IMG/VR virus record: IMGVR_UViG_3300012005_000003
Span: 37,401 to 101,400 of that record
From: a virus
Strand: one strand, 5' to 3'
Length of the DNA: 64,000 nt
Shown: piece after piece, positions 1 through 64,000 of the stretch
How the letters are laid out: each line of letters opens with the position of its first letter
Numbering within the stretch: the first letter of the stretch is position 1
Program-made: the position numbers and the translations under genes
The notes under the pieces: model-generated
What the model saw: the letters and a program-made list of their open reading frames with translations, nothing else
Database searches by the model: none
What the model was told of the DNA's origin: nothing

Positions 1-3000
1 GTATGTTCAATTGCCAAACATCAGGAGATAGACCAGACATTGTTGAAAAATCCAAATTTATATTATACAATCCTGACGGATTGATAGGTTGCAGATATCC
101 TTCTGCTGTGAATGTCACAGGATCCAATATTTCATTATCTTTGATACATCTATCATAAATACCACTGTGCATCACATTTATATTGACTGATGTATCAGCT
201 CTACCTGTGATATCCAAGATCTTTGTAGATTGTGGAATGACATTCTCCTGTATCCATTTTTTCAAACCTGATAATTTTACAATGGCTTCATCCAAACTGT
301 AAGCTTGTATATTATTGCCATCTACATCTGTTATCCTGTAAGTGAGATTGAACAGTTTAGTTTTTTCAAAATTCTTGTTTGGAAGAGTGTTCTTGATATA
401 ATCCTTTTCGTTCCAACCAGGAATACTATTGTCGAAAATATCAGGAATTTCCATCTTCTGTAATTTTTTATAATTTGCAGAATTTGGATTTATATTTCTG
501 TAATATTCATATAATTCTAAATCGTTGTATCCAAAATAATTGATCGCGTTCACTAAAGCTCTGTAAGCTCCGACATAGTTGAAAATCTCAGGCTGTACCT
601 GTAACATCTCTTTTCTTTTTCTGTTCAGATATATCCAATCTATACCATTCTCGATTATATCATACTGTTTGAATATGTAAACATCTCTGTGTTTTATATT
701 ATGCCCAACATTATCTAACTGGATTCTAAATCTGGCATCTTCTATCTCAGTCTGTCCATAAAGATTAACTCTGATGAACTCTTTTGGTTCTACTTTTATT
801 GTCACTGTCATACCAGTAGGTATAGTATTGAACGGTGGTAACGGATTGGTTATACTTGTTAAACTTGATTCTGTAGATAACACAGACTCATCAAAGAAAT
901 CTAATATTATCGCATTTGTATATACATTCTTTATCAAGAATTTCTTACCATTGTTCAAAAATTTGGCCTGGTTTGTAGAATTAGTGTTATCGTAACCATA
1001 CAAACTGATTATTTGTCCAGCTCTAAAATTATAATTTGTGAAAAATATAGTACTGCTGATTATGTTTATGCTCATATCCTCAGCATTGAAATTTATAATG
1101 TCTGCTGGTGAAGATGGATTAGTAGTTATAGTTAATGAAATATCTTCTATCATTTCTCCTATCACAACATTATTTTTTACACCTTCATCCTGGGCATTGA
1201 AACCCAAAAATGTCTGAAAAGGTTCTGGTTCGAATGTTAAATCTGTCGTAGAATCTACTTTATCAAGATTATAAATAAGTTCTGGAAATACAGTCTGTTG
1301 GTATTTAGGTATACTCACTCTGGATAAATCAGTATTTGGAATTTTATTTAAAACAAGCCTGTTGTTTGCATCATTTTCATTCGTTACATCCATCAAAGGT
1401 AACATGCCAGTATAAGCAAAAGGTCCACTTGTTGCCAGATTCTTACCTGAGAAATCATAAAAGAATATTTCAGGTGTAGTATCATCCAACCATCTAAATC
1501 TGTATTTTGTAGTTGTGTCTAAATCGAAACCAAATCTTGGTTGTCGTATGAATTCTCTCGTCTGTAAAACAAGCACAGAAGTGAGATCTTGCCAAAAAGG
1601 TCCTTGGTAAGACAATGTCAAATTAGTAGGATCTAATCCGATTATGTTATACTCTTGATTATTTAACGGAAATGTAGAACCTTTGATATGTGTAATCATA
1701 GCAGTTGCAAAACCTTTAGTTTGAAGATCTACTGATAGATTAGTATTAGATATTTGATTAGAAGCGATGATTATACCAGTGTTGCCATATTTTTTATAGT
1801 TGACTGAATAGTTATCATTTCTATCGTATGTAAATTGGTGTCCTGTATAAACATTGTAACGAAGTCCATCCAGTATAGTTTGATTTATAGTGCTGAATGA
1901 TAATGTAGATCCAGAAGATTTCACTATAATTCCAGAAGATAGAAGCTCATACATATAAGTGTTTTTCCAATTCAAAACGGTGTTTGATATAGATGTATCA
2001 AAAGGAACACTATACGTAATATCGTTTATCACCATACTGAGAACTGTAAATAAAGGATTAGTATTAAAAGTGATCACAGAATGTTCAAACTCGTAAGCTG
2101 CTGTAGATCCTAACAATATTTCTACATCTATCAACATGTTAGGATATGAACTTTTTACAGTCAATGTATTAGTTACAGATGTAACAACGATACCCAATTT
2201 CAACAATGTTGTTGCATGAGTAGTGATCCAATCAGCCAATGTTATAGTATCGTTTGTATCGAATGGTATACCATATTGTAAGCCATTTATAGTGATATGC
2301 AATCCGAAAGAATCTATACCGGTGAACAGTATATTATATTCAAAATTCTCAGAAATATAATTCGAATCATGTTTTATGTTGAATAACGGAGATTCATATG
2401 GAGTATAAAATGATGCAAATTCTGTATTAATCTGTTCTGATACATTCATCATATACACAGGAATAGGCATATTTGTTCCATCTATAACAGTTACAATGTT
2501 TCCAACATTCGCAGTCCAAAACAAATCTATAGCATTGTGAGTATGTCTGCTTCTGCATACAATTGTAGAAAGAGCTTCTGAATATTCTAATAATAGATTC
2601 AGTTTATAGAAAGCATTGTAATTATTTCTAACGAAAGCTACCATCGTATTTACATCAGATATGCTCCAGAATTGTTTGAACAGAAATTCTGTAGTCGTCA
2701 AAAACATAGATCCATTTCCAGAAGTTGTCTCTGAAATAGGTGTTTGTGTTATGTAAACAGACGTCAATGTTTTTGTCCAATCTGTAGTAGAACTATCTGG
2801 TAATATTCCTGTATTAGTGGTCAAAGATCTATAGTATGTTCCTCTGTACAATATTATATTATCAGGTCTGTATATTACATTTGAATCATAATCTTTATTA
2901 TACACTTGCCAATAGCCAGGACTATTTGATGGTTGTTTGCCGGTGTTTCCGGCAAACATACTGATGTATAATACATTAAAATATTCAACAACTTCATATT

Positions 3001-3952
3001 GTGCATATATCGCAGCAGCGTTATAATATGGATATGCTAAAGATGTTACTTCAAATGTTATATTGTAGTTTAAACTTGTCTGATCATCTATCACAAATTG
3101 GCTTCCTACTGTTAATACATCAGGTGCAGATGTGAATTTTATACTCTTTCTATCAGAATCTATGATCACTGATTCACTACTGACGAATATTCTATCCATT
3201 CGAAATACAACCTTGGCTTGTATGTAATGTTGGCTATTTGACATACCAGCAGTAGTCAGTAAAGATGGATCCAGATCATGTGTTTCCAGAGTTTTTCCAG
3301 AAATGAGTTTATCTATTGTGTAAACACCATCATTCTTAGCACTGTTTATTATTGTTATCTTTCTGCCTGTGTATAGACTTGATTCGAATCCAGGTTGAGA
3401 GTAAACAGGAAGATTGTAATGATCGTTCACTTGAATTATGTTCAAAGATGTGATGGTTCCTGTTACAGGAACATCGACATACGTTTGATTATCAGTAATA
3501 GTGATGATCATGATTGCATTATTCTTCACTGATGCAACCGTAAATGTACTGATAGGGCTTATAGTAGGTTCAAATTCTGTATTTCCAGTTCCGGTGAAAT
3601 ATATTTCAGTTCCTACGGGGTATAAAGTGTTGATCTTGTCTCCGTATACCCATTTAGAGTAGAAATTTGGAGCATTGTTCACTTTTGAAATACTAGCAAA
3701 ACCAGAAGTTCTTGTATAGGCTTTAAATTCTAAACCTTTATCATTGAATAGTTGAAATTTTACTAGATCTAGATCGTTAGCTTGCGAGTATTCAAAAGCT
3801 GGAATTCTTTCAAAGGTGTTGATAACCAACGTTTTGAAAGTGTCACTGGAGTTCTGATCAAAGAACATCTTGCCTTCATATCTATCTTCTATATCGTTAT
3901 GTTTAAAATTGAGAGCATAGCCCTCTTTATCAAAGAAAATAAGATTTTTCAC
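1..3952 (-). CDS. Large virion structural protein, probably baseplate wedge-like (>1300 aa, 3' end outside window)
   Basis: Minus-strand ORF not in the track (no stop in window). GTG start at 3952: MKNLIFFDKEGYALNF... Ser/Thr/Asn-rich, beta-like body. Distal part KRKEMLQVQPEIFNYVGAYRALVNAINYFGY...LKKWIQENVIP is reminiscent of baseplate wedge/P2 gpI-like domains. Continuity only spot-checked. Confidence 0.55.
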   Translation of the reverse strand, partial: MKNLIFFDKEGYALNFKHNDIEDRYEGKMFFDQNSSDTFKTLVINTFERIPAFEYSQANDLDLVKFQLFNDKGLEFKAYTRTSGFASISKVNNAPNFYSKWVYGDKINTLYPVGTEIYFTGTGNTEFEPTISPISTFTVASVKNNAIMIITITDNQTYVDVPVTGTITSLNIIQVNDHYNLPVYSQPGFESSLYTGRKITIINSAKNDGVYTIDKLISGKTLETHDLDPSLLTTAGMSNSQHYIQAKVVFRMDRIFVSSESVIIDSDRKSIKFTSAPDVLTVGSQFVIDDQTSLNYNITFEVTSLAYPYYNAAAIYAQYEVVEYFNVLYISMFAGNTGKQPSNSPGYWQVYNKDYDSNVIYRPDNIILYRGTYYRSLTTNTGILPDSSTTDWTKTLTSVYITQTPISETTSGNGSMFLTTTEFLFKQFWSISDVNTMVAFVRNNYNAFYKLNLLLEYSEALSTIVCRSRHTHNAIDLFWTANVGNIVTVIDGTNMPIPVYMMNVSEQINTEFASFYTPYESPLFNIKHDSNYISENFEYNILFTGIDSFGLHITINGLQYGIPFDTNDTITLADWITTHATTLLKLGIVVTSVTNTLTVKSSYPNMLIDVEILLGSTAAYEFEHSVITFNTNPLFTVLSMVINDITYSVPFDTSISNTVLNWKNTYMYELLSSGIIVKSSGSTLSFSTINQTILDGLRYNVYTGHQFTYDRNDNYSVNYKKYGNTGIIIASNQISNTNLSVDLQTKGFATAMITHIKGSTFPLNNQEYNIIGLDPTNLTLSYQGPFWQDLTSVLVLQTREFIRQPRFGFDLDTTTKYRFRWLDDTTPEIFFYDFSGKNLATSGPFAYTGMLPLMDVTNENDANNRLVLNKIPNTDLSRVSIPKYQQTVFPELIYNLDKVDSTTDLTFEPEPFQTFLGFNAQDEGVKNNVVIGEMIEDISLTITTNPSSPADIINFNAEDMSINIISSTIFFTNYNFRAGQIISLYGYDNTNSTNQAKFLNNGKKFLIKNVYTNAIILDFFDESVLSTESSLTSITNPLPPFNTIPTGMTVTIKVEPKEFIRVNLYGQTEIEDARFRIQLDNVGHNIKHRDVYIFKQYDIIENGIDWIYLNRKRKEMLQVQPEIFNYVGAYRALVNAINYFGYNDLELYEYYRNINPNSANYKKLQKMEIPDIFDNSIPGWNEKDYIKNTLPNKNFEKTKLFNLTYRITDVDGNNIQAYSLDEAIVKLSGLKKWIQENVIPQSTKILDITGRADTSVNINVMHSGIYDRCIKDNEILDPVTFTAEGYLQPINPSGLYNINLDFSTMSGLSPDVWQLNI

Positions 3953-3999
3953 CCAGTGTCAATTGTTTATTGAACTATATATTGGAAAACTGCCGAACA

Positions 4000-4215
4000 C
4001 TAGCAGTCGTAAACATACCTCTTGCTGATTATCAAAGTCTTGGATTGAAAGTTTTTTATTTCAATATCTCCGTCATTGTCAACTTTAAATTGATTTGTTT
4101 CCAATTTTTTACCTGCCAAGGATTTAACAAAAGCTTTATCTTCTTTTGATAGTTTTCCATACCATTCCGACTTAACGATATTGCTGGCTATGAGTTTTTT
4201 GATTTCTTGTTCCAT
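4000..4215 (-). CDS. Hypothetical protein
   Basis: 71-aa ORF directly upstream of the large structural gene. Confidence 0.6.
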   Translation of the reverse strand: MEQEIKKLIASNIVKSEWYGKLSKEDKAFVKSLAGKKLETNQFKVDNDGDIEIKNFQSKTLIISKRYVYDC

Positions 4216-4260
4216 GCTGTTTATATGATATTTTGTTCAATATGTTTAAATATATAGATC

Positions 4261-4722
4261 ATGATAACAAACTTTAAACAATTTAATGAAAATCTGTTGG
4301 TTCCACGCAACCTGGAAGGGCGCAATGAGAAGCTCAAGCAGATTAACATCAAGCTGCTTTCTCAGGAAGTGATAGATGATAATTTAGAACTTGATGAGTC
4401 ATTCATGGACATAGATCCTAAATTCGTGAAACTGAAAAAAATAAATGGCACTGTTACATTAACAGGAAATCATTGGACCGAAATTCCTGAATGGTTAAAA
4501 GATGTGAAAATAAGTGGAATTTTTGATTGTTCAGATAATAAGTTAACAACTTTAAAAAATTGTCCTCAGGATATAGGAGGAAGTTTTTGGTGTGCGTTCA
4601 ACAAATTAACATCTCTTGAAGGATGTCCTAAAATATTAAAAAAATCTATCCATTGTTTTGACAATAAAGTTAAATTAAAACTTCCAGATTATGTTGATTT
4701 AAGAGGTAATATTTACAATTAA
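4261..4722 (+). CDS. LRR paralog 1 with capsid-targeting-like leader (3 FxCxxN repeats)
   Basis: MITNFKQFNENLLVPRN start; 22-aa repeats GGxFxCxxNxLTSLEGCP; close paralog of 49939, 50420 C-terminus, 59855 and 61216. Confidence 0.85.
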   Translation: MITNFKQFNENLLVPRNLEGRNEKLKQINIKLLSQEVIDDNLELDESFMDIDPKFVKLKKINGTVTLTGNHWTEIPEWLKDVKISGIFDCSDNKLTTLKNCPQDIGGSFWCAFNKLTSLEGCPKILKKSIHCFDNKVKLKLPDYVDLRGNIYN

Positions 4723-4725
4723 AAT

Positions 4726-5448
4726 TTAATCTTCATCTGAAGATTCTCCGTTTTCCATTTCTTCTTCACTCTGAACTGGTTCTATGAAATCTCCTTGCTC
4801 TCTTTGTAACATCTCGGCTTTATCAGAAGCGTCTTCTTTCTCTTGTTGTCTTTTAATATTTCTATCTTTGACAAATTCATCCAACATATTATTCATTTCT
4901 TTCATGTTCAAGATGTTAGTCTTGTCTTGTTCTGTTACATCTTCAGGAGTCATGATGGCCATGAACATCTCTTTCATAGATCTGTAGTTATTCTCTATTT
5001 CCTTAAATTTTATAGATAGAGATTTTATATTATCTCGCATATCCTTCTGCAGATTTCCTACAACTTCTATCATACGAGCACTATCATCACCATTATCGAG
5101 TTTAGTCATTCCTGATACGTATAATCTTTTGGATTGTTCAACCATGAATTTCAAATATGCATAACCTTCGATGTCTTCTTCCATCTTATCGATCACCAAT
5201 TGGTTTTTCAATGCCTCTTCACCCAGATGCATCTTCACTACTTCGACTATCATAGATCTTGATTTTCCTATGTATTTTTCAAGATCACTTTCGTAATCGT
5301 AAACTTGAACATTGTCGCCCAATCCTGGTATATCATCAGCAGTAGGAAAAAACTCTTTAGGATCAGTTTTCACTGAATTTATGACTAGTTCATAGTCGTC
5401 CATGAGATCTTTTTTCTTCTTTTGGTTTTCTGTTGGTTCTTTTGGCAT
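4726..5448 (-). CDS. Possible terminase small subunit (gp16-like)
   Basis: Helical protein; DSARMIEVVGNLQKDM resembles the T4 gp16 SPRHMEVFATLM segment; ATATATA box upstream. Confidence 0.45.
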   Translation of the reverse strand: MPKEPTENQKKKKDLMDDYELVINSVKTDPKEFFPTADDIPGLGDNVQVYDYESDLEKYIGKSRSMIVEVVKMHLGEEALKNQLVIDKMEEDIEGYAYLKFMVEQSKRLYVSGMTKLDNGDDSARMIEVVGNLQKDMRDNIKSLSIKFKEIENNYRSMKEMFMAIMTPEDVTEQDKTNILNMKEMNNMLDEFVKDRNIKRQQEKEDASDKAEMLQREQGDFIEPVQSEEEMENGESSDED

Positions 5449-5470
5449 ATTGCTATATATCTAGTTTGAT

Positions 5471-5800
5471 CTAAACAGGCTGATAGTCGAAAGAAGAGTC
5501 CATCTTCTTGAGCATTGCAAATTTCTTGATTAGTTCTTTCTTTATGTTTGGAAGTTTCAATCTTTCAATAAAAGACAAATCCCATTTGATATTACCGTTA
5601 TCGCCAAATCTACAAATAGATTTTCCAAAAGTTCTTCCTGGATCTTTTTCTTCCGAATCATAAACTGTTACAGATCCAAGGTGTCCAACACACTTCATGC
5701 CGTGTTTCGATAGCTCTGAAGCGAGTTCTATCAATCTCTGAGCCATGAAATCATTTCTTCTTTCATTGATAAATGTTTCATAGGTCTTAATAGTTTTCAT
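5471..5800 (-). CDS. Leader-tagged putative internal virion protein
   Basis: N-terminus MKTIKTYETFINE (compare T4 CTS MKTYQEFIAE). Confidence 0.75.
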   Translation of the reverse strand: MKTIKTYETFINERRNDFMAQRLIELASELSKHGMKCVGHLGSVTVYDSEEKDPGRTFGKSICRFGDNGNIKWDLSFIERLKLPNIKKELIKKFAMLKKMDSSFDYQPV

Positions 5801-5804
5801 ATGC

Positions 5805-5814
5805 TTATATATAA
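5805..5814. promoter_or_regulatory. Palindromic TTATATATAA late-promoter-like box between two divergent leader-tagged genes
   Basis: Lies in the 33-bp gap between divergent starts at 5800 (-) and 5834 (+). Confidence 0.55.
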
Positions 5815-5833
5815 TTCAAATAGGTTTATCATC

Positions 5834-6445
5834 ATGATCCATAATTTCAAACAGTTTCTTAACAAAATATACGAAGGCTACCAAGTTCCAAACGATGGTA
5901 GAAAATATAAATCTCTTTCTAGCGATGATATGAAAAAGATTGCAAGTAGAAGATTATCAGATTCTGATATGAAACATCCTAGTCATGATATTGAAACAGC
6001 AGAAGTTGAAAAGGCTCCAAAGCTTAAAACAATGCCAGGATTCAGAAGACTCATGTATAAGGATGCGGATCCTAAAAATATCAATGCAATCGCTTATGGT
6101 CCACTTGATATAGTTTTTGAACTAGATTTGGAAAACATACCAGTTTATTCTGAATATCTAGAATCAAAACATAAAAACAAAAATGGATATGGCATAGGAA
6201 AGGCTTTATATTATGGATGGTCAGCAGATCAATACAGTGATCAGCCTTATTTCTTTGTGACTTTATCTATAAACGATTCTAATGACAAACCAGCAGCAAA
6301 CTTCATTCCTGATGTTCCTGTAGACGAACATGAAATGTATGATCTTGTCTGGCAATTACTGGATGCGATAGATGATGTTAAAAGTGACAAAGAAGAATTA
6401 CTCAATCCTATATATGTTACTAGCGGTAGACTAACCGATAAATAG
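5834..6445 (+). CDS. Leader-tagged putative internal virion protein (start revised to 5834)
   Basis: MIHNFKQFLNKIYE at 5834. Confidence 0.7.
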   Translation: MIHNFKQFLNKIYEGYQVPNDGRKYKSLSSDDMKKIASRRLSDSDMKHPSHDIETAEVEKAPKLKTMPGFRRLMYKDADPKNINAIAYGPLDIVFELDLENIPVYSEYLESKHKNKNGYGIGKALYYGWSADQYSDQPYFFVTLSINDSNDKPAANFIPDVPVDEHEMYDLVWQLLDAIDDVKSDKEELLNPIYVTSGRLTDK

Positions 6446-6499
6446 AACATCAAGAGAGAACAATTTTTAATTGATGAATGTTTTTAGTATTTTTGCTAC

Positions 6500-6853
6500 A
6501 TGAAAAATAAAACAGAATTTAATGCTGAGCTTTCAACTCTGATGGAAAAATACAACATAGGATTAAGTGTAATGGTGACTGAGTTTAAAGAAGGAAACAA
6601 TACAGTCATGTCAACTTCAGTATTCGATACAGTAAAAAATAAATCTCGCAGGAACAAACTACTAAAAGAAGTTTCGGATCTTTTCCAGAAAACTGGTTTG
6701 GATTATTCTAAAATCAAGAATATTAATGATGTTTTAGAATCTGCAAAATTAGAATTAGAGATGTTAACACTAATCAGAGATATTAAAGAAGTTGCAATAT
6801 CAGAAAATGTTAAGAAGAAACTGAAATCTATAAGATCAAACAAAAAGATATAA
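6500..6853 (+). CDS. Hypothetical protein
   Basis: ORF preceded by TATTTTTG (6488-6495), a Bacteroidota -7-like box. Confidence 0.65.
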   Translation: MKNKTEFNAELSTLMEKYNIGLSVMVTEFKEGNNTVMSTSVFDTVKNKSRRNKLLKEVSDLFQKTGLDYSKIKNINDVLESAKLELEMLTLIRDIKEVAISENVKKKLKSIRSNKKI

Positions 6854-7178
6854 AATTAAATTCAGTTATGAAGCTATAATCAGTTACTTAATATTATACT
6901 CGATATTTTGAAAGTTAAAAAACTTAAATCAATTGAATAATAGAAAAATATTTAGTAGTAACAGGAAATGAACAAGGTGTAGAATTGGATGATATTATTC
7001 CTTTTGAATGGTTAGATAAAGCTGAAGATTTATTTACAATATATCTAGGTGAATATGGATGTACTGCAATGTATAAAATTTGTCTTGATAAAATGATTTT
7101 AGTTAAAAACAACATAATTTTTAAAAAACATGATCTGGAATATTAAAATAAAAGAATATTACACTAAAACTGTAAGTA

Positions 7179-7490
7179 ATGAAAAATAAATGCATAGAAG
7201 GATATGATTATCCAAAAAAGATCATTTTAGAACTAATCAGAACCTTTGGTTTTTATGTCGATGTAGACAAATGGGAAGATAAAGATAAAGAATATCTGAG
7301 GATTAAATCTAAGGAATATGAAGAAGTTAATATAATTCTTTATAGAGATTCTCTTGAGGTGCAAGTTCATCAAGAAAGAGAATATCTTGAAGATTTGTTC
7401 AGAAAATCTTTAATGAGCATTGGAGAAATCGAATTTAAAAAGAAGCTTCAGAACCTAATGTCAATGGAATTCATGAGACATGAAGACTAA
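7179..7490 (+). CDS. Hypothetical protein
   Basis: 103-aa ORF with typical composition. Confidence 0.6.
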   Translation: MKNKCIEGYDYPKKIILELIRTFGFYVDVDKWEDKDKEYLRIKSKEYEEVNIILYRDSLEVQVHQEREYLEDLFRKSLMSIGEIEFKKKLQNLMSMEFMRHED

Positions 7491-7568
7491 AACCAATAAT
7501 GATCTTGTTTAATTTTTTTAAACAAGTTTTAATTTTTGTCATATAATAATCAAACAAATAACTCAAAC

Positions 7569-7742
7569 ATGACAAAATCAGAAATTTTCGATCAATTAGC
7601 AACACAATGGGAAGCTTTTACAGCAGCTCACAACAGTACAAAGAAGAAAGATGCAGCAGAAGCTCGTAAGGCTTTAGGAGAAATCAAAAAATTAGTTACT
7701 CCGTATCGTGCTGCTTCAGTAGAAGAGGCTAAAAAGGCTTAA
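7569..7742 (+). CDS. Histone H1-like (Hc1-type) small basic protein
   Basis: ATG at 7569; KKKDAAEARKALGEIKKLVTPYRAASV resembles Bacteroidota Hc1-like proteins; followed by a terminator. Confidence 0.6.
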   Translation: MTKSEIFDQLATQWEAFTAAHNSTKKKDAAEARKALGEIKKLVTPYRAASVEEAKKA

Positions 7743-7761
7743 TTCTTTATATAAAATATGC

Positions 7762-7794
7762 AAAAGCTCGTAGTTTGAAACTACGAGCTTTTTT
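7762..7794. terminator. Intrinsic terminator (bidirectional form)
   Basis: AAAAGCTCGTAGTTT-G-AAACTACGAGCTTTTTT. Confidence 0.85.
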
Positions 7795-7806
7795 AATATA
7801 TACAAT

Positions 7807-8352
7807 ATGAAACATATGAAACATATTAAACTTTTTGAAACATTCATTGCTGAATCCAAACAGTCATTTCCTGATATCCAGAAAGAGAAGAAGGAACTTG
7901 ACAAATTAGGAAGATATGAGATATTTGTTGGTAAACCTGAACAAGTGTCTAATTTTTTGAAAGAATGTGATCCTGACATGTTGAAATGGATCCAGGAGAT
8001 GTCTGATACACAAGTCAAAGTATATCTTTCGCCGAACAATAGATATCTTATGAGACCTATCGGAATCTTATCTTTAGAAAAAGGTTTATTGAAAGTTGAT
8101 TTAAATAAAGCAAGATTGTTAGAATCCATCAACTGGATGAGCATGGAAATACCCGCAGAATCAGAATGGGAAATAACAGATGGTAAATTCAAAGATTCCA
8201 AAGTGTATAAAATCAAGAAATTTGATAATTCTTACATTATACCTTCAGATAGAGTAAATTGGTTTAAAGAACATATTGGAACAACAGTTAGATTCAAATA
8301 CGATCCATCTGAAATGTTGATGACCAATATTCATATCAGTAAAAGAGCTTAA
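7807..8352 (+). CDS. Leader-tagged putative internal virion protein
   Basis: MKHMKHIKLFETFIAE; AATATATAC at 7795-7803. Confidence 0.8.
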   Translation: MKHMKHIKLFETFIAESKQSFPDIQKEKKELDKLGRYEIFVGKPEQVSNFLKECDPDMLKWIQEMSDTQVKVYLSPNNRYLMRPIGILSLEKGLLKVDLNKARLLESINWMSMEIPAESEWEITDGKFKDSKVYKIKKFDNSYIIPSDRVNWFKEHIGTTVRFKYDPSEMLMTNIHISKRA

Positions 8353-8600
8353 AATTATATTTTATTTAGTATCTTTTCGTATTCTTCAAATCTATGTTCT
8401 CTGATAGGTTTTATTTTTGGTTCAGTTGAAAAATGTAATAGCAGGCAAGGACTTATGTTTTTATAAGTGTCAACATATTCATAATGTTCAAGTTCTCTGT
8501 TGTTTATGCGCTGTTTTATTTTGCAGTGATAAGGATACATGTGTTGCAAATATACTAAAAATATTCAAAACTTAAACATTTTATTTGAATATTAAATACC

Positions 8601-9281
8601 ATGGACCCTATCATTTACATAGACATGGACGATACTATTGCAGATTTTAAAACTGCAAGCAGATCCAGATCCCAAAATGCCACAATGCATATTGAGAAAT
8701 TATACCCTCAGTCCAAAGTTGGTTTCTTTAAAAACCTAGAACCAATACCAGGAGCAATAGAAGGCGTAGAGAGACTCATATCAAAGGATTACGATGTTAA
8801 TTTCTTAACAAGGCCAAGTATTCATAACACACATTGTTACACCGAAAAAGCCGAATGGATCAAAAAATATTTTGGACATGATATGTTGAAAAATCTATAT
8901 TTCAGTTGTGACAAGAGCAGATTGATAGGAGATTATCTGATCGATGATCATATCAGCAACAATGATTTCAAAGGGACTTTTATCCAGTATGGAACAAAAC
9001 CTTTCTTGGATTGGAAAATAGTTACAGATTTCATCATATATCAAGAGGAAGAGATCATAGATAATGATTTCATCAGGCCTATGTACAATTCTAAAATAGA
9101 ACATCTGATCAATACAGATAATGATCATATAAGATCTTTATATAAATCATGGGGTAAAGGTGATTGTAGCACTGTGGGTTTATTGAAAATTTTATTAAAG
9201 CAACAGATCATGTTTGAAGAAACTGATTTTCATTACAATGGAGATTATAATGATATAAAAAACTTTTTAGATGGAAAATAG
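8601..9281 (+). CDS. 5'(3')-deoxyribonucleotidase (NT5C, HAD family)
   Basis: IYIDMDDTIADF motif I, EKAEWIKKYF, YLIDD. Confidence 0.85.
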   Translation: MDPIIYIDMDDTIADFKTASRSRSQNATMHIEKLYPQSKVGFFKNLEPIPGAIEGVERLISKDYDVNFLTRPSIHNTHCYTEKAEWIKKYFGHDMLKNLYFSCDKSRLIGDYLIDDHISNNDFKGTFIQYGTKPFLDWKIVTDFIIYQEEEIIDNDFIRPMYNSKIEHLINTDNDHIRSLYKSWGKGDCSTVGLLKILLKQQIMFEETDFHYNGDYNDIKNFLDGK

Positions 9282-9639
9282 ATTTTTAGAAACAAATATA
9301 GAGATTGCAGAGTTTGCTTATGTTGATAAATATAATCACAACGGAACTAAATTTTATAAATTTGATTTTACACCTGATGCTTTATTTAGAACAGCAGAAG
9401 ATTTAAAGTTTCATTGCTCATGGGATTGGATCATGCCGGTTTTAGAAAAAGCTCAACTGACTTTAATGAAAATGGGTTTAGACTGTAATGTAGTTTTAGA
9501 CAGACATGGAGCAGCAGTAAACGTTTTAGGTATCACCATTGATATAGAATATGTAGGATTAGAAAATACCAAAATAGAAACAATGTACAAATCTGTTTTA
9601 ACATTGATAAGATATATCAAGAATATAGATCAATTATAA
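9271..9639 (+). CDS. Hypothetical phage protein
   Basis: LKFHCSWDWIMPV; similar motif (LNYHKSWDQLM) in 23604..24008. Confidence 0.6.
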   Translation: MENRFLETNIEIAEFAYVDKYNHNGTKFYKFDFTPDALFRTAEDLKFHCSWDWIMPVLEKAQLTLMKMGLDCNVVLDRHGAAVNVLGITIDIEYVGLENTKIETMYKSVLTLIRYIKNIDQL

Positions 9640-9643
9640 ATTT

Positions 9644-10072
9644 TTATTTAATTATTTCTAACAAAGTCACAGGATGTATTTCTAACAGATTGTGAGTTTT
9701 GTCTACCATTAAAGAACCTGTTACTTTTATTGTATCGTTGATCTTGGGTATTATTATTTTATTGACATAGCCTTTACAGCTACATGACATTGGAAATATT
9801 GCTTTATGAGCACAGACAATTTCCAATATCAGACAACTATCCTGTTTAGAATAATTATTAGGCAATAATGTAAAATTAGTATCATTCAACTTCAATCTGA
9901 TATGATAATCTCCATCAAGTTCAGAATGTACATAAGTTACAGTTCCTGTGAATGTTGTATCTTTTATTGTGATCAATCTATCAGAATTGAATATATGATT
10001 TTTTGGAACATTTTGAGCTTTAACAACCAAAATACAAAACGTAATAATGATTATTAAAAATACTCTTTTCAT
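9644..10072 (-). CDS. Secreted/periplasmic protein, possibly OB-fold
   Basis: Signal peptide MKRVFLIIIITFCILVVKA; DGDYHI...EIHPV motifs. Confidence 0.55.
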   Translation of the reverse strand: MKRVFLIIIITFCILVVKAQNVPKNHIFNSDRLITIKDTTFTGTVTYVHSELDGDYHIRLKLNDTNFTLLPNNYSKQDSCLILEIVCAHKAIFPMSCSCKGYVNKIIIPKINDTIKVTGSLMVDKTHNLLEIHPVTLLEIIK

Positions 10073-10180
10073 ATTTTATATATGATGAGTATTTTATTTT
10101 TTACTACAAATTATGTGTAATGAACATATTGTTAATGATAAATTAACTTTAATTTAAAGTTTCAATTTTTAAAACAAAAT

Positions 10181-10636
10181 TTATTTAAACAAAGGGTTAA
10201 ATTTTGGAGTGTTATCTCCGAATATCAATTTGCTAAAATCTTCTTCGAAGACTATATTCGTTGGAACATTTCTAGCTTTGAACATATCGGCCATTTCTAA
10301 ATCTGTGTAACCGTTCAAATTTTCAGTATTGGCTCTGTAAACAATCCAGAATTCATTATCAGGATGAGCTTCAGCGTACTTATAAAGATCTTTAATTTGA
10401 CGCTTGATATAAGATATACTTACGCTGGGATGTTTTTTCTTTGTTAGATCTTTTGTCACTATGGCATATGATTGTCCTTGAGGACCTTCTGCTTGACCGT
10501 ATATCGCACCATGTTTCATTCTAGCCACAAGAGCACTCCCTTTTGAATGTCTTCCTTCTGTGTTCGATCCATACACGTAAATCTGATGAGATTTCAGAGA
10601 TCTTATCAAGCCTTGATATGTTTTTCTTTTATTCAT
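10181..10636 (-). CDS. Conserved phage protein (A1S_2505-like, macro-domain related)
   Basis: IYVYGSNTEGRHSKGSA...GQSYAIVTK motif. Confidence 0.65.
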   Translation of the reverse strand: MNKRKTYQGLIRSLKSHQIYVYGSNTEGRHSKGSALVARMKHGAIYGQAEGPQGQSYAIVTKDLTKKKHPSVSISYIKRQIKDLYKYAEAHPDNEFWIVYRANTENLNGYTDLEMADMFKARNVPTNIVFEEDFSKLIFGDNTPKFNPLFK

Positions 10637-13159
10637 TTTTTGGATATAAGATAATCATCGATATGCTTTTCAACAATAAGTCTATGTTCACACATAGCTT
10701 TCATAGTTGATGCATCTGTGTAAAAACGACAAGTTCCAAATTTCAACTTAATTTGAGAATATTTAAAATTTGGAATTAAGATAAAATCTTGGAATTTAGT
10801 GTCCAAATATCGCATAACATATTCATCATCAATATCTAAACCGTAAGATCCTTCTACTAGGAATTCTTTATATTTTTCATTGAATTCTTTAGCTGTTTTT
10901 ATTTGATTGTTTTTCATATTTTATTCAATTTTGAAATCATCCAAATCATAAATCTGTCTATAGACATAATCTCCACATTGTTCACAATATCCTCCATCTT
11001 CACCTTCGTAATCAATATTATCCAATAGTAGATTTATTGTTGAATCTAATCCTTGCATGTTACATATTTTGATGAGTCTTGCCAATAAAGATTCTTTTTC
11101 TTCTTTAGACAATTCGTTTAATTCTCTACCATCTATGTCTGTATAGAATGCTGTACATCCTTGTGATTTAATTATTTTCATATTTCTTTTCTATGCCATG
11201 TTAAAGTTGTTTCTTTTCCATCTTTATATTCCATCCATGTTTTTCTCCATGGACCTTGTATCAATAATGTTAAACAACCTTCAGAATTATTTATAGAATG
11301 ATAACAGTCTCTTTGGAAATATTTGAATATTTTATCTCTATTTGCATATGATATTTTGAAATCCTTATCTAATATTCCTTCGATGTAATTTCCAAATATT
11401 TTGAAAGATATAACACTAAACGCATGGGTGTGAAATCTATCTTGAAATCCACCTTTAAAATAGAAGAATAGGATACCAAATAATCTTTTGTGTTCAAACA
11501 ATACAAACTGTTTAGCAACAAGATCACCAAACACTATTGGTTTATAACTGAATATTTCACAACCTAATATTCTCATTTTGCTATTTTGTAAAATTTGGTA
11601 GGGTTTGAAAGTCTGTAATCTAATTCTACAGGTTTGTCAACATCATCTCTATATCCCATATAGCCTTTGTAGTAAGGCGTGACTCTTGCTTGAAAACCTA
11701 TATCATCTCCAACTACCAATTCTAATTCTTTTATCTGTTTGCCAACTGTCATCCACAGATGATCACATAGATCTTTTCCTTCTTCGTCTTTCAGATTTAC
11801 GATACATAGCGTTTCTTTGACATAACCATATGAAGATTTGGTTCCAAAGCGACTGACTTCTGCAGTCACTTTGATCCTTATATCATTCAATTTCTGTAAA
11901 TTTTTACGCATTTACTAAATAGCCAAATGTTTAATTATCGTTTGTAACGATTTTGATCTTGTTGATAACATTATCATCTTCGGCTTCTTCTCCCCAGGCT
12001 GTAACTATTTGATACATGATGCCATTGTTGTAACCTCTTGGATTATACAAAGGAGCAAGAATAATAGGATCCAAATTAAAAGATGGTTTCTGAAACTCGA
12101 ATTTGAGTTTAGGTTTCTCTACGTTTAAGATTAATCTATCGGCTTCTACCAGATTTTCTTTGAACATATATCTAGGTGCAACTATTGCATAACAGACACC
12201 GTCATATTTAATATCTATTGCTGATGTAGATGCAAAACGACAGAATTCTTTAGAATTTAAAACCTTATTTTTATGATTATTAAGATCTTGCAGGTTACTA
12301 TATGGAATACTTCCTATGAATTGATTAATGAGTCCTAAGTACAAATCATACTTCTCGCAAAGATTTAAGATATTTTTGATTCCTATCAAACGATAATTAG
12401 TGTATTTTATGCTGATCTTGTTGTAAAGTTCGCGATCTTTGTTAAGACCATCTATATCCTTATTAATGCCTATATTTTCAGATAATTCTTCATATGTTTT
12501 AGAATTACTAAGTCCTAATTTAATTAGGTTGTCTTGTAATTCATTTGCGTCAACCAAATCTATACTTGGATTACTTACACTGTTGAATGAATTAAGATCT
12601 AAAGATTTCTTAAAATCTGCATGTATTTCTGCTGCTGTTACCATGTTGTATTTTTATATTGTTCTATTCTTAATTTATATAAAGTTTTACTTTGTTCTAT
12701 GTACATTATGGCATTAATGTGGTTATAAAAACTCTGTCCTATGGAAAACAAACTTCTATACTTACCGTCATTGAATACACTTATTTTAGCTATATGAAAA
12801 ATGATAATAATTATAGCTAAAATAAGAAAACATATATCATAATTATGAACAGCTAATATCTTTAAAGAATAAACAAGAGATCCTTCTATAATAAAATTTG
12901 TAAAATAAATACAGAACTTATAAAATAAAACTTTTGAAAATATAGAAGTTTCTATTACTTCAAATTTAAAATCATTTGCTTCATATATATAATTTATTAG
13001 CTGTGTTAAAATACAAAAAAACAAAGCACTGTTTGTAATAAGAAATATACCATTTTTTTCAACATTATGAATAACATTAATTTGAAATGTAATCAACATC
13101 AATACACACAATATTGCAAAAGTTGTAATATTTAAAATTTTAACACTTACTATTTTCAT
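10633..13159 (-). CDS. Cluster of six small hypothetical genes, including a cupin-like protein (11178..11576) and a membrane protein (12638..13159)
   Basis: Abutting minus-strand ORFs; RFHTHAF/YHSI cupin-like His motifs; hydrophobic helices in 12638..13159. Confidence 0.55.
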
Positions 13160-13202
13160 ATATCTAAATTAATATTTTTATTTGATTAATGTATATTTTT
13201 AC

Positions 13203-14141
13203 TCAAATATATTGTTGTTCAACAAAATCTATCAGCATATTCAGATTTTCAGAATTATCTGGATATTTCAAAACCATCTTTTTCAAAAATTCAATTCTTG
13301 CTCGTTTATAGATATTATTTCCGCATGGCTTGTATTCATTATAAATCCCTTCTTCCCATTTCAACAAACTTGCATAATCTCTTTCAACTATCTTCATATC
13401 GAATTCATTGAAGATCTTAGAGAGATAATCCTCTGAAGTGTGTTTCTTTGTATGAAGTATAGCATACATGATATCATTCGCATCAGAACTTACAGCTGAA
13501 AAATGAGATAAGAAAAAATCTGCACTGTCTTCTTCATTTATAGAACTTAAAGGATTATATATAATATCATGGAACAACGCAACTAATATCAATTTCTCAT
13601 ATGTATGTGTATCATATTCTTTCTTATCTAATCCATTCTTTATTTGTCTAAAAAGATCATTTAAGTGTTCCCTGTTGTGATAGAAGCGATGAGGTTCGTT
13701 CCATCTAGCAAATATATCTTTAAGCTTGATATTCATTTGCCATTTATCTAACAAAACTTGCAATCCTTTGATATCATAGAATGATGAATCATTTAAACCA
13801 TCATCTTGTTCATATTTCAATTTCAATCTCAGATACGTTTGAACTTCAAATTCTTCTTGTTTAGCTTTCTCTTTAATTTCTCTTTCTTTAGCTATTCTCT
13901 CTAGTTCAATCTTAGCATCCGATTCTTTTTGATGATGTCTTTTTATCACATCTTCTACAGGATCTTCAAGATCTTCAGGTGACAGATATACGCTCCATTG
14001 ATCGCTATCACCTCTTTCATATGCTATAAAACTGACATAAATTCTACCATCCTCTTCTATACAAATGTTATCCAAATATCGTTCAGATGATTTTGATATT
14101 CTACAACCTAGTAATTTACATTTTTGATATAGTTCTTTCAT
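13203..14141 (-). CDS. HD-domain metal-dependent phosphohydrolase with an N-terminal extension
   Basis: HRFYHNREHL, VALFHDIIY, NEEDSA motifs in the C-terminal half. Confidence 0.75.
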   Translation of the reverse strand: MKELYQKCKLLGCRISKSSERYLDNICIEEDGRIYVSFIAYERGDSDQWSVYLSPEDLEDPVEDVIKRHHQKESDAKIELERIAKEREIKEKAKQEEFEVQTYLRLKLKYEQDDGLNDSSFYDIKGLQVLLDKWQMNIKLKDIFARWNEPHRFYHNREHLNDLFRQIKNGLDKKEYDTHTYEKLILVALFHDIIYNPLSSINEEDSADFFLSHFSAVSSDANDIMYAILHTKKHTSEDYLSKIFNEFDMKIVERDYASLLKWEEGIYNEYKPCGNNIYKRARIEFLKKMVLKYPDNSENLNMLIDFVEQQYI

Positions 14142-14643
14142 TTTTAATTTATGATTTTATTAAATATTCAAAATGTTTGTAGCTCATCACATACTTCATC
14201 TAACTTTACAGCTTTAGTTTTGTCATTAATATCTATTCCAATTACTGTACATCTATTTTTATAAGGTGTTACGGCAAAGAAATTACGGCAATTCTCACAT
14301 TTTTTATTTCTGTTTTCGTATTCGTCGTTTTGAGTTCGGTAATTAATTTCTTTTTTAGTCTTCATAAACATATTCTGTTACAATTCCAAATTTTTTATTT
14401 GCTAGTTTCGGTATTCCTTTTTCATCAACTAGCAACTTAACCTTATATGGATCTTTAAATCCTTCAGCATAAGGTATTATCACAACAGTTCCAATTTCAA
14501 TATCCTCAATAGCTTGTTCTGTTATCACTAATAAATGACTATATCCTCTTCCATTTGTCATTTTCTTTAATTCAAATTCTTTTTCCATATTTAATATTTT
14601 AAATTGTTTATTAAGTAAAATTAAACGTAATATCAATTTTTTG

Positions 14644-14715
14644 TGCACCCAGACGGGAACGATCCGCCAACCTTAACATTATGAGTGTTCTGCTCCACCA
14701 TTGAGCTATGGGTGC
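14644..14715 (-). tRNA. tRNA with CAU anticodon (Ile2-like, or elongator Met); atypical T-loop
   Basis: Cloverleaf GCACCCA-TA-GCTC-AATGGTG-GAGC-A-GAACA-CTCATAA-TGTTA-AGGTT-GGCGG-ATCGTTC-CCGTC-TGGGTGC-A. G1:C72 argues against fMet; C4:G69 and C5:G68 are TilS-type determinants; no encoded CCA. Confidence 0.8.
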
Positions 14716-15072
14716 TTTGTTTTTATCAAAAATACAAATATTAGATCAATCCTAGCTCTCTAGCATGAGAGATTTTTACGTCAAATATACATCTATCATT
14801 AGGATTATATCCTTCATTGATGGCATAGTGATTTCCTCCTGTTACATCACAATATTCTGACCATCCACACTTAGTTTTTATTGCATAGAATGTGACAGGA
14901 ACTGTTTCTTCTTTCTCTTGAACAGGTTTAGTAAAAATATCTATAAATTCATTTTCTAATCGTTCAGCTGTTTCATCAGTGATGCCTCTGTATGAATCAT
15001 TCCTAGAAGCTCTATAAGCTTTTCTTAAATCTTCTTCTGTATATAATTTTTTCATTTTTGTTATTTTTTATA

Positions 15073-15762
15073 TTAATACTTAAAACCTTTCTGAAAATCA
15101 TTTGTTGCTATTCCCAAAGTTTTTAATATCTGCATGATTTCTGCATCATTCAGTTTCATCTCAACTCCATTCTTTTCTAAATAGAGAGTTTTATCTTGCA
15201 TGATGTGTTTATACACACCATTTTTAGAATCGACCTTTTGAGAAGACCAAGCTTTAAAAAAATGTTTTTCTTCAATATATTCATCAATTAAAGAACTGTT
15301 AATCATATCTTCATTCATGACAATGTAATCAAAACCAACTATTTTGGCGTATTCATTACACGCTTTAAACTTACTGATATTTTTATCATAAATTTTCCAT
15401 TGCTCAGCATTTGTTTTCATCTGTTTCAAACTCATATGTACTGATATATCATCAGGAGGAAGCAAAGATGATTTCATACTTATGTCAGAAATAATTTTCC
15501 TGATATTTCCTGCACCATTTTCTATCTCAAAATAAAAATCAGGTGTATGTGTGCTAAATTTTCCATTGTGAGCATAACTGATATCATAAATTCTAAAACC
15601 GTATTTTTTAATATGATCGTTCATATCCAACAATTGTAAAACTTTTAATTCCAAAGAGCTTCTATAGTTGATAATTTTTTCAGTATTTATCAATTTATCA
15701 GGATTCTTAGGTGTATAATATCCTTGTTTAAAATTGGTTCCTTTTGATTTTACTTTTTCCAT
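15073..15762 (-). CDS. Second, divergent gp4-like (TnsA-type) head-completion nuclease paralog
   Basis: FKQGYYTPKNPDK...YRSSLE...HTPDFYFE aligns with 55954..56457; ExK motif replaced by DISMK. Confidence 0.7.
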   Translation of the reverse strand: MEKVKSKGTNFKQGYYTPKNPDKLINTEKIINYRSSLELKVLQLLDMNDHIKKYGFRIYDISYAHNGKFSTHTPDFYFEIENGAGNIRKIISDISMKSSLLPPDDISVHMSLKQMKTNAEQWKIYDKNISKFKACNEYAKIVGFDYIVMNEDMINSSLIDEYIEEKHFFKAWSSQKVDSKNGVYKHIMQDKTLYLEKNGVEMKLNDAEIMQILKTLGIATNDFQKGFKY

Positions 15763-15767
15763 ATTTC

Positions 15768-16620
15768 TTATTTTATCAATTTTTTAATAAATGAATCTTT
15801 CAATTTTATACAACCTATATCATGAGCGTGATGTTGTTTTGTCGAATCTAAATAATAATCAACATTCTTTTTTTCAACATCTATGATCATTTCTTGCTGT
15901 ACGGTATTATCTACATGTCCGAAACCGTGATACGAGGTTCCACAATATTTATATACCAATTGTCCTTTATCATTAATGCTACAATAATCAAATTCTATAC
16001 TGCTTCTAGATGTTGATTTCATGTTAAATTTCTTGAGAGTAAAAAATCTACTATCATATTTATTCAAAAATAATTTTTCTTTATTTTTTAAAATCTTTTT
16101 AACGAATATTTCAAAATCTTTTTGAATTTCTTCATTTGAAGTCCATGCAAAATAATCAGTTCCTTCTCTCTGATTAAATGTTTCTGCAAAAAGATTAGTG
16201 ATGCTTTCGTTAAAATGAGCAAAACTTATATCTTTTGACCATTCCTTGACAGTCTTTTGCATATCATTCATTATAGATGACACTATCTGATTTTTTCTTA
16301 TTTCAATATTTTTAATCTCTTCATATAGGGATATAAGTTCAGAATTATCTGATATTGTAGATTTTTCTTTTATCATTATTGTACAAATTTTAAGAAATTA
16401 CATCGTTAATTATTTTTTGTTTTTCGTAGTATTCATCAAAACCATTCATGAATGCTCTGACGTCGTCTTCGTAACCCATATCTGGATCATAATACTCAAA
16501 TCTGACTTTACATGAAATATCATCAGAGAATATCAGATCATATTTGGTTTGCCAATCAAGATCCGACTCGTAAATTTTATGAGCCTTTTGATAAATTGTT
16601 CTTAGTTCTTTGAATTCCAT
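15768..16620 (-). CDS. Two hypothetical proteins (15768..16376, 16390..16620)
   Basis: ORFs; TACTTTTG -7-like box at 16643-16650 (-). Confidence 0.6.
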
Positions 16621-16728
16621 GATGATTTAATTTTGATAATAGCAAAAGTAAACAATTAAATTGAACCATGAAAATTATTTATGGTTATTGATAAAAAAAA
16701 GTTATTAACAGTGAGCGTCTCTACAATA

Positions 16729-16831
16729 AAAACATACGACGTCAAGCGAAATATTTTTTCTTATAAAGTCGTATGTTTTCAAAAACCGCGTATATGTTGC
16801 TGGTTGACTTCACTCCAGAAAAACATACGAC
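16729..16831. repeat. Three copies of AAAACATACGAC (direct, inverted, direct) in an intergenic gap
   Basis: 16729-16740 (+), 16768-16779 (-), 16820-16831 (+). Confidence 0.8.
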
Positions 16832-16923
16832 ATTATGTATATAAAATAAATAATATTAATTTTTAGCTAAAAACAGGGCTAGAGCTCAAAGACCACCCTG
16901 TTCTTTTTGTGACTACCGACTTA

Positions 16924-17364
16924 TCAGAAAGGAAGATCTTCGTCGTTATTCTCAGTCTTTTTAGCTCTTGGAATTTTTTCTATATCGGTTTCTGAAAAAT
17001 ATTTTCTTGCTTTAGCTCCATTCATCAATCTATCTGAAAAAAACAACGCATCGGTGAAATTTATATCGAACAAAGTTTTTACGAATCCTATCGAAGTCAA
17101 TCCTCCTGTTCCACATTCGAAGCATTTAAACCTTCCTTTCCTATCTGAAACCCTAAAGTGTTTATCATTCAAAGTTTTCGGTGTGCAGAAAGGACATCTT
17201 CCAACACAGTCTCCGGATTTCAATCTTTTTAAAATAACAAATTTTGATATCAGATCACTCATTTTGAAAGAATAGATGATCTCATTGATCACATGTTGTT
17301 TTATCACTATATCTGTTTTTCTCCTCTTTTTAGGGAACAGATCTCTGCGTTTTCTTTTAAACAT
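16924..17364 (-). CDS. Stand-alone CHC2 zinc-finger protein (DnaG primase Zn-binding domain-like)
   Basis: GRCPFC...HFRVSDRKGRFKCFECGTGG...F.DAL. Confidence 0.8.
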   Translation of the reverse strand: MFKRKRRDLFPKKRRKTDIVIKQHVINEIIYSFKMSDLISKFVILKRLKSGDCVGRCPFCTPKTLNDKHFRVSDRKGRFKCFECGTGGLTSIGFVKTLFDINFTDALFFSDRLMNGAKARKYFSETDIEKIPRAKKTENNDEDLPF

Positions 17365-19085
17365 TTAACAAATATTTTTACCGAACAATCTCAATACAAC
17401 AGAATATTTTCCAATTATCATTCCTCTATATCCCAATCTTCTACTGAACAGACATTTATCCAATTTTTTGATCGATAAAAAGAATTTTATTTCATTATTA
17501 ATATGAGCTCCGTTGATATGATCCAAAAAATTCAAAAATTCCCTTTCTACCATGATCTTTGCATTTTCAAAAGTGTCTGCTTTTGCAATAAAATCAGGCA
17601 TATCATTTCCACTGACAGGAAAATGTCCATTTATAGAAAATATTCTTTTTCCATCATGGTTTATCATATTGACCCAAGCAATGTTCAGATCTTTGTAATG
17701 ACATATTCTGGCCCATCTTCCTTGCTTATCCGGTTCTTCTGTAGAACTATACCTTGTTGACCAATTAAAATTTTTCATTTAAGTTCGTATGTTTTTTTTT
17801 ATTTATGGCTGCTGTTTTTAATAAATTTTCCTGTTGGTTCTATTTTAAGATCTAAAAAATAATTAGTTTCGTCACAATAGGAGCTCGCTGATAGATTTAT
17901 TTCAATATCTTTATAGTTCTCTTTCAAAAATATTTTAAGCTTTTCTATGTATGACATATGCGCAATTGGCATACACCAAGTTTTTCCTTCTTCTAGATTT
18001 TTTGAAATGTTATCTTCATTGAATTTGTGATCTTGATAAGAGAATATTGTAGCGGTCGACTGATTCATCATAAAGTGTAACCTGTTAAAGATGCCGGCAT
18101 TTTACTAATAATGTCAATATGATGATCATTTGATATCATGATTTTAGTTAATGATATTTCTGAATCATTTGTCACACAGCCATATTCATCAAGATCTGTT
18201 ATCATTATCTTGTATTTTGTTTTGGGATCTTTTAAGGATTTTTCATCCAGGTTAAACAGCTCTTTGATTTTCATAAAAACAAAAATATAAAATAAACATA
18301 AACTTAATAAACATTTACTCATTTAGAGAATAAGATAGTTTTATTTAAACATATTTAGTATTTTTGATAAATGAACAAAGAAGAATTTTTATTGCCTAAC
18401 ATTCCTATAGTCGATGCAACAAAGTTGCCAGATGATATTTTGCAAGCACTTTATAAATTTGATAAAGATTATGAACTACATGATTATTATGTATTTTATC
18501 TTCATGGAGATAGTGAAAATAAACATGAAGATAAAATAATAAGATTTTTTAGAAATTCTGGTATTTTATCGAACAAGATTTTAATAACTAATTAAAACAA
18601 TATGCAAAAAAGAGTCATAAAAGTAGATTATATGTTTAATAATGAAAAAATGAGTGAACAAGAATACAGTGAACAAAATGATAAAATCTTTTACGTCACT
18701 AAAGAAATGATCTATGATTTAGTGAGAGAAAAAGTTAAAACACCTGAAGGTTTCGAAATTTGTACTAATAATTTTTACATCAATAAAATTTAATTAAACC
18801 ATGGCAACAAGAAAATTTTATCAAGTTGGTTTTCAACTAGATGTAGTAGGAGATTATTTCGGAGAAATTCATAAGAATTACGAAGGAGATCCAAAATGCG
18901 AAGTTCAGGAATTTAATAATTCTGAGACGAGATTATCTTTATTGAAAATTGATAATAGAACTCAAGCATTCGTGATCGAGACAAGATCTGAGTTTAATGA
19001 TCTTGAGTTCATCCTTGGTGATGTTGAATTTAAAACTATCGAAAGCAATGATGCAAGATTATTCAAGATGATGTTCAAACAATGA
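17365..19085. CDS. Cluster of small hypothetical genes (divergent around 18340)
   Basis: ORFs 17365, 17799, 18068 (-) and 18371, 18602, 18801 (+); TATTTTTG at 18359-18366. Confidence 0.55.
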
Positions 19086-19116
19086 TTATGAGCATCAAAT
19101 ACATAAAATAGAAGTA

Positions 19117-19281
19117 GTGTTGACTATAGTCAATGAAATCGAAGCAACTATAACTCTCGGAAGACCAGGTTTATTGATCGGTAAAGCTGGTAGAACCATT
19201 CAGGAACTAACAGAATTTATGGATAAAGTGATGGATAAAAAGGTTGTTATAAAAATTAAAGAATACGACCCATGGAACTAA
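19117..19281 (+). CDS. Small type-II KH-domain protein (ribosomal protein S3 KH-like), absent from ORF track
   Basis: ITLGRPGLLIGKAGRTIQEL matches the S3 KH motif RPGxxIGKxG; frame open from 19072; first start codon GTG 19117. Confidence 0.65.
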   Translation: MLTIVNEIEATITLGRPGLLIGKAGRTIQELTEFMDKVMDKKVVIKIKEYDPWN

Positions 19282-19473
19282 AAGAATTAAAAAATAAATT
19301 AAGTGAGATTATGTTAAATGGAGCTGATGAAAGAGCCATTATATTTATGTGTAAGGAGTTCGCTATTTCTAATTTGGAATTAGTCAGAAATAAAATTTAC
19401 ATGAATGATTGTGTTGAATCATATTCTACAGAAGTGATCGATGAACAGATAACTAAAATAGAATAACATATAG

Positions 19474-20058
19474 ATGTTAACAGTAGGATTGACTGGAGGC
19501 ATCGGTAGTGGCAAAACCACGATATCCAAGATATTTGAAAAATTTGGTTGTATATTATACAATTCTGATGAAAGAGCTAAAAGATTATATTTTTATCCTG
19601 AAATCAAAGTACAGGTCATAGAATTGTTAGGAACACAAGTCTATATTTCAGAAACTGAGATTGGCAAGGATCTTGTATTCGATATCATTTTCAATGATCA
19701 ATCTAAATTAAATAAACTTAATAGTATTTTCATCCCTTTCATAAAAGAAGATTTCAAAAAATTTGTAAAATCTTGTTTGAATAATCATATAGTCATATTA
19801 GAATCTGCAACTCTTTTTGAATCTGGTATTTATCAAGATCTTGATTTTAATATTTTGGTTACTGCTCCAGAATATATCAGAATAGAAAGAGTGATCGAGA
19901 GAAATAAAATACCAAGAGAAAAGGTTGAACAATGCATCATGAATCAATGGACCGATGATAAGAAATTAGATTTTGCCGATTTTGTGATATCCAATATCGA
20001 TATTGCTGATTCTGAGCAAGAAGTGCTGAAAATCATGAATGTTTTTAGCAATATATAG
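19474..20058 (+). CDS. coaE: Dephospho-CoA kinase
   Basis: VGLTGGIGSGKTT P-loop; ESATLFE; RIERVIERN; ADFVISN. Confidence 0.9.
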   Translation: MLTVGLTGGIGSGKTTISKIFEKFGCILYNSDERAKRLYFYPEIKVQVIELLGTQVYISETEIGKDLVFDIIFNDQSKLNKLNSIFIPFIKEDFKKFVKSCLNNHIVILESATLFESGIYQDLDFNILVTAPEYIRIERVIERNKIPREKVEQCIMNQWTDDKKLDFADFVISNIDIADSEQEVLKIMNVFSNI

Positions 20059-20061
20059 TTT

Positions 20062-20871
20062 ATGATTATCAACTTTGAAAAATGGAAGTCTATAAATGAA
20101 AACAGAATTGTAGAAACTGATCATTTAATAGCATATTTAGAATCCATCAAAAAGATGGAACCGAGTAAATATAAATCTCATTCTGATCCAAATAAAGAAA
20201 TCGACAAAGTGAAAGATGAAGCTTTTCAAATGCTTTTATCCGAAGAAACAGAATATGATATGAAGGATATCATGATGGATTTTGCAACCTATGATTCACC
20301 TGAAAATGACGAAAATATGGAAGATGCAATATGGAATAAAAATTTTGTAGAATCTCTAGATGAAGATTTTGACCCTGAGAATGTTTACAGACAAGCTTCT
20401 TTCAAAGATCTCAAGTCTAATTTCTCTGAAGATGGATATCAAATGTTTTTAAAACACGCTAGAAATGTATTCGATTCTGAATCAGATGAGATGATTTCAA
20501 AAGTTGAAGAAAGTTATTCAGAAGATGGCTATATTGATATATGGAGAGCTGTAGTGTACAAAACAGAAGAGTTATCAAAGATCAAAAGTAAATATGCTGG
20601 AGTTGGAGTCTATTGGTCGTGGGAAGAAAATACAGCAGAATCTTACCATGCTGAATTCATAGGACATGATATCGTTTTGCATGGAAAGGCTACCACAGAA
20701 AGTATAGATTGGAAGAACACTCTATATAAAAATGTTTATATTCTGAAATATGAAAAAGAAATACTATTGAAAGACTATAGTTCTGTAATGATTGTAGGTT
20801 TTCATGATAGCAAAACAAACAAATACGTAAAATTAGACGAACCTATAGTTGTGAATACTGGAATATCTTAA
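20062..20871 (+). CDS. Leader-tagged protein, possible ADP-ribosyltransferase fold
   Basis: MIINFEKWKSINE; IWRAV...GVYWSW...YEKEILL (R-S-ExE pattern); AATATATAG at 20050-20058. Confidence 0.55.
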   Translation: MIINFEKWKSINENRIVETDHLIAYLESIKKMEPSKYKSHSDPNKEIDKVKDEAFQMLLSEETEYDMKDIMMDFATYDSPENDENMEDAIWNKNFVESLDEDFDPENVYRQASFKDLKSNFSEDGYQMFLKHARNVFDSESDEMISKVEESYSEDGYIDIWRAVVYKTEELSKIKSKYAGVGVYWSWEENTAESYHAEFIGHDIVLHGKATTESIDWKNTLYKNVYILKYEKEILLKDYSSVMIVGFHDSKTNKYVKLDEPIVVNTGIS

Positions 20872-20876
20872 TTTTT

Positions 20877-21089
20877 TTAATATAGAGTAAATCTACAGAA
20901 ACCATCAACACTTTCATACCATTGATCCAAAGGTCTGGCATAGACAGTTCCAAAATGAACAGATTTATATATTACTAACACTTCACCAGTTTCACTATGT
21001 GTGGAAAGAGTTAACACTTCGTATCTACCACCTTTATAATGTTGGTAAAAAGCTCCTACTGTAGGATATTTTATAAAATTTTTATTCAT
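20877..21089 (-). CDS. DUF1653-like protein
   Basis: YQHYKGGRYEV...HSETGEVLVIY...ARPL. Confidence 0.8.
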   Translation of the reverse strand: MNKNFIKYPTVGAFYQHYKGGRYEVLTLSTHSETGEVLVIYKSVHFGTVYARPLDQWYESVDGFCRFTLY

Positions 21090-22475
21090 TGTTTTTAGAA
21101 ATTTCGTAATTATATTTTATTGAGTTCTCTATGCCTGTTTTTATGAAATCTAGATCTTCATTTCTGTTTATGGCCATGATGATCTGATCCAATTTAAAAA
21201 ACATGTGAGAGTTTGGAATAACATGATTGTAATTTGTAGATGTTACATTTTTGATAATTTCAACAGCTTCATCTTCAGTAATAACAGCATTATCAAAAAT
21301 ATTTGTCTCTTTGAATATGGCATCAGCTTCATGGCTATTTAAAAATGAATATAACGCTATGTCTTTAAATGAATCATTATATTCAATGATATTGAAAGTT
21401 ATGATATAGCTATGATCATCTCTTTTAAAACTGAATAGATCTTTATCCAATTTTTGTAAATACTCAAAATACTTATTATAACCTTTTGATCTTTTGTTAG
21501 TTATTTTTTCCAATAAAGTTCTATCGTTATCCATAAATATAGAATATTGATATAATCACTAAAAATATATAAATATATTCCTAGCTTTGTAATTAAAAAC
21601 ATCTAAATAGATGTTAGAAACGTACTGGACTGATTATAGAGCCCACTATCATGTCAGATTACTCTTTCATGAATACATTTATTTCATTAAAATATTTTTA
21701 CTTTTAATGATCTTACATTTGTTTTACATATGAATTTGTAAATTTCATACAACCAACACATCAATGAACATTTATCAATTAAATCTATAGTTAAAGTGGC
21801 TTTTTATTTCCTACCAGACATTTATATCGGTCCTATAAATTTTATATTTTGCTAGCAAAATATCTTAATTGATATAGTATATATGATATAAAAATTGTTT
21901 AGTTTAAATATTTTTACATATATTTGTATAAATTGATATAAATCTAGTTACTTAATATTATACTGAAATATTCTTTTTTAAAACAAATGTTATCAAAAAA
22001 CAATTATTAAGATCATATTTAGTTTTTATATCATTAATTGAAAATGCATTATACCATTTAAAATCATTATGGCTTACATGTTCTGATTTATTGAATAGTT
22101 CCAATAGAAATTGGTTGTCAGACATGTGTGTTATTTTTTTCATAAATAAATATACAAATAATAAACATATTATTTATATTTTTACTCTCATTCTTTCTTT
22201 TTTTACATTTTTCATCGATTCTGATAAATATGCACCAAACATATTTTCTATATCTTGCAAATTAGGAAAATCTTCTAAAGTTTTGGTATAGATCGAATCT
22301 ATTTTAGCAGTATATCCATCTATTCCTTTGATAAGATCTTTTAATGACTCTATGTAAAAAAGATACAATGTTGAATTGGATCTAACATCATCCAAATTTG
22401 CTAAACACCAATCTAGATCTTTTTTAAGCTCTTCTGTTGTTGATTTTTTAATTGGTTGCATTCAAAAAATATAGA

Positions 22476-22877
22476 TTAAACATTTTTACAAAATTCTATA
22501 AATTCATTATCAAAATTTCCTTGTTCGTCAAATACTCTATGATCTAGATATTCTTCATCCTGAACAAAGAATGGATAGTTTGATTTGTTGTTATATCTAG
22601 CAACAAACATGTATTCTTTATCATTGATAAAGAACTTAATATTCGAAATAGTTAAATCACCATCAGTTGTCATTCCTATTTCAAATGCTTCAGAATTATG
22701 TTCAACTTTAACTCCATCAGGAGCTTTATCATCATGAATCAGTAAACATAAACGACCTACACATTTCAATAGCTTAGCTTCGTTAAATAGATCTCTTGGA
22801 AGCACCCTATCGTAATTCAGATTGATCTTATTTTCGGAATAAGATTCAAACTGTTTGAATGTTTTGATAGGTTTCAT
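22476..22877 (-). CDS. Leader-tagged putative internal virion protein (start revised to 22877)
   Basis: MKPIKTFKQFESYSE. Confidence 0.7.
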   Translation of the reverse strand: MKPIKTFKQFESYSENKINLNYDRVLPRDLFNEAKLLKCVGRLCLLIHDDKAPDGVKVEHNSEAFEIGMTTDGDLTISNIKFFINDKEYMFVARYNNKSNYPFFVQDEEYLDHRVFDEQGNFDNEFIEFCKNV

Positions 22878-22881
22878 ATTG

Positions 22882-23220
22882 TTATTTAAAATATTCGCTA
22901 AATCTAGTAGCAAATTTATCTTTTTGATGAGGTTTGAATTTTTCTAAACCTGCTAAAATCGCAGTTTTATATTTAGTGTTCCATTCTGAAGGATTTTTAC
23001 AATTATCTCTTCCTACAGGTTTCAACCACATCTCAGGATTGTCTTCATGCCATTCGTTAAAGGTGTCTGTCATCCACATATACATATCAGGAAGTTCATC
23101 TGTAGCATATTGCCAAGATTTAGCATCATTTGGAAATTTATCCAAAAATTTATTAAATTTATCAATATTGAATTTATTAGATTCGTTTAAAAATTGTTCG
23201 AATAAGTTTATATGTTTCAT
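22882..23220 (-). CDS. Leader-tagged putative internal virion protein
   Basis: MKHINLFEQFLNE; AATATATAA immediately upstream. Confidence 0.8.
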   Translation of the reverse strand: MKHINLFEQFLNESNKFNIDKFNKFLDKFPNDAKSWQYATDELPDMYMWMTDTFNEWHEDNPEMWLKPVGRDNCKNPSEWNTKYKTAILAGLEKFKPHQKDKFATRFSEYFK

Positions 23221-23230
23221 GCATTATATA

Positions 23231-26200
23231 TTAAACTTCTTCACTATATTCTTCTTTTCTGAATGCTAAAGTTTCGATTAAACACCTAGCATTATCACAT
23301 TCTTTCTCCAATTTTTCTAATTTAGCTTTTATATCTTCGAAAATTGATAATTTTAGCATGTTTTCAGGTGTATATTCTGCCAATACCCATGGATAGTTAG
23401 TGTGACATTGTTCTCCGGTGTCTAACATCTCGAAGTCGTAACCCAGGTGCATATTCTCACCTTGATCAGTTCTTATTTTGACATCTTTGACAATAGTTCC
23501 CTTTGCAACAAAGGGTAATTCGTATAATGATGAAGCTGGAAGATCCATCATTACGATATAGTTGATATCAGTTTTGGGTTCTTTACCCTTCTCAATCATG
23601 TGATCAAATAGTCCCATTTTTATTTATTTTATTTAGTATTTCGTTATAAGCGATTTCAATATCAGTATTGATCTTATCCATTCCAAGTTTAACTGCAGCT
23701 TTCATCAACTGATCCCAACTCTTATGATAATTGAGTTCACTTAGATAACCATGTTCTGAATAGAATCCTAATTCAATGATGATCAAATCTTTTGGTCGTT
23801 TAAAAATTTCTTCTCCTCTGCCATCATCGTGAATAAAATCAAAATATAAAGGTTCTTTTGAATAGTATATGATATCAGAATAGACTCCTCCTATATCAGA
23901 GAAATCTTCATATGCTCCATATTTATATTTATATCCAAGAAATTCTGCAATGATCTCATTGTATGTTTCAGGAAAAAGTAATCTTTTTGCTTCTAATCTT
24001 TCAGCCATTTTTCTTTAGTATTTTAAAAAATCATATACAAGTTTTTCAAAAGTTCCTTCTCCTTCATATACAAAATATAAAATACATTTCTCGTTATTTG
24101 ATACTGGAATATAAGAAAATGCAGTGTCGAACCCATCAGTATTAATGATTATATTTGTCAACCTCTTTTCAGATCTTTTGAATAATAATAAATCTCCATC
24201 AACATTAATTGAATAATTAAAAGGTTCATATATCGTAAAATTTGATTTATATAAAGCTTTGAAAAATTCATCATAAATAATATTGATCACTTTTTTCTGA
24301 TCTTCTGTAAGATCTTTTAAGTTCAATATAGAATTGAATTCATTCTGTAAATAAAATAAGAATTCTTTATTGTTCATTTTTAACCTAATAATATTGCCAT
24401 GATAGCAATTATGATAAATATTGCTAAAATTAAAGCTGCTCCACCCCATAAAGGCATTGTTACGTACCACCAACTCCAATCTATGTAGTGTGTCAATTTC
24501 AATATCATGAATATTAAAAATAATAACATCCCTAGTCCTATTCCTCCTGATTGTGTCGATTTGTTTCCCATTTTTATTTTATTAAAAAACTCCTGTTTTG
24601 TTTAATAATTCTATTATTTGATCCATCGATTCAGGTTTGATATAAAGTCCTTCTCCATTTTCATAGTTCAGATTTGTAGTTGAGTAACAATAAGGAATGT
24701 ATTTTGGATCACTTTTGCCTTCAAATACTAACCATGCACAAATTTTATCTTTCTCTACTGAGACTGTGTGTATCTCATCAGCTTTCATGAAAAGCTCATC
24801 TCCTTTATCCAATATTTTTCTATCGATGTATTTCATATCAGTTCTTCCTATATGATCAAATCTCATTTCGCCTTTTGAGATCTTGCTCTTGTAGAGGTAT
24901 TTATCGATTTCGAAATCTGAATCTATATCATCAGTTTCTTCAACTGTGATATTCGTCAAAGTTCCTTCAACAATTTTCAACGTCAGATCACAATGATGAG
25001 GATGATACCCAACATTTATAACTCTGTTCATGAAAGGATTAAGTTCGTGGTCTACATCTGTTATATAAAGTCTGATAGTTTTTCCTGGACTATCAAGCAA
25101 CATAATAGAATATACACCTTTTACATGACAGTTGAACAAAGATTTTTCCAAAACCTCTTTGGAATTATTTTCTATGAAATGTTTGATTAATGTTTTCATC
25201 TTCTAATGTCTGTTTCCAATAAATCTTTAACTTTAATCCAATCTTCTGCTAGGTCTAATGCTGTTTCTAATGTCAACCAATATTTTACTCTGTATGATCT
25301 GTAATCAGTTATGATGAGTTCACATGCTTTGATTGCAAGTCTAGTATTTCCAAAAGTGTCTATAAGCTTATCTGCTTGTTCTTGATGATTTGTCATGCCG
25401 TTATGCTAATTTTGTTTTTATTTTTCCATTCTAGAAACTCTTCTTCTGTAGCAGGTTCCAATTTATTAATATTGTATTCTTCATTTTTGTATCCTTTTAA
25501 TATAAACCCTTTGATAAAAGGGTTTGTTGTTTCAGTTTCACAAATATATCCAACTACTGGTAAAATATCACCATTTTGCCAATATCCATTACTGTTGATA
25601 ATTCTACAATACTTGATTGTGAATATGGCATTAAAATCAGATAATCTTCCTTGGTACCATTTCAAAGGTTTGAATACATCTGTATATTTATCAAAAGATC
25701 CTTTAGTTTCGTCAACAACATCATTGACTTTATATTCTGAACCAGGATATAAACTTAACACCAGGTATCTTTTTGTTTTCCAATTTATCATATTTAATAA
25801 CCGTGATATAGATTTAACATTAATGCAGGTTTCAAATCTCCGATATGTTTTCTGAATTTTTTCTCAAATTTATTTTTAGCTATTTCTAGTTTTTTTTCTG
25901 AAATGACGCTATAATCATTGTTTGCATATTCGTCATGACAAGCTACATGAATACCTATCACCTGATCGATGATTGGTCCATCTTGTGTCATATTAAACAA
26001 AAAAACTTCGTTTTTTAATTCAGGAAAGAGATTACAATATTCATCTTTTAAATTGAATATTTCATTTGTGAATATATTCTGAACTTGTTTTATAACATCA
26101 AATCCTTTTTTACCGGTTTTTAATCCAGATTTAAGATCATGTAGATCATATTCTTGTCTAGTTTCTATAGTTTTGAAAACTTGATCATATCTGACACCGT

Positions 26201-26231
26201 AGTATAAATTTGCTGTTGATGATAAACACAT
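23231..26231 (-). CDS. Operon of small hypothetical genes, including a small membrane protein (24380..24571) and a cupin-like protein (24582..25199)
   Basis: Abutting ORFs; LKLTHYIDWSWWYVTMPLW; YHPHHCDL/IHTV; TAATTTTG -7-like box at 26259-26266 (-). Confidence 0.55.
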
Positions 26232-26313
26232 GAATTTGATAAATTATCGTTAATTGACCAAAATTAAGCAATATTTCATTAATAATTTAGCCATATTCTC
26301 TAATATATAATAA

Positions 26314-26787
26314 ATGATTTACAAATTTAAAGAATTCTTAAATGAATCGAAAAAACCAGAGCCAGATCTGAAGGCTCTTGAAGCTCTGTTGGAAGAATAC
26401 AGATCCGAAATGGAAGAGGAGGAAGAATGGTCCGATAACAAGGAATGTTTTAAGGGATCTTGTCAGGATGTTACCAATAGATTAGAAACATTTTTGGAAG
26501 ATGCTGGTTATGACGCAGTTCGCACCCGAGGATACTACACTAATGCTGGAGATGATTACTATCCAGATATGGATAATTGGGATCTGGACGATATAGAATG
26601 GTTTCAGAAGAAGTATGATAAAAATGATGGAAGTTCTAATGGATTGAAATTTCCTCACTGGTGGATAGAAGTTTTCAATTCAAAATATATCATAGATCTA
26701 ACAGAAGATCAGTTTCATCCAGGTGAAGAAGATGATTACAGAATAGGAATTTATAAAAAACCAGTAAAATATTACAAGAAAGGATAA
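26314..26787 (+). CDS. Leader-tagged putative internal virion protein (first of array A)
   Basis: MIYKFKEFLNE; GSC...HWW motifs suggest a papain/transglutaminase-like fold (weak). Confidence 0.75.
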   Translation: MIYKFKEFLNESKKPEPDLKALEALLEEYRSEMEEEEEWSDNKECFKGSCQDVTNRLETFLEDAGYDAVRTRGYYTNAGDDYYPDMDNWDLDDIEWFQKKYDKNDGSSNGLKFPHWWIEVFNSKYIIDLTEDQFHPGEEDDYRIGIYKKPVKYYKKG

Positions 26788-27273
26788 ATGAAACATATCA
26801 AATCATACATAAACACTGATATCAGATTATTTGAGAGTTTTGAAAATAAATTTGTAGGAATACACTGCAGTCCTAAATCTTTGAATCATGATGATTTCTA
26901 TGGCAAGATCTTGAATGAATATTACATGATGTTCAAACAGATCTTAGAACTTGTGCAATATGATTATAAGCAAGCTAAAGAATTATTAACAAAAATAGAA
27001 TCATTTGCAGATGGAATAAGTCTTGCAGATGACAGTATAGATCTAGTTTTTGAAATTGAGGAATTCTTTGCTGATAACAATCTATAATGGATATTCGTTT
27101 CTAAAGGTGACACAATGACAAAATATGGTGATAATTGCTACAATGTTTATTTTAAAGACTTACGTAATATATATTCTATGCAAGATGAACTGACTGATGA
27201 TGCTATGATCTATATATACAATTCAAAAACTGATAAACCGATACTTAAAAACCTAAACGATGAAACATATTAA
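26788..27273 (+). pseudogene. Leader-tagged gene interrupted by in-frame TAA at 27085-27087
   Basis: MKHIKSY...; the same frame continues 61 codons (WIFVSKGDTMTKYGDNCYNV...) to TAA 27273. Confidence 0.6.
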
Positions 27274-28150
27274 ACTTTTTGAACAATTCATTAATGATCA
27301 TAAATTGGATATTAATAGCGATATCCAATGTTATAATATACTCAAAGAAACAGAAAAATCTTATATAAAAACAGATGTAACAATAATAGACAATGATTTT
27401 GATCATGATGATATAGAATACAAAAGAACTAAAGCTTACAAACTGGAATATTTTGTCAATTGGATGGATTTGGAAACATCATCAGATCCAGATACTGATA
27501 AATTTGATAACATTATTGAAGCTTATGAAAATGCTCAGTTAGAAGGTAATTGGTTGAATGGACATACAGAACATGTGAAAACAATAGATCTTATGTTTAA
27601 AGAAGTTTGGTTGAATTCTGATGATTCAGAATATGATGAAACTGGAAAAATATTAAATATAGAAGAAGCAAAAAATATAAAGGTTTTAAATCAATTTATA
27701 ACATCTCTTGAGCTTGGAACAAACGACGTCATCTATATAAAATCTTTTGGAAAAAGAGATGATAATGCAAAAGATTTAGAAGCTGAAGTTTATGTTCATA
27801 TAGGTAAAGATCTAGAAAGATTATTCACTGCTGAAAATGGTCAAAAATATAAAATAGTTCATGCAGGAAGAGGAAAATATTCTAAATTGATCATAGAAGA
27901 TAGTGAAGGTGAAGAAATTGATAGCATCAAATTAAGAATTTCAGATCATACATACAATCCATCTAATAACGATGATGAATCAAGAAGTGGAAAATTCATA
28001 TCAATAGAGATAGCGAATGTTAATCCTACTAAAAATAGATTCAGAACAGCTTATTCGTTAAGTTTTGATGGAGAAAATACATATTCAGAAGTTCTAGATT
28101 GTGTGAATGACAGGATTGATGACATAATAAAAAATATAATTAAATTGTAA
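27260..28150 (+). CDS. Leader-tagged putative internal virion protein
   Basis: MKHIKLFEQFIND; C-terminal KLRISDH motif. Confidence 0.8.
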   Translation: MKHIKLFEQFINDHKLDINSDIQCYNILKETEKSYIKTDVTIIDNDFDHDDIEYKRTKAYKLEYFVNWMDLETSSDPDTDKFDNIIEAYENAQLEGNWLNGHTEHVKTIDLMFKEVWLNSDDSEYDETGKILNIEEAKNIKVLNQFITSLELGTNDVIYIKSFGKRDDNAKDLEAEVYVHIGKDLERLFTAENGQKYKIVHAGRGKYSKLIIEDSEGEEIDSIKLRISDHTYNPSNNDDESRSGKFISIEIANVNPTKNRFRTAYSLSFDGENTYSEVLDCVNDRIDDIIKNIIKL

Positions 28151-28753
28151 ATGAAACATATCAAACTATACGAACAATTCGTAAATGAATCATTAACATA
28201 TAATGATGTTCAACAATATTTAAAAAAAATAGATCCTAAATTGACCGATCTTTTTAATGTCCTCACAACATTGATGACATGGTCTGGTAGTAACACTGTA
28301 GGTGGATATGACCAAGAACAAATGACCTCAACTATTAAAAATGTAAAAATGTTAAAAAAATATTTTAAAGTTAATGATATTCCAAAAGTTTTATATAGAG
28401 TGACATCTGAAGAGCGAGATTTTAGATTTAAACCAGGCTTTATTATAGATAGTCCTGTTTTTAATTCTGGGCCAGGTTGGAGTTCAGGCTTACATGTTAT
28501 GAATACTAAAGACGATAGCCAAATAGCAATTAAAATAATAAATCCTGAAAAATGTTTGGGTGTTTCTTATAAAGAATTAATAAAATTATTAGAAATACTT
28601 AAAAAAAATATGGGCCAAGAATACAAAAAATGGTTTTCAGGAAGTACTATGGAATATTTTAAAGATGACAAAGAATGTTATATACTTAATGGAACAAAAT
28701 TAGAAATTATCAGCATTAGTAACGATAATATATTAACTTGTAAAGCTATATGA
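28151..28753 (+). CDS. Leader-tagged protein, possible ADP-ribosyltransferase fold
   Basis: MKHIKLYEQFVNE; VLYRV...GWSS...DKECYI. Confidence 0.6.
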   Translation: MKHIKLYEQFVNESLTYNDVQQYLKKIDPKLTDLFNVLTTLMTWSGSNTVGGYDQEQMTSTIKNVKMLKKYFKVNDIPKVLYRVTSEERDFRFKPGFIIDSPVFNSGPGWSSGLHVMNTKDDSQIAIKIINPEKCLGVSYKELIKLLEILKKNMGQEYKKWFSGSTMEYFKDDKECYILNGTKLEIISISNDNILTCKAI

Positions 28754-28779
28754 TTGTTATAAAAATATTAAAGAAATAA

Positions 28780-29325
28780 ATGAAACATATCAAACTATTC
28801 GAAGATTTCAACAAAGAATCTGAAAAAATATACAGAAATACTAATATACAATGGTTATTGAAATTCCTCAAAAAAGGAGAAATAGACAGATATAAAGAAA
28901 ACAGGTTTATATCTTTCTCGTTTGAGCCAGACAGTGGAGGACAGGACAATTTCGGAGATACTCATATAGAATTCGATTCTAACGAAGTGTTCAAACAGGG
29001 TGCTGTAGCTATAGAATATGATGAAGATTTCTTTGAAGAAAATCCTGACATATCAGCTTATGTGACAGGTTTTAAAAATGAAGATGATTATTATAAAAGT
29101 AATGATTACAAAGACAAAGAAGACTTTGAACAGAATGGTCATGATGATGCAAATACTCTCATGTGGTCATCCAATATAGAAGGCTATGAAGGTGAAGCCG
29201 AAATAGTCATCAAGAAACTTGAATATATACCTGGTATGATCACCAAAGTAGTTTTAGACAAACCTATCAGTAAAAAGGATATGGAATTTATAGAATCTTT
29301 TGACATACCAGTAGAACTAAAATAG
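28780..29325 (+). CDS. Leader-tagged protein, possible ADP-ribosyltransferase fold
   Basis: MKHIKLFEDFNKE; KIYRN...FISFS...GEAEIV. Confidence 0.6.
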   Translation: MKHIKLFEDFNKESEKIYRNTNIQWLLKFLKKGEIDRYKENRFISFSFEPDSGGQDNFGDTHIEFDSNEVFKQGAVAIEYDEDFFEENPDISAYVTGFKNEDDYYKSNDYKDKEDFEQNGHDDANTLMWSSNIEGYEGEAEIVIKKLEYIPGMITKVVLDKPISKKDMEFIESFDIPVELK

Positions 29326-29329
29326 AAAC

Positions 29330-29830
29330 ATGAAACATATCAAATTATACGAAGAATTCTCTAAAACCAATGAAACGGTTTTAAGAAACGACCTTCCAAA
29401 GATAAAATCTTTCATAGACAAATTATTGGCTATGGTAAAGGACTCAGAACTTGTAAAAGACATCAAGAATTTTGTGTCCAACCACGAGATAGATCCTTAT
29501 CCGTACACGTTCGAAACTTTCATAAAAGATCTTAAAGCTCAGTTCAGCAGCAAGGTTGATTTTTCAAGCATAGTCGAAAGTGTCAACGAATCTAAACAGA
29601 AAGTGAAATCTGATAAGGAAGATAAACTACTTTACAATAACGATTCTAATCATATTGATTTCGATGTATATAAACCATCAAAAGAAGGAGTTTATAAAGT
29701 TTACATGACATCCAAGAATGGCAGAAATACACGTCATGACAAAGCTCACTGGAATGGTTCTGAATTTGAAACAAGTAAAACATTTGGCTTGAGAAATGAC
29801 CAGATAACACATTTCGAAAATAAAATATAA
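29330..29830 (+). CDS. Leader-tagged putative internal virion protein
   Basis: MKHIKLYEEFSKTNE; internal IVESVNES. Confidence 0.8.
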   Translation: MKHIKLYEEFSKTNETVLRNDLPKIKSFIDKLLAMVKDSELVKDIKNFVSNHEIDPYPYTFETFIKDLKAQFSSKVDFSSIVESVNESKQKVKSDKEDKLLYNNDSNHIDFDVYKPSKEGVYKVYMTSKNGRNTRHDKAHWNGSEFETSKTFGLRNDQITHFENKI

Positions 29831-29888
29831 AAACGGAGCTTATGTGTTTAAATTCATATTATATATTTAAACACATAAGCTCTAAAAA
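29812..29888. repeat. Copy 1 of a ~77-bp direct repeat containing an 18-bp perfect hairpin
   Basis: Stem 29836-29853 / 29865-29882; copy 2 at ~30738-30814. Confidence 0.9.
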
Positions 29889-29917
29889 ACAAAACAAAAC
29901 AAAAAAAATGATAAAAA

Positions 29918-30559
29918 ATGATAAAAAATTTCAAACAATTCTTAAATGAATCATCAAAAAAATCTGATGATGAAGCTATGAAAATGATAATTGATTATTT
30001 TTCTGATAATGGAATAGAATTATCAGATCATAATGAGATTGGTCTAGATTATAATGATGATAAAGTTATAAAAAGACATGTAGTAAGCCACCCAGAAACT
30101 TACATAAATGTTTTACCGGATGGTTCATTTTGCGTCACAAGTGGTAATGAAAAATCGTTATCTATGTATTCATATACTAGAAATTTAAAAACAACATTAA
30201 AAAATGCTAAAGAATGTTTCTTTAGCTATAAAGATTCTAAATCTTATAAAGAATTTTCTGCTGTTTTAGACTATATGGAAAATATTGGTTATAAAATACT
30301 TTATAACACAAAATTGTATGCAGATGGTAATGTCGAAAATAAAAAAGGTGTAATTTTTAAACTTTCTTATCTATCATTTCACGATAGGGCTCCAGAATAT
30401 GTATTAGTACCTAAATTTATACTTGATATTTTTATTAAAAGTCAACGTAGTATTTCTGCGTTTATTCCTAGTTATGCGCCTTTAGATCTTGGAAGTTTGA
30501 AAGAAAGAGCTAAATTATGGCTTAATATTGAGGAAAAAGATCTTCCTGTAGAGGAGTAA
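29918..30559 (+). CDS. Leader-tagged putative internal virion protein
   Basis: MIKNFKQFLNE. Confidence 0.8.
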   Translation: MIKNFKQFLNESSKKSDDEAMKMIIDYFSDNGIELSDHNEIGLDYNDDKVIKRHVVSHPETYINVLPDGSFCVTSGNEKSLSMYSYTRNLKTTLKNAKECFFSYKDSKSYKEFSAVLDYMENIGYKILYNTKLYADGNVENKKGVIFKLSYLSFHDRAPEYVLVPKFILDIFIKSQRSISAFIPSYAPLDLGSLKERAKLWLNIEEKDLPVEE

Positions 30560-30618
30560 TCTAAAAACTAGAAAGCCTATATGAAAGGATGATCAGATCA
30601 TACATACTGTTTCTACGG

Positions 30619-30650
30619 AAAAAGGCTCTACCAAAATAGAGCCTTTTTTT
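30619..30650. terminator. Intrinsic terminator
   Basis: AAAAAGGCTCTA-CCAAAA-TAGAGCCTTTTTTT. Confidence 0.8.
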
Positions 30651-30737
30651 GAATATATAGTTCATGATAACAATCAAAGAAAAATGCTCAGATCTTGTAA
30701 TACAACCACTGACAATGGACCAAGTGTTAAGTTTATC

Positions 30738-30814
30738 TTTCGAAAATAAAATATAAAAACAGAGCTTATATGTTTAAATTCATATTATATATTTAAACAT
30801 ATAAGCTCTAAAAA
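30738..30814. repeat. Copy 2 of the hairpin-containing direct repeat
   Basis: Stem 30761-30779 / 30791-30809, with a compensatory G:C to A:T change versus copy 1. Confidence 0.9.
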
Positions 30815-30826
30815 AACAAAAAAAAC

Positions 30827-31138
30827 ATGAAACACATGAAACACATCAAATTATTTAAAGATTTCTTAAATGAGTCATTCAATATTACATCTGAAAAAGA
30901 TGATAATTATGAAAAAACAGACATTGTTATAGATATAATAGCAGGAAATTCAGGATTCGTAGGAACTGTAAAAGGGACCTATGATAATAAAAAAGTTGAT
31001 GCAACTATTTTTTATGGATATGAAAAAGGCTCTCAATTTTTATCAATAGAAGACGATAATCTTACTAACGATGATATTGAAATGCTTACTGATATTATTG
31101 AAAATGATGAAAATTTTATAAAATCTACCAATGAATAA
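30827..31138 (+). CDS. Leader-tagged protein, paralog of 42830..43138
   Basis: MKHMKHIKLFKDFLNE; YEKTDIVI...AGNSGFVGT...KKVDATIFYGY shared. Confidence 0.8.
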   Translation: MKHMKHIKLFKDFLNESFNITSEKDDNYEKTDIVIDIIAGNSGFVGTVKGTYDNKKVDATIFYGYEKGSQFLSIEDDNLTNDDIEMLTDIIENDENFIKSTNE

Positions 31139-31320
31139 AAAATTACAGAATCTAAACAAAGTTTAACTTTGAAAATGATTGTAGATACTTTAATAGAAGG
31201 AATCAATGAAATGATTTATGAAAGAGTTGGAGAATTAGAATCAATTCCAGAATTCAAAGATGTACCAGATGTTGAAAATATCATACGGAAAGAAGTCATT
31301 AATAAATTACAAAAATTTTA

Positions 31321-31358
31321 AAACTAAAAAGCCTCTAAATTTAGAGGCTTTTTAGTTT
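31321..31358. terminator. Intrinsic terminator closing array A
   Basis: AAACTAAAAAGCCTCTAAATTTAGAGGCTTTTTAGTTT palindrome. Confidence 0.85.
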
Positions 31359-31410
31359 TTAAACTATTCCTAAATTCTGTAATAAAAATAAACAATACAA
31401 AAATCAAACA

Positions 31411-31806
31411 ATGTTAAAAGTAAAAACTAAATTAGGCCAAAGCAAAATTGCAGGTACAGGATTATTTGCAGATCAGTTCATTCCAAAAGATGCAATCATC
31501 TGGCAGTATGATTCAGATCATGATAAATCATATACTCAAGAACAATTAGATAAAACAGAAGGCTTGGATAGAGATTTTCTGAACACTTACTGTTTCAGAT
31601 TTGATGGCTTATATTATCTGTGTATCGATAATTCAAGATTTTTCAATCATTCGGATAATCCTAATTGTTATTCATCTGAATTCAGTTCTGGTAATCTTGG
31701 TTACACAAAAGCCTTGAGAGATATAGAAATAGGAGAAGAACTGACAGATGATTATCTTGGTTTTGGTTTGACTGATGAAGACAAAGAATGGAACAAACAA
31801 TACTAA
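31411..31806 (+). CDS. SET-domain protein-lysine methyltransferase
   Basis: GTGLFA, RFFNHSDNPN, ALRDIEIGEELTDDY. Confidence 0.9.
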   Translation: MLKVKTKLGQSKIAGTGLFADQFIPKDAIIWQYDSDHDKSYTQEQLDKTEGLDRDFLNTYCFRFDGLYYLCIDNSRFFNHSDNPNCYSSEFSSGNLGYTKALRDIEIGEELTDDYLGFGLTDEDKEWNKQY

Positions 31807-31936
31807 ACATAAAGATAGAAAAATATAATATATTCGAAAAAGTACCAGTTCATGGATATACAGAAAATAATATGATATTAGGTCCTTATTCTTGTAAAGA
31901 AGATGCAGAAAAAGCTTCAGCTTTTTCTGCAAATAT

Positions 31937-33274
31937 TTATTTTCTATAAAACATATTCATAATAGGAATCATATCATCATATATCTCTTTCAAAGTAATA
32001 GATATAGATTTCTTTTTAGATTCTTCTATCCATTTAGAACAAAACATGTCCCAAAAGAATTTATAAAACCTGTCATTCGCCTTATCTATTTCATAATTAT
32101 CTAAATGTTCATATATTTCATTTTTGATGTTCAACCATATAGATCCATATTCTTCTTTCTTTCCAATCCATTCGTTATCTATCTGCATGTCTATGAACAG
32201 TTTTGCATTTTTAAATTTATTTATGATCTTCCAACCCATCTTCATCTTCTGCTCATCAATTTTAGTGTCAGTTCCTAACGTATTAGAAAATGCCCAGTAT
32301 CTTATACCAGATTGCCCATATTTTTCAAGCATTGGTTCACATGCTGTTGCATTGCCTGATGATTTACTAAACTTGTCACCTTTGCCATCAAGGGTGTGTC
32401 CAGTGATCATCAAAGTCTTCCAAGGTATTTGATTATTGATAAAGTAAGACATAGCTATAGTATAGAATGCCCAAGTTCTGATGATGTCATGAGACTGGAA
32501 TCTCATATCGAATATTGGACATTCCAACATATCATTATATCCTCTATCTGCAGACCAAGCAATCTGAGGCGTTAATGCAGAAATGAACCAAGTATCAAAA
32601 GTGTATGTTTCATCTCCTGGTATATTTATACCGAAATTTCTTTCTCTTGAAATGGACCAATCCCACTGGATATTATCGCACCAATCATCAAACCTCTTTT
32701 TGTATTTTTCGGGTTTCCAATTAATCTTACTACCCATCTCTTTTATCTGAGAAATATGATCCTTGATATTGATGAACCAACCTTCTCCGGTTTTGATAAT
32801 TGGAGTTTCACCAGTTCTTTCTATGAGTCCTTTATCGTCAAGTTCAGATTGTGATATAGATGTTTTTAATTGCTCAGACCATAAATATTCAGTAGTCTTT
32901 TTGTAAGCTATGCCTTTCTCTTTCAATATTTCAAAAGCTTGATATGCAATATCTATAGCAGTTTTATCATAAGTGTGATATTGATGATTCGAGAATTCTA
33001 TACCACTGTTTTTGAATTCTTTTTTATAGTCTTCTGATTTATCTATAGCAAAGCTTATTATATTCTCTTTACCCATTATGCCATTTTTAGATGCGAGTTT
33101 TCCTGTAGGGATGCCATTACAGTCGAAACAGAAAGGATATAGAAGCTCTCTACCTTTTAATTTCTGATACTGCGCAATAAGATCTCCTTGAGTGTAAGAG
33201 AATATATGACCTATGTGTAATTTTCCTGATATAGTAGGAGGTGGAGTGTCGATTAAGAATTTATTTGTTTTCAT
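31937..33274 (-). CDS. valS: Minimal valyl-tRNA synthetase (445 aa; CP1 editing domain and C-terminal coiled coil absent)
   Basis: DTPPPTISGKLHIGH, DWSISRER, TFDTWFIS, HDIIRTWAF, KFSKSSGN; start revised to ATG 33274 because the longer ORF spans the attenuator. Confidence 0.85.
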   Translation of the reverse strand: MKTNKFLIDTPPPTISGKLHIGHIFSYTQGDLIAQYQKLKGRELLYPFCFDCNGIPTGKLASKNGIMGKENIISFAIDKSEDYKKEFKNSGIEFSNHQYHTYDKTAIDIAYQAFEILKEKGIAYKKTTEYLWSEQLKTSISQSELDDKGLIERTGETPIIKTGEGWFINIKDHISQIKEMGSKINWKPEKYKKRFDDWCDNIQWDWSISRERNFGINIPGDETYTFDTWFISALTPQIAWSADRGYNDMLECPIFDMRFQSHDIIRTWAFYTIAMSYFINNQIPWKTLMITGHTLDGKGDKFSKSSGNATACEPMLEKYGQSGIRYWAFSNTLGTDTKIDEQKMKMGWKIINKFKNAKLFIDMQIDNEWIGKKEEYGSIWLNIKNEIYEHLDNYEIDKANDRFYKFFWDMFCSKWIEESKKKSISITLKEIYDDMIPIMNMFYRK

Positions 33275-33302
33275 GATTTTTGGTTTTAGTTTTTTGTTTA
33301 AT

Positions 33303-33332
33303 AAAAAAGTCCAACATTTATAATGTTGGACT
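33303..33332 (-). terminator. Attenuator terminator upstream of valS
   Basis: Minus strand: AGTCCAACATT-ATA-AATGTTGGACT-TTTTT. Confidence 0.85.
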
Positions 33333-33357
33333 CTATATAATAGATATGTGCACAACA

Positions 33358-33408
33358 TCAGACTCGAGTTGTGACAATGACAGTATTTAAAGCAAAAATA
33401 GATTTCAT
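33358..33408 (-). CDS. Putative valS leader peptide MKSIFALNTVIVTTRV
   Basis: 16 codons with three GTC Val codons at the 3' end; its stop overlaps TGATGTTG, complementary to the terminator 5' arm; TATATTTG box at 33413-33420. Confidence 0.75.
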   Translation of the reverse strand: MKSIFALNTVIVTTRV

Positions 33409-33441
33409 TTTACAAATATACAACTATATATTCAGATTATT

Positions 33442-35247
33442 TCAATTGTTAATAACTTTATTTTCATAAATATACAAGTTACTTCCTGTGTCATAACACC
33501 TTTCGTATCCATTATCTGCCATGATCTCAAATTCAGTCTGATCAATCGTACCCAATCCTTTATCAACTAATGAACTTTTGGTGAAACCAAAACGATGATA
33601 CCTAATACCATTTTTCACATACCAGTAGTTTGGAACAGTCGTCTTCGAATAAGAAAATCCGATCTTCTCATAGACATTGTCTGATAAACTCGACCAATCT
33701 AGTGAAGCATAGCTGAACACCGATATAGGATTTATTTCCTTTAGAAAATGTCTGAATAATCTGCTAGCACCTCCGATCACATTAAGATCTATCTTGTTAC
33801 AGAACCTTAATAATTCATAAACACCTTCTTCTACAATTCTACCTGTAACTCTCCTTCCATGCCCGAATGACATCATCGATACAGGTTCATCATTATACAC
33901 AAGAGTATATACTATTTTAGAACCAACGAAACCTTGAATATGGTTGTCTTCCATGAACTCTTTGTAGATAGAATAATCTTCCACTTTCACGATCTTGCAT
34001 TTCCTGGCATATATCTTTTCTGATATCAAGCCTAACATGTTCCTGATCCTTGATTTGACTATCGATTTCCTTTCCATCCAATCGTCTTCCCATATATGAA
34101 CTAGATTGATGCCTTTGTCATGAGCCAATTTCTTCTTATCTATGTGGTAGTTCTTGTCTTTGAATTTATCTGAATGCCAGTAGACTCCGTTGTATTCGAA
34201 TGCAACATTTTTAGAAGGGATAAAACAATCAAGCTCTAAGCCTATCTGGGCTCTATCGTTGGATATACAATCTTGATTTAAAGATCTAACATAATCTGTA
34301 AGTTCTTTTTCACATATAGAGCCAATGTTTACAGGATTGCATATAATACAAGGATTTTCAATTTTGTTAACTTTAACCCTTTGTGAAAAGAAAGCTGCAT
34401 TGATTTCGTAAATGTGATTATGTATACAACAAACAGTCATTATTCCGTTTTCACATTTTTTAATATCATGATTTGGGAATTTTATTAAATAATTTTCGTA
34501 TTCAATTTTATTCCTTGTTTCAGCAGTTTTTATTTTTACTTCTTTGTTCTGAGCAGTACTTTTAGCTCCATATCTTTCCAGATTTGTTTTTTCCGCTTTA
34601 TCTTTAATGCTTTCATGTTTAGCAGCATTAGTGACTCCATACCTTTCTAGATTCGTTTCAACAATCTTATTTTTGACAATATCTGAACTGAATGTATGAT
34701 CAACTCCGTATCTCTCCTGATTAGTTGAAATCATTTTATCCATCACCTCTTTGTTTCCTGCAGGAGTATCAGAACCATATCGCTCTTGATTGGTAGTTTT
34801 AACCTTGTCCTTTTTGGATTGTAATTTAGCTGTATTGGTTACACCGTATTTCTTTAGGTTATTCTTTTTGATTGTATCCTGAACCTCTTTGGACTGCGAT
34901 GGATTCAGAACACCATAAGTATCCATCATTGTTTGTTCGCGCTTTCTGATCGTCTCTGGATGACTCTGGCTGCATTTAGAAGAACATGTTTTACTGTAAC
35001 CTGTATTTGTAGATAAAAATGTTACTTTTTTAATTTTACACACTTCACATAAAACATCATCAGGTAATTTGTGATAATAATGGTAAAGCCTTTCTGAAAA
35101 TGATGAATATGGATCTAAATTTTTTGTATAGTCTAATATAGCATCATAAAATTCAGGAAAATTAGTAGATATAAAGCTTTGTCTTGCTTTAGAATTGAAG
35201 GTTCCGTCTTCTTTGGTTATGATTGAAAGCTCTTGTTGGAATTGCAT
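33442..35247 (-). CDS. Hef-like homing endonuclease, copy 1 (YG repeats + Vsr/PD-(D/E)xK domain)
   Basis: Repeated T(N/M)xE(R/K)YGV units; ELDCFIPSKNVAFEYNGVYWHS; IYARKC...HIQG...YELLRFC. Confidence 0.75.
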   Translation of the reverse strand: MQFQQELSIITKEDGTFNSKARQSFISTNFPEFYDAILDYTKNLDPYSSFSERLYHYYHKLPDDVLCEVCKIKKVTFLSTNTGYSKTCSSKCSQSHPETIRKREQTMMDTYGVLNPSQSKEVQDTIKKNNLKKYGVTNTAKLQSKKDKVKTTNQERYGSDTPAGNKEVMDKMISTNQERYGVDHTFSSDIVKNKIVETNLERYGVTNAAKHESIKDKAEKTNLERYGAKSTAQNKEVKIKTAETRNKIEYENYLIKFPNHDIKKCENGIMTVCCIHNHIYEINAAFFSQRVKVNKIENPCIICNPVNIGSICEKELTDYVRSLNQDCISNDRAQIGLELDCFIPSKNVAFEYNGVYWHSDKFKDKNYHIDKKKLAHDKGINLVHIWEDDWMERKSIVKSRIRNMLGLISEKIYARKCKIVKVEDYSIYKEFMEDNHIQGFVGSKIVYTLVYNDEPVSMMSFGHGRRVTGRIVEEGVYELLRFCNKIDLNVIGGASRLFRHFLKEINPISVFSYASLDWSSLSDNVYEKIGFSYSKTTVPNYWYVKNGIRYHRFGFTKSSLVDKGLGTIDQTEFEIMADNGYERCYDTGSNLYIYENKVINN

Positions 35248-35277
35248 GTATAAATTTACTAATTATTTTTGAGTAAA

Positions 35278-36969
35278 TTAAATTTTTACTCTATGATTAT
35301 AGGTGTAAAGGTTGGATCCAGAATCGTATATCATGTTACAATCATTATCATTTATGGTATTTTTATCTATACCAAGACGATGGTAACGAATTCTATTTTT
35401 GATATACCAATTACTGGGAACTGTTGTTTTGAAATATTCAAAACCCAATTTTTCATATACTGTATCATTTAAATTTGACCAATCTAGTGAAGCATAACTG
35501 AATACTGATATAGGGTTTATTTCCTTTAGAAAATGTTTAAATAGTTTACTTGCGCCACCTACAATATTTGTATCAATCTTATTACAAAACCTTAAAAGCT
35601 CATAAACATCTTCCTCTTTTTTCTTGCCTGTTATCATTCTAGCATGACCAAAAGACATCATTGAAACAATAATACCATTATACACAAGAGCATAAACAAT
35701 CTTTGAATTGACAAATCCCTGTATATGATTCTCCTCCATAAAATCTTTATATACTGTTAAATCTTCAACTTTAACAATTTTACATTTTCTGGCATAGATA
35801 CGTTCTGAAGTGTAACCTAGTATATTTTTAATCCTGGATTTAACTATATGCTTCTTCAATATCCAGATATCTTCCCATACATGTATAAGATTTATGCCTT
35901 TTTCATAAGCCTTTTTCTTTTTGTCTATATGGTAGTTTCTGCCTTTGAATTTATCAGAATGCCAGTAAATTCCATTATATTCTATAGCAATATTTTTTGA
36001 AGGAATATAACAATCTAATTCTCTTCCTATCTGTTCTCTGTCATTTATTATACATTCATCTCCGAATGATTTTATATAATCTATGAGTTCTTTTTCAGCA
36101 ATAGATCCAACATCAATTGGATTACATATAACACATGGATTTTCTACACCATATCTTCTGGTTCTCTGTCTAAAATCTCCTGTGTATATTTGATAATCAT
36201 GTCCATTTATACATGTAATAGTTAGTATGCTTTTATTAGTAGCTTTTATTTTAAATTCAGGATATTTAAGTATATATTTTTCAAGTTCTTTTTTATTATT
36301 TTTTATAGAAGCTTTATTTTTTACTATATCACTTTTTGCAGCATTTTCATGACCGTATTTTTCTAGATTTGTTTTGGCCATTTTGTCTTTGACCACTTGA
36401 TTCTGAGCTACATTTTCGTGACCATATTTTTCTAAGTTGGTTTTCTTAGCTTTATCTCTAACTTCTTTACTACCTGTAGGAGAATTTGAACCGTATCTCT
36501 CTTGGTTTGTCGCATTAGTTTTATCTCTTACTGTTTTCAGTTTTGCTGTATGAGTCACTCCGTATTTTGCAAGATTATTCTTCTTTATGGTTTCTTGGAC
36601 CTCTTTGGATTGTGATGGACTTGTCACTCCGTATTTTTCCATGAAAGAATTTTGTAAATTCTTTTTTGTTTCTGGATGATTCATGCTGCATTTAGGTCCG
36701 CAAGTTCTTGTATATCCTTTATTGATACTTAGAAATGCACATAGATCTTTTTTGCATACTGGGCAAACAACGGTATCAGGTATTTTGTAAATATAGTGGT
36801 ATATCTTTTGTGAAAATTTATCTCCTACTGTTATATCTTTGGTATATTCTAATATAGCTTTATGGAATTCTGGATATAATGAAGATATGCGAGGTTCTCT
36901 GATCTTTCCGTTTGAGAAATCTTCAGAGTCTTCCTTTTTTAGTTCGTTTATTATTTCTTTAAAATCCAT
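35278..36969 (-). CDS. Hef-like homing endonuclease, copy 2 (tandem paralog)
   Basis: Same architecture; ELDCYIPSKNIAIEYNGIYWHS. Confidence 0.75.
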   Translation of the reverse strand: MDFKEIINELKKEDSEDFSNGKIREPRISSLYPEFHKAILEYTKDITVGDKFSQKIYHYIYKIPDTVVCPVCKKDLCAFLSINKGYTRTCGPKCSMNHPETKKNLQNSFMEKYGVTSPSQSKEVQETIKKNNLAKYGVTHTAKLKTVRDKTNATNQERYGSNSPTGSKEVRDKAKKTNLEKYGHENVAQNQVVKDKMAKTNLEKYGHENAAKSDIVKNKASIKNNKKELEKYILKYPEFKIKATNKSILTITCINGHDYQIYTGDFRQRTRRYGVENPCVICNPIDVGSIAEKELIDYIKSFGDECIINDREQIGRELDCYIPSKNIAIEYNGIYWHSDKFKGRNYHIDKKKKAYEKGINLIHVWEDIWILKKHIVKSRIKNILGYTSERIYARKCKIVKVEDLTVYKDFMEENHIQGFVNSKIVYALVYNGIIVSMMSFGHARMITGKKKEEDVYELLRFCNKIDTNIVGGASKLFKHFLKEINPISVFSYASLDWSNLNDTVYEKLGFEYFKTTVPSNWYIKNRIRYHRLGIDKNTINDNDCNMIYDSGSNLYTYNHRVKI

Positions 36970-37027
36970 ATTGCAATATAAGTATATTCTGAGTATTTAT
37001 ATTCATATTTACTCTAATTGATTAAAC

Positions 37028-37058
37028 AAAAAACCCTGACATGAATGCCAGGGTTTTT
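37028..37058 (-). terminator. Terminator after major capsid gene
   Basis: AAAAAACCCTG-ACATGAATGC-CAGGGTTTTT. Confidence 0.8.
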
Positions 37059-37078
37059 ATTATTTGTTTAGTAAAAGA

Positions 37079-38761
37079 TTACACTAAGTAAGATAAAGGA
37101 TCAGTTACTTTAATTGTTAAGTATTGTTTTTGAGGGAAGAATCCGCCTTCAACAACAGCGTAACGAGAACGTAAAAATAATCTTGGTGCTCTAGTTGCTT
37201 CAGAAATTAAACTGATTGATTGTGCCATTAAGTAAGGTACGAATACGATACCTGGTTGATCAACTTCGTTACGACGGCCTAACACAACACGATTATCATC
37301 ATACTTCATGTATGGATCAACGTAAACTTGAATACCTGCAATTTGTCCTACTGGATATAATTGACCGTTAGTGTTCATGTTTCCTTTAACAGGACTGATT
37401 GTGTAAGCAGCAGCATCAGATAAAGCAGCAGCGATACGGCCGTTAGTTACTAAATAAGTAGCAGGCCCGATTCGTCCTTCAGAAGCAATAAAGTTGCTAC
37501 CAGCAAATATTTTAGAACATAACTTACGCTGTATAGCATGAGTAGTTTCACCTTGAGGTCCACCAGCAGCTAAGTAAGCAGTATCTAAGTCGAAAATTGT
37601 ACCTGTGCCCATAACTGGAGCAGCAGCTCTGTTTAATTCTCCCATTTGGAAAATCTTCTCAACAATTTGACGAGAGATAGTTTGAGATAATTCATTAACT
37701 AAAACTGATTCTAATTTCTGAACGATGTCGATTCCTGTTTGAGATTTGATATCTTCCATCTCTGTACGCTTTAAAGCAGAAGAGATTTCGATAGTACCAA
37801 CAGTTACACGCTTAGTAGAAACGTTTGGAGCGATAATTCCTGGGTAGTTCATATCATCTTCTTGACGAGACATTGGGTAAGACTTGTTCCAGTTAGAAAC
37901 GAAACCTGGGATATGGTCTTCCATAGCTGAAATTAATTCAACAGATGCTGTAGTAAAAGCACCAGTAGGAACAGCAGTTGTAGCAACACCGTTAACTGTT
38001 GTTGGAGCAGCAAAACCTAAATTAATAACATCAGAAACTACTTCTGTTATTGTAAATGTGTTTTTACTACCATCGAATGTATAACTACCAGCAGAAGCTG
38101 TGTTATTCTGACGATATGATCTTAACATTGGCAAACCATCGATACGAGAGTATCCTAAGAACTCTAATACATGTGTTTTAGAAACTGAAGGCTCAATTAA
38201 AGCATCAGCTAAAGTAATACCAGTTATTGAAACAAATATACGTTTGTTTAATCCACCTTGAGATAATACAGCGCCAGCATTAGCAATTAAAGCATTTAAG
38301 AAAGTTTTAGCAGTTGCCATGTCAGCAGTACCGAAACGAATTTTGAACACTTGAGGTCTTTCGTCTGTTCCATCTGGAGTATCATCGTAACGATAGTCTA
38401 CGTAGAATAAGTCTATAACTGGTCCTGGAGTTGGTTTAACAGGAACTAAGTCTAAACCGATTGTTTGTGCAGCAACTTTCATTGAAGCAGCTAACAATTG
38501 TTGACCTAAGTCACCTGAACCTACTGCACCACTTGCTGTATAAGCAGCACCTGGGATTGTACCTGCGGTTGGAGAAATAACTGCGCCCATACCTGAAACG
38601 TTAGCGTTGTTCGCGTAAGCGATGTTCTCATTTAATTGGTGATATTCTGCATACTCAGCCATCCATGACTTTTTGTAACTGTCAGTTCCAACACCTAAGC
38701 TCTCGATAATCGGAGCCCATTTTTTTTCGATTTTTTTCTTGTCGATTTGAACGTGGTTCAT
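37079..38761 (-). CDS. gp23: Major capsid protein (T4 gp23-like)
   Basis: KKWAPIIE, DLVPVKPTPGP, LVNELSQTISRQI, VYVDPY, PGIVFVPY, RSRYAV; probable cleavage site QLNE/N. Confidence 0.92.
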   Translation of the reverse strand: MNHVQIDKKKIEKKWAPIIESLGVGTDSYKKSWMAEYAEYHQLNENIAYANNANVSGMGAVISPTAGTIPGAAYTASGAVGSGDLGQQLLAASMKVAAQTIGLDLVPVKPTPGPVIDLFYVDYRYDDTPDGTDERPQVFKIRFGTADMATAKTFLNALIANAGAVLSQGGLNKRIFVSITGITLADALIEPSVSKTHVLEFLGYSRIDGLPMLRSYRQNNTASAGSYTFDGSKNTFTITEVVSDVINLGFAAPTTVNGVATTAVPTGAFTTASVELISAMEDHIPGFVSNWNKSYPMSRQEDDMNYPGIIAPNVSTKRVTVGTIEISSALKRTEMEDIKSQTGIDIVQKLESVLVNELSQTISRQIVEKIFQMGELNRAAAPVMGTGTIFDLDTAYLAAGGPQGETTHAIQRKLCSKIFAGSNFIASEGRIGPATYLVTNGRIAAALSDAAAYTISPVKGNMNTNGQLYPVGQIAGIQVYVDPYMKYDDNRVVLGRRNEVDQPGIVFVPYLMAQSISLISEATRAPRLFLRSRYAVVEGGFFPQKQYLTIKVTDPLSYLV

Positions 38762-38796
38762 TTTCGTGTTTTTTTGTTTTTGGTTGTTTTGTGTTA

Positions 38797-38839
38797 GTAT
38801 ATATGCGAGCTAAAAAAGTGTCTTTTTTCCACTTTTTTG
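38797..38839 (-). promoter_or_regulatory. Extended late-promoter element of the capsid gene
   Basis: 33/43 identical to 41107..41149; ends in CATATATA. Confidence 0.7.
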
Positions 38840-38846
38840 CCGTATA

Positions 38847-41078
38847 TTACTTTAGCCTATCGAACTTGTTTAACATTGATTGGATTTGGCTTTCGTTTAA
38901 TAGATCATTGTCTATTAAATTAGTTCCTAATACTTTCTTTGATTCAACAATCGGTTCAGCTGTGTTGAACTTACGTGTTGCCCAGAAATGTTCCATTTTG
39001 TCTTGAGTGTCTATAGAATAGAACTTAGATTGTGCGATAACAGATCTTTGTGCATTTACGTCCAACGATTCCCATAACGGTTTAATGCTAGATGGGATGT
39101 TTTTGATCAATCTTTCTTCTTGAGTTTCAGCTTCAACAGATAATGCTTTGTGCATGATTTTCAAAACGTCAGTCTTAGAGAAGTATCCGTTGCTTTCTTT
39201 TATTGCAACAATAACTGTTTCTTGTTCTTCGTTTGATAACTGTTTGAAGTTTTTGATCTCGCTTTCGTTTAAGAAAGTGAAGAAATGTGGCTCTTCTTGT
39301 TTGGAGGCTTCTCGTTTTTTAGTCTCCAGGATAAGCGCCTGTATGCTTTCGGTCAAATTTTTAGATTCGATAACTTCTTCCTCTGCAGGAACAAGTTCAT
39401 TCTCTTGTTTTAATACTTGTTCACCTGAGTTTGTTAACTCGATAGTGATACCTTCTTCTCCGATGTTGATAACTTTACCAACTTCAGTAGTTCCGTCGAT
39501 CTTAACTACCATGTCCATGCAGATTCCACATATTGGCTCGATAGCTGCAACAACTGGAGCTTCTTCACCTTCTTTAGAAACAACTGGCTCAGTTGCAGGT
39601 TCAGAGATGATTTTAGTTAAAGTAACTTCTGCTTCAGGAGTTTCTTCCTCTTCTTCATCTTCCTCAGTTGATGGATTCTCAACAGTGATGTCCATAAATT
39701 CGATGATAGATTGGATAGGCTCTGTAGCAGTAGACTCGTTTACGTTCTTGCTGTTTAAACCTTCTACTAATTTCACATTGTAACCGATAGTTTTATCTAA
39801 AGATTCTGCAATGTATTTAGTGTAGTCGATGTTGTCTCCAACGTTCTCAGCGATGTACTGAGCATAAAGAACTGTACTGTCTAAGTTCTCAGCTAAATAG
39901 TTAGAGAAGTCGATAGAGTTCTTTGTGTTTTCAGCAACATATTCAGAGAATTCGATAGATGCGTTCAAGTTCTCAGCTAAATAGTTAGAGAAGTCGATAG
40001 ATCCTTTTAAGTTCTCAGCGATATATTCGCCGTAAGAGATTGCCTTATCAACGCTCTCTGCTAAGTAGTTTTGATACTTGATAGAGCTTTTTAAGTTCTC
40101 TGCGATGTAGTCGCCAAAAGAGATTGCATTATCTACATTCTCAGCAACGTACTTCACGTAGCCGATTGCCTTTTCTAAATCCTTAGAAAGGTTTTCGTTC
40201 TTTTCAACTAACATTGTAGTTGTTTCCTTCAGAGCTTTATTCTCGATGAAGAATGTGCTCATGTTTTCTGCTAGGTAGTCTAGGTAACTTGATACCTTCT
40301 CCTGTGCATGCAATAATGATTCGTACTGAGCTATCATGTTGGTCATCTTATCGAAATCAGGCATTGCGCCAGTTTTTGAAGCTGTTTGTTTGATTTCAGC
40401 TGCTAAGTTTTCGATAGTTTCCTTGATGTACTCTGAGTACTCAGTCAACTGCATTTTAGTTACTAAGTCTTTGTTGTCGTTCATGTGAAACATTTCATTT
40501 ATTTTTGATTCGTCTACCACTTCGATAATGCGGAAGTTACTGTTGTTGCTAAAGCCTAAAGATTCGTTCATAGATTTTGATTCCATGCGGGCTTCAGCAA
40601 ATCCAGGATCTGCCACTATGTCATAAGTGAATAGTTTTTTTATTGTTACTTCCTTGTTGGATTCAGTAACACCAGCAGCTCTTGAAGAAACGAAGATAGG
40701 ATCTCCGTCATCTACCAATGCACGTGCTTCCTTACCGAAGTAAGTGGTTAATAATTTGATATCACCGTATACAGCATTCTTCTCTTTCACATAATATGCA
40801 TTAAGCAATTTGTGAGAGATACGGCTCATGCTTGTATCGAAATTTTCTGGATGGTCGAATTCTCCATAAACAACACCTGGCTTGGTGTTGATTCTGTACA
40901 TCATCTCTTCTAAATGTGGAAGGAATTTCTCAGCTTTGTAGATTCTGTTGTTTCGGTTCTCTTCGTTGAACAAGGTCAATAACCCTGTCATCGTGTAGTT
41001 CTTTTGGCCTTGAGGATTGACAGACTCGTTCAGCTTCATAGCTTCTAGTGTGTTGTCAAAAATTAATACTTGCTTCAT
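38847..41078 (-). CDS. gp21: Prohead protease (gp21-like) fused to a scaffold/core domain with 14-aa repeats
   Basis: NRNNRIY, GEFDHP, ISH, VSSRAAG, TYDIVADPGF; then ~9 Y(L/I/V)AE(N/S) repeats and an acidic region. Confidence 0.9.
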   Translation of the reverse strand: MKQVLIFDNTLEAMKLNESVNPQGQKNYTMTGLLTLFNEENRNNRIYKAEKFLPHLEEMMYRINTKPGVVYGEFDHPENFDTSMSRISHKLLNAYYVKEKNAVYGDIKLLTTYFGKEARALVDDGDPIFVSSRAAGVTESNKEVTIKKLFTYDIVADPGFAEARMESKSMNESLGFSNNSNFRIIEVVDESKINEMFHMNDNKDLVTKMQLTEYSEYIKETIENLAAEIKQTASKTGAMPDFDKMTNMIAQYESLLHAQEKVSSYLDYLAENMSTFFIENKALKETTTMLVEKNENLSKDLEKAIGYVKYVAENVDNAISFGDYIAENLKSSIKYQNYLAESVDKAISYGEYIAENLKGSIDFSNYLAENLNASIEFSEYVAENTKNSIDFSNYLAENLDSTVLYAQYIAENVGDNIDYTKYIAESLDKTIGYNVKLVEGLNSKNVNESTATEPIQSIIEFMDITVENPSTEEDEEEEETPEAEVTLTKIISEPATEPVVSKEGEEAPVVAAIEPICGICMDMVVKIDGTTEVGKVINIGEEGITIELTNSGEQVLKQENELVPAEEEVIESKNLTESIQALILETKKREASKQEEPHFFTFLNESEIKNFKQLSNEEQETVIVAIKESNGYFSKTDVLKIMHKALSVEAETQEERLIKNIPSSIKPLWESLDVNAQRSVIAQSKFYSIDTQDKMEHFWATRKFNTAEPIVESKKVLGTNLIDNDLLNESQIQSMLNKFDRLK

Positions 41079-41106
41079 CGTAAGTGCCTAATTTGGTTTT
41101 ATGAAG

Positions 41107-41149
41107 CTATATATGGAGTGTAAAAAAGCGGCTTTTTGCCAATTTTTTG
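41107..41149 (-). promoter_or_regulatory. Extended late-promoter element of the protease gene
   Basis: CAAAAAATTGGCAAAAAGCCGCTTTTTTACACTCCATATATAG; matches 38797..38839. Confidence 0.7.
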
Positions 41150-41203
41150 ATATATTTAATAATGATTGTTCTATATATAGATGATTAAGAAACAAACAAA
41201 AAA

Positions 41204-41686
41204 TTGTATATGAAAGTATTAGGAAAATTAAACGAGGCTGCAAAAGAACCTGTGAACTACGACAAGTGGCGCAGAGCTATGAATGGTAAATCAATTGGAA
41301 GATTCATCTTCTTTTTACAAGATACGATGGGTAACAAGAAACGATATATTGTGAATATCAAATATAATGAGACTATAGAAGAGAATGAACTTTCTTTATC
41401 TGAGATATTGTTAGGTGGTTGGGAAGATAAGGCTGCAACAAGTTTCTCTTTATCAAATATGCAAAATAAACCTGGAAAATTGTTTGATCAGACTGATTCA
41501 ATAGGTTTCACTGATGCTTATTTTAACACGTTGATAGATGCGTTTTCTAAAGATGAAACTACTGCAGAGAGATTTATGAATAAAATTTTTAAAGAAGAAT
41601 GGTTGGGTAAAGATATCAAAGACTTAGTTTTTGATTGGATTAAGACTGGCGTTATGAAATATGTTAAATACGAATTCAAAAAATAA
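41204..41686 (+). CDS. Hypothetical protein, weak leader (MKVLGKLNE)
   Basis: First gene of array B; CTATATATAG at 41171-41180. Confidence 0.65.
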   Translation: MYMKVLGKLNEAAKEPVNYDKWRRAMNGKSIGRFIFFLQDTMGNKKRYIVNIKYNETIEENELSLSEILLGGWEDKAATSFSLSNMQNKPGKLFDQTDSIGFTDAYFNTLIDAFSKDETTAERFMNKIFKEEWLGKDIKDLVFDWIKTGVMKYVKYEFKK

Positions 41687-41693
41687 AAAACAT

Positions 41694-42329
41694 ATGAAAC
41701 ATATAAAACTATTCGAACAGTTTCTTAATGAGTCTAAGAAAGATTATAAAAATCACAAACTTGCTGATCATATAATCACTAAAAAAGATGCTGGGAAATT
41801 AGCAAATTTTGAAGATGAACAAACAGGTCCAGTGGGTCCAGGTTTTTCAAAATCTAAATATGATAATTTCATTAATGATATTGAAGGTAAAACTATCAGA
41901 GAATTTTCTGAATGGAGATGGCCAGAAGAACCTCAAAAACAGTTCAATATAACTTTACATATTTTAGATTTGGATGAAAGATCAGTAAAAGAAAATTCTT
42001 CTACAAATTTAACGCCAAACCAATTAGAAAAACATGGATTATACGAAGTTTTAGTTCATGGAGATAACAATGAAGAAAAATTCAAATTTCAAGAACTGGT
42101 ATTGGATATTAATGATAAAGAGATTCTTGCATTGGATTATGACTATTTCAGATTAGAAAAAGATAAATCTAAATTAAAAGATGTGTACAAAATAGATTTA
42201 AAGTATGTCACAACTGTAGGTATAGAAGATACTTTATTAGATGAATGTGTTATATTATATAATATCAAAGGAGATGAAATAAAAACAGAACTTGGCTTTA
42301 AAGTTGAATTCGTTGTAAAAATAGATTAA
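41694..42329 (+). CDS. Leader-tagged putative internal virion protein (start revised)
   Basis: MKHIKLFEQFLNE at 41694. Confidence 0.8.
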   Translation: MKHIKLFEQFLNESKKDYKNHKLADHIITKKDAGKLANFEDEQTGPVGPGFSKSKYDNFINDIEGKTIREFSEWRWPEEPQKQFNITLHILDLDERSVKENSSTNLTPNQLEKHGLYEVLVHGDNNEEKFKFQELVLDINDKEILALDYDYFRLEKDKSKLKDVYKIDLKYVTTVGIEDTLLDECVILYNIKGDEIKTELGFKVEFVVKID

Positions 42330-42333
42330 GAAT

Positions 42334-42813
42334 ATGAAACATATTAAATTATATGAACAATTCGTTCAGGAAAAAGTCGACATGGAAAAATTGGAGTTTG
42401 AATTAAAACAAGCTAAAAAAGATAATCCAGATAAGGATGTGTCATATTTTTTTATTAATGACGGTAAAAATGGTTACAAAATTCAAATAAAGGATAAAAA
42501 AAATAAAGGTTCCAGTAATAAACCTACACTAGAAAATATCAGTTTTAGATATAAATATAATGATAATCAAGATATGGAAGAGCTTGTAAATAAAGCAGCT
42601 CAGGAGATGGGAATCATGACAGATATGATCTTTTTTAGATCTGTAGACTTACCAGAAACTGTTAAAGAAGTTGTAAATTCAATCATAGGTACATCTAATT
42701 TTAAACTTGATAAAGTTATGAGAAACAGAACTGATGATGGAGATACTATGGTTTATGTCAGTTATGATGAAGATTCAGAACAATATACAATATTTTCAAA
42801 TAAAGAATTTTAA
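42334..42813 (+). CDS. Leader-tagged putative internal virion protein
   Basis: MKHIKLYEQFVQE. Confidence 0.8.
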   Translation: MKHIKLYEQFVQEKVDMEKLEFELKQAKKDNPDKDVSYFFINDGKNGYKIQIKDKKNKGSSNKPTLENISFRYKYNDNQDMEELVNKAAQEMGIMTDMIFFRSVDLPETVKEVVNSIIGTSNFKLDKVMRNRTDDGDTMVYVSYDEDSEQYTIFSNKEF

Positions 42814-42829
42814 ATAAAACTCAAAAAAT

Positions 42830-43138
42830 ATGAAACATATAAAACTATTTGAACAGTTCATAAACGAAAACAAAGAAATATCTTTTAAAATTTCTTATGA
42901 AAAAGATGGATCTTATGAAAAAACAGACATTGTTATAAATATACACGCAGGTAATTCAGGATTTGTAGGAACTGCAAAAGGAATATATAATAAAAAAAAG
43001 GTTGATGCAACGATTTTTTATGGATATGATGATCAATGTTTATCTATAGAAGATGAAAATCTTAGTGAAGAAGATATTGAAATGTTAACCGATATTATAG
43101 ATAACGATGATAATTTTATAGAAAACATTAATAAATAA
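42830..43138 (+). CDS. Leader-tagged protein, paralog of 30827..31138
   Basis: MKHIKLFEQFINE. Confidence 0.8.
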   Translation: MKHIKLFEQFINENKEISFKISYEKDGSYEKTDIVINIHAGNSGFVGTAKGIYNKKKVDATIFYGYDDQCLSIEDENLSEEDIEMLTDIIDNDDNFIENINK

Positions 43139-43171
43139 CTCTAAAGAATTCTAAACAAAAAAAAACAAAAT

Positions 43172-43759
43172 ATGAAACATATTAAATTATACGAACAGTT
43201 CCTTAATGAAAGCAAAAGTTTTAGCATGGGAGATTTTAAACAATCATTATCTAAATATATGGATACTTTCGAGGATTATTGCAAAAGAAAAGGAGTTGGT
43301 GAAGATCTCAAAGATAGAGCTTTAGATTTATTAAGAGAAATAAAAAATAAAGCTGAAAATGATAACAAATTATTCGATATTGTTTGCGATTGGATGATTG
43401 GAGAAGGATCAACTTTAAAACTTCAGGCTATTCTAAGAGAAATTACATCATACCAAGGTGGAAATCGAGAAATTGCAAATTCACCTGAACAATTATTAGA
43501 TTTTAATGCCTTTGCATTACTTGATACTGTTTCAATGCATAATAAACAAGCTGGTAAAATACCTACAAGTTTTTCTTTCTTTGAGGTTCAATTCGGATTG
43601 AGTCATGCAGTGAAAAATGGCATTTTGGATAAAAAAGAATTAGATAGAATAGAAGATGCAATTACTGATAATAGAGTAAAAACTGATAAATTAAAAGAGA
43701 TCTTAGGAGACAGAGCTGATGAACTTATAAATTTCATCATTGACAAAAACAAATACTAA
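43172..43759 (+). CDS. Leader-tagged putative internal virion protein
   Basis: MKHIKLYEQFLNE. Confidence 0.8.
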   Translation: MKHIKLYEQFLNESKSFSMGDFKQSLSKYMDTFEDYCKRKGVGEDLKDRALDLLREIKNKAENDNKLFDIVCDWMIGEGSTLKLQAILREITSYQGGNREIANSPEQLLDFNAFALLDTVSMHNKQAGKIPTSFSFFEVQFGLSHAVKNGILDKKELDRIEDAITDNRVKTDKLKEILGDRADELINFIIDKNKY

Positions 43760-43776
43760 TTTTATATTATAAAAAT

Positions 43777-43807
43777 AAAAAGCCTCAAATTAATTTGAGG
43801 CTTTTTT
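43777..43807. terminator. Bidirectional terminator between convergent cargo arrays
   Basis: AAAAAGCCTCAAATTAATTTGAGGCTTTTTT. Confidence 0.85.
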
Positions 43808-43809
43808 AA

Positions 43810-44127
43810 TTAAAATTTTTCATTGGATGTTGTTGTCAAATGATATCCAGATACTGTGTATAATATAGTACCATCTCCGAATTCAACATCGTAATATTCA
43901 TGATTCTTATCGCCTAATTCTGTATAAGTTGCTAAACATTCAATAATAGCTTTTTTACCATCAAGTTGATCTAATTTATGTTCCCACCAGTCTGAATCAT
44001 GTTCTTCTTCATCGAAACCAAATTCTGTAGCTCCGACTCCATTCAAATCAAATGTAACTTCAGTTCCATTAGGAATAGATTGTTGTTTTTTGTTTTCGTT
44101 TAAAAACTGTTTAAAATTATTTATCAT
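43810..44127 (-). CDS. Leader-tagged putative internal virion protein
   Basis: MINNFKQFLNE. Confidence 0.8.
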   Translation of the reverse strand: MINNFKQFLNENKKQQSIPNGTEVTFDLNGVGATEFGFDEEEHDSDWWEHKLDQLDGKKAIIECLATYTELGDKNHEYYDVEFGDGTILYTVSGYHLTTTSNEKF

Positions 44128-44159
44128 GATTTATATTTTTTTTTTGGTAAATACTTATT

Positions 44160-44599
44160 TTAGATGAATTCTGTGTAATGTTTTTCGTAGCATTTTAATA
44201 CAGCAATCAACGGAGAACCAAAATCTTCCATAAATCCCATATATTCGTCTTTAACATCTATTTCTTTTCCGTTAACTTTTAAAGTTGCATAGTTTTTCTT
44301 AGAGTCAGAAGGGTTTGGGCTTATTACATATTTACATTCTAACGAAACTTGATGTCCGTTACTTAATTCAATATCATATCATTTCTTTCTGAACCTATAG
44401 AACCTTCTACAGAAGTAACTGTAATAGCAGGAACAGGAGAAAAATTCCATTTTTTGATCTTTACTTCTTCGCTAGGAGCTTGACCATCAAATTCATCATT
44501 AAATTCTACATTAAAACTTTCAATTTTTGTAGCTTCAGCTAATTTTTCAACTGTATCATCTTTTCCTTCATTCAGGAACTGATTAAAGTTTTTTATCAT
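44160..44599 (-). pseudogene. Leader-tagged gene with one frameshift near 44370
   Basis: MIKNFNQFLNE...; an alternative frame continues IELSNGHQVSLECKY...HYTEFI* to 44160. Confidence 0.65.
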
Positions 44600-44602
44600 A
44601 GT

Positions 44603-44921
44603 CTATATATTATTATTATTTTTGTTGATAAGAGCATTAAGCTCTTTCATTATTGCATCATGTTCTGTCCTGCATTCCTTGGAATTATAAGGATTATATC
44701 CTCCGTTTCCCCATTCGGACCAGCATATCAGCAGTATTTCACCTTTTTCTAATTATCAGCAGCCATTACAAGCATTGATGCATCAGGTGATGTATATTTG
44801 CTATCATCTTCAGGATCCCAATTTGGTGATATTTATCAATGAATTTTCTGATCCTGCTTGCAAGATCTTTCATATATTCAATATTGTTTTCATTTAAGAA
44901 CTCTTTAAAATTGTTTATCAT
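44603..44921 (-). pseudogene. Leader-tagged gene with two apparent frameshifts (not in ORF track)
   Basis: MINNFKEFLNENNIEY..., then PNWDPEDDSKYTSPDASMLVMAAD, then LEKGEILLICWSEWGNGGYNPY in different frames. Confidence 0.6.
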
Positions 44922-44923
44922 AT

Positions 44924-45373
44924 TTATTTAATTCCTTTCCAAACTAAAATTGTAGTCATTCCTAAATTGTTAACAGCATTAGCTCTGTGAGTTCCATCGA
45001 TTATACAGAAATCTCTATCTATGATTATAGGAGGATATGTTCCAGTCTTTTCTATCTTTACTTCTATAGCTTCTACATGATCTTCGTCCTTGTACCATTC
45101 ATCCAGATCTAGTTTATCGATATCAATTTCTGTCAATTTATATCTTTTATATTTTTCAATCCTGTCTCCAAGATCTCCTTCATGAAAATCATCATAGTTC
45201 CTGTGTAAGCTTTGGGCATAATTGTAAATATCTGATTCATCAACAATATCTCCAATTTTAGCATTCTTCCAGCATAGATTCTGGTATGTTTCAGATCTTG
45301 ATTCGTTCATAACAAATTTCTGAATATTTGATATATTCTTATGAGTATTTTTAAATTGTTCGAAACTATACAT
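44924..45373 (-). CDS. ParB/sulfiredoxin-like protein with a leader-like N-terminus
   Basis: YPPIIIDRDFCIIDGTHRANA; MYSFEQF...VMNE. Confidence 0.75.
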   Translation of the reverse strand: MYSFEQFKNTHKNISNIQKFVMNESRSETYQNLCWKNAKIGDIVDESDIYNYAQSLHRNYDDFHEGDLGDRIEKYKRYKLTEIDIDKLDLDEWYKDEDHVEAIEVKIEKTGTYPPIIIDRDFCIIDGTHRANAVNNLGMTTILVWKGIK

Positions 45374-45378
45374 TGTTT

Positions 45379-45774
45379 TTATTTAATTTTATATTCATCA
45401 AACAACTGATAGACTTCTTTTGCTATGGTTTTAAACCAATTAACTTGTACATGATCTTCATCTTCTTCATCAGCATCAGCTTTCATCAAATCGAAAATAT
45501 AAGATAAATTTATGATTTTTTCAAAATCGTAATCTATGTTAAAGCTAGAAGGCAGACCGCTGATCCAATCAGCGAAACCTTTTATGTTTTTTTCTTTGTG
45601 ATATTCACTTTTAAAACAGTCAAACAAAAATTGTAATCTATCTTTATCTGATTTTAAAACAATGTTATAATTATCTGCATCGATAGCATTCAAAATATAG
45701 ATATCCAGAGCTTCTTTGTTTGTTGTCGATGTTGATTCATTGACGAATTGTTGAAATGTTTTGATATTTTTCAT
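45379..45774 (-). CDS. Leader-tagged putative internal virion protein
   Basis: MKNIKTFQQFVNE. Confidence 0.8.
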   Translation of the reverse strand: MKNIKTFQQFVNESTSTTNKEALDIYILNAIDADNYNIVLKSDKDRLQFLFDCFKSEYHKEKNIKGFADWISGLPSSFNIDYDFEKIINLSYIFDLMKADADEEDEDHVQVNWFKTIAKEVYQLFDEYKIK

Positions 45775-46211
45775 TAATCTTTTTTAGTTTTTTCTTCTGT
45801 TTGTGGATTTGGATCTTCCATTCTGCCAAGATCCAAGATCGATTTCTTCATCTTGTAAAGAGTTTCATTTTCAGGAGTGCTCTTCATGATCTCAGTGAAT
45901 GCCATTTTTGTAAAATCTATACATTGTTTGATATCATCAAATTCGAATCTTTTGCTCAGATTGATATTTTTAGGTTTTGCAGTAAATGAAATATACCATT
46001 GGTTGCTATCGTCTTTGGACCAATGATTACCAGAAACATTATTAATAGATCCAATGTTTATATCATTAGCTAATATTTCATAACCTCTCAGACTATTACG
46101 AGCCACAACAGAAGCCAATCCAGTTGATGCTGAATATCTCTTGGTTTTGAATTTGTATAAATCTTTCTCTTTCTTTACTTCGTTCATGAAACCATCAAAA
46201 TTCTTTATCAT
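45774..46211 (-). CDS. Leader-tagged putative internal virion protein
   Basis: MIKNFDGFMNE. Confidence 0.75.
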   Translation of the reverse strand: MIKNFDGFMNEVKKEKDLYKFKTKRYSASTGLASVVARNSLRGYEILANDINIGSINNVSGNHWSKDDSNQWYISFTAKPKNINLSKRFEFDDIKQCIDFTKMAFTEIMKSTPENETLYKMKKSILDLGRMEDPNPQTEEKTKKD

Positions 46212-46213
46212 GG

Positions 46214-46606
46214 TTAGAATATAACTTTTATTTTCTTTGTTTTGAAGTCTATATCGATCTCCTGTGGTTCTACAGTGCCACCGAATTCAAAATTGTTGAT
46301 CTCGGATTCAAACTGCCAGTTTGAATCAGCTTCAAATTCAAGTTCTTTTACATCATCTTTATCTTCTTCAGGAGTTGTTACTGTGTAATCACCGTAAACC
46401 TTTAATATTTCTACATCGAATGAAGATATGCCATGTTTTGTTTCATATATGTTCGTTTTCCATTCTATGGTCATGTCTAACGGATCAACATATTGTTCTC
46501 CTTCTACAGGTTTATTGTAAAGATTAACAAATCTATAGCCAAGCTTAGTTTTGAAATTATCAGTTGTGTTAGATTCATTTAAGAATTTATTGAAATTTTT
46601 GATCAT
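46214..46606 (-). CDS. Leader-tagged putative internal virion protein
   Basis: MIKNFNKFLNE; AATATATAG upstream. Confidence 0.8.
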   Translation of the reverse strand: MIKNFNKFLNESNTTDNFKTKLGYRFVNLYNKPVEGEQYVDPLDMTIEWKTNIYETKHGISSFDVEILKVYGDYTVTTPEEDKDDVKELEFEADSNWQFESEINNFEFGGTVEPQEIDIDFKTKKIKVIF

Positions 46607-46661
46607 GATATTAGTTATATTATGTACTATATATTAATATTTTAACAAAAATATCAAAGTT

Positions 46662-47168
46662 TTATTTCTTGGATTTTTCTTTTTGTGAAACTTTCAATAT
46701 CTTTTCAACACTCAATGGACTTGGAATCCATCCTCCTTTATAATCTGAAATCTTACTTTTTATAATAGAGAAAGCTTTTTCTATTTTATCTCTTTCCTTT
46801 CCTTGGATGTGTATATATCCTCCAGTTTCACAAAAATATTTAATATCTTCTACATTGAAAAGTGAAACCACACCCATCAGAACAGTCCAAGGATCTTCAT
46901 CCTTCAAAGGTTCTAGTTCATGATTCAACTTGATAAGATCTTCCAACATTATTTTGAATATTGGATTATTCATGTCTCCAATTTTGTCAAATATATTGAA
47001 TATATTTTTACGATATATGTCAGCATTTATATCATCAGACATCATATAGTCTGTGTAAAGATCCAATCCAAATGCATCAGAAACAACCTTGCTTGGAAGA
47101 TAGTTGGTGTCTGTTACAAATTTTGGAGTATTTTTGGATTCTTTCAGAAAATTGTTAAATTTTTTAAT
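46662..47168 (-). CDS. Leader-tagged protein lacking a canonical start (frame open to ATT 47168)
   Basis: IKKFNNFLKESK lies in frame upstream of the track ORF, preceded by TTG-TAG-CGT; sits at the TnpB right end. Confidence 0.55.
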   Translation of the reverse strand: MKKFNNFLKESKNTPKFVTDTNYLPSKVVSDAFGLDLYTDYMMSDDINADIYRKNIFNIFDKIGDMNNPIFKIMLEDLIKLNHELEPLKDEDPWTVLMGVVSLFNVEDIKYFCETGGYIHIQGKERDKIEKAFSIIKSKISDYKGGWIPSPLSVEKILKVSQKEKSKK

Positions 47169-47187
47169 ACGCTACAAATATAGCTAT

Positions 47188-47310
47188 ATATGATTTAAAA
47201 TTTGTATACATTATACAAATTTCTTCTTAAGCAAAGCTTGAACTATTGTTCTACTTTAGCGCTTAAAGGTCTAATCCTAGACATGCTTAATTTTATTTCT
47301 TAAACCGAAA
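47188..47310 (-). ncRNA. Probable TnpB omega-RNA (right-end) region
   Basis: Non-coding stretch overlapping the tnpB 3' end, with hairpin AAATTTGTATA-ATG-TATACAAATTT (47199-47223); boundaries are guesses. Confidence 0.45.
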
Positions 47311-48398
47311 TTCTTGATATTGTTTGCAGCATTGATATCTCTATCATGTTCAATACCACATTTACAAGTCCATTCTCGATCCTTCAATGTCAGTTCTTTA
47401 TTGATTATACCACAATTTGAACATGTTTTTGATGATGGTTCGAATCTACCTATGAATATTAGATTTTTTCCATACCATTCAGTTTTATATTCAAGCTGTC
47501 TTCTGAACTCACTCCAGCTAACATCCTGAATGGCTTTAGCTAAACAATGATTTTTCATCATCCCATCAACATTCAAGTCTTCTAGAACTATCGTGTTATA
47601 CTTCTTGGTTATCGAAGTTGTTATTTTATGCAGATTATCTACACGTTGGTTTTTTATTTTCTCGTGTATTTTAGCAACTTTAAGTTTCTGTTTTTTATAC
47701 CCATTGCTTTGTTCTTTTTGTCCTTTCTTAAATCGTCTAGACAAAGTCCTTTGTTCAATTCTTAATTGCTTTTGTGCCTTTTTATACCATCTAGGATTCT
47801 CAAACTTGGTTCCATCAGAAAGTATAGCTAAATCTTTAATTCCTAGATCTATACCTATGGTTGTATTTTCGTCTATTTCAGGTTTAGTTGGACCATCTAT
47901 TCCAGTATCAACCTGGATAGATATAAAATATTTACCAGTTGTTGATTTGCTAACTGTGCAAGTTTTTATAATGCCTTCAAATGTCCTATCGATAATGATA
48001 GGTACCCATTTAAGTTTTGGTATAAATATTTTACTATTTTCTAAATCTATTTTTACATGTTGAGGTAGTTGGAATGATTGTTTAGAGTGTTTGTTTTTAA
48101 ATTTAGGAAATCCTTTGCCTTTGAAGAAAGCTGTATAAGCATTATCCAGATTGTTTAAGGACATCTGCAATGCCTGACTAGGACTGTCTTTCAACCATGA
48201 ACATTGTTCTGTTTGTTTAAGCTCTGTCACTTGTTTGTTTAAATCAAAACAGCTCAAATTAACTCTAGCACTAGTGTATGCTGAAATCTTAGTTTCTAAA
48301 CCTAGATTATAGACGTACCTGACAGAACCAAATATACATTTCAGTTGCTCTGTCTGGAGCAAATTAGGATATATTCTATATTTAAAGGCTTTTATCAT
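47277..48398 (-). mobile_element. tnpB: TnpB (IS200/IS605 family, IS1341-like, no adjacent TnpA)
   Basis: KAFKYRIYP HTH, GFPKFK, GIDLG, VLEDL, SSKTCSNCG, CKCG, HDRDINAA; RuvC D-E-D triad intact. Confidence 0.92.
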
Positions 48399-48526
48399 TT
48401 TCTTTAATATATTATATATAAAGTAAAGCTGGCTCCGTTAGAATTTTTATTTATAGTTGTGAATTATTGATAAATATTTTTGTATAAAAAAATATATAAT
48501 TAAAACAACTGATAAAAGTATAAATC

Positions 48527-49165
48527 ATGTCTACTAATCCATACACAAAAGTTTTTATCAAAGATCTCAAAAAGTCTTGCAAGGAACATAATGTTGATCT
48601 GAAACTAGAAGATTTACCAAAAATCAGATATGCTAAAAACATGTATGTTTCTGGTTATTTTCAGGATGAACCTGCAGAACTTGTCACAGCAGTCAAAATG
48701 TCTGAAGATAAATGGTTGTCTATATTAGTACACGAGTCTTGTCACATGGACCAGTGGATGGAAAACACCAATATATGGAAACTTCAAAATTCTGAATATG
48801 GAGATATCAATAGCATCCTGGATAATAGATTAAAAGGAGATAAAAATTGTACTGTAAAACAATTCAGAGATGCTTTAAACAGATGTCTTCGTCTGGAATT
48901 GGATTGTGAGAAAAGATCAATCAAGAAGATCAAAAAATATAATCTTGCTATAGATATAAAAGACTATATCAAGAAAGCTAATGCTTACATATTCCTATAT
49001 AGTGTCATGGGATCAACTTACAAATGGTGTGATACTGCTCCATACAAAATAGAAGAGATATATAAAATAATGCCGGATAAGTTTCTTAGAGTCAAAGATT
49101 ACACTCATGATAAAAAGATGTTAGATCTTTATAAAATGTATTGTTACAAAAATAAAAAGAGCTGA
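48527..49165 (+). CDS. HExxH zinc metallopeptidase-like protein
   Basis: ILVHESCHMDQW...ELDCE; TATTTTTG at 48475-48482. Confidence 0.7.
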   Translation: MSTNPYTKVFIKDLKKSCKEHNVDLKLEDLPKIRYAKNMYVSGYFQDEPAELVTAVKMSEDKWLSILVHESCHMDQWMENTNIWKLQNSEYGDINSILDNRLKGDKNCTVKQFRDALNRCLRLELDCEKRSIKKIKKYNLAIDIKDYIKKANAYIFLYSVMGSTYKWCDTAPYKIEEIYKIMPDKFLRVKDYTHDKKMLDLYKMYCYKNKKS

Positions 49166-49186
49166 TAAAATATATCAGCTCTTTTT
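49154..49186. terminator. Bidirectional terminator
   Basis: AAAAAGAGCTGATA-AAATA-TATCAGCTCTTTTT. Confidence 0.85.
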
Positions 49187-49204
49187 CATTTCATATATTT
49201 GAAA

Positions 49205-49924
49205 TTAAATACCTAAAACTTTTCTTATATTACTGATTTTGGATTTTATCTGTGCATCCATGGCATCGTAAAGTTCTACTTTACCATCATCAAAGATTGC
49301 AAAAGCTAACTTGTACCAATCTTTATTACCTCCTGACAATTTATCAAGTTCCTCTCTCATTTTTTCATTTCTTACTAGAACATAATAAAATGTTACATCT
49401 CTTTTGAAAAAATAATCATTGAAATGTGAATTGTTTTTGTATGTTGTGCACCATGCGCTGTCACAATCGTTATTTCTGTGAGCAAATACAGTAAGGCCTA
49501 ATTTTCTACTGGCTTCATGTGTGTTCGGACTTGCAATGTATAGATCTTTATCATCCTTTATAAGATCGTAATCATCTTCTAGCTCTTTCATTGATGCAGT
49601 ACCTCTGCTGTTCAATTCGTCTATATAAGATTTGAACTCATCTAATGATTTAAATGTACCTATGTCATTCTTTTCAGCTTTGCTTTTTCCTACTAAAAGA
49701 TCATATTCTTCTACATAAGATTTGATGCTATCAACAGCATAAGCTTCTTCAATGTACATCTTAGATAACCAACCTACATATTTTTTAGTCTTGGAAGGGT
49801 CTATAGCAATGATAGAATCTACAGTCTTTTGAGAAATCTTACCAGCTTTGATGTAAGCTTCTGCTTGTTTCTTGTTTTCGTTTAAATGGATGTTTTTCCA
49901 TTCATTCATGTTTGTTATGATCAT
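49205..49924 (-). CDS. Leader-tagged putative internal virion protein
   Basis: MIITNMNEWKNIHLNE; HEASRKLG...WCTTY motif. Confidence 0.7.
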   Translation of the reverse strand: MIITNMNEWKNIHLNENKKQAEAYIKAGKISQKTVDSIIAIDPSKTKKYVGWLSKMYIEEAYAVDSIKSYVEEYDLLVGKSKAEKNDIGTFKSLDEFKSYIDELNSRGTASMKELEDDYDLIKDDKDLYIASPNTHEASRKLGLTVFAHRNNDCDSAWCTTYKNNSHFNDYFFKRDVTFYYVLVRNEKMREELDKLSGGNKDWYKLAFAIFDDGKVELYDAMDAQIKSKISNIRKVLGI

Positions 49925-49938
49925 ACTATATTTTTATT

Positions 49939-50406
49939 TTAATTATTAAATTCACCTTTAAGTTTCACATAATCAGGAAGTTTTAATTCAACTTCATTCT
50001 CGCCACAATTAAGATCTCCTCCTATATTTTTAGAGCACCCATCCAAAGATATTAATTGATTAACACAACAATTAAAATTTTTTCCTACACTATGTGGACT
50101 ATTTTCCAATGACATTAATTGATTATGATTGCAATCAAAATCTCCTGTTATTTCAATATCTTTAAACCATACAGGAAATGTTGTCCAATCTTCTCCATCT
50201 AAATAAACATTACCTTTCACTTTCTTAAGCTTGACAAACTTAGCATCAACATCCATGAATGATGAATCAAGATTTAAAGGTCCTTCTATCACTTCCTGAG
50301 AAAGTAACTTGATGTTCATTTGCATTCTTTTTACTTTCCTCTCTTCAATGTTGCGAGGAACTAACAGGTTTTCATTTACGAATTGTTTAAAATTTGTTAT
50401 GATCAT
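49939..50406 (-). CDS. LRR paralog 2 (3 repeats) with leader
   Basis: MIITNFKQFVNENLLVPRN. Confidence 0.85.
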   Translation of the reverse strand: MIITNFKQFVNENLLVPRNIEERKVKRMQMNIKLLSQEVIEGPLNLDSSFMDVDAKFVKLKKVKGNVYLDGEDWTTFPVWFKDIEITGDFDCNHNQLMSLENSPHSVGKNFNCCVNQLISLDGCSKNIGGDLNCGENEVELKLPDYVKLKGEFNN

Positions 50407-50419
50407 GTTCTATATTTTT

Positions 50420-52261
50420 TTAATTTTTAAATTGACCTTTCAATTTAACATAATTAGGAAGTTCTAATTCGCCTTTATTATTTTGGCAATAAAAATCTCC
50501 TCCTACATTTTCAGGACAACCTTCCAAAGTTGTTAATTCATTACTTGTACAACTAAAATTTCCTCCTATGTATTCAGGACATCCTTGCAAAGATGTTAAT
50601 TTGTTATTATAACATTGAAAACTTCCATTTATATTATCTGGACTTCCTTCCAGAGATGTTAAATCATTATATGAACAACCAAAATCTCCTCCTATCTTCC
50701 GTGGACAGTTTTTCAATGTAGTTAATTTATTATTATAACAATTAAAATCGCCATTTACTTCAACATCTTTCAGCCATGCAGGTATTTCAGTCCATTGTTC
50801 TCCTGTTAACCAAACATCTCCATTAACTTTTTTCAGTTTTACGAACTTTGGATCTATGTCCATGAAGGATTCATCAAGCTTAAGTTCTCCATCTATCACT
50901 TCCTGAGAAAGCAGCTTGATGTTAATCTGCTTGAGCTTCTCCTTGCGCCCTTCCAGGTTACGAGGAACTAACAGGTTTTCATTTACGAATTGTTTAAAGT
51001 TTGTTATGATTTTACTTTCTCCTAATTTATTTTGTGCTATATCATGTTTGATATCTTTAACGATATCGTTTATCTCTTTTGTTGCATTTTTATCTCCTGA
51101 TAAAATGTTCTTCATTATAGCATTAAACTCTTTAGCTGGTTTAGAAGATAAAACAGCTATAATATTATTTTTGTATTCTTCGTTTCTGCTATCGTATATA
51201 GCATCATTCAATCTCTGCCAGAATCCAGGCCCTAGTCTCAGAGCCATTCTTTCAGAAGCTAAAGAATCTGCAGCTTTTATAACTTTTGTTCTTTCTTCAC
51301 TTGATAATGAATCATGTGACATCAATAATTCTGTAACTCCTTTTGCCAATTCGTGAATCAGGAATGGAAACGATGTTGCAGTTACAATGATTTTTGGAGT
51401 ATCATCCTGAAGATCCAATTTTATTTTACCAACACTTGATTCTTCTCCTCCGAAGTTATCAGGAACTACCCAGTATCCGTATTCAGACATCACGCTTAAT
51501 ATAGAATACATATCTACTAAACCTGGATGAATCTTTTTAAGTCCATCAGAAATCAAATGATATGCATATGTAGTTTTTACTGCAGAACCATGAATAAGAC
51601 TGTTGATGAATTTTCTCTTTTCCACTTCAAGCTCCAAACCAGTTAAATCATCTGCTATTTCTTCTGCATCTTCATCGTCTATGTCAGATAATGAAATCTC
51701 ACCATGTTTTATCATCTTGGCTTCGAAATCTACATCATCTTCTGATATATTAAATTCTTTACAGATAAGATCTATTGCAAGTTTTTCCAAATCTTCTATA
51801 TGATCAGCTTCTATCTCGACAACTTCATTGTAAACTTTCATCAACAACATCTGAAGATCCATCATATTTTCTATATCAATATGTTTGTCGTGTACATATG
51901 ACTGTAACTTATCAACTATCTCTTTGAATCTCTCATCAGCTATAATCTTATCAAAATCTTCATTTGGATAAGCTGGGTTTTTTGCCAAACTGTGAGTTTT
52001 AGATTTCAAAGATTTGTCTATATCAGAGTGTCTCTTGTGAGACATAGCTTCGTTTAAAACTTCTGATATAAGCTTGTATGCTTTTGGCTTTGGAGATTCT
52101 TTTGGATCTCTTTTTCCAGGTTTGAATGGATTGATCGAAGGCTTAGTTGCAGGTTCTGCAATCTTTGGTTCACTTGGAGCAATCAAAGGTTGAGGCTCTT
52201 TTGTGTTCTTTTCGTTTAATCTCTTTTTAAAGTTTGTAAAATCTGATAATTTTTTAAACAT
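50420..52261 (-). CDS. Leader-tagged helical protein fused to LRR paralog 3 (5 repeats, ~50420..51013)
   Basis: MFKKLSDFTNFKKRLNE; LIHELAKGVTE; internal KIITNFKQFVNENLLVPRN starts the LRR module. Confidence 0.8.
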   Translation of the reverse strand: MFKKLSDFTNFKKRLNEKNTKEPQPLIAPSEPKIAEPATKPSINPFKPGKRDPKESPKPKAYKLISEVLNEAMSHKRHSDIDKSLKSKTHSLAKNPAYPNEDFDKIIADERFKEIVDKLQSYVHDKHIDIENMMDLQMLLMKVYNEVVEIEADHIEDLEKLAIDLICKEFNISEDDVDFEAKMIKHGEISLSDIDDEDAEEIADDLTGLELEVEKRKFINSLIHGSAVKTTYAYHLISDGLKKIHPGLVDMYSILSVMSEYGYWVVPDNFGGEESSVGKIKLDLQDDTPKIIVTATSFPFLIHELAKGVTELLMSHDSLSSEERTKVIKAADSLASERMALRLGPGFWQRLNDAIYDSRNEEYKNNIIAVLSSKPAKEFNAIMKNILSGDKNATKEINDIVKDIKHDIAQNKLGESKIITNFKQFVNENLLVPRNLEGRKEKLKQINIKLLSQEVIDGELKLDESFMDIDPKFVKLKKVNGDVWLTGEQWTEIPAWLKDVEVNGDFNCYNNKLTTLKNCPRKIGGDFGCSYNDLTSLEGSPDNINGSFQCYNNKLTSLQGCPEYIGGNFSCTSNELTTLEGCPENVGGDFYCQNNKGELELPNYVKLKGQFKN

Positions 52262-52291
52262 AGTTTGTATTTATTTCTTATCTATATATTG

Positions 52292-52320
52292 AAAAAGAGA
52301 TGCGTTGCTGCATCTCTTTT
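52292..52320. terminator. Intrinsic terminator
   Basis: AAAAAGAGATGC-GTTGCT-GCATCTCTTTT. Confidence 0.8.
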
Positions 52321-52333
52321 GAATATTTTTTAA

Positions 52334-52945
52334 TTAGTCTTTTTTGGTTTTATCTGATATATCAGCTGGATCCGTTCCTTCAGGAACGTTATCAACTATA
52401 TCAACGAAAGTTCGGTTGTAAATAGCCGCTTCCTTTTCAGAATATGAATCCTGTAATGCTTTGATGAAAGCTTTTGGAGTCTTAGGATCTTTGTTTATTT
52501 TTTTATTCCATGAATTACCAATTTCCAAAGTGTAACCGAAATAATTGATCATATCTACTAAAGTTCCTATGACATATTTAGTTCTGCTACCATTTCTGCT
52601 AGATTCCACTTTAACTATGAAAGATTTATCCATTTTTGCTTCTAACACTACTTCAATTCCTTCTTTGACATTTTCCTTCTTAGCTTGTTTCAAAGCATCA
52701 TCAAATATGTTTTTTTCAGGATTGATATTTGCAACAAATGCCAACATGCCTACAACTTCTTTCTCGTTGTCATCTGTAGCCTTCATTAAGGCATCGTAAA
52801 GTTCTTTACCAGTCTTGAAAGATCCTGAAACAGTTTCATCTTCTTTCAATCCTAACAATTTGTGCATTTTACCTTGTTTAGGCTTAAATTTATCAGAAAA
52901 GAAGTTTTTCTTTTCATTAACAAAATCTTCAAATCTTTTGATCAT
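52334..52945 (-). CDS. Leader-tagged protein directly downstream of portal
   Basis: MIKRFEDFVNE; AATATATAA upstream. Confidence 0.8.
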   Translation of the reverse strand: MIKRFEDFVNEKKNFFSDKFKPKQGKMHKLLGLKEDETVSGSFKTGKELYDALMKATDDNEKEVVGMLAFVANINPEKNIFDDALKQAKKENVKEGIEVVLEAKMDKSFIVKVESSRNGSRTKYVIGTLVDMINYFGYTLEIGNSWNKKINKDPKTPKAFIKALQDSYSEKEAAIYNRTFVDIVDNVPEGTDPADISDKTKKD

Positions 52946-52979
52946 CTTTAATTTTATTTTTTATGCTTTATATATTATT

Positions 52980-54632
52980 TTAAGAAGCTGGTTGTTCAGG
53001 TTGTTCAGGTTGTTCTGCTGGAGCTTCTGCAGCTGGAGCTTCTGCAACCGGTTCTTCACCAGCTGGTTCTGCAGCTATTTCCTCGGTTGGAACTTGTCCA
53101 AGTTTTCTCATTTTCGCTTTTTTGTTCTCTTCTATCTCAATATCAGTCAGTTTTAAAATCCTCTTGATCAAGTAATCTATATCGAAGTATGACTCTGGAG
53201 CTTCTTTTGGAATATTGGTTAATAGATTTGCAAGAATGTTTGCTCTCTTTTCCAAGATACCAATCTCTTTCCACTCTTCGAACATGTTGTTCTGATTGAA
53301 ACGAACATTGATAGAATTTATAAAAGAAGCATCGTTCTTCAATTCTGGAAATTCTAATAAAGTCTGTATGATCAAAGGTTTCACAATGATCTCTTTGAAC
53401 ATAGCTCTCAATCTGGATACAAAATTAGTAAATCTCATTTCATCACGAGTCACCTCTGATGCATCAGAGAATATGTTACCACCACCAGTTGAGCCATCAA
53501 GACGTGATGCCGGAACTTTTGAACTTCTCTTCAGAGCTCCCATGAACCAGTTCAACATGGATTCTTCGTTAAGATCTGCCGTATCTGGTTTTATCATTTC
53601 TATACTAGGAGTTCCAGATTCAGATTCAGGAAACCACCATTGTTTACTGAAAGGTATATGAGCTGAACCATTGATTGATACTGTTCCCATTTCATCATTA
53701 AATGATACTTCATCTTTGTAATCAGCTATCAACTGTCCTATCTCTTCCTCTGCTCTGGTTTTTGATAAACCTCCAACAGGGATGATGAACTTCTGATACA
53801 TTGTAGCATTCATGATATTGAACATGATACGAGACTGTTCTATCAATTTCAACTGATTGTAAGGCCGTATTAAATTCTCAACATAACTGGTTTCGAAAAT
53901 ACCAATGCTGTTGTTTCCAGAATATGCCAGATATATGATAGAAGAATCCAACATGATTTTTCTATTTTGTATATCGTTAGGATGTTGTATCCATACTTTC
54001 TTTCCTGACATAGGTTCTACCGCAGGAACCAGTGTTGCAGGATCCAACATTTTTATATCTATGATCACCTTCTGTCTGTCATCGTATACAATCTCGAAAG
54101 CCAAGTAACCATCGACAATGAATTGTCTGAAATAGTTCCATGCTGTGATACCATCGTTAAATCCTAGTGTATTGTACACTTGTTCGAATATCTGATAATA
54201 ACGGTCTTTTACTTTCTTTGCTACATTCTCTTTGAGATCTACAGGGAAACAGAATTTTGATCCATCGTCATAATCTATTGCATCATCACAAACTATTGTG
54301 ATATACTCACTGATCTCACCTTTGACAGAATACTGTCTCAATATCTTCTGTTTTTCAGTATATGCAAAATTCAAAAATGCAACAGATTTCTTTTCTAGAA
54401 CTTTAGAAACAGCTCTTCTTGAAAAAATATCATACATGCTACCAGATGTAGCAAGAGTATTAGGATCTTCATTTATTCCAGTTGCACTAGAATTCTTGAG
54501 GATCATATCATCGTATTTCATACCCCAGTTCCATGAGGAAAGATCTCTCAATACTTTATTGTAGAAAGATTTATTGCCTATGTTACTAGGTGAGTACTGT
54601 ATCTGACGATATGGGTTTGCTGATCCTGCCAT
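52980..54632 (-). CDS. gp20: Portal protein (T4 gp20-like)
   Basis: FRQFIVDGYL, RPYNQLKLIEQS, VGGLSKTRAEE, KVPASRL, EVTRDEMRFTNFVSRLR. Confidence 0.92.
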   Translation of the reverse strand: MAGSANPYRQIQYSPSNIGNKSFYNKVLRDLSSWNWGMKYDDMILKNSSATGINEDPNTLATSGSMYDIFSRRAVSKVLEKKSVAFLNFAYTEKQKILRQYSVKGEISEYITIVCDDAIDYDDGSKFCFPVDLKENVAKKVKDRYYQIFEQVYNTLGFNDGITAWNYFRQFIVDGYLAFEIVYDDRQKVIIDIKMLDPATLVPAVEPMSGKKVWIQHPNDIQNRKIMLDSSIIYLAYSGNNSIGIFETSYVENLIRPYNQLKLIEQSRIMFNIMNATMYQKFIIPVGGLSKTRAEEEIGQLIADYKDEVSFNDEMGTVSINGSAHIPFSKQWWFPESESGTPSIEMIKPDTADLNEESMLNWFMGALKRSSKVPASRLDGSTGGGNIFSDASEVTRDEMRFTNFVSRLRAMFKEIIVKPLIIQTLLEFPELKNDASFINSINVRFNQNNMFEEWKEIGILEKRANILANLLTNIPKEAPESYFDIDYLIKRILKLTDIEIEENKKAKMRKLGQVPTEEIAAEPAGEEPVAEAPAAEAPAEQPEQPEQPAS

Positions 54633-54646
54633 GTGTTATGTATATA

Positions 54647-55204
54647 TTATGTGAAGCTTTGCCAGAAAGAGAAAGAAGCTTCTAATCTTTTTAATTCTTC
54701 TTTCATAGCTTCTATATTGATTGCTACATCTCCTGGTAATTTATAAGTATAAGTTTCTAACATATTTATTAGATCCATTTTACATAGAATTACACAATAG
54801 TCTTTGAACAATTGTGTAGCAGCGATGAAATCATCTCCAACATATTTGACAACCATTGCATTGAGTTCATCATGTCTGATATGATCCAAAATAGTCAATA
54901 TATTATTTGTTGTATTATAAAAGAATTTCTTTGTATTATCAGTTTCGTTTCTTACATTGACTGATACAACTGTTAAAACATCTCTACCAAGGTGAGCTTG
55001 TTGAGTCAATAATTCGAAATTATCTTTCAATGATATATTTTCATAATATCCAGCAAATTTGCTATTCTTTTTGAAATAATCTAAAGCTCTGTCGATGTTC
55101 ATATCGATCATATCGACAGAAAATAATTCTGGTAATTTACATCCATAAGTCAATCTTGTTTTAATGTAATATTTTACTTTTTCCAATTGATCTTTATTTT
55201 CCAT
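54647..55204 (-). CDS. gp13: Neck protein (gp13-like)
   Basis: IDRALDYF; FKDYCVILCK...LPGDVAIN parallel T4 gp13 motifs. Confidence 0.7.
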   Translation of the reverse strand: MENKDQLEKVKYYIKTRLTYGCKLPELFSVDMIDMNIDRALDYFKKNSKFAGYYENISLKDNFELLTQQAHLGRDVLTVVSVNVRNETDNTKKFFYNTTNNILTILDHIRHDELNAMVVKYVGDDFIAATQLFKDYCVILCKMDLINMLETYTYKLPGDVAINIEAMKEELKRLEASFSFWQSFT

Positions 55205-55952
55205 TTTTAATGTTGTTTAGATTGTTTAAATCTTCTATTGATTTATTCAGATTCTCTCGAGTAGTTTTAAAATCTTGCATGCTTTTTTCTAAAACTTTAT
55301 CTATATCCTTCCAATTGTTCATAGTATCCTTCATCAGGTTCTGATGCCTTTCATCTCTAGTCTTCAGTTTGGCCTTCCAGATCTGAGCAAGTTTGCCTTC
55401 ATCTACATTAGTGAACACTTGGCTGTTCATAGTCAGAAATCTTTCAAGTTGTGTAAAGCTGATTTCGTACACTTTGTTTACGAGCCTGAGATCGAATTCT
55501 CTGATCGAATATTCGAAACCTATTGCAGATAACATCTGATATACATTTTCGTAAGATATACCATTCATGGGTTGTTCTTGCATTCCAGCTTTAGTCTTAT
55601 CATCTTTGGATTTAAGTAAGTTTTCTTGACCATCAAACATCTTATCGAATAATCTGATCCTGAGCTTCATCGGAATGAAATTGATACTTAAACCGAAAAC
55701 TATCTTGGTATGTTCTAGTTGTTTCCAATCTGTGAGAAGTATTGGAGCATATTGTTCCAGTTTGGAACTCTTTCCTTGAAGATTGTAAAGAAGGAAATAG
55801 AACTTACCAGCAAGCATATCTGACAGATTGACAACAGAAACACCATCTGAAGGAGATTGTAGTTTATCTATCATCCATTTCGATGAATTGTTAGATAGTT
55901 TTTCTCCTTCAGTTCTGTAAAGAAGCTCTAAGTTATCTAATAGTTTTCCCAA
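55194..55952 (-). CDS. gp2: DNA end protector protein (gp2-like)
   Basis: GKFYFLLY...YAPIL...GLSINFIPMKLR. Confidence 0.7.
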   Translation of the reverse strand: MGKLLDNLELLYRTEGEKLSNNSSKWMIDKLQSPSDGVSVVNLSDMLAGKFYFLLYNLQGKSSKLEQYAPILLTDWKQLEHTKIVFGLSINFIPMKLRIRLFDKMFDGQENLLKSKDDKTKAGMQEQPMNGISYENVYQMLSAIGFEYSIREFDLRLVNKVYEISFTQLERFLTMNSQVFTNVDEGKLAQIWKAKLKTRDERHQNLMKDTMNNWKDIDKVLEKSMQDFKTTRENLNKSIEDLNNLNNIKNGK

Positions 55953-55953
55953 T

Positions 55954-56457
55954 TTACTCTTTGATTCTGTTTAAGTGTTTCTCAGTGATGATGTAGAATT
56001 CAAGATCTCTTGCTTTGCAATATTCTTTAGCTCTCTCCCATTTGTATACATTTTTTGTATATGTCTTGATCTGGTATTCGAACGATTCCAGTTTTTTAGA
56101 ATTTGCATTCTTTGGCAACACTGGCGGCTTCGTTTCGTTCAGAGGTTTAACTTCCAACACCATGCGTTTGAATTTGTCTGGGTTGCCGTCTATACACATT
56201 TCAACATAGAAATCAGGATAATACCTGTGAGGTTTACCCATCATGTCGTTATATTTGATCTCTATGAATTCAGCACCCCATCTTGCAACTTTTCCTGTAC
56301 CTGATAAATAATCCAACCATATCATGATCCTTTTTTCCCAGGATGATCTGAAATACAAACCACCTTCATTGTTCAGTTTGATCACCTTGTTTTTGTTCTG
56401 TGGTGTATACAGTCCTTGCTGGTAGTTACCTCTCTGTGTCGGTTTACTATTAAGCAT
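55954..56457 (-). CDS. gp4: Head completion nuclease (gp4-like)
   Basis: FRSSWE, RWGAE, HRYYPDF, LEVKP, KWERA, IITE. Confidence 0.88.
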   Translation of the reverse strand: MLNSKPTQRGNYQQGLYTPQNKNKVIKLNNEGGLYFRSSWEKRIMIWLDYLSGTGKVARWGAEFIEIKYNDMMGKPHRYYPDFYVEMCIDGNPDKFKRMVLEVKPLNETKPPVLPKNANSKKLESFEYQIKTYTKNVYKWERAKEYCKARDLEFYIITEKHLNRIKE

Positions 56458-57121
56458 TTAATACATAATGGAATTTCTGTTTGTCTGCTGTAGAATAAGT
56501 GACGTCTTTTATATCTTCTATAGTGATGACGTCTTTAAATTTCTTTAAATATTTTTCACCAGTTCCTTTCAAGCAATAAGCCAATGTGATATGAGGAACA
56601 TACGCATCGTAATCTGATTTATAAGGAAACTCTTTCAATTCTTCATGAAGAGCTATAAGTTCTTCAGAAGGTATGACTGCGATCTTGACAACATCGAATT
56701 TCTCATTATCGAACATGCTGATTTCTGAAATCTGAACTGTGAAAGGTTCATACTGCATGATCACTTTTTCTACATCTTCTGGAGTTGCTGCATCTTCATC
56801 ATCTTGTTCAGAAACCAAACCGTACAAAGCTGTTATATGGACATCGTCCTGTTTTCCAAATCTGTTCGGGTTTTCAGGATCGTTGTATAAATCTTCATCA
56901 GATATCTCGTCTTGCATCTTTCTGATTATATCTATAGAGTCGCCATTTGTGACATCCAACATCACACATCCGTAACTGTATTTTGCTTTCTCCTCTTTTC
57001 CTTCGTTTAGAAAAATATGATCAGCAATACCAATACGACCTTTTTTATGAATAGTGTTCGAAGCTTCTAAAATTTTAGAAGCTAAAGATCTTTGTTTTAG
57101 AAACCCTTTGAAATCTAACAT
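56450..57121 (-). CDS. 2H phosphoesterase, T4 57B/Acb1-like, with a leader-like N-terminal extension
   Basis: Two HxT motifs (VHITALYG, PHITLAY); YSYGCVM; MLDFKGF...IFLNE. Confidence 0.8.
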   Translation of the reverse strand: MLDFKGFLKQRSLASKILEASNTIHKKGRIGIADHIFLNEGKEEKAKYSYGCVMLDVTNGDSIDIIRKMQDEISDEDLYNDPENPNRFGKQDDVHITALYGLVSEQDDEDAATPEDVEKVIMQYEPFTVQISEISMFDNEKFDVVKIAVIPSEELIALHEELKEFPYKSDYDAYVPHITLAYCLKGTGEKYLKKFKDVITIEDIKDVTYSTADKQKFHYVLNA

Positions 57122-57159
57122 GTTACAAGTTTTTATTTTATGTTCTATATATCGAAATT

Positions 57160-57546
57160 TTACAAATGGTGAAGTCCTTCACCATCATTTGCTCTATCTA
57201 GAGACATTAATCTGATCAAGTTGTCAGGATCACCCTTCTTCTTATGAAGTTCGTTGTAACCTGCTGCAATACCTCGTTTGAAAATTTCTGTGTAGTAAGA
57301 GAATGCATCAGTGTATTTCTCTTCATTGAATTTAGACCAGTTATCGAACAGGTTTAATAATCCTGTCTGTATACAATCCTTACGATCGTCAGGATTGGAA
57401 TACACCATCTTGCGAATTGCTCTGTCTGCAATCTTTTTTAGCATCTCTTCAGCATCTCTGGTTAAAAAACCGTACGCTTTGGAGATCACGATCTGTTTGT
57501 AGATCTCTTTTTTGTCAATATAGAAATTGTTGATATTATCAGCCAT
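57160..57546 (-). CDS. gp55: Late-transcription sigma factor (gp55-like)
   Basis: YIDKKE...IADRA...DCIQTG...KFNEEKYTDAFSYYTEI parallels T4 gp55 YVNNKE...NFDETKYKNPHAYITQ. Confidence 0.8.
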   Translation of the reverse strand: MADNINNFYIDKKEIYKQIVISKAYGFLTRDAEEMLKKIADRAIRKMVYSNPDDRKDCIQTGLLNLFDNWSKFNEEKYTDAFSYYTEIFKRGIAAGYNELHKKKGDPDNLIRLMSLDRANDGEGLHHL

Positions 57547-57658
57547 CTTTGGAGCTTTAATTTTTTGGTTGCTGTTTTTAAAAATTATAAGGCTTTAGAT
57601 GGCGTAAAAATGGTAATTACTATATTGTATGCATGTCAGAGAGAAAAGTTTAGAACAT

Positions 57659-57691
57659 AAAAAAAGGTGTAGATTTCTCTACACCTTTTTT
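57659..57691. terminator. Intrinsic terminator
   Basis: AAAAAAGGTGTAGA-TTTC-TCTACACCTTTTTT. Confidence 0.85.
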
Positions 57692-57715
57692 ATTTACGGT
57701 TTTTGATTATGGCTA

Positions 57716-58332
57716 TTAATGCTGTGTTTTAGCATGAATAAAAGTTATAATTTCTTTGGCTCTTTTCAAATCATGCTCTTTATGTTCTAGTTCATTATTC
57801 AATCTATCTATGATTGGTTGATAAACTTTTTTTACACAATCAACAGCTTCATCTAATGTTATATTCTTATTTAAAATAATATTTATAACATCTTCTAGTT
57901 CTTCCTTACTAGGTGAATCACATAACAATACATATAGTTCCATTACTAAGCACTCAAACGGTGCGTATAGATCTTAATATGTAATTTTTTACGAGCACAT
58001 ACGATAAAATCTTGTATGTTATCCTTACCCCATTGGCTGTTGACTGCTACATCTTTATTGCCAACTTTAATAATATCTTCTAAGTTTAAAAAGAATCTAC
58101 CTTTGTTTGCTTTATTGACGTTTTGCGCTATTTCAAACCCGGAATGTAATTCCTTTCTAGGAAATAAATTCTGTAACGTATCAAGTGTTACATCTGGATG
58201 CTCCTTAACATAGTCGCTTACTACAGCAAGAACCAAATGCCCTTTACCGTATTTTTCTCCTTTGAATGTGTACTTTGAATAGTCTCTTGCTGATTTTGTT
58301 AAATTTTTCATATTATTTGTTTTTTTTTTCAA
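57716..58332 (-). CDS. Two hypothetical proteins (57716..57943, 57946..58332)
   Basis: ORFs; TAAATTTG -7-like box at 58358-58365 (-). Confidence 0.6.
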
Positions 58333-58430
58333 TAAACAACATTGTCTATTGGTTTAGCAAATTTATGAATACTTTCGATTTTAGTTGTTACACCCTAATA
58401 TAAAAAAGTTACACATTTATTACATTGACG

Positions 58431-58470
58431 AAACTAAAAAAGCCGCACATATGCGGCTTTTTTAGTTTTT
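58431..58470. terminator. Intrinsic terminator
   Basis: AAACTAAAAAAGCCGCA-CATA-TGCGGCTTTTTTAGTTT. Confidence 0.85.
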
Positions 58471-58482
58471 ATATGATTAAAT

Positions 58483-59769
58483 TTATTTAACCATCGATTT
58501 TGTAAATTCTAACTGCTTGGATTTGATATCTTTAAGAGCTTGTTTCTTTACTTGCTCTGTAACGATCAACTTCTCCATGATTGAGTTCAAACCTTCAGAT
58601 TCATCAGTTGAACTGATTGCAACTTGTAAAGATTCAATGTTCTCTTTGATTACGTTAAGATCTACAGTGATCTCTTTTTCTTTATCTTCTAAAGAACGCT
58701 TTGTTTTATGTTCTGTTGTCAAATTGTTCTCATAGAAATAAGTAACATCGCAATCAAACTGACGTTGGATATCATTAATCAATTCAGCAGTCGATACATA
58801 TTCAAATAAGCTAGTTCCTACGCGTTTATCACATGTATAAACATACATTTTACCACTATGGTTGAAACAGTAAGCTTCGTTGTAAACATTGATGATGTTG
58901 CTAACTTTAGTAACTACATCTAATTCAATGAATTTATCTACATTCTTTATAGCTTCAGCGATAACAGGATAGAAATTTCTCTTTAACATCGGAACGATAG
59001 GAGAATTGAAAATGTTTTCTAATGTCATATCTTCTTCGATTGCAACATCATTGATGTAAACTTTTTTACTATCTGTAGCTAAACTGATTACTAAGTTCTC
59101 ATCGATATGGTAATCTATTCTGTTTTCTCTGAAATCAGCAAATTTTAAAGATTCTTCAAGAATACGTAATTTTTTCAATTTAACTTCATCAGTAACTTGT
59201 TCAGAAAGATCACACATTGAAATTTTTGACTCTTCTAATAAGAACCAACGATCTTTGATGTAAACCATATGCCCTTTATCTACAGTCTCAACGATTGTAT
59301 AAACTGAGTCAGCTTTACCTGTATGCTTTAAATTCATTCTCTCTTGTGGAGTAGCTTTGAATTTCAACATGAAATGCTTAACTTCGTTGATCCAATCATA
59401 AATTGATAATTCGTTAAGGATTTTTACCATACGAGCATCATTATCAGCTTCGTTGATAGTGTTTAAAACAACTTGCATAGGATGGCGTAATAATTCACCA
59501 GTGTTCTGACGTTGCAATTTCTTGTAAAGATCCTTTAGATCATAAACTAAAGAATTATTTAACATATCATCGTTCATGCTCTCAACAAGAGATTTCACAT
59601 CTGAATCGTATGTGTAGATTTCTAACCTTTCAGTCAAAGATGTAGTTACTTCCTTCTCAGATAAGTTATCGAAGTTATTAAGGAAAGCTTCAACGATCTG
59701 ACAAACCTCTTCCTGATCTAAAGTAAGAGAGTTTTTGAAGTTGAATAATTTAAGTTTCAAATTGTCCAT
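58483..59769 (-). CDS. Probable late structural/prohead-core protein (428 aa)
   Basis: AATATATAC upstream, own terminator, coiled-coil C-terminus, several LVE/INE/LNE sites; function not recognised. Confidence 0.5.
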   Translation of the reverse strand: MDNLKLKLFNFKNSLTLDQEEVCQIVEAFLNNFDNLSEKEVTTSLTERLEIYTYDSDVKSLVESMNDDMLNNSLVYDLKDLYKKLQRQNTGELLRHPMQVVLNTINEADNDARMVKILNELSIYDWINEVKHFMLKFKATPQERMNLKHTGKADSVYTIVETVDKGHMVYIKDRWFLLEESKISMCDLSEQVTDEVKLKKLRILEESLKFADFRENRIDYHIDENLVISLATDSKKVYINDVAIEEDMTLENIFNSPIVPMLKRNFYPVIAEAIKNVDKFIELDVVTKVSNIINVYNEAYCFNHSGKMYVYTCDKRVGTSLFEYVSTAELINDIQRQFDCDVTYFYENNLTTEHKTKRSLEDKEKEITVDLNVIKENIESLQVAISSTDESEGLNSIMEKLIVTEQVKKQALKDIKSKQLEFTKSMVK

Positions 59770-59854
59770 TTGATATATTTATTTTTTGTACCTATTCAGG
59801 CTTTTGTGATAGTATATATTTAAAAAATCTAACCCTTTTTTGCTAATTCTGATT

Positions 59855-60379
59855 TTAATTTATAAATTTACCTTTTAAATCAACATAATCTGGAAGTTCC
59901 AATTTATATTTGTTTCCATAACAATAAAAATCTCCTCCTATATTTTCAGGACATCCTTCCAGAGATGCTAAATTGTTATAATAACAATCAAAATCACCTC
60001 CTATATTTTCAGGACATCCTTCCAGGGATATTAATCTATTTCTAGCGCACTTAAAACTTCCTCCTATTTCTTTTGGGCAGTTTTTCAGTGTTGTCAATTT
60101 ATTACCTGAACAACTAAAATTACCATTTACTTCAACATCTTTCAGCCACTCAGGAATTTCAGTCCATTCTAATGACGATAACCGAATATTACCATTCACC
60201 TTTTTAAGTTTTACGAACTTTGCATCTATGTCCATGAAGGATTCATTTAGCTCTAAATCTCCATCTATCACTTCCTGAGAAAGCAATCTGATGTTCATCT
60301 GTTTACGTTTTACATGTCTTTCTGCAAGGTTGCGTGGAACCAACAGGTTTTCATTGAATTGTTTAAAGTTTGTTATCAT
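59855..60379 (-). CDS. LRR paralog 4 (4 repeats) with leader
   Basis: MITNFKQFNENLLVPRN; TATATAGATCATG start context. Confidence 0.85.
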   Translation of the reverse strand: MITNFKQFNENLLVPRNLAERHVKRKQMNIRLLSQEVIDGDLELNESFMDIDAKFVKLKKVNGNIRLSSLEWTEIPEWLKDVEVNGNFSCSGNKLTTLKNCPKEIGGSFKCARNRLISLEGCPENIGGDFDCYYNNLASLEGCPENIGGDFYCYGNKYKLELPDYVDLKGKFIN

Positions 60380-60391
60380 GATCTATATATT

Positions 60392-61213
60392 CTATGCAGG
60401 ATCTGTGTTCAGATGATCTGTTGATAAATTATCAGGATTTCCGTATTTGATATAAGTATCCCATTGGACTCTCTTGTTTGCCAAAAAGAAATGCGTGCCA
60501 AATACTCCTGGAGCTGTAATATTTTCTTTTCCTGATAATAATGCCTGCATTGAAGCCAAAGATCCATTGTCACCTAGATCCATTGCTGGAAAAACACTCT
60601 TCACTTCGAAAGAATATTTGATAGCTATTTTGTTATCAGAAGACATGTTACTTTCTCTTGGAATAGTCATTTCTATACCTTCAGGTTGCTGCATGATGCC
60701 TTTGATACTTATTCCTCTGTGGTCAAATTCTAGGTATTTGTAAACCTGTAAAATAGACTGTATCTTAGATATGGCAACAAGAACATCCCTTTCAGAAGAT
60801 AATTGTATTTCTAAACTAAAAGAACATGTGATTGGAATTGGAACCACCTTAGAATAAACTTTCAATATCTCACTCTCAGATTCGAGATTAGATCTGATCC
60901 ATACATTAGGATTTGCCATTTCACCAAAATTTGCAGCCACAGATTCCAAATAAATATGTCCTCTTGGTATGATATCAGTGTTAAGTTCAACTCTTTTATC
61001 AACAATATCATCAACAAATGAATCCATTAAAAACCTTTCATCTCCTGATATGCTATAATAGAAAGGGACTGTAACGAGACGATTTTCTTTCTTGAAACGA
61101 TTGATCCACCATCTCCTATCTTGTAGTTTGGCGATCACTGCGATTATGAGATCTCTATAATAGACATCGTCATAGTTCATTAAATGATCGATAGATAAAT
61201 TTTCTTGGCCCAT
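60392..61213 (-). CDS. gp15: Tail terminator / sheath stabiliser (gp15-like)
   Basis: VTVPFYY, IPRGHIYL, PIPITCSFSLEI...DVLVAISKI. Confidence 0.7.
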   Translation of the reverse strand: MGQENLSIDHLMNYDDVYYRDLIIAVIAKLQDRRWWINRFKKENRLVTVPFYYSISGDERFLMDSFVDDIVDKRVELNTDIIPRGHIYLESVAANFGEMANPNVWIRSNLESESEILKVYSKVVPIPITCSFSLEIQLSSERDVLVAISKIQSILQVYKYLEFDHRGISIKGIMQQPEGIEMTIPRESNMSSDNKIAIKYSFEVKSVFPAMDLGDNGSLASMQALLSGKENITAPGVFGTHFFLANKRVQWDTYIKYGNPDNLSTDHLNTDPA

Positions 61214-61215
61214 TT

Positions 61216-61743
61216 TTATTTATTTTTAAATTTACCTTTTAATTTTACATAATCAGGAAGTTCTAATTTAACTTTATTATCACTACACCAAAAATCTCCT
61301 CCTATATTTTCAGGACAACCTTTCAGAGATGTTAATTTGTTCCATGAACAATTAAAACTTCCTGCTATATTTTTAGGACATCCTTCCAGAGATGTTAATT
61401 CATTATTATAACACCTAAACTCTCCTCCTATCTTCTGTGGACAGTTTTTCAATATTGTTAATTTATTGTCTGAACATAAAAAACTTCCCAATATTTTCAC
61501 ATCTTTCAACCATTCAGGAATTTCTGTCCATTGGTTTCCTGTTAATGTAACATCGCCATTAACTTTCTTGAGCTTGACGAACTTAGCATCGATATCCATG
61601 AAAGATTCATCAATCTTCAAATCTCCATCAATCACTTCCTGAGAAAGTAATCTGATGTTCATTTGTTTGAGTTTCTCCTTGCGGCCTTCTATATTTCTAG
61701 GGACTAGTAAATTCTCATTTACGAACGTCTTAAAATCTTTCAT
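61216..61743 (-). CDS. LRR paralog 5 (4 repeats) with leader
   Basis: MKDFKTFVNENLLVPRN; TATATAGATCATG start context. Confidence 0.85.
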   Translation of the reverse strand: MKDFKTFVNENLLVPRNIEGRKEKLKQMNIRLLSQEVIDGDLKIDESFMDIDAKFVKLKKVNGDVTLTGNQWTEIPEWLKDVKILGSFLCSDNKLTILKNCPQKIGGEFRCYNNELTSLEGCPKNIAGSFNCSWNKLTSLKGCPENIGGDFWCSDNKVKLELPDYVKLKGKFKNK

Positions 61744-61820
61744 GATCTATATATTTATTTAACATGTCTAAACAATATTCGATATTCAACATATATTAAA
61801 AACTACTAAATTAGACAAAA

Positions 61821-62759
61821 ATGGTAAAAGAGCTTTTATTTTGGGAAAAATATGCCCCAACAAACATGGAAGAAGCTATAGTTCTTCCTAGAATTCAAAA
61901 TATTGTCAAGGATGGTATTCAAGTAAATCTGATGTTTGAAGGCACTGCAGGGTGCGGTAAATCTTCATTAGCAAAATTGTTAACGAAAGGAAAAAACTTT
62001 AAGAAGATCAACGCATCCAAGGATACAGGAATTGACACTTTGAGAGAAGACATATATGAATTCTGTAACACTCAATCTATTTTTGATGATAATACTGGGT
62101 TTAAATATGTGTATTTAGAAGAGTTTGATAAAGCAACATCGGCATTCCAGGATGGATTAAAAGATTTCATAGAAGAATATCAGGACAAAGTTCGTTTTGT
62201 TGCTATAGTGAACAATCTTGCAAAGATCAGTGATCCTATACAGTCCCGTTTCAATATCATCAAATTCACTCCTATCAATGACGAGGAGCGTAAATTCATA
62301 ATGAATGCTATGTATAAACGTTGTCAGCATATTTGTGAAAAAGAGGCAATGACGATAGCAAAGGAAGATCTTGCAAAGATCATCAAGAAGAATTCTCCTG
62401 ATATGCGTAGGACTTTGAATAATCTGCAACTCATCAAGATCACAGGCAATGTAAGTGTTCTTTCTGGAGCTGCTGCTTCTAATACAGAGTTATATAATTT
62501 AGTCATATCGAATGGAACAGCTTCAACAGATCATGACTATCTTATGGCAAATTATGTTGATACACCAGAAGAAGCTCTGATCTCTTTAGGTAGGCCATTC
62601 TATGAATGGACAAACAAAGAGAAGCCGGAAATGATTTCTAAATGGCCTATGGTTTTACCTATATGGAACAAATACATGTCATACTATAGTACAACTTTAG
62701 ATCCTATTATTTTACTAATGGGATTAGTTTCAGAATTGAGAACTGTTTTAAAAAAATAA
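61821..62759 (+). CDS. gp44: Sliding-clamp loader large subunit (gp44/RFC-like)
   Basis: WEKYAP, GTAGCGKS, INAS, LEEFD, PIQSRF, PDMRRTLNNLQ. Confidence 0.9.
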   Translation: MVKELLFWEKYAPTNMEEAIVLPRIQNIVKDGIQVNLMFEGTAGCGKSSLAKLLTKGKNFKKINASKDTGIDTLREDIYEFCNTQSIFDDNTGFKYVYLEEFDKATSAFQDGLKDFIEEYQDKVRFVAIVNNLAKISDPIQSRFNIIKFTPINDEERKFIMNAMYKRCQHICEKEAMTIAKEDLAKIIKKNSPDMRRTLNNLQLIKITGNVSVLSGAAASNTELYNLVISNGTASTDHDYLMANYVDTPEEALISLGRPFYEWTNKEKPEMISKWPMVLPIWNKYMSYYSTTLDPIILLMGLVSELRTVLKK

Positions 62760-62973
62760 AAATATGGAAAAAACCAAAAATGATGAAATAATCGAATTAC
62801 GTCATATAAAATATAGTGAATTGCATTTGATGTTCAGCAGACTAGTTATAGATGTTCAAGAACATCCTGAAAATTACATCAACGGTGAAGGCATTACTGA
62901 GTTTATAGAACAGGAAAATTTCAGAAGATCCTTATTTGAAAAATAATAAATAACAAAAAATAATATAATCAAA

Positions 62974-63240
62974 ATGAACAAAGAATTTTTAGTCATGGAA
63001 TACATGAAAAATGTAGATATGAAAAATCCAAATTTATCTTTCAGAGAAATAAAAGAAGGTTTAAAGAGGATTTTACAAGAAGAACCAGCAATCAACATCA
63101 ATTACGAAAATGTTGAAGTGCTGAACGAGATCATGAAGACTTCTGAGACAAAGGAACGTATGGCAAGCATTGATATCTTCTTTACAGAAATAGGAATAGG
63201 AGACAACGAAACACCAAAGAAAGTAACCTTTTTATTATAG
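62974..63240 (+). CDS. Hypothetical protein
   Basis: 88-aa ORF between clamp loader and RNase H. Confidence 0.6.
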   Translation: MNKEFLVMEYMKNVDMKNPNLSFREIKEGLKRILQEEPAININYENVEVLNEIMKTSETKERMASIDIFFTEIGIGDNETPKKVTFLL

Positions 63241-63243
63241 TAT

Positions 63244-64000
63244 ATGCAATACAACCTTGTCATAGATTTAAATTACATATTCATGAAGAACGTGTTTTCG
63301 CTCAATAAAGTAAATATGCTTTATGGTGAACTTGAAAGATCTCTTCAGAAGAATGTGGACAGTCTTAAGAAATTATACAATTTCGAAAATGTATATCTTG
63401 CATGTGATGGCAATGGTGGTTCATGGCGCAAGGCTTTATACCAAGAATATAAAGCAACACGTAAAAAAGACTCTACTATAGACTGGGAAAAAGTTTACCA
63501 GATGTTTGATAATTTTAAAAAGAAAATCAAAGAAACTGGTAGTTTCAAAGTTTTGGAAGCTCCTCATACAGAAGGTGATGATTGGATATCTTATATAGTC
63601 AAACAGAGTAATTCAGAAGCTATATCAGTTCTGATCATAACATCGGATAAGGATATACTACAAGAAGTGAAAATACAAATGGATATACCTTCGTACATGA
63701 ACATCATGATGAACAACGAGATGTATAACGAAAAAATGTATATACCAGTAGGCTATGAGATGTTTTTACAGAAATTTGGTGGAGGTTCCAATTCTTTATA
63801 TTACGGAACCGATGAAGGAGATGTTGAGCAACTTGTTTACAATCTGATGAAAGGCAAAACAGTAGAAGAAGTTTTTTACGAAGAGAAACTGTTTATCAAA
63901 TTGGTCTCAGGTGATAAAGCTAGTGATAATATAGAATCTGTATACGAAAAGAATGGAAGAGGCATAGGTGGCAAAGGAGCTGAAAAGATCTATGCTAAAT
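63244..64000 (+). CDS. rnh: RNase H / 5'-3' exonuclease (T4 rnh-like), truncated by window end
   Basis: MQYNLVID..., ACDG...SWRK..Y.EYKATRK, EGDD, TSDKD, GDKASDNI. Confidence 0.88.
   Translation, partial: MQYNLVIDLNYIFMKNVFSLNKVNMLYGELERSLQKNVDSLKKLYNFENVYLACDGNGGSWRKALYQEYKATRKKDSTIDWEKVYQMFDNFKKKIKETGSFKVLEAPHTEGDDWISYIVKQSNSEAISVLIITSDKDILQEVKIQMDIPSYMNIMMNNEMYNEKMYIPVGYEMFLQKFGGGSNSLYYGTDEGDVEQLVYNLMKGKTVEEVFYEEKLFIKLVSGDKASDNIESVYEKNGRGIGGKGAEKIYAK

Follow-up and report, generated by a model that had tools for sequence, protein, structure and literature searches.

In phage T4, the capsid targeting sequence (CTS) of IPII and IPIII (also of IPI and Alt) is removed by the gp21 prohead protease, according to the passages of PMC7411985 (citing Mullaney and Black 1996) and of the review PMC3012670 that deal with it. 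In the T4 record, ipII and ipIII both start with MKTYQEFIAE/A (here and below, a slash marks the expected cut site). The T4 scaffold or core proteins gp22, gp67, and gp68 undergo many gp21 cuts at [LI]-x-E; gp22 begins with MLKEQLIAEA and includes WLAEN. In SPN3US, phiKZ, and 201phi2-1, head and ejection proteins carry long N-terminal propeptides (PMC7411985, PMC5694885).

The DNA analyzed here is a window of 64,000 nucleotides (the whole stretch under study) from a 101.4-kb contig of an uncultured giant T4-like phage. On the contig, about 37 of about 151 genes, or about a quarter, share a 13-residue start peptide. We consider it likely that this leader is a propeptide for capsid targeting and processing of the T4 type, greatly expanded. 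Because the leader closely resembles the head-loading tag of T4, dozens of different proteins probably enter the phage head along with the DNA.

The leader and the genes that carry it

A sequence-only reading of this DNA had proposed about 34 open reading frames (ORFs) with a shared N-terminal leader and otherwise unrelated bodies. All 34 coordinates proved to be ORF starts with the leader motif or a looser form of it, reading MKHIKLFEQFLNE/S, MIxNFKQFLNE/N, or a looser version. The tagged genes are as follows.

4261..4722, plus strand, tagged gene of the LRR-like family, MITNFKQFNE/NLLVPRN
5471..5800, minus strand, tagged gene, MKTIKTYETFINE/R
5834..6445, plus strand, tagged gene, MIHNFKQFLNK, expected cut site lacks Glu
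7816..8352, plus strand, tagged gene, MKHIKLFETFIAE/S, in-frame MKH stutter from 7807
20062..20871, plus strand, loosely tagged gene, MIINFEKWKSINE/N, without a function from Pfam, PHROG, or Atlas
22476..22877, minus strand, tagged gene, MKPIKTFKQFESYSE/N
22882..23220, minus strand, tagged gene, MKHINLFEQFLNE/S
26314..26787, plus strand, tagged gene, MIYKFKEFLNE/S
26788..27087, plus strand, loosely tagged gene, MKHIKSYINTDIRLFESFE/N
27260..28150, plus strand, tagged gene, MKHIKLFEQFIND, Asp replaces Glu
28151..28753, plus strand, tagged gene, MKHIKLYEQFVNE/S
28780..29325, plus strand, tagged gene, MKHIKLFEDFNKE/S
29330..29830, plus strand, tagged gene, MKHIKLYEEFSKTNE/T
29918..30559, plus strand, tagged gene, MIKNFKQFLNE/S
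30836..31138, plus strand, tagged gene, MKHIKLFKDFLNE/S, stutter from 30827, body paralogous to that of 42830
41694..42329, plus strand, tagged gene, MKHIKLFEQFLNE/S
42334..42813, plus strand, tagged gene, MKHIKLYEQFVQE/K
42830..43138, plus strand, tagged gene, MKHIKLFEQFINE/N
43172..43759, plus strand, tagged gene, MKHIKLYEQFLNE/S
43810..44127, minus strand, tagged gene, MINNFKQFLNE/N
44363..44599, minus strand, tagged gene, MIKNFNQFLNE/G
44766..44921, minus strand, tagged gene of 51 aa, MINNFKEFLNE/N
44924..45373, minus strand, loosely tagged gene, MYSFEQFKN...FVMNE25/S
45379..45774, minus strand, tagged gene, MKNIKTFQQFVNE/S
45774..46211, minus strand, tagged gene, MIKNFDGFMNE/V
46214..46606, minus strand, tagged gene, MIKNFNKFLNE/S
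46662..47168, minus strand, leader-like IKKFNNFLKE/S without an ATG (may start at an ATT; may otherwise be a pseudogene)
49205..49924, minus strand, loosely tagged gene, MIITNMNEWKNIHLNE/N
49939..50406, minus strand, tagged gene of the LRR-like family, MIITNFKQFVNE/NLLVPRN
50420..52261, minus strand, 613-aa protein, loose N-terminal tag MFKKLSDFTNFKKRLNE/K
52334..52945, minus strand, tagged gene, MIKRFEDFVNE/K, adjoins the portal gene, in the place of gp67 and gp68 in T4
56450..57121, minus strand, Acb1-like 2H phosphoesterase (predicted), 41-residue N-terminal extension MLDFKGFLKQ...FLNE41/G
59855..60379, minus strand, tagged gene of the LRR-like family, MITNFKQFNE/NLLVPRN
61216..61743, minus strand, tagged gene of the LRR-like family, MKDFKTFVNE/NLLVPRN, the member modeled with AlphaFold2

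The contig carries four further tagged genes upstream of the window. By scoring matrix, some 27 leaders count as strong and some 10 as loose variants; one reads FETFIAE/S, and in two the expected cut site is without Glu. Several tagged arrays lie outside the head module, e.g., at 26314-31138.

A strict pattern, [FY][KENDQT][QEDKT]F[LVIM][NQA]E, matched 21 times in a six-frame search of the contig. Twenty of the 21 matches lie no more than 10 residues from a start Met, and the sole internal one is at about residue 418 of the 613-aa ORF 50420-52261, where a complete internal leader and LRR module begin (KIITNFKQFVNE/NLLVPRN). The scan for N-terminal enrichment proposed with the earlier reading was done with a matrix made from 19 leaders (threshold, 8 bits or more). 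It gave 28 N-terminal and 2 internal matches, with 0.35 expected from the shuffled proteome used as the control. Judged from these searches, the tag is strictly N-terminal. The bodies, from residue 23 on, are indeed otherwise unrelated: BLASTP at 1e-3 sorted 37 of them into 31 clusters, namely, a six-member family, a pair, and 29 singletons. Two of the 28 N-terminal matrix matches stand behind a spurious upstream ATG.

Tagged genes adjoin head to tail, stuttered starts (MKHMKHIK) are present, and a conserved, promoter-like box stands 11 nt before many of the tagged-gene ATGs. These features would fit a shared start that is a nucleic acid element, either a gene-shuffling recombination cassette or a translation initiation element, with the peptide incidental. 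However, where aligned leaders agree in amino acid, the fraction of identical codons is 0.579, and genome codon usage alone would give 0.532; pairwise identity of the leaders falls from 0.72 at the first two codon positions to 0.49 at the third. These values largely refute such an origin. The leader peptide is also kept, with differing codons, across contigs of 24-43% GC, and beyond the short box the upstream DNA of tagged genes is not conserved. We regard a nucleic acid element as exceedingly improbable. Since the synonymous codons of the leader are randomized, selection acts on the peptide. The box, ATATATA[GA], is found upstream of 14 of 37 tagged genes versus 12 of 114 other genes (P = 3.6e-4), the protease-scaffold gene being among the 12; we assume that the box signifies late timing. 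Sequence comparison establishes that the tag exists, that it is N-terminal, and that it is selected as a peptide.

Bodies of the tagged proteins

The six members of the NENLLVPRN family carry three to five copies of an approximately 21-residue repeat, N.LTSLEGCP..IGG.F.C. Pfam gave only LRRNT for this family (3.5e-3, below its cut-off). In an AlphaFold2 model of the 61216..61743 product, the body has a mean pLDDT of 92, and the leader is a separate low-confidence helix (pLDDT, 52). With that model, the top PDB matches from Foldseek were all LRR proteins (SspH1, IpaH3, and YopM), although they were weak (E-values of 8e-3 or weaker; TM-scores of 0.4-0.5). The repeat sequence and the model, with LRR-only top matches at weak E-values, support the prediction of LRR cargo made by the sequence-only reading.

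The prediction of an Acb1-like cargo in that reading was upheld. The 56450-57121 product passes the Pfam cut-offs for 2_5_RNA_ligase2 (9e-15; 55.5 bits; cut-off, 27) and Acb1 (31.2 bits; cut-off, 27), and HIT motifs at residues 95 and 177 form an intact 2H active-site signature. These data support its assignment as an Acb1-like 2H phosphoesterase, which may act on cyclic nucleotides. Acb1-like homologues in other phages bear the canonical leader. The ADP-ribosyltransferase-like and ParB-like cargos that had also been suggested were not borne out. The bodies searched, including 20062, 26788, 28151, and 28780, matched neither family in Pfam, and their sole Pfam matches were weak, below cut-off, and to unrelated families. 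PHROG had no match for 20062 or 28151, and ESM Atlas returned no function for the two bodies looked up, with 20062 falling in no named family. Among the cargos are an Acb1-like enzyme, a family of small LRR-like proteins, and about 29 proteins without a recognized fold.

Head machinery, scaffold repeat, and cut-site motif

The head machinery is of the T4 type, with a gp21-family protease, a capsid protein of the gp23 family, and a portal of the gp20 type; a gp4-like head closure protein is also encoded.

37079..38761, minus strand, major capsid protein, 560 aa (Pfam Gp23, 7e-30)
38847..41078, minus strand, 743-aa fusion of prohead protease and scaffold (phrog_207 head maturation protease, 1e-26)
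52980..54632, minus strand, portal protein of the gp20 type (Pfam Portal_T4, 7e-70)
57160..57546, minus strand, gp55-like late sigma factor (phrog_234, 3.7e-6)

The protease domain spans about residues 1-175 of the fusion. A profile of 18 such domains, in which DHP, SSRAAG, and E172 are invariant, matched only T4 gp21 (PDB 5JBL; E = 2e-6). The N-terminal propeptide of the capsid protein is predicted to end at YHQLNE45/N. In an alignment of 18 phages, the capsid block YCH.H.L[NY]E is conserved and is followed by a variable stretch; the cut site was placed solely from sequence conservation. The L-x-E end is found in 17 of the 18 phages, with Asp instead in the other (G019).

The scaffold part of the fusion contains eleven 14-residue repeats, YxxY[ILV]AE[NS], at residues 265-419, and the same repeats occur in the scaffolds of all 19 relatives examined. 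The fusion also carries a leader-like FFTFLNE/S at residue 599 and IKNFKQLSNE at residue 606. The leader core, [FY]xxF[LIV]xE, matches both the capsid propeptide end YHQLNE/N and the scaffold repeat; given the latter match, the tag looks like a copy of one scaffold unit. The (L/I/V)-x-E end common to leader, capsid N terminus, and protease-scaffold, noted earlier, does recur at the capsid propeptide and all along the protease-scaffold. [LIVMF]NE[SNGK] occurs 44 times, versus 13.8 ± 3.5 in shuffles (30 in the first 45 residues, 5 in the protease-scaffold, and 1 at the capsid propeptide end). [FYW]xx[FYW][LIVM]xE occurs 45 times, versus 6.5 ± 2.9 expected: 23 are N-terminal, 12 are in the scaffold (11 at 14-residue spacing), and the other 10 are at about chance level. 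The P2 residue of the leader did not covary with the capsid site across phages. By sequence, then, the leader shares its core with the tag of T4, with the scaffold repeat, and with the end of the capsid propeptide, and T4-type machinery is present.

In the mechanism that we propose, tagged proteins would be made late, with an N-terminal helix whose sequence corresponds to a single repeat unit of the scaffold that the phage itself encodes. By means of that helix they would join the scaffold core during prohead assembly. The scaffold-fused gp21-type protease would then cleave after the Glu of [LIV]-x-E, and the scaffold repeats and the capsid propeptide would be cut in the same way. Mature cargo would stay inside the head with the DNA and may be delivered into the next host and play some role there.

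The likeness of tag and scaffold repeat unit could also mean that the tag directs proteins into the prohead core but that most of them are accessory core or scaffold parts, degraded and expelled at maturation like T4 gp22, gp67, and gp68, neither retained nor injected and with no role in the next host. One tagged gene does lie between portal and protease, the position of gp67/gp68 in T4, and most bodies have no recognizable function. However, an Acb1-like enzyme with an intact 2H signature and a diversifying LRR-like family make little sense as throwaway parts, and the cut-site motif is in excess at N termini and in the scaffold, with other internal sites at chance. With the virion proteomes described below, which also argue against it, we judge this fate unlikely.

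Spread, virion proteomes, and comparison with known systems

At least 119 IMG/VR stretches encode MKHIKL[FY]ExF, followed mostly by [LIV][NST]E even though the search pattern did not demand these residues. A Gp23 capsid protein is encoded on 21 of 34 long leader contigs and on 5 of 5 with a completeness of 90% or more; each complete relative has 24 tagged genes. By these counts, the leader system is widespread in uncultured gp23-type phages and is not special to the window. No paper describing the shared-leader phenomenon was found. Among cultured phages, the closest relative is Tenacibaculum phage PTm1, whose capsid protein shares 27% identity with that of the window and 35% with that of the relative G005. 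In PTm1, the leader pattern was at background genome-wide and was found on none of the genes around the head module.

Published virion proteomes of cultured T4-superfamily phages were examined for proteins with such N termini. For Campylobacter phage NCTC12673, 4 of the 5 proteins with similar, not identical, N termini are in the virion proteome, versus 26 of 172 proteins overall (P = 0.0019). For phage S-SM1, the lone protein with a similar N terminus, a cytidylyltransferase (MKKFSAFLNE/A), was detected in virions (1/1). Mature virions of these phages contain similarly tagged proteins, enzymes included. The same data, the co-occurrence of the leader with gp23-type head genes, and the specific match of the tag to the scaffold repeat and the T4 tag make it very unlikely that the leader serves a noncapsid target as a propeptide or sorting tag, whether as a zymogen-type inhibitory peptide removed in the cytoplasm by the phage protease or as a docking tag for another phage structure, chaperone, or compartment, even though the binding of leader to scaffold is something that we infer.

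Counting against the capsid-targeting reading are PTm1, which shows no such leader in the scans made, the arrays outside the head module, the loose variants and the two leaders without the Glu, the missing P2 covariation, the placing of the capsid cut site from sequence conservation, and the box at only 14 of 37 genes. To our knowledge, one capsid loaded with a quarter of all gene products would also be far beyond any precedent. As first proposed, that reading has indirect support for its T4-like leader, machinery, excess over T4, and LRR and Acb1-like cargos but found none for its ART-like and ParB-like ones.

Like the T4 CTS, the leader is a short peptide at the N terminus of proteins that are otherwise unrelated. 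Its core is [FY]-x-x-F-[ILV]-x-E, after which comes a small or polar residue (YQEFIAE/A in T4). Both phages have a gp21-type protease, a gp23-type capsid protein with a propeptide ending in L-x-E, and a gp20-type portal, and both have diverse cargos, for which a role against host defenses is presumed in T4. In contrast, the leader here has 13 to 14 residues and a conserved MKHIK(L) or MIxN start, whereas the T4 tag has 10 residues; about 37 genes on 101 kb are tagged; the protease is fused to a scaffold of 14-residue repeats with the same motif; and one tag is internal, at a domain junction. One strict rule applied to both finds 22 of 151 genes here versus 3 credible genes of 258 in T4, in line with the roughly tenfold excess claimed earlier.

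SPN3US, phiKZ, and 201phi2-1 are likewise giant phages with many proteins packed in the head, in which a T4-related prohead protease cuts propeptides at a Glu-ending motif and prohead targeting has been proposed. Their propeptides, however, have 100 to 130 residues and no single short consensus tag, and they belong to another phage lineage. The MLKEQLIAEA and WLAEN of T4 gp22 resemble the scaffold repeats described here. Unlike gp22, gp67, and gp68, the scaffold here is joined to the protease in one protein and makes up a regular array of 14-residue units, one of which appears to be copied by the cargo tag.

The leader peptide and the sequence upstream of it

The sequence-only reading proposed that about 34 genes with unrelated bodies carry a T4-like packaging leader. 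All of the ORF starts that it listed (34/34) encode the peptide or a looser variant, and four further tagged genes lie upstream of the window on the same contig. The match is loose in about 10 leaders, and the Glu is missing from two. The strict seven-residue core, sought in six frames of the contig, matched 20 N-terminal positions and 1 internal position. A matrix built from 19 leaders (threshold, ≥8 bits) confirmed the N-terminal enrichment, with 28 N-terminal and 2 internal matches (chance, 0.35). The first internal match, at residue 418 of the protein encoded at 50420-52261 (613 aa), is a full leader with a leucine-rich repeat (LRR) module; the second, IKNFKQLSNE, lies within the scaffold part of the protease-scaffold protein. 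The bodies are indeed unrelated: when the first 22 residues were removed, 37 tagged proteins fell into 31 BLASTP clusters (a six-member family, one pair, and 29 singletons). Stuttered starts (MKHMKHIK...) at window positions 7807, 30827, and 41661-41694 derive from a duplicated AAACAYATG, which leaves alternative start codons in frame shortly before the leader.

The conserved element might have been a recombination cassette or an RNA element rather than a peptide. Leader pairs with the same amino acid used an identical codon in 57.9% of cases versus 53.2% expected from genome codon usage, and pairwise identity was 0.49 at codon position 3 versus 0.72 at positions 1 and 2. These figures largely exclude both alternatives, and what is conserved in the leader is the peptide.

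The sequence ATATATA[GA], a promoter-like box frequently placed precisely 11 nt 5′ of the ATG, was found at 14 of 37 tagged genes versus 12 of 114 others (P = 3.6e-4). Among untagged genes, the box precedes that for the protease-scaffold and also large ORFs of structural appearance. Examples are at window positions 4250, 20051, 26303, 44610, 60390, and 61754, in the context ...ATATATAGATCATG. With the box 11 nt before the ATG, 5′ leaders would be very short or absent, with no Shine-Dalgarno sequence. The T4 late promoter is TATAAATA. In this clade the box probably acts as the late promoter; together with a gp55-like sigma factor, it fits late expression, a timing that we infer.

Head genes and the likeness of the tag to a scaffold repeat

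The contig (101.4 kb; GC content, 30.6%; the window is its bases 37401-101400) encodes T4-type head proteins.

Head genes in the window
37079-38761: gp23-type major capsid protein (Pfam Gp23, 7e-30)
38847-41078 (-): 743-aa protease-scaffold, whose N-terminal domain is the head-maturation protease (phrog_207, 1e-26)
52980-54632: T4-type portal (Portal_T4, 7e-70)
Also encoded: a gp15-like protein, a clamp loader, a gp4-like head-closure protein, and the gp55-like late sigma factor

T4 gp21 (PDB 5JBL, E = 2e-6) was the sole match of a profile of 18 protease domains across the whole PDB, and only this profile reached it; phmmer with the whole protease-scaffold against PDB sequences gave no match, nor did megablast of the head region against phage DNA. 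The closest capsid proteins belong to uncultured phages of 630 to 735 kb (50 to 56% identity), followed by those of Prevotella Lak phages (31%) and Tenacibaculum phage PTm1 (27%). Given these relatives, the contig probably represents part of the genome of a very large phage of the T4 superfamily, and a Bacteroidota host is likely, judging solely by the same capsid proteins.

Immediately downstream of the capsid gene come two large paralogous genes for homing endonucleases (window 33442-35247 and 35278-36969, minus strand; phrog_3339, 1e-123 and 3e-106). In PTm1, a Hef-like homing endonuclease is encoded near the capsid gene. Campylobacter phage NCTC12673 encodes several Hef homing endonucleases, and by their numbering some are neighbors of its capsid gene. 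A 473-aa ORF (window 31937-33358, minus strand), previously read as a minimal ValRS, matches only PHROGs of unknown function (phrog_12710, 1e-52).

In the T4 record, the N termini of the internal proteins ipII and ipIII read MKTYQEFIAE/A (the slash marks the predicted cut after Glu), and T4 gp23 is cleaved after FLTE65. Leaders here read MKHIKLFEQFLNE/S, one being FETFIAE/S, so that the core [FY]-x-x-F-[ILV]-x-E is present in both. A 54-aa hypothetical protein of T4, gp61.1 (NC_000866, 18966-19130, minus strand), has a start very like the T4 capsid-targeting sequence, MKTFKEFIKE/D.

The cut-site motif [LIVMF]NE[SNGK] occurs 44 times in the proteome versus 13.8 ± 3.5 times in shuffles. Thirty of these occurrences are inside the first 45 residues of a protein, 5 are in the protease-scaffold (including the invariant Glu that closes the protease domain), and 1 is at the end of the conserved capsid propeptide, YHQLNE45/N. 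An alignment of 18 capsid proteins has a block YCH.H.L[NY]E and then a variable stretch, as expected at a putative propeptide boundary. A wider core, [FYW]xx[FYW][LIVM]xE, occurs 45 times versus 6.5 ± 2.9 expected, with 23 matches at N termini, 12 in the protease-scaffold, and the other 10 near chance. Eleven of the 12 scaffold matches recur every 14 residues, as YxxY[ILV]AE[NS], in an array at residues 265 to 419, and 3 to 15 repeats of this type per scaffold were present in all 19 relatives examined. T4 gp22, with the N terminus MLKEQLIAEA and an internal WLAEN, resembles these repeats. Since the wider core concentrates at N termini and in the scaffold array, the tag looks like one scaffold unit, a point absent from the sequence-only reading. 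This likeness suggests that cargo would join the prohead core via the contacts that hold the scaffold together and would be freed by the cuts that also process the scaffold.

The residue before the Glu (P2) did not covary between leaders and capsid cut sites across phages (N/N in the window, mixed/Y and S/F in the essentially complete relatives G005 and G019), which is uninformative because T4-type cleavage specificity leaves P2 free. An AlphaFold2 model of one tagged protein placed the first ten residues in a low-confidence helix (pLDDT 52) apart from a confident body (mean pLDDT 92). A predicted complex of the full protease-scaffold with a tagged LRR protein scored 0.00 and 0.00, which argues neither for nor against binding.

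Occurrence in uncultured phages and in virions of cultured relatives

A degenerate DNA pattern scan found MKHIKL[FY]ExF on at least 119 IMG/VR stretches. Among the matches listed, contigs were 5 to 482 kb long with 24 to 43% GC, bodies were diverse, and the next residues were mostly [LIV][NST]E, though the pattern left them free. Also among the matches listed, 21 of 34 long leader-bearing contigs, and all 5 that are at least 90% complete, encode a Gp23 capsid protein. Each of two essentially complete relatives (256 and 246 kb) has 24 tagged genes; internal matches number 0 and 2, respectively.

Genes with the N-terminal motif, by a single rule for all four genomes
This contig: 22 of 151 called genes
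G005: 24 of 340 called genes
G019: 24 of 315 called genes
T4: 5 of 258 called genes (credible: ipII, ipIII, and gp61.1)

The window is thus an unusually dense case of a clade-wide feature. A 40-kb stretch surrounding the capsid gene in the 630- to 735-kb relatives is nearly devoid of the strict motif and has only looser variants. No such leader was found in PTm1, the closest cultured relative, so its proteome cannot serve as a check. One leader-tagged family (...NEDGYGRDFFVKKKDGK...) is kept across IMG/VR loci L018, L048, L106, L121, L016, and L067, and tag-cargo pairs therefore persist across phages.

The contig probably comes from a soil metagenome; metagenomes of glaciers, ice, microbial mats, and sediments, from 10 or more studies, also share its 31-mers. 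Contigs from an RNA library, a kind of library that may contain DNA, span the capsid gene, the protease gene, and two tagged genes. Contigs from related strains cover the cargo arrays in fragments and are uninformative on payload swapping. On one such contig, from a glacier metagenome, window position 47188 is joined straight to 48519. An IS200/IS605-type TnpB-like transposase gene between tagged genes (window 47277-48398, minus strand; phrog_506, 1e-127) is therefore an insertion without a counterpart in that relative. A second ORF with a similar start (MLTYKLKLK...; 512 aa) lies upstream, at positions 11871-13409 of the contig (G000).

Five proteins of NCTC12673 (26% GC) have leader-like starts.

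Leader-like starts in NCTC12673 and virion mass-spectrometry coverage (Kropinski et al. 2011, reproduced in Table S2 of PMC6024767)
gp001: MIYSKFLVE, 7.3%
gp002: MYSKFLNE, 17.9%
gp066: MYTKYLYE, 0
"Putative exonuclease": MPFVKFINE, 9.5%
gp153: MNIYSIFLNE, 13.2% (row assigned by a one-number offset between GenBank notes and table gp numbers, inferred from the gp4 and exonuclease anchor rows)

Four of the five were detected in the virion versus 26 of 172 proteins overall (hypergeometric P = 0.0019). In cyanophage S-SM1, the single protein with such a start is the cytidylyltransferase T4-GC190 (MKKFSAFLNE/A), which the main text of Sullivan et al. (2010) places in purified virions. These results, which come from the virions of other phages, support a general rule in the T4 superfamily.

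Candidate cargos and a proposed role

Some of the proposed cargo labels gained support. The protein encoded at 56450-57121 is a 2H phosphoesterase with a Pfam Acb1 score above the cut-off, both HxT motifs, and a 41-residue extension at its N terminus that ends FLNE/G. Its homologues on three other contigs carry the canonical leader attached directly, which indicates that the Acb1-like enzyme family has been tagged repeatedly. The LRR label is likewise backed by repeats of about 21 residues, which vary in copy number, and by a model whose top-ranking PDB hits, at weak E-values, are LRR proteins without exception; six members of this family are encoded within the window or close to it, and G019 has about 17. 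The ART-like and ParB-like labels are unsupported, as searches of Pfam (about 30 bodies), PHROGs (several), and the ESM Atlas (two) named no function for any body outside the LRR and Acb1-like groups.

At the LRR-repeat region (window 50340-51006), summed contig depth in four metagenomes was very high, and many joints skip or repeat parts. These observations fit a large multicopy family with varying repeat number in related phages.

Judged from sequence, the tag is likely to be of the T4 capsid-targeting and processing type, in a greatly expanded form common to a clade of uncultured giant phages. Against this reading stand the lack of the leader in PTm1, the loose and Glu-less leaders, and the location of some tagged arrays outside the head module; we know of no precedent for a phage that packs a quarter of its gene products. 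Full-text literature searches returned no paper with these leader strings or describing such an expansion, nor any account of its scale, of the scaffold-repeat link, or of recurring Acb1-like and LRR cargos.

A broader scenario is put forward tentatively, as somewhat less probable than its negation. The tag would be one 14-residue scaffold repeat, and its carriers would coassemble with the scaffold; a clade of giant, uncultured T4-like phages from soil, ice, and sediment metagenomes would thereby preload dozens of swappable proteins, injected with the DNA as a counter-defense kit. Members could include the Acb1-like enzyme, which could degrade immune signals, and diversifying small LRR binders. 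If this is true, the leader would be a sequence-only marker for candidate injected effectors in metagenomes, including prepackaged anti-CBASS-type enzymes and LRR binders. It would also offer a testable idea of how the tag acts, by mimicry of one scaffold repeat, and a natural portable tag to load foreign proteins into large capsids.

Injection of these proteins and a counter-defense role in the host would follow by analogy with T4, which packs three internal proteins and Alt via a 10-residue tag; at least one of them inactivates a host restriction enzyme once inside the cell. Should this rule also apply here, a single short peptide would identify dozens of proteins delivered by the virion in each genome, in hundreds of uncultured phages.

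Follow-up and report, generated by a model that had tools for sequence, protein, structure and literature searches.

Reports of LRR proteins in phages are few, and no LRR family like this one in huge phages turned up in literature searches. The question raised by this locus is what several small, related LRR proteins do in the biology of such a phage, how their differences arise and where in the infection they could act. We analyzed a window of 64,000 nucleotides (the whole stretch of DNA studied here), which is part of a 101-kb viral contig. Five LRR copies are intact in the window, as the sequence-only reading had proposed, and a sixth is found upstream on the same contig:

4261..4722, plus strand: LRR paralog 1, 153 aa, with a leader (4261-4290), a helix, two degenerate turns, three 21-aa units and a C-terminal strand
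49939..50406, minus strand: LRR paralog 2, 155 aa, three units, leader at 50371-50406
50420..50977, minus strand: LRR module of the third copy, five units, the C-terminal part of a 613-aa fusion ORF
59855..60379, minus strand: LRR paralog 4, 174 aa, four units, leader at 60350-60379
61216..61743, minus strand: LRR paralog 5, 175 aa, four units, leader at 61714-61743
G000:C1:24769-25284: sixth LRR copy, outside the window

The third copy, first described as lying at 50420-51013, is real but is not a separate gene, being the C-terminal ~196 aa of the ORF 50420-52261(-). The similarity among the copies is far beyond chance, with protein E-values of 1e-50 to 1e-84 and nucleotide repeats that connect the copies at 60-78% identity across 300-390 nt; paralog 2 is the most diverged. 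An N-terminal block and the C-terminal end are common to all five copies in the window, and in a 40-member alignment the N-terminal columns are mostly at least 90% conserved. This shared block had been called an N-cap, yet it comprises three elements: a leader of ~10 aa, a helix and a pair of degenerate LRR turns, across which the variable stripe of the repeats continues. Cutting the sequences in register gives 3, 3, 5, 4 and 4 units in the five copies, 19 in total and in agreement with the first count, and after the last unit the proteins run only 7-8 residues to their end. All 19 eight-residue strand motifs are distinct, and each motif that had been quoted as an example was found. The repeat period is 21 aa (63 nt) and not 22 aa as first thought, and the protein lengths in the family step by 21 (132/153/174/195/216/237).

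Analysis of 417 units of exactly 21 aa, taken from 106 proteins, shows a unit core pattern of I-x-G-x-F-x-C-x-x-N-x-L in which the core residues are highly conserved (I 86%, F 88%, C 96%, N 96% and L 73%). Based on the structural model, the fold is confidently predicted to be an LRR solenoid of the InlJ-like, 21-residue cysteine-ladder type. The AF2 model has a pLDDT of 92.1 and a pTM of 0.84, with residues 1-10 (the leader) disordered, and its best structural matches, in searches that also included Foldseek, are all LRR proteins (Z 9.3-11.9). The family profile matches the solved structures of InlJ (2.4e-9), SspH2 (3.5e-6) and IpaH7.8 (3e-5). None of the Pfam LRR families reached its cut-off in the five window proteins (the best was LRRNT, with 17.3 bits against 25.8), and PF12799 is present in some of their relatives; set beside the significant profile match to LRR structures in the PDB, the Pfam miss reflects model coverage and not the fold. 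Each protein would form one short solenoid that opens with an N-terminal helix and two degenerate turns, continues with one to six 21-residue units and ends in a closing strand.

The best sequence-profile match among solved structures, Listeria internalin J (PDB 3bz5), shares with the phage proteins the 21-residue period and the Cys that replaces the second core Leu (L-x-x-L-x-C-x-x-N); the cysteine ladder and the distinction between 21- and 22-residue repeats were described previously (PMC5915736). Unlike InlJ, the phage-encoded proteins are tiny (3-7 turns) and have no signal peptide, no cell-wall anchor and no Ig-like inter-repeat domain. Their N-terminus, as judged by its residues, is a charged leader followed by a helix, with no hydrophobic signal sequence, and their unit has one extra residue before the strand (I-x-G-x-F) and a second conserved Cys-Pro in the loop. 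The repeat type itself is widespread (21,028 cluster representatives in a profile search), and the N-terminal helix domain together with the leader was found solely in phage contigs.

The family has 1079 relatives, at least 17 of them on one 287-kb contig that also carries the window's proteins. Here it is carried by a huge phage of the Mahaphage/Lak-related group with a T4-type head, and dozens of intact copies per genome occur across several distant phage lineages. Scanning IMG/VR, JGI metagenomes and 185,579 prokaryote genomes gave only ~10 further DNA copies, and no family copy was found in the cellular genomes among these.

What distinguishes the copies from one another is a stripe of variable residues. 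Unit positions 3, 5, 7 and 8 show 3.1-3.5 bits of variability against 0.35-0.76 bits at the core F, C and N, so that the proposed contrast between a conserved scaffold and a variable strand is confirmed. Variation is not spread uniformly but is restricted to alternating positions of the β-strand, and the stripe extends across the degenerate N-terminal turns and the last strand. By the rules of LRR structure and this alternation, the variable residues would face outwards on the concave side of the solenoid, where the earlier reading had placed them. Ser, Tyr, Asn and Asp make up 66% of the variable positions, and Trp reaches 12% at position 5, where about 1% would be usual; Tyr is enriched 3.5-fold. 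Lys, Glu, Leu, Ile, Met and Pro are 3- to 50-fold scarcer than in the phage proteome, Lys for example being 1% against the 6.5-9% expected in a genome of 30% GC. Such a Ser/Tyr/Asn/Asp/Trp alphabet is typical of binding sites.

The scaffold is under strong purifying selection (ω 0.17-0.30, and 0.04 in the N-terminus). At the variable sites ω ranges from 0.72 (ML) to 1.43 (1.05-1.97, by counting with local dS), a range that lies above the scaffold values and includes 1. Synonymous sites are saturated or nearly so in all comparisons (dS of at least 0.5), and dS falls from 1.3-2.0 in the 5' part to 0.4-0.6 in the 3' repeats. Because of this saturation positive selection at the variable sites is not proven, and constraint there may simply be relaxed. 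The paralogs appear to be old, since no two family members exceed 84% identity and the synonymous sites are saturated. One could argue from these values that the variable positions are unconstrained and that the paralogs are redundant filler or structural proteins without individual specificities: ω is about 1 (0.72-1.43), the neutral expectation, the copies are old, and the single substitutions that separate near-identical alleles all lie outside the variable sites. We consider this very unlikely, as the residue mix, with its Lys, Trp and Tyr frequencies, is far from neutral for such a genome, and the intact copies have been retained by the dozen in distant lineages. A scaffold under purifying selection carries a hypervariable stripe written in a binding-site alphabet, and therefore each paralog is most likely a binder with its own specificity.

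Another question is how the different faces are generated. Among metagenome protein alleles, compared as protein clusters, those with over 90% identity have their differences confined to contiguous blocks at the C-terminal end, though these mosaics come from short metagenome contigs and could partly be assembly chimeras. In one pair 18 of 18 differences lie within the last 42 residues; in another, all 14 lie past residue 153 and are accompanied by one additional unit. A variant of window copy 1 bears a swapped tail, donor segments of swapped blocks are present in other family members, and one family protein has two adjacent identical units. The repeat-number polymorphism and mosaic repeats that were to be sought in related sequences are both seen, and the suggested repeat shuffling or gene conversion fits these data. 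A GENECONV-like permutation test, which ignores rate heterogeneity and is suggestive only, points to gene conversion in 9 of 66 pairs (p<0.01, identical tracts of ~50 nt), including 4261 versus 50420 and two adjacent genes of L010. In the middle units the scaffold nucleotide identity is ~78% whether the units compared share a gene, an index or neither, so there is no signal of positional orthology among them, nor of recent intragenic duplication in the window copies. New variants would come about when 63-nt units are gained or lost and when paralogs exchange segments.

The likeness to lamprey and hagfish VLRs lies in an LRR scaffold with a variable number of modules and in a concave face that is hypervariable, with many aromatic and small polar residues, and a hagfish VLR is among the structural matches (Z 9.5). 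The likeness does not extend to the mechanism. VLR diversity is produced by somatic assembly of cassettes into an incomplete germline gene, whereas the phage copies are all complete, inherited and old genes with no partial cassettes around them in the window; they also have no disulfide LRRNT/LRRCT caps and no stalk. Nor do near-identical alleles show single changes at the variable sites. Since alleles differ by swapped segments or by one repeat and not by point changes at these sites, the diversity is the product of ordinary inherited recombination and not of a programmed or somatic process.

The same observations bear on the option that a diversity-generating retroelement (DGR) or other programmed mutator writes the variable sites. 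Their codons are mostly A-rich NNT (AAT, GAT, TAT, AGT) and the set of residues looks like the output of a DGR, but one of the sites often has Trp (TGG), no scatter is seen at the variable sites of near-identical alleles, and a single template repeat could not serve copies whose scaffold DNA differs by a dS of at least 0.5. No reverse transcriptase (RVT_1) was matched in the 101-kb contig, which is a fragment of the genome, and the nucleotide repeat comparison gave no near-identical pair resembling a template and its variable repeat. A DGR origin was rejected, and any such mutator is exceedingly improbable.

The question of where the proteins act is raised by their leader and by the genes around them. 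All window copies carry a leader of ~10 residues that ends in a site of the prohead-protease type, with an aromatic residue at P7 and P4, I/L/V at P3 and Glu at P1; in the copies at 4261 and 59855 it is one residue shorter and has Phe, not I/L/V, at P3. At these four positions the pattern agrees with the T4 capsid-targeting sequence (CTS) and the gp21 cleavage rule (for the L/I-x-E rule and the 10-residue CTS see PMC9026906 and PMC8442874). The relevant features in the window are:

4250..4257, plus strand: ATATATAG box, 3 nt upstream of the paralog 1 start codon, promoter-like and shared with head genes
37079..38761, minus strand: major capsid protein, gp23-like (Gp23, 7.2e-30), with a leader-like Leu-Asn-Glu site near residue 45
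38847..41078, minus strand: head maturation protease, 743 aa, fused to 11 tandem 14-aa units
50420-52261, minus strand: fusion ORF, 613 aa
50978..51010, minus strand: internal leader copy in the fusion ORF, matching the start of paralog 2, without a start codon, a predicted protease site
51011..52261, minus strand: N-terminal part of the fusion ORF, ~417 aa, a disordered Pro/Lys-rich start and then a domain
52980..54632, minus strand: T4-type portal protein (Portal_T4, 6.7e-70), two genes upstream of the fusion ORF
60383-60390: ATATATAG box before paralog 4
61747-61754: ATATATAG box before paralog 5

The protease, whose domain covers residues 1-233 of the 743-aa ORF, is identified by PHROG 207 (1.2e-26); Pfam Peptidase_S77 did not match it, nor did it match the control sequences, and phmmer run against the PDB missed it. 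Each unit of its tail carries aromatic-x-x-Tyr-[ILV]-Ala-Glu, the same shape as the leader end. Across the 101-kb contig we counted 25 occurrences of the leader motif: 21 at ORF N-termini, one inside the fusion ORF and three in the protease-scaffold repeats. The N-terminal domain of the fusion exists alone (~410-460 aa) in other large phages; it has an invariant H-E-L-x-K-G and weak zincin-like structural matches (Z up to 6.1, atlas scores up to 0.86). The ATATATAG box is seen 18 times against 5.7 expected, and it precedes the protease gene and, in close variants, also the portal and capsid genes.

Based on these data, the LRR proteins would be made late in infection, and those with a leader may be loaded into the prohead core, where the phage protease would clip the leader; the mature protein would then stay in the head and be released into the cell with the DNA. 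Delivery by the virion is plausible, as judged from the leader and its surroundings. A precedent is found in IPI, IPII, IPIII and Alt of T4, which have a short N-terminal leader with the same P7/P4, P3 and P1 residues. As in T4, the phage has a T4-type portal, capsid protein and prohead protease, and diverse cargo behind a constant tag; the internal proteins (IPs) of T-even phages are described as a diverse anti-defence set with only the CTS in common (PMC3012670). No relation in sequence or fold to the T4 IPs was found, and in contrast to them a single fold has here expanded into dozens of paralogs, each with a variable face, whose packaging and cleavage are predicted. The mature LRR proteins have a pI of 4.9-8.8 and are not uniformly basic, unlike T4 IPs; the pI was uninformative.

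Packaging cannot be the sole mode of the family, because 40 of 107 members (about 37%) have no leader; these also have no ATATATAG box. One possible option is that all the proteins act in the cytoplasm as binders or adaptors, are produced in the course of infection and never enter the particle, with the leader serving as a translation-start, regulatory or recombination element. The leaderless members would fit it, as would the conservation of leader DNA across unrelated genes (families D3/D7/D9), which is what a recombination or expression cassette would show. Yet leaderless forms begin precisely at the predicted cut, the four leader positions fit a T4 rule that was mapped experimentally, the scaffold-like tail of the protease holds 11 copies of the motif, which recurs near the capsid protein N-terminus, and the leader is disordered in the model. 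We regard purely cytoplasmic action as unlikely.

Another option places the proteins on the outside of the virion, where they would bind receptors or mediate adhesion from the tail, the fibres or the surface of the capsid; their variable faces would then widen or switch the host range. LRR adhesins such as internalins bind surface ligands, an LRR-like protein in a vibriophage tail module was proposed as a host-interaction factor (PMC10945359), and a gp15-like tail gene (PF16724, at 24.7 bits slightly short of the 25-bit cut-off) has one LRR copy on either side. The mature proteins are very small for such a role (about 145-185 aa), show neither a recognisable attachment domain nor features of trimerisation or of fibres, and are scattered among leader-tagged genes and beside the portal gene, not in a fibre module. 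The leader, moreover, points inward to the prohead core. We regard an external location as quite unlikely.

If the proteins are delivered by the head, a further parallel is offered by the IpaH, SspH and YopM type III effectors, in which a short bacterial-type LRR with a helical N-cap is the target-recognition module of proteins delivered to another cell, again with paralogs of differing faces. The phage family matches IpaH/SspH by profile (3.5e-6 to 3e-5) and by structure (Z about 10). Unlike these effectors, the phage proteins stop directly behind the LRR and thus have no C-terminal NEL ubiquitin-ligase domain, their repeat length and core differ, the sole phage fusion has a different domain, at the N-terminus, and the delivery route would be the head and not a type III secretion system. 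Once released, the LRR proteins may bind host proteins, of which defence proteins are the obvious candidates, a choice that is purely conjectural. For the explanation as a whole, a recombining family of LRR binders that is loaded into the head, clipped at the leader and released with the DNA, we see about an even chance. A more daring version is doubtful: a germline library of dozens of binders preloaded in the capsid, each of which would neutralise its own target among the host's immune or surface-exclusion proteins as infection begins, the library being refreshed by swaps of 63-nt cassettes, with the leaderless copies acting later from the cytoplasm.

If the proteins are loaded into the head and injected, huge phages would have at their disposal a set of protein binders that is modular and recombines. 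It would resemble the internal-protein arsenal of the T-even phages on a larger scale, with a single designable scaffold as its basis. In that case pull-downs with each paralog would offer a route to unknown host defence proteins. The small, stable Cys-ladder LRR frames with their natural paratope diversity could supply binder scaffolds.

The LRR family is real, large and phage-specific, is InlJ-like, and has a hypervariable face. All five ORFs described in the sequence-only reading are present in the window (4261-4722, plus strand; 49939-50406, 59855-60379 and 61216-61743, minus strand; and 50420-51013), but the last of these, although real, is not a separate gene and forms the C-terminal module of a 613-aa fusion ORF (50420-52261, minus strand); outside the window, the upstream part of the 101.4-kb contig has a sixth copy. 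When the proteins are cut in register, the proposed repeat counts of 3, 3, 5, 4 and 4 are obtained and the 19 units carry 19 distinct strand motifs, as had been claimed, with a repeat of 21 aa rather than 22 aa. The unit consensus is I-x-G-x-F-x-C-x-x-N-x-L-T-S-L-E-G-C-P-x-x, with core residues conserved at 86-96%, except L at 73%.

Pfam LRR models gave no match at threshold. In the structure predicted from an alignment of 40 family sequences (pLDDT 92.1, pTM 0.84), the leader (residues 1-10) is disordered and residues 18-33 form a helix, after which pairs of short strands recur with a 21-residue period. LRR proteins fill most of the top rows in Foldseek and all of the best 50 matches of an exhaustive structural aligner (Z 9.3-11.9), and the family profile matches InlJ (2.4e-9), SspH2 and IpaH7.8. 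InlJ belongs to the 21-residue cysteine-ladder LRR class (PMC5915736). When 1.84 billion representatives were searched with a profile, 21,028 clusters were found, mostly of long proteins with the match mostly confined to the repeat region, which indicates that the repeat type is common and poorly annotated. The helix-plus-leader architecture is found in phage contigs only, and a pattern search found none in 185,579 prokaryote genomes.

Over 417 units, positions 3, 5, 7 and 8 carry 3.1-3.5 bits of variability and the conserved F, C and N only 0.35-0.76 bits. The same alternating pattern is present in two degenerate N-terminal turns and in the last strand and, by LRR rules, would be the appearance of the exposed face of a parallel sheet. 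At the variable positions Ser makes up 21%, Tyr 16%, Asn 15.5% and Asp 13%, and Trp reaches 12% at position 5; Lys, Glu, Leu, Ile, Met and Pro are much scarcer there than in the phage proteome, and for most of them the shortfall also holds against the neutral expectation from base composition. A Ser/Tyr/Asn/Asp/Trp alphabet of this kind is typically seen in the paratopes of antibodies, VLRs and synthetic binders.

Selection was analyzed in 12 DNA copies, six from the 101.4-kb contig and six from related contigs. By Nei-Gojobori counting, omega is 0.04 at the N-terminus (dS ~2) and 0.25-0.30 in the repeat scaffold. At the variable sites it is 1.43 [1.05-1.97] when local dS is used and only canonical units (four positions each) are counted, and 0.99 when all turns are included; ML GY94 gives 0.045, 0.17 and 0.72 for N-terminus, scaffold and variable sites. 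The variable sites thus evolve at an approximately neutral rate, 4- to 16-fold above the rest of the protein. The dN/dS check suggested earlier, spanning 0.72 to 1.43 between methods, gives no verdict on positive selection, because synonymous sites are saturated (dS of at least 0.5 in every pair). Maximum pairwise identity among 92 family proteins is not above 84%. Plain relaxation could be considered as the source of this rate, yet the biased residue alphabet argues against it.

How the variants arise can be seen from closely related alleles. Within 90% clusters, none of seven allele pairs with a one-residue difference differs at a variable site, and in several pairs with more differences all are confined to one C-terminal block: 18 of 18 within the final 42 residues in one pair, 14 of 14 beyond residue 153, plus one extra unit, in another, and 5 of 5 within the final 8 residues in a variant of the copy at 4261-4722. 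The segments brought in match segments of other family members exactly, and in one family protein two neighbouring units are identical to each other. The 3' repeats are less diverged at synonymous sites than the 5' part, and a permutation test suggests that long identical tracts are in excess. The source of variants is inherited recombination with unit gain and loss, as the proposal of repeat shuffling or gene conversion had anticipated, with assembly chimeras as a caveat. The term 'VLR-like' therefore fits the shape of these proteins but not their diversification, which is ordinary and inherited. Reverse-transcriptase-driven diversification was rejected, as the 101.4-kb contig has no reverse transcriptase.

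A repeat search found near-identical DNA at the starts of many unrelated small genes, and a census of the leader motif aromatic-x-x-aromatic-[ILV]-N-E gave 25 occurrences in the contig, of which 21 lie at most 8 residues from a start codon; the fusion holds one internally, and a 743-aa ORF holds three. Besides the LRR genes, the ORFs concerned include:

38847-41078, minus strand: head maturation protease with 11 tandem 14-residue units and an acidic C-terminal region (743 aa)
7807-8352, 22882-23220, 26314-31138, 41694-46606 and 52334-52945: at least 15 more small ORFs of unrelated sequence that begin with the leader of the LRR genes

The 743-aa ORF lies upstream of the capsid gene; its residues 1-233 match head maturation proteases (PHROG 207, 1.2e-26), and each of the 14-residue units in its middle has a leader-type motif and carries a candidate self-cleavage site. 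In T4 the protease and scaffold are in separate genes, whereas here the protease is fused to the 11 units. The capsid protein has a leader-like site near residue 45. T4 gp21 cleaves after L/I-x-E, and the key residues of the 10-residue T4 targeting sequence are 4, 7, 8 and 10 (PMC9026906, PMC8442874); those of the phage leader are at the same relative positions. Among 107 family members, 51 have a canonical leader and ~12 a variant, while in 40 the protein begins precisely where cleavage is predicted. In three copies with DNA, upstream stop codons confirm the leaderless state, and these lack the promoter-like box ATATATAG that is found before leader-bearing LRR copies. This box (18 occurrences vs 5.7 expected) also precedes the protease gene, with close variants before the portal and capsid genes. 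Together, these data are consistent with a route in which LRR proteins would be expressed late, loaded into the prohead and clipped of their leader; the proteins are probably carried in the virion. The leader itself looks like a general cargo tag reaching far beyond the LRR family. Several leader-tagged small ORFs form head-to-tail arrays. In P0324, a relative on a 178,602-bp contig, a leader-bearing LRR allele differs from its twin only by Val for the leader's final Glu, which would block processing if the cleavage model holds.

Residues 1-417 of the fusion represent a family whose members in large phages are usually free-standing proteins (~410-460 aa), with an invariant H-E-L-x-K-G and weak zincin-like structural matches. 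The internal leader kept within the fusion points to the joining of an upstream gene with a leader-tagged LRR gene, and to a product that the protease could still split at the predicted site.

The source is a linear IMG/VR virus contig (101.4 kb; the window is bases 37401-101400, ~30% GC). It carries genes for a T4-type portal (Portal_T4, 6.7e-70), a gp23-like capsid protein and tRNA-Met, together with:

29812-29906 and 30738-30832: 95-nt repeat, two copies 92% identical, a long perfect palindrome followed by an A-rich run
31937-33358, minus strand: short class I aminoacyl-tRNA synthetase, 473 aa (tRNA-synt_1, 8e-51)
33442-35247 and 35278-36969, minus strand: two paralogous homing/HNH endonuclease-like genes, ~600 aa (DUF7487; PHROG 3339, 1.5e-123 for the first)
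47277-48398, minus strand: IS605-type TnpB (OrfB_IS605 and Cas12f-like TNB domain)
55954-56457, minus strand: head-closure (gp4-like) gene
56450-57121, minus strand: RNA-ligase/2H-phosphoesterase-like gene (PHROG 755, 1.4e-12)

The 95-nt repeat resembles a bidirectional terminator or a site of recombination between cassette genes. The synthetase is far below the length of cellular Val/Ile/Leu enzymes, and the endonuclease-like pair stands between its gene and the capsid gene. TnpB is inserted amid leader-tagged genes, with the portal on one side and the protease on the other; the ligase-like gene adjoins the gp4-like gene within the head module, with a ATATATAG box upstream. The closest portal relatives are in the uncultured phages LR756501-4 and LR745206 (634-735 kb; 45-53% identity), followed by Lak megaphages, which places the phage in the 'Mahaphage' group; Bacteroidetes are the predicted hosts of the largest phages in that group (PMC7162821). 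Proteins identical to those of the window are also encoded on a 287,436-bp contig, so the actual genome is far longer than the 101.4-kb fragment.

A related LRR array of four tandem genes is found in the 735-kb phage LR756501, and a single gene in the cultured Vibrio phage VB_VaC_SRILMA (PP083314.1, 196 kb; locus L016, 3947-4582) encodes a leaderless 211-aa protein built from eight 21-aa units of this class that are almost identical and differ only at the same strand positions. This protein could serve as an experimentally tractable relative of the LRR repeat.

Follow-up and report, generated by a model that had tools for sequence, protein, structure and literature searches.

A short leader ORF and a terminator before valS

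The window (the whole 64,000-nt stretch of giant-phage DNA that was analysed, positions 37,401 to 101,400 of the 101-kb virus record IMGVR_UViG_3300012005_000003) carries a gene for a protein resembling valyl-tRNA synthetase (ValRS), which is preceded by a short leader ORF and a terminator-like hairpin. The features of the locus, in the 5' to 3' order of the minus strand, are the following.

35247-33442, minus strand: homing-endonuclease-like gene, the upstream neighbour
33431-33424, minus strand: ATATATAG, phage promoter-like box, 15 nt 5' of the leader ATG
33420-33413, minus strand: TATATTTG, Bacteroidota sigma-A -7-type box, 4 nt 5' of the leader ATG, present as a preliminary description of this DNA had reported
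33408-33358, minus strand: leader ORF, 16 codons plus TGA (33360-33358), MKSIFALNTVIVTTRV
33381-33373, minus strand: putative sensor codons GTC ATT GTC (Val-Ile-Val; GTN GTN GTN in relatives)
33376-33365, minus strand: region 1, TGTCACAACTCG, 5' arm of the 1:2 hairpin
33360-33347, minus strand: region 2, TGATGTTGTGCACA, which opens with the leader stop codon and has two possible partners, region 1 and (by way of TGATGTTG) region 3
33334-33322, minus strand: region 3, AGAGTCCAACATT, terminator 5' arm, with CAACATTA (33328-33321) as the partner of region 2
33318-33300, minus strand: region 4, AATGTTGGACTTT, terminator 3' arm, with the U-tract TTTTTTATT
33274-31937, minus strand: valS, encoding a 445-aa ValRS-like class Ia synthetase in which the CP1 editing domain is absent

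The best profile models for the encoded protein are those of ValRS (PRK13208, 329 bits; alt_ValS, 255; TIGR00422, 226), with scores below the curated cut-offs (738, 900 and 612, respectively) because the CP1 insert is missing. The valine specificity of the enzyme is supported indirectly, by the Val-Val-Val leaders of its relatives and by its own composition: none of its 445 residues is a valine, and 75 of 120 ValRS homologues are likewise Val-free. Among the 120 homologues (P0001-P0120), P0001 is 97% identical. A scan of 185,579 species genomes returned only distant full-length ValRS (at most 39% identity; DPANN archaea, CPR bacteria and Clostridia) and gave no clue to a host or prophage; the host is presumed to belong to the Bacteroidota, and neither it nor the phage is in culture.

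The valS ATG (33274) lies 31 nt after the terminator stem, in line with the earlier estimate of about 30 nt. A 473-codon version of the gene starting at ATG 33358 was discarded, as it runs through the terminator and every homologue has its start at the place equivalent to 33274. In insertion-free loci the gap from terminator to valS is 28-38 nt, which leaves no space for a promoter of its own, so that the valS mRNA must pass the terminator. A Shine-Dalgarno sequence is absent at valS, as it is at 114 of the 117 ORFs of the record.

The 16-aa ORF noticed earlier starts at ATG 33408 and ends GTC ATT GTC ACA ACT CGA GTC TGA. It had been called Val-rich, which is true to a modest degree: three of the 16 residues are valine if the terminal one is counted, but the central run is Val-Ile-Val rather than Val-Val-Val. 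GTC is the rarest valine codon of the genome (10%).

In the stretch from the upstream gene to the leader there are two promoter-like boxes, of which ATATATAG is the better supported. The 101-kb record has 50 copies of ATATATA[AG], 36 of which fall in non-coding DNA (15% of the record), and the motif lies within 60 nt 5' of 25 of the 117 ORFs; furthermore, a box of the ATATATAG type or a near-match precedes the leader at 7 of 14 homologous loci (the exact box at four), 3-7 nt from the ATG. For TATATTTG, a -7 box spanning -12 to -5 (PMC9723704) would place +1 at 33408; if this box is used, the A of the leader ATG would be the first transcribed base and the mRNA would be leaderless. A box of this type with the same 4-nt spacing is found in L006, L194 and L186, and with 5 nt in L192. 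The TA..TTTG motif showed no enrichment 5' of ORFs in the fragment (9 of 117), making it a candidate box only, and on this ground it was dropped as the general promoter of the fragment. A sigma-70 consensus scan (71 sites against 63.5 expected) was uninformative in DNA of 30% GC.

Alternative pairing and its conservation in related loci

The terminator AGAGTCCAACATT-ATA-AATGTTGGACTTT (33334-33306), followed by a T-tract, forms 12 pairs at -14.9 kcal/mol in RNAfold, one more than the 11-bp stem first described. The 2:3 duplex between TGATGTTG (33360-33353) and CAACATTA (33328-33321) has 8 pairs, one of them G-U, and an energy of -8.1 kcal/mol. The complementarity of regions 2 and 3 that had been pointed out is present, but in the window alone it does not exceed chance (34 of 300 shuffles are equal), and its support comes from the relatives. 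A 1:2 hairpin, missed in the preliminary description, spans 33376-33347 (-9.7 kcal/mol, z -2.45).

The same layout stands before homologous short valS genes at 16 further metagenomic or huge-phage loci with differing upstream genes; with the window, these are L001, L005-L008, L015-L017, L021-L025, L033, L043 and L045. Fourteen leaders, that of the window included, were fully analysed. The leader ORF is conserved in the 13 other analysed loci at a length of 14-20 codons, and Val-Val-Val occurs at codons 8-13 in 13 of the 14, the window being the sole exception, which bears out the conservation of Val codons that had been proposed as a check. Across the relatives the G and T of the sensor codons show little or no variation and the third position varies freely, giving codon-periodic conservation. 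Moreover, GTC or GTG accounts for 50 of 61 leader Val codons (82%), against 23% of the Val codons of the genome.

The leader does not accompany every short ValRS. None was found at the Val-free-enzyme loci L018, L019/L020 and the mid-GC L027-L029, where no attenuator was detected within 1.2 kb 5' of valS in L018, L019 and L027-L029, and no such leader precedes the short-ValRS relatives that contain 9-22 valines (L003, L009-L013, L030, L032 and L034). In the GenBank phage collection, tblastn matched LR745206.1 only.

In plain MAFFT alignments of the 14 loci, 94.1% of the 3:4 terminator cells are paired (reached by 0 of 500 shuffles) and 84.8% of the 2:3 cells, against 29-45% when slid, with a 2:3 covariation that one of 500 shuffles reaches; the loci are related, and these shuffle counts overstate independence. 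The terminator shows compensatory change at 3 pairs, with A-U to G-C compensation in five relatives. For the 1:2 helix, a fixed-column count on MAFFT alignment A3 gives 65% paired and shows no signal, indels shifting the register, and per-sequence folds and partner-swaps were used instead of fixed-column covariation. The 1:2 hairpin appears in the per-sequence fold of each of the 14 loci (z -0.65 to -4.8). In the partner-swaps, a locus's own strands paired better than partners taken from other loci, at -13.4 against -8.5 kcal/mol for 1:2 and -15.3 against -10.7 kcal/mol for 3:4 (0 of 20000 permutations in each case), and at -9.1 against -8.2 kcal/mol for 2:3 (p 0.02). A two-base insertion (ATAT) is found jointly in all four regions of L001, L007 and L022. 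RNAalifold on the full alignment returned the terminator only.

The alternative folds were compared by masking the RNA covered by a ribosome in partition-function folds and reading how probable it is that upstream RNA occupies region 3; the model is an equilibrium one only. This check, also proposed earlier, gave trp-type logic in all 14 loci: region 3 is held with a mean probability of 0.22 in ribosome-free RNA, of 0.74 once a ribosome occupies the Val run and of 0.13 once it has reached the stop codon. The corresponding values for the window are 0.40, 0.92 (Val codons) and 0.26, and its modelled switch, from 0.26 to 0.92, is the largest of all loci.

Leaders of other synthetases

Other synthetase genes of related phage records stand behind leaders carrying codons for their own amino acid. 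IIII leaders stand before IleRS (TIGR00392, 674 and 667 bits, cut-off 621), NNRN or NNNNHN leaders before AsnRS (TIGR00457, 394 and 393 bits, cut-off 343), a DD leader before AspRS (PRK05159, 475 bits, cut-off 353) and, in LR745206.1, an FNFFF leader before a PheS-related ligase, SrmL (423 bits, cut-off 300). The predicted amino-acid specificity of the leaders is independently shown by these Ile, Asn, Asp and Phe cases. The enzymes also lack their cognate residue: there is no Asn in the AsnRS, no Asp in the AspRS, no Phe in the PheS-related ligase and no Ile in the IleRS, except for one IleRS with a single Ile. An ArgRS-like gene has no Arg and a MetRS-like gene no Met.

In LR745206.1 (complete, 634,780 bp), six sets of short ORF, terminator and gene show good 2:3 pairing, and in five of them the gene is of synthetase type. 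No attenuator was found before the short LeuRS-like, GluRS and GlnRS-like genes or before the tRNA-Met of the window, and in two of three Ile attenuators the masking model did not separate the 'stalled' from the 'at stop' state. In a scan of positions 31000-36000 against Rfam with E up to 1, the site matched neither a T-box nor any leader family; weak Phe_leader matches at 31301-31379 were set aside as a bidirectional terminator hairpin.

Proposed attenuation, alternatives and known systems

Taken together, the leader ORF with its cognate codons, the 1:2 and 2:3 pairings and the terminator are all present and conserved, the three helices are maintained as their sequences change, and the classical attenuator layout recognised earlier stands. 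It is quite likely, judging from these sequence features, that the element is a ribosome-dependent leader-peptide transcription attenuator of the classical kind, controlling the phage valyl-tRNA synthetase, and the enzyme would then probably be made only once charged valine tRNA runs out.

We infer the following course of events for leader translation, termination, stalling and their physiological trigger. Transcription would start just 5' of the leader AUG or on it, and a ribosome would read the 16-codon leader as RNA polymerase proceeds. With ample Val-tRNA(Val) the ribosome would reach the TGA and cover region 2, so that the 3:4 terminator forms and transcription stops about 30 nt before valS. 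Without translation the 1:2 hairpin would form and the outcome at the terminator would be the same. A ribosome stalled at the Val codons (codons 10-12) would hold region 1 inside it, allowing 2:3 to form; the terminator would be blocked and valS transcribed. This scheme assumes that transcription and translation are coupled, and that an mRNA which is leaderless or has a very short leader can be translated, in a host taken to be one of the Bacteroidota. With no Val codon in its gene, the enzyme would be translatable even without charged tRNA-Val, and this strengthens the view that the phage responds in this way to a shortage of it.

The window copy is the weakest of the family, with Val-Ile-Val in place of Val-Val-Val and a weak 2:3 duplex. 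Its sensing may be blunted, or it may respond to Ile as well. A related alternative is that the element is an attenuator by descent whose Val-Ile-Val copy has lost its specificity for valine, and now reports general translation capacity or the joint supply of Val and Ile, or has become a partial terminator of constant strength that holds valS expression down. The window is alone among the 14 leaders in having no Val-Val-Val, its antiterminator ranks with the weaker ones, and multivalent leaders such as ilvL are known. However, two GTC codons, the rarest for valine here, are still found at the stall positions, the window gives the largest switch in the masking model, and the enzyme still contains no valine, as though the selective regime had not changed. 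We regard this alternative as unlikely.

It is very improbable that the hairpin and U-tract do no more than end transcription of the homing-endonuclease-like gene upstream, with valS expressed by leaky read-through and the 16-codon ORF there by chance. The terminator does lie about 110 nt past the stop codon of that gene, short ORFs are common in AT-rich DNA, and the 2:3 pairing of the window is not significant on its own. This explanation would nevertheless leave unaccounted for a leader ORF, a Val-Val-Val run and four pairing regions that are kept although the upstream genes differ, the codon-periodic conservation, the promoter-like boxes that follow the upstream gene and precede the leader, and the other synthetases with leaders for their own amino acid. 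Antitermination driven by a trans-acting factor on the leader RNA (uncharged tRNA as in a T-box, or a TRAP- or PyrR-like protein) instead of a stalled ribosome is hardly credible: a spacer motif, (A/G)CTATT, is conserved between regions 2 and 3 in the Val leaders and has no explanation, but the Rfam scan gave no T-box or leader match, the leader is far below T-box length, and the cognate signal lies in frame within an ORF with its third positions free, which is the pattern of decoding and not of RNA binding.

The mechanism itself, that of a leader-peptide attenuator, is of the known trp/pheM type. In Escherichia coli the pheM-pheST operon has a Phe-rich leader peptide before phenylalanyl-tRNA synthetase. 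As in pheM-pheST, the synthetase gene stands here behind a short ORF of cognate codons, an intrinsic terminator and an alternative antiterminator, and the FNFFF leader of the relative LR745206.1 even precedes a PheS-related gene; unlike pheM-pheST, the present element is phage-borne, would sense valine, relies on signals of the Bacteroidota type, with no Shine-Dalgarno sequence and perhaps a leaderless start, and precedes a cognate-free enzyme. With ilvL and ivbL (of the enterobacterial ilvGMEDA and ilvBN operons) and trpL it shares the four regions pairing as 1:2, 2:3 and 3:4, sensor codons about 5-7 before the stop, and a stop codon that starts region 2, and with the ilv leaders the use of Val codons as sensor. 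It differs from the ilv and trp systems in that it would regulate a tRNA-charging enzyme and not a biosynthetic operon, and from ilvL in its length (16 codons against 32) and in having only two or three sensor codons.

T-box riboswitches precede valS and ileS of Firmicutes (PMC2494555), and there too a synthetase is induced on uncharged tRNA by a choice between terminator and antiterminator; the tRNA-binding leader, specifier loop and T-box sequence are absent from the present element, where sensing would occur through translation. In Flavobacterium psychrophilum, leader-peptide attenuation has been inferred for amino-acid operons, and synthetase mRNAs are given only as 'structured 5' UTRs' (PMC9723704). 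That species shares with our locus the presumed host phylum, the TAnnTTTG -7 box and the lack of a Shine-Dalgarno sequence, the difference being that its cases are host biosynthetic operons. Full-text searches, with most subscription journals outside their scope, found no paper on a phage-borne synthetase attenuator or on cognate-free synthetases.

A broader reading, which we hold tentatively and lean slightly against, is that huge Bacteroidota phages carry, for many amino acids, a module for restarting from zero, made up of a cognate-codon leader and a synthetase purged of its own amino acid. The leader would turn the gene on only when charged tRNA is gone, and the purged enzyme could still be translated at that point. 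Such a design is needed only if the charging of one tRNA can collapse fully, which would suggest a knock-out of the host synthetase or tRNA rather than ordinary starvation; if so, the knock-out would come during infection, through a toxin of a defence system, an inhibitor or a shut-off of the host by the phage. Huge phages have up to 15 tRNA synthetases (PMC7162821). A cognate-codon attenuator would tell the timing, as its gene is read only at a shortage of that charged tRNA, and the total absence of the cognate residue would tell the severity of the shortage to be expected; with both in hand, what phage synthetases do becomes open to direct tests. Leader codons and missing residue may also serve as a sequence rule for the amino acid of orphan enzymes, and for the PheS-related mystery ligase SrmL both point to Phe.

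The valS leader and its neighbourhood

The element 5' of valS is very probably a genuine leader-peptide attenuator, conserved and of classical type, that controls a phage ValRS. The phage-borne setting, the control of a ValRS and the coupling to a valine-free enzyme are new. The source record, a 101.4 kb IMG/VR virus (completeness estimate 45%), has 30.6% G+C and a Shine-Dalgarno-like sequence at 3 of its 117 ORFs. The following features lie around the leader:

33442-35247 (-), DUF7487 protein, 601 aa (stop side 33442), immediately upstream of the leader
33431-33424 (-), ATATATAG box
33420-33413 (-), TATATTTG box
33408-33358 (-), leader ORF of 16 codons, MKSIFALNTVIVTTRV
33376-33365 (-), 5' arm of the 1:2 hairpin, starting within the Val-Ile-Val codons
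33360-33347 (-), 3' arm of the 1:2 hairpin, the stop codon forming its first bases
33334-33306 (-), terminator and U-tract, -14.9 kcal/mol
33274 (-), ATG of the 445-aa valS, 31 nt past the terminator stem

The antiterminator (regions 2 and 3) would pair TGATGTTG (33360-33353) with its complement CAACATTA (33328-33321) in the 5' arm of the terminator (regions 3 and 4). The box, leader ORF, pairing, terminator and valS ATG of the preliminary description were all located where it had placed them; it had overlooked the 1:2 hairpin and the ATATATAG box, and "Val-rich" was generous for a leader with only three Val in sixteen codons. Part of the DUF7487 gene DNA is similar to homing-endonuclease genes of Campylobacter phages. 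Elsewhere, Rfam matches at 31301-31397 (Phe_leader, sau-19, psRNA14) were weak, all far under their gathering scores, and a leader identity was rejected for this stretch, an 18-bp bidirectional terminator hairpin.

The window protein is best matched by valS models (PRK13208, 329 bits; alt_ValS, 255; TIGR00422, 226; against 163 for ileS). Every score is under its cut-off, since the match leaves out the central part of each model, the CP1 editing insert. The short ValRS family (435-460 aa) gave 316 matches at E <= 1e-30, whose contigs reach 770 kb in length; cellular genomes gave only distant full-length ValRS, at no more than 39% identity.

The first box conforms to ATATATA[AG], which occurs 50 times in the record, 36 of them in the non-coding DNA that makes up 15% of it (examples at 4261, 20062, 26314, 59855-60379 and 61216-61743). 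It appears to be a promoter-like box of the phage. It precedes 25 ORFs, in 16 of them by only 1-4 nt from the ATG (often 3-4 nt), a spacing that suggests leaderless or nearly leaderless mRNAs. Among homologous leaders, an exact copy or near-match stands 3-7 nt from the ATG in 7 of 14 (exact in 4). TATATTTG matches the -7 box of Bacteroidota sigma-A, positions -12 to -5 (PMC9723704); as a candidate box in the window and at the related loci L006 and L194, it would make the A of the leader ATG the first transcribed base. In loci without an insertion the gap between terminator and valS is only 28-38 nt, so that valS transcripts must pass the terminator.

Conservation and predicted switching of the leader

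Homologous loci were drawn from GenBank phages, IMG/VR and metagenomes, and the 260 nt 5' of each start were inspected. The layout was found in the window, L001 (LR745206.1, 634,780 bp), L006, L007, L008, L015, L016, L017 (cut), L022, L023, L024, L025, L033, L043 and L045, loci which are related to one another. In L005 and L021 it lies farther upstream, with an endonuclease-like gene inserted between terminator and valS. Leaders are 14-20 codons long and variable outside the Val run. The Val codons, on whose conservation upstream of homologous short valS genes the preliminary description proposed to be judged, are kept as V-V-V (in some V-V-V-V) at codons 8-13 in every leader except that of the window, which has V-I-V and, with its weak 2:3 pairing, is the least typical copy of the family. 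Across the aligned run G and T are invariant or nearly so and the third base varies, as would be expected of decoding and not of RNA structure. GTC or GTG accounts for 50 of 61 leader Val codons, compared with 23% of Val codons in the source genome.

At the loci L005:223-340, L021:429-560 and L022 (about 1122-1195; here a remnant), homing-endonuclease-like inserts lie in the terminator-to-valS gap, past the attenuator terminator, and would thus fall under Val control; the upstream neighbour of the window leader (33442-35247) is likewise endonuclease-like. Five high-GC relatives at 44-45% identity (L010, L011, L035-L037), whose enzymes contain 21-22 Val, show a tRNA gene, a TATAAT box, a Val-rich frame (MTVLAASFVVRVGV..., MHLVAVRFVVGV...) and then valS, with no obvious U-tract terminator.

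In a plain MAFFT alignment, 94.1% of terminator cells are paired, five sequences have exchanged A-U for G-C, and the observed score was reached by none of 500 shuffles. For the antiterminator 84.8% are paired, a share that falls to 29-45% on sliding the partner 1-3 columns (score reached by 1 of 500 shuffles). The 1:2 helix, for which fixed columns were unusable for scoring, folds in every locus when each sequence is folded separately (z -0.65 to -4.8). Swapping partners between loci weakened the 1:2 helix from -13.4 to -8.5 kcal/mol and the terminator from -15.3 to -10.7 kcal/mol (each 0 of 20000 permutations), and the antiterminator from -9.1 to -8.2 kcal/mol (p 0.02). An extra AT is present simultaneously in all four regions of L001, L007 and L022. 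Val, Ile and Asp attenuators share a motif, (A/G)CTATT(A/G), in the spacer that separates region 2 from region 3 (window 33335-33346; L001, L007, L022, L175, L179, L191); in the Ile versions its pairing partner is the ATA/ATT codon run, and in the Val versions no partner is obvious.

For ribosome-masking folds, each transcript was cut just 5' of region 4, 28 nt were masked as the ribosome footprint, and the probability that upstream RNA holds region 3 was read out. This probability averaged 0.22 over 14 loci with no ribosome (0.40 in the window), 0.74 when the A site was occupied by one of the Val codons of the run (window 0.92) and 0.13 with the ribosome at the stop codon (window 0.26). Folding of the alternative structures, the check proposed in the preliminary description, separates the stalled from the at-stop state. 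The modelled pattern, from an equilibrium and not a kinetic calculation, is the switching logic of trpL. Two of the three Ile attenuators gave an ambiguous outcome in this model.

Leaders of other synthetases

Other synthetases are found on four related records: LR745206.1 and three fragments from IMG/VR. The leaders are MNFNTIIIIRYSIPWSIPIG, MFNHKNIIIIHYTIPWLKPIG and MRSTCIIIIHRLTPWIFQW for IleRS (735-738 aa; TIGR00392, 674 and 667 bits, cut-off 621.4), MKTMTINNRNRLTDII and MKSLSINNNNHNRKP for AsnRS (TIGR00457, 394 and 393 bits, cut-off 342.6) and MKNIRLNDDRFLLTNCKADW for AspRS (PRK05159, 475 bits, cut-off 353). After each leader comes a terminator, about 30 nt 5' of the gene. We take these cognate leaders as the strongest evidence for the predicted specificity.

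All of LR745206.1 was scanned blind for a short ORF with a terminator and a gene (150 aa or longer) behind it, which gave 18 candidates; in six of them the 2:3 duplex reached -7 kcal/mol or better. Four of the six precede ValRS, IleRS, AsnRS and AspRS; the fifth, with leader MNTNTTFNFFFSHKMV, precedes a PheS-related mystery ligase (SrmL, NF051887, 423 bits; L236:21-1097, LR745206.1 614897-613821, (-)), and the sixth has an unrelated ORF downstream. In the window's own record the valS element was the sole one passing. The runs in these paralogous attenuators are IIII (IleRS), NNRN/NNNNHN (AsnRS), DD (AspRS) and FNFFF (PheS-related ligase); in LR745206.1 they lie at about 382.0 kb (IleRS, L175), 390.5 kb (AsnRS, L192) and 336.6 kb (AspRS, L191), and further ones are L178, L179 and L194.

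Enzymes without their own amino acid

The window ValRS (31937-33274, (-)) has no Val among 445 residues and no in-frame GTN, against a background of 5.4-5.7%, with Ile raised to 12.1%. The enzymes of LR745206.1 likewise lack their cognate residue: ValRS (443 aa; background 5.7% Val), IleRS (735 aa; 8.7% Ile), AsnRS (392 aa; 7.1% Asn), AspRS (433 aa; 7.6% Asp) and the PheS-related ligase (359 aa; 5.0% Phe). Among its 214 ORFs with 250 aa or more, only these five synthetase-type ORFs lack V, I, N, D or F. In the other records, IleRS and AsnRS contain no cognate residue or, in one IleRS, a single one. For SrmL, the Phe-rich leader and the Phe-free enzyme both suggest phenylalanine as the substrate. 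Absence of the matching charged tRNA, exactly the state that the leader would sense, need not prevent synthesis of an enzyme that lacks the residue concerned.

Valine is missing altogether from 75 of 120 ValRS homologues, and another 27 contain just one or two; counts of 12-22 occur in relatives at about 45-50% identity. Where short-ValRS relatives contain 9-22 Val, the N-terminus reads 'LIDVPPP' or 'LIDCPPP', not 'LIDTPPP', and no V-V-V leader was found in the 260 nt upstream of their genes.

Al-Shayeb et al. (PMC7162821) report Bacteroidetes as the predicted hosts of their genomes of >634 kb, and up to 15 synthetases in huge phages; the word stem 'attenuat' is absent from that paper. LR745206.1 has 59 tRNAs, Val(TAC) and Val(GAC) among them. 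Amino-acid operons of a flavobacterium have been inferred to be under leader-peptide attenuation (PMC9723704). The full-text literature searched, with most subscription-journal papers outside it, described neither attenuators of phage synthetases nor synthetases free of their cognate residue, and full-text searching on phage ValRS and 'cognate bias' gave nothing relevant.

No leader peptide was seen upstream of MetRS-like, GlnRS-like and LeuRS-like genes. The MetRS-like 457-aa ORF adjoining valS in LR745206.1 (L001:766-2139, (-)) has a GTG start and lacks Met, the GlnRS-like genes contain one Gln each, and a 392-aa ORF at L224:15520-16695 (+), whose sole NCBIfam match is argS (39 bits), contains no Arg.
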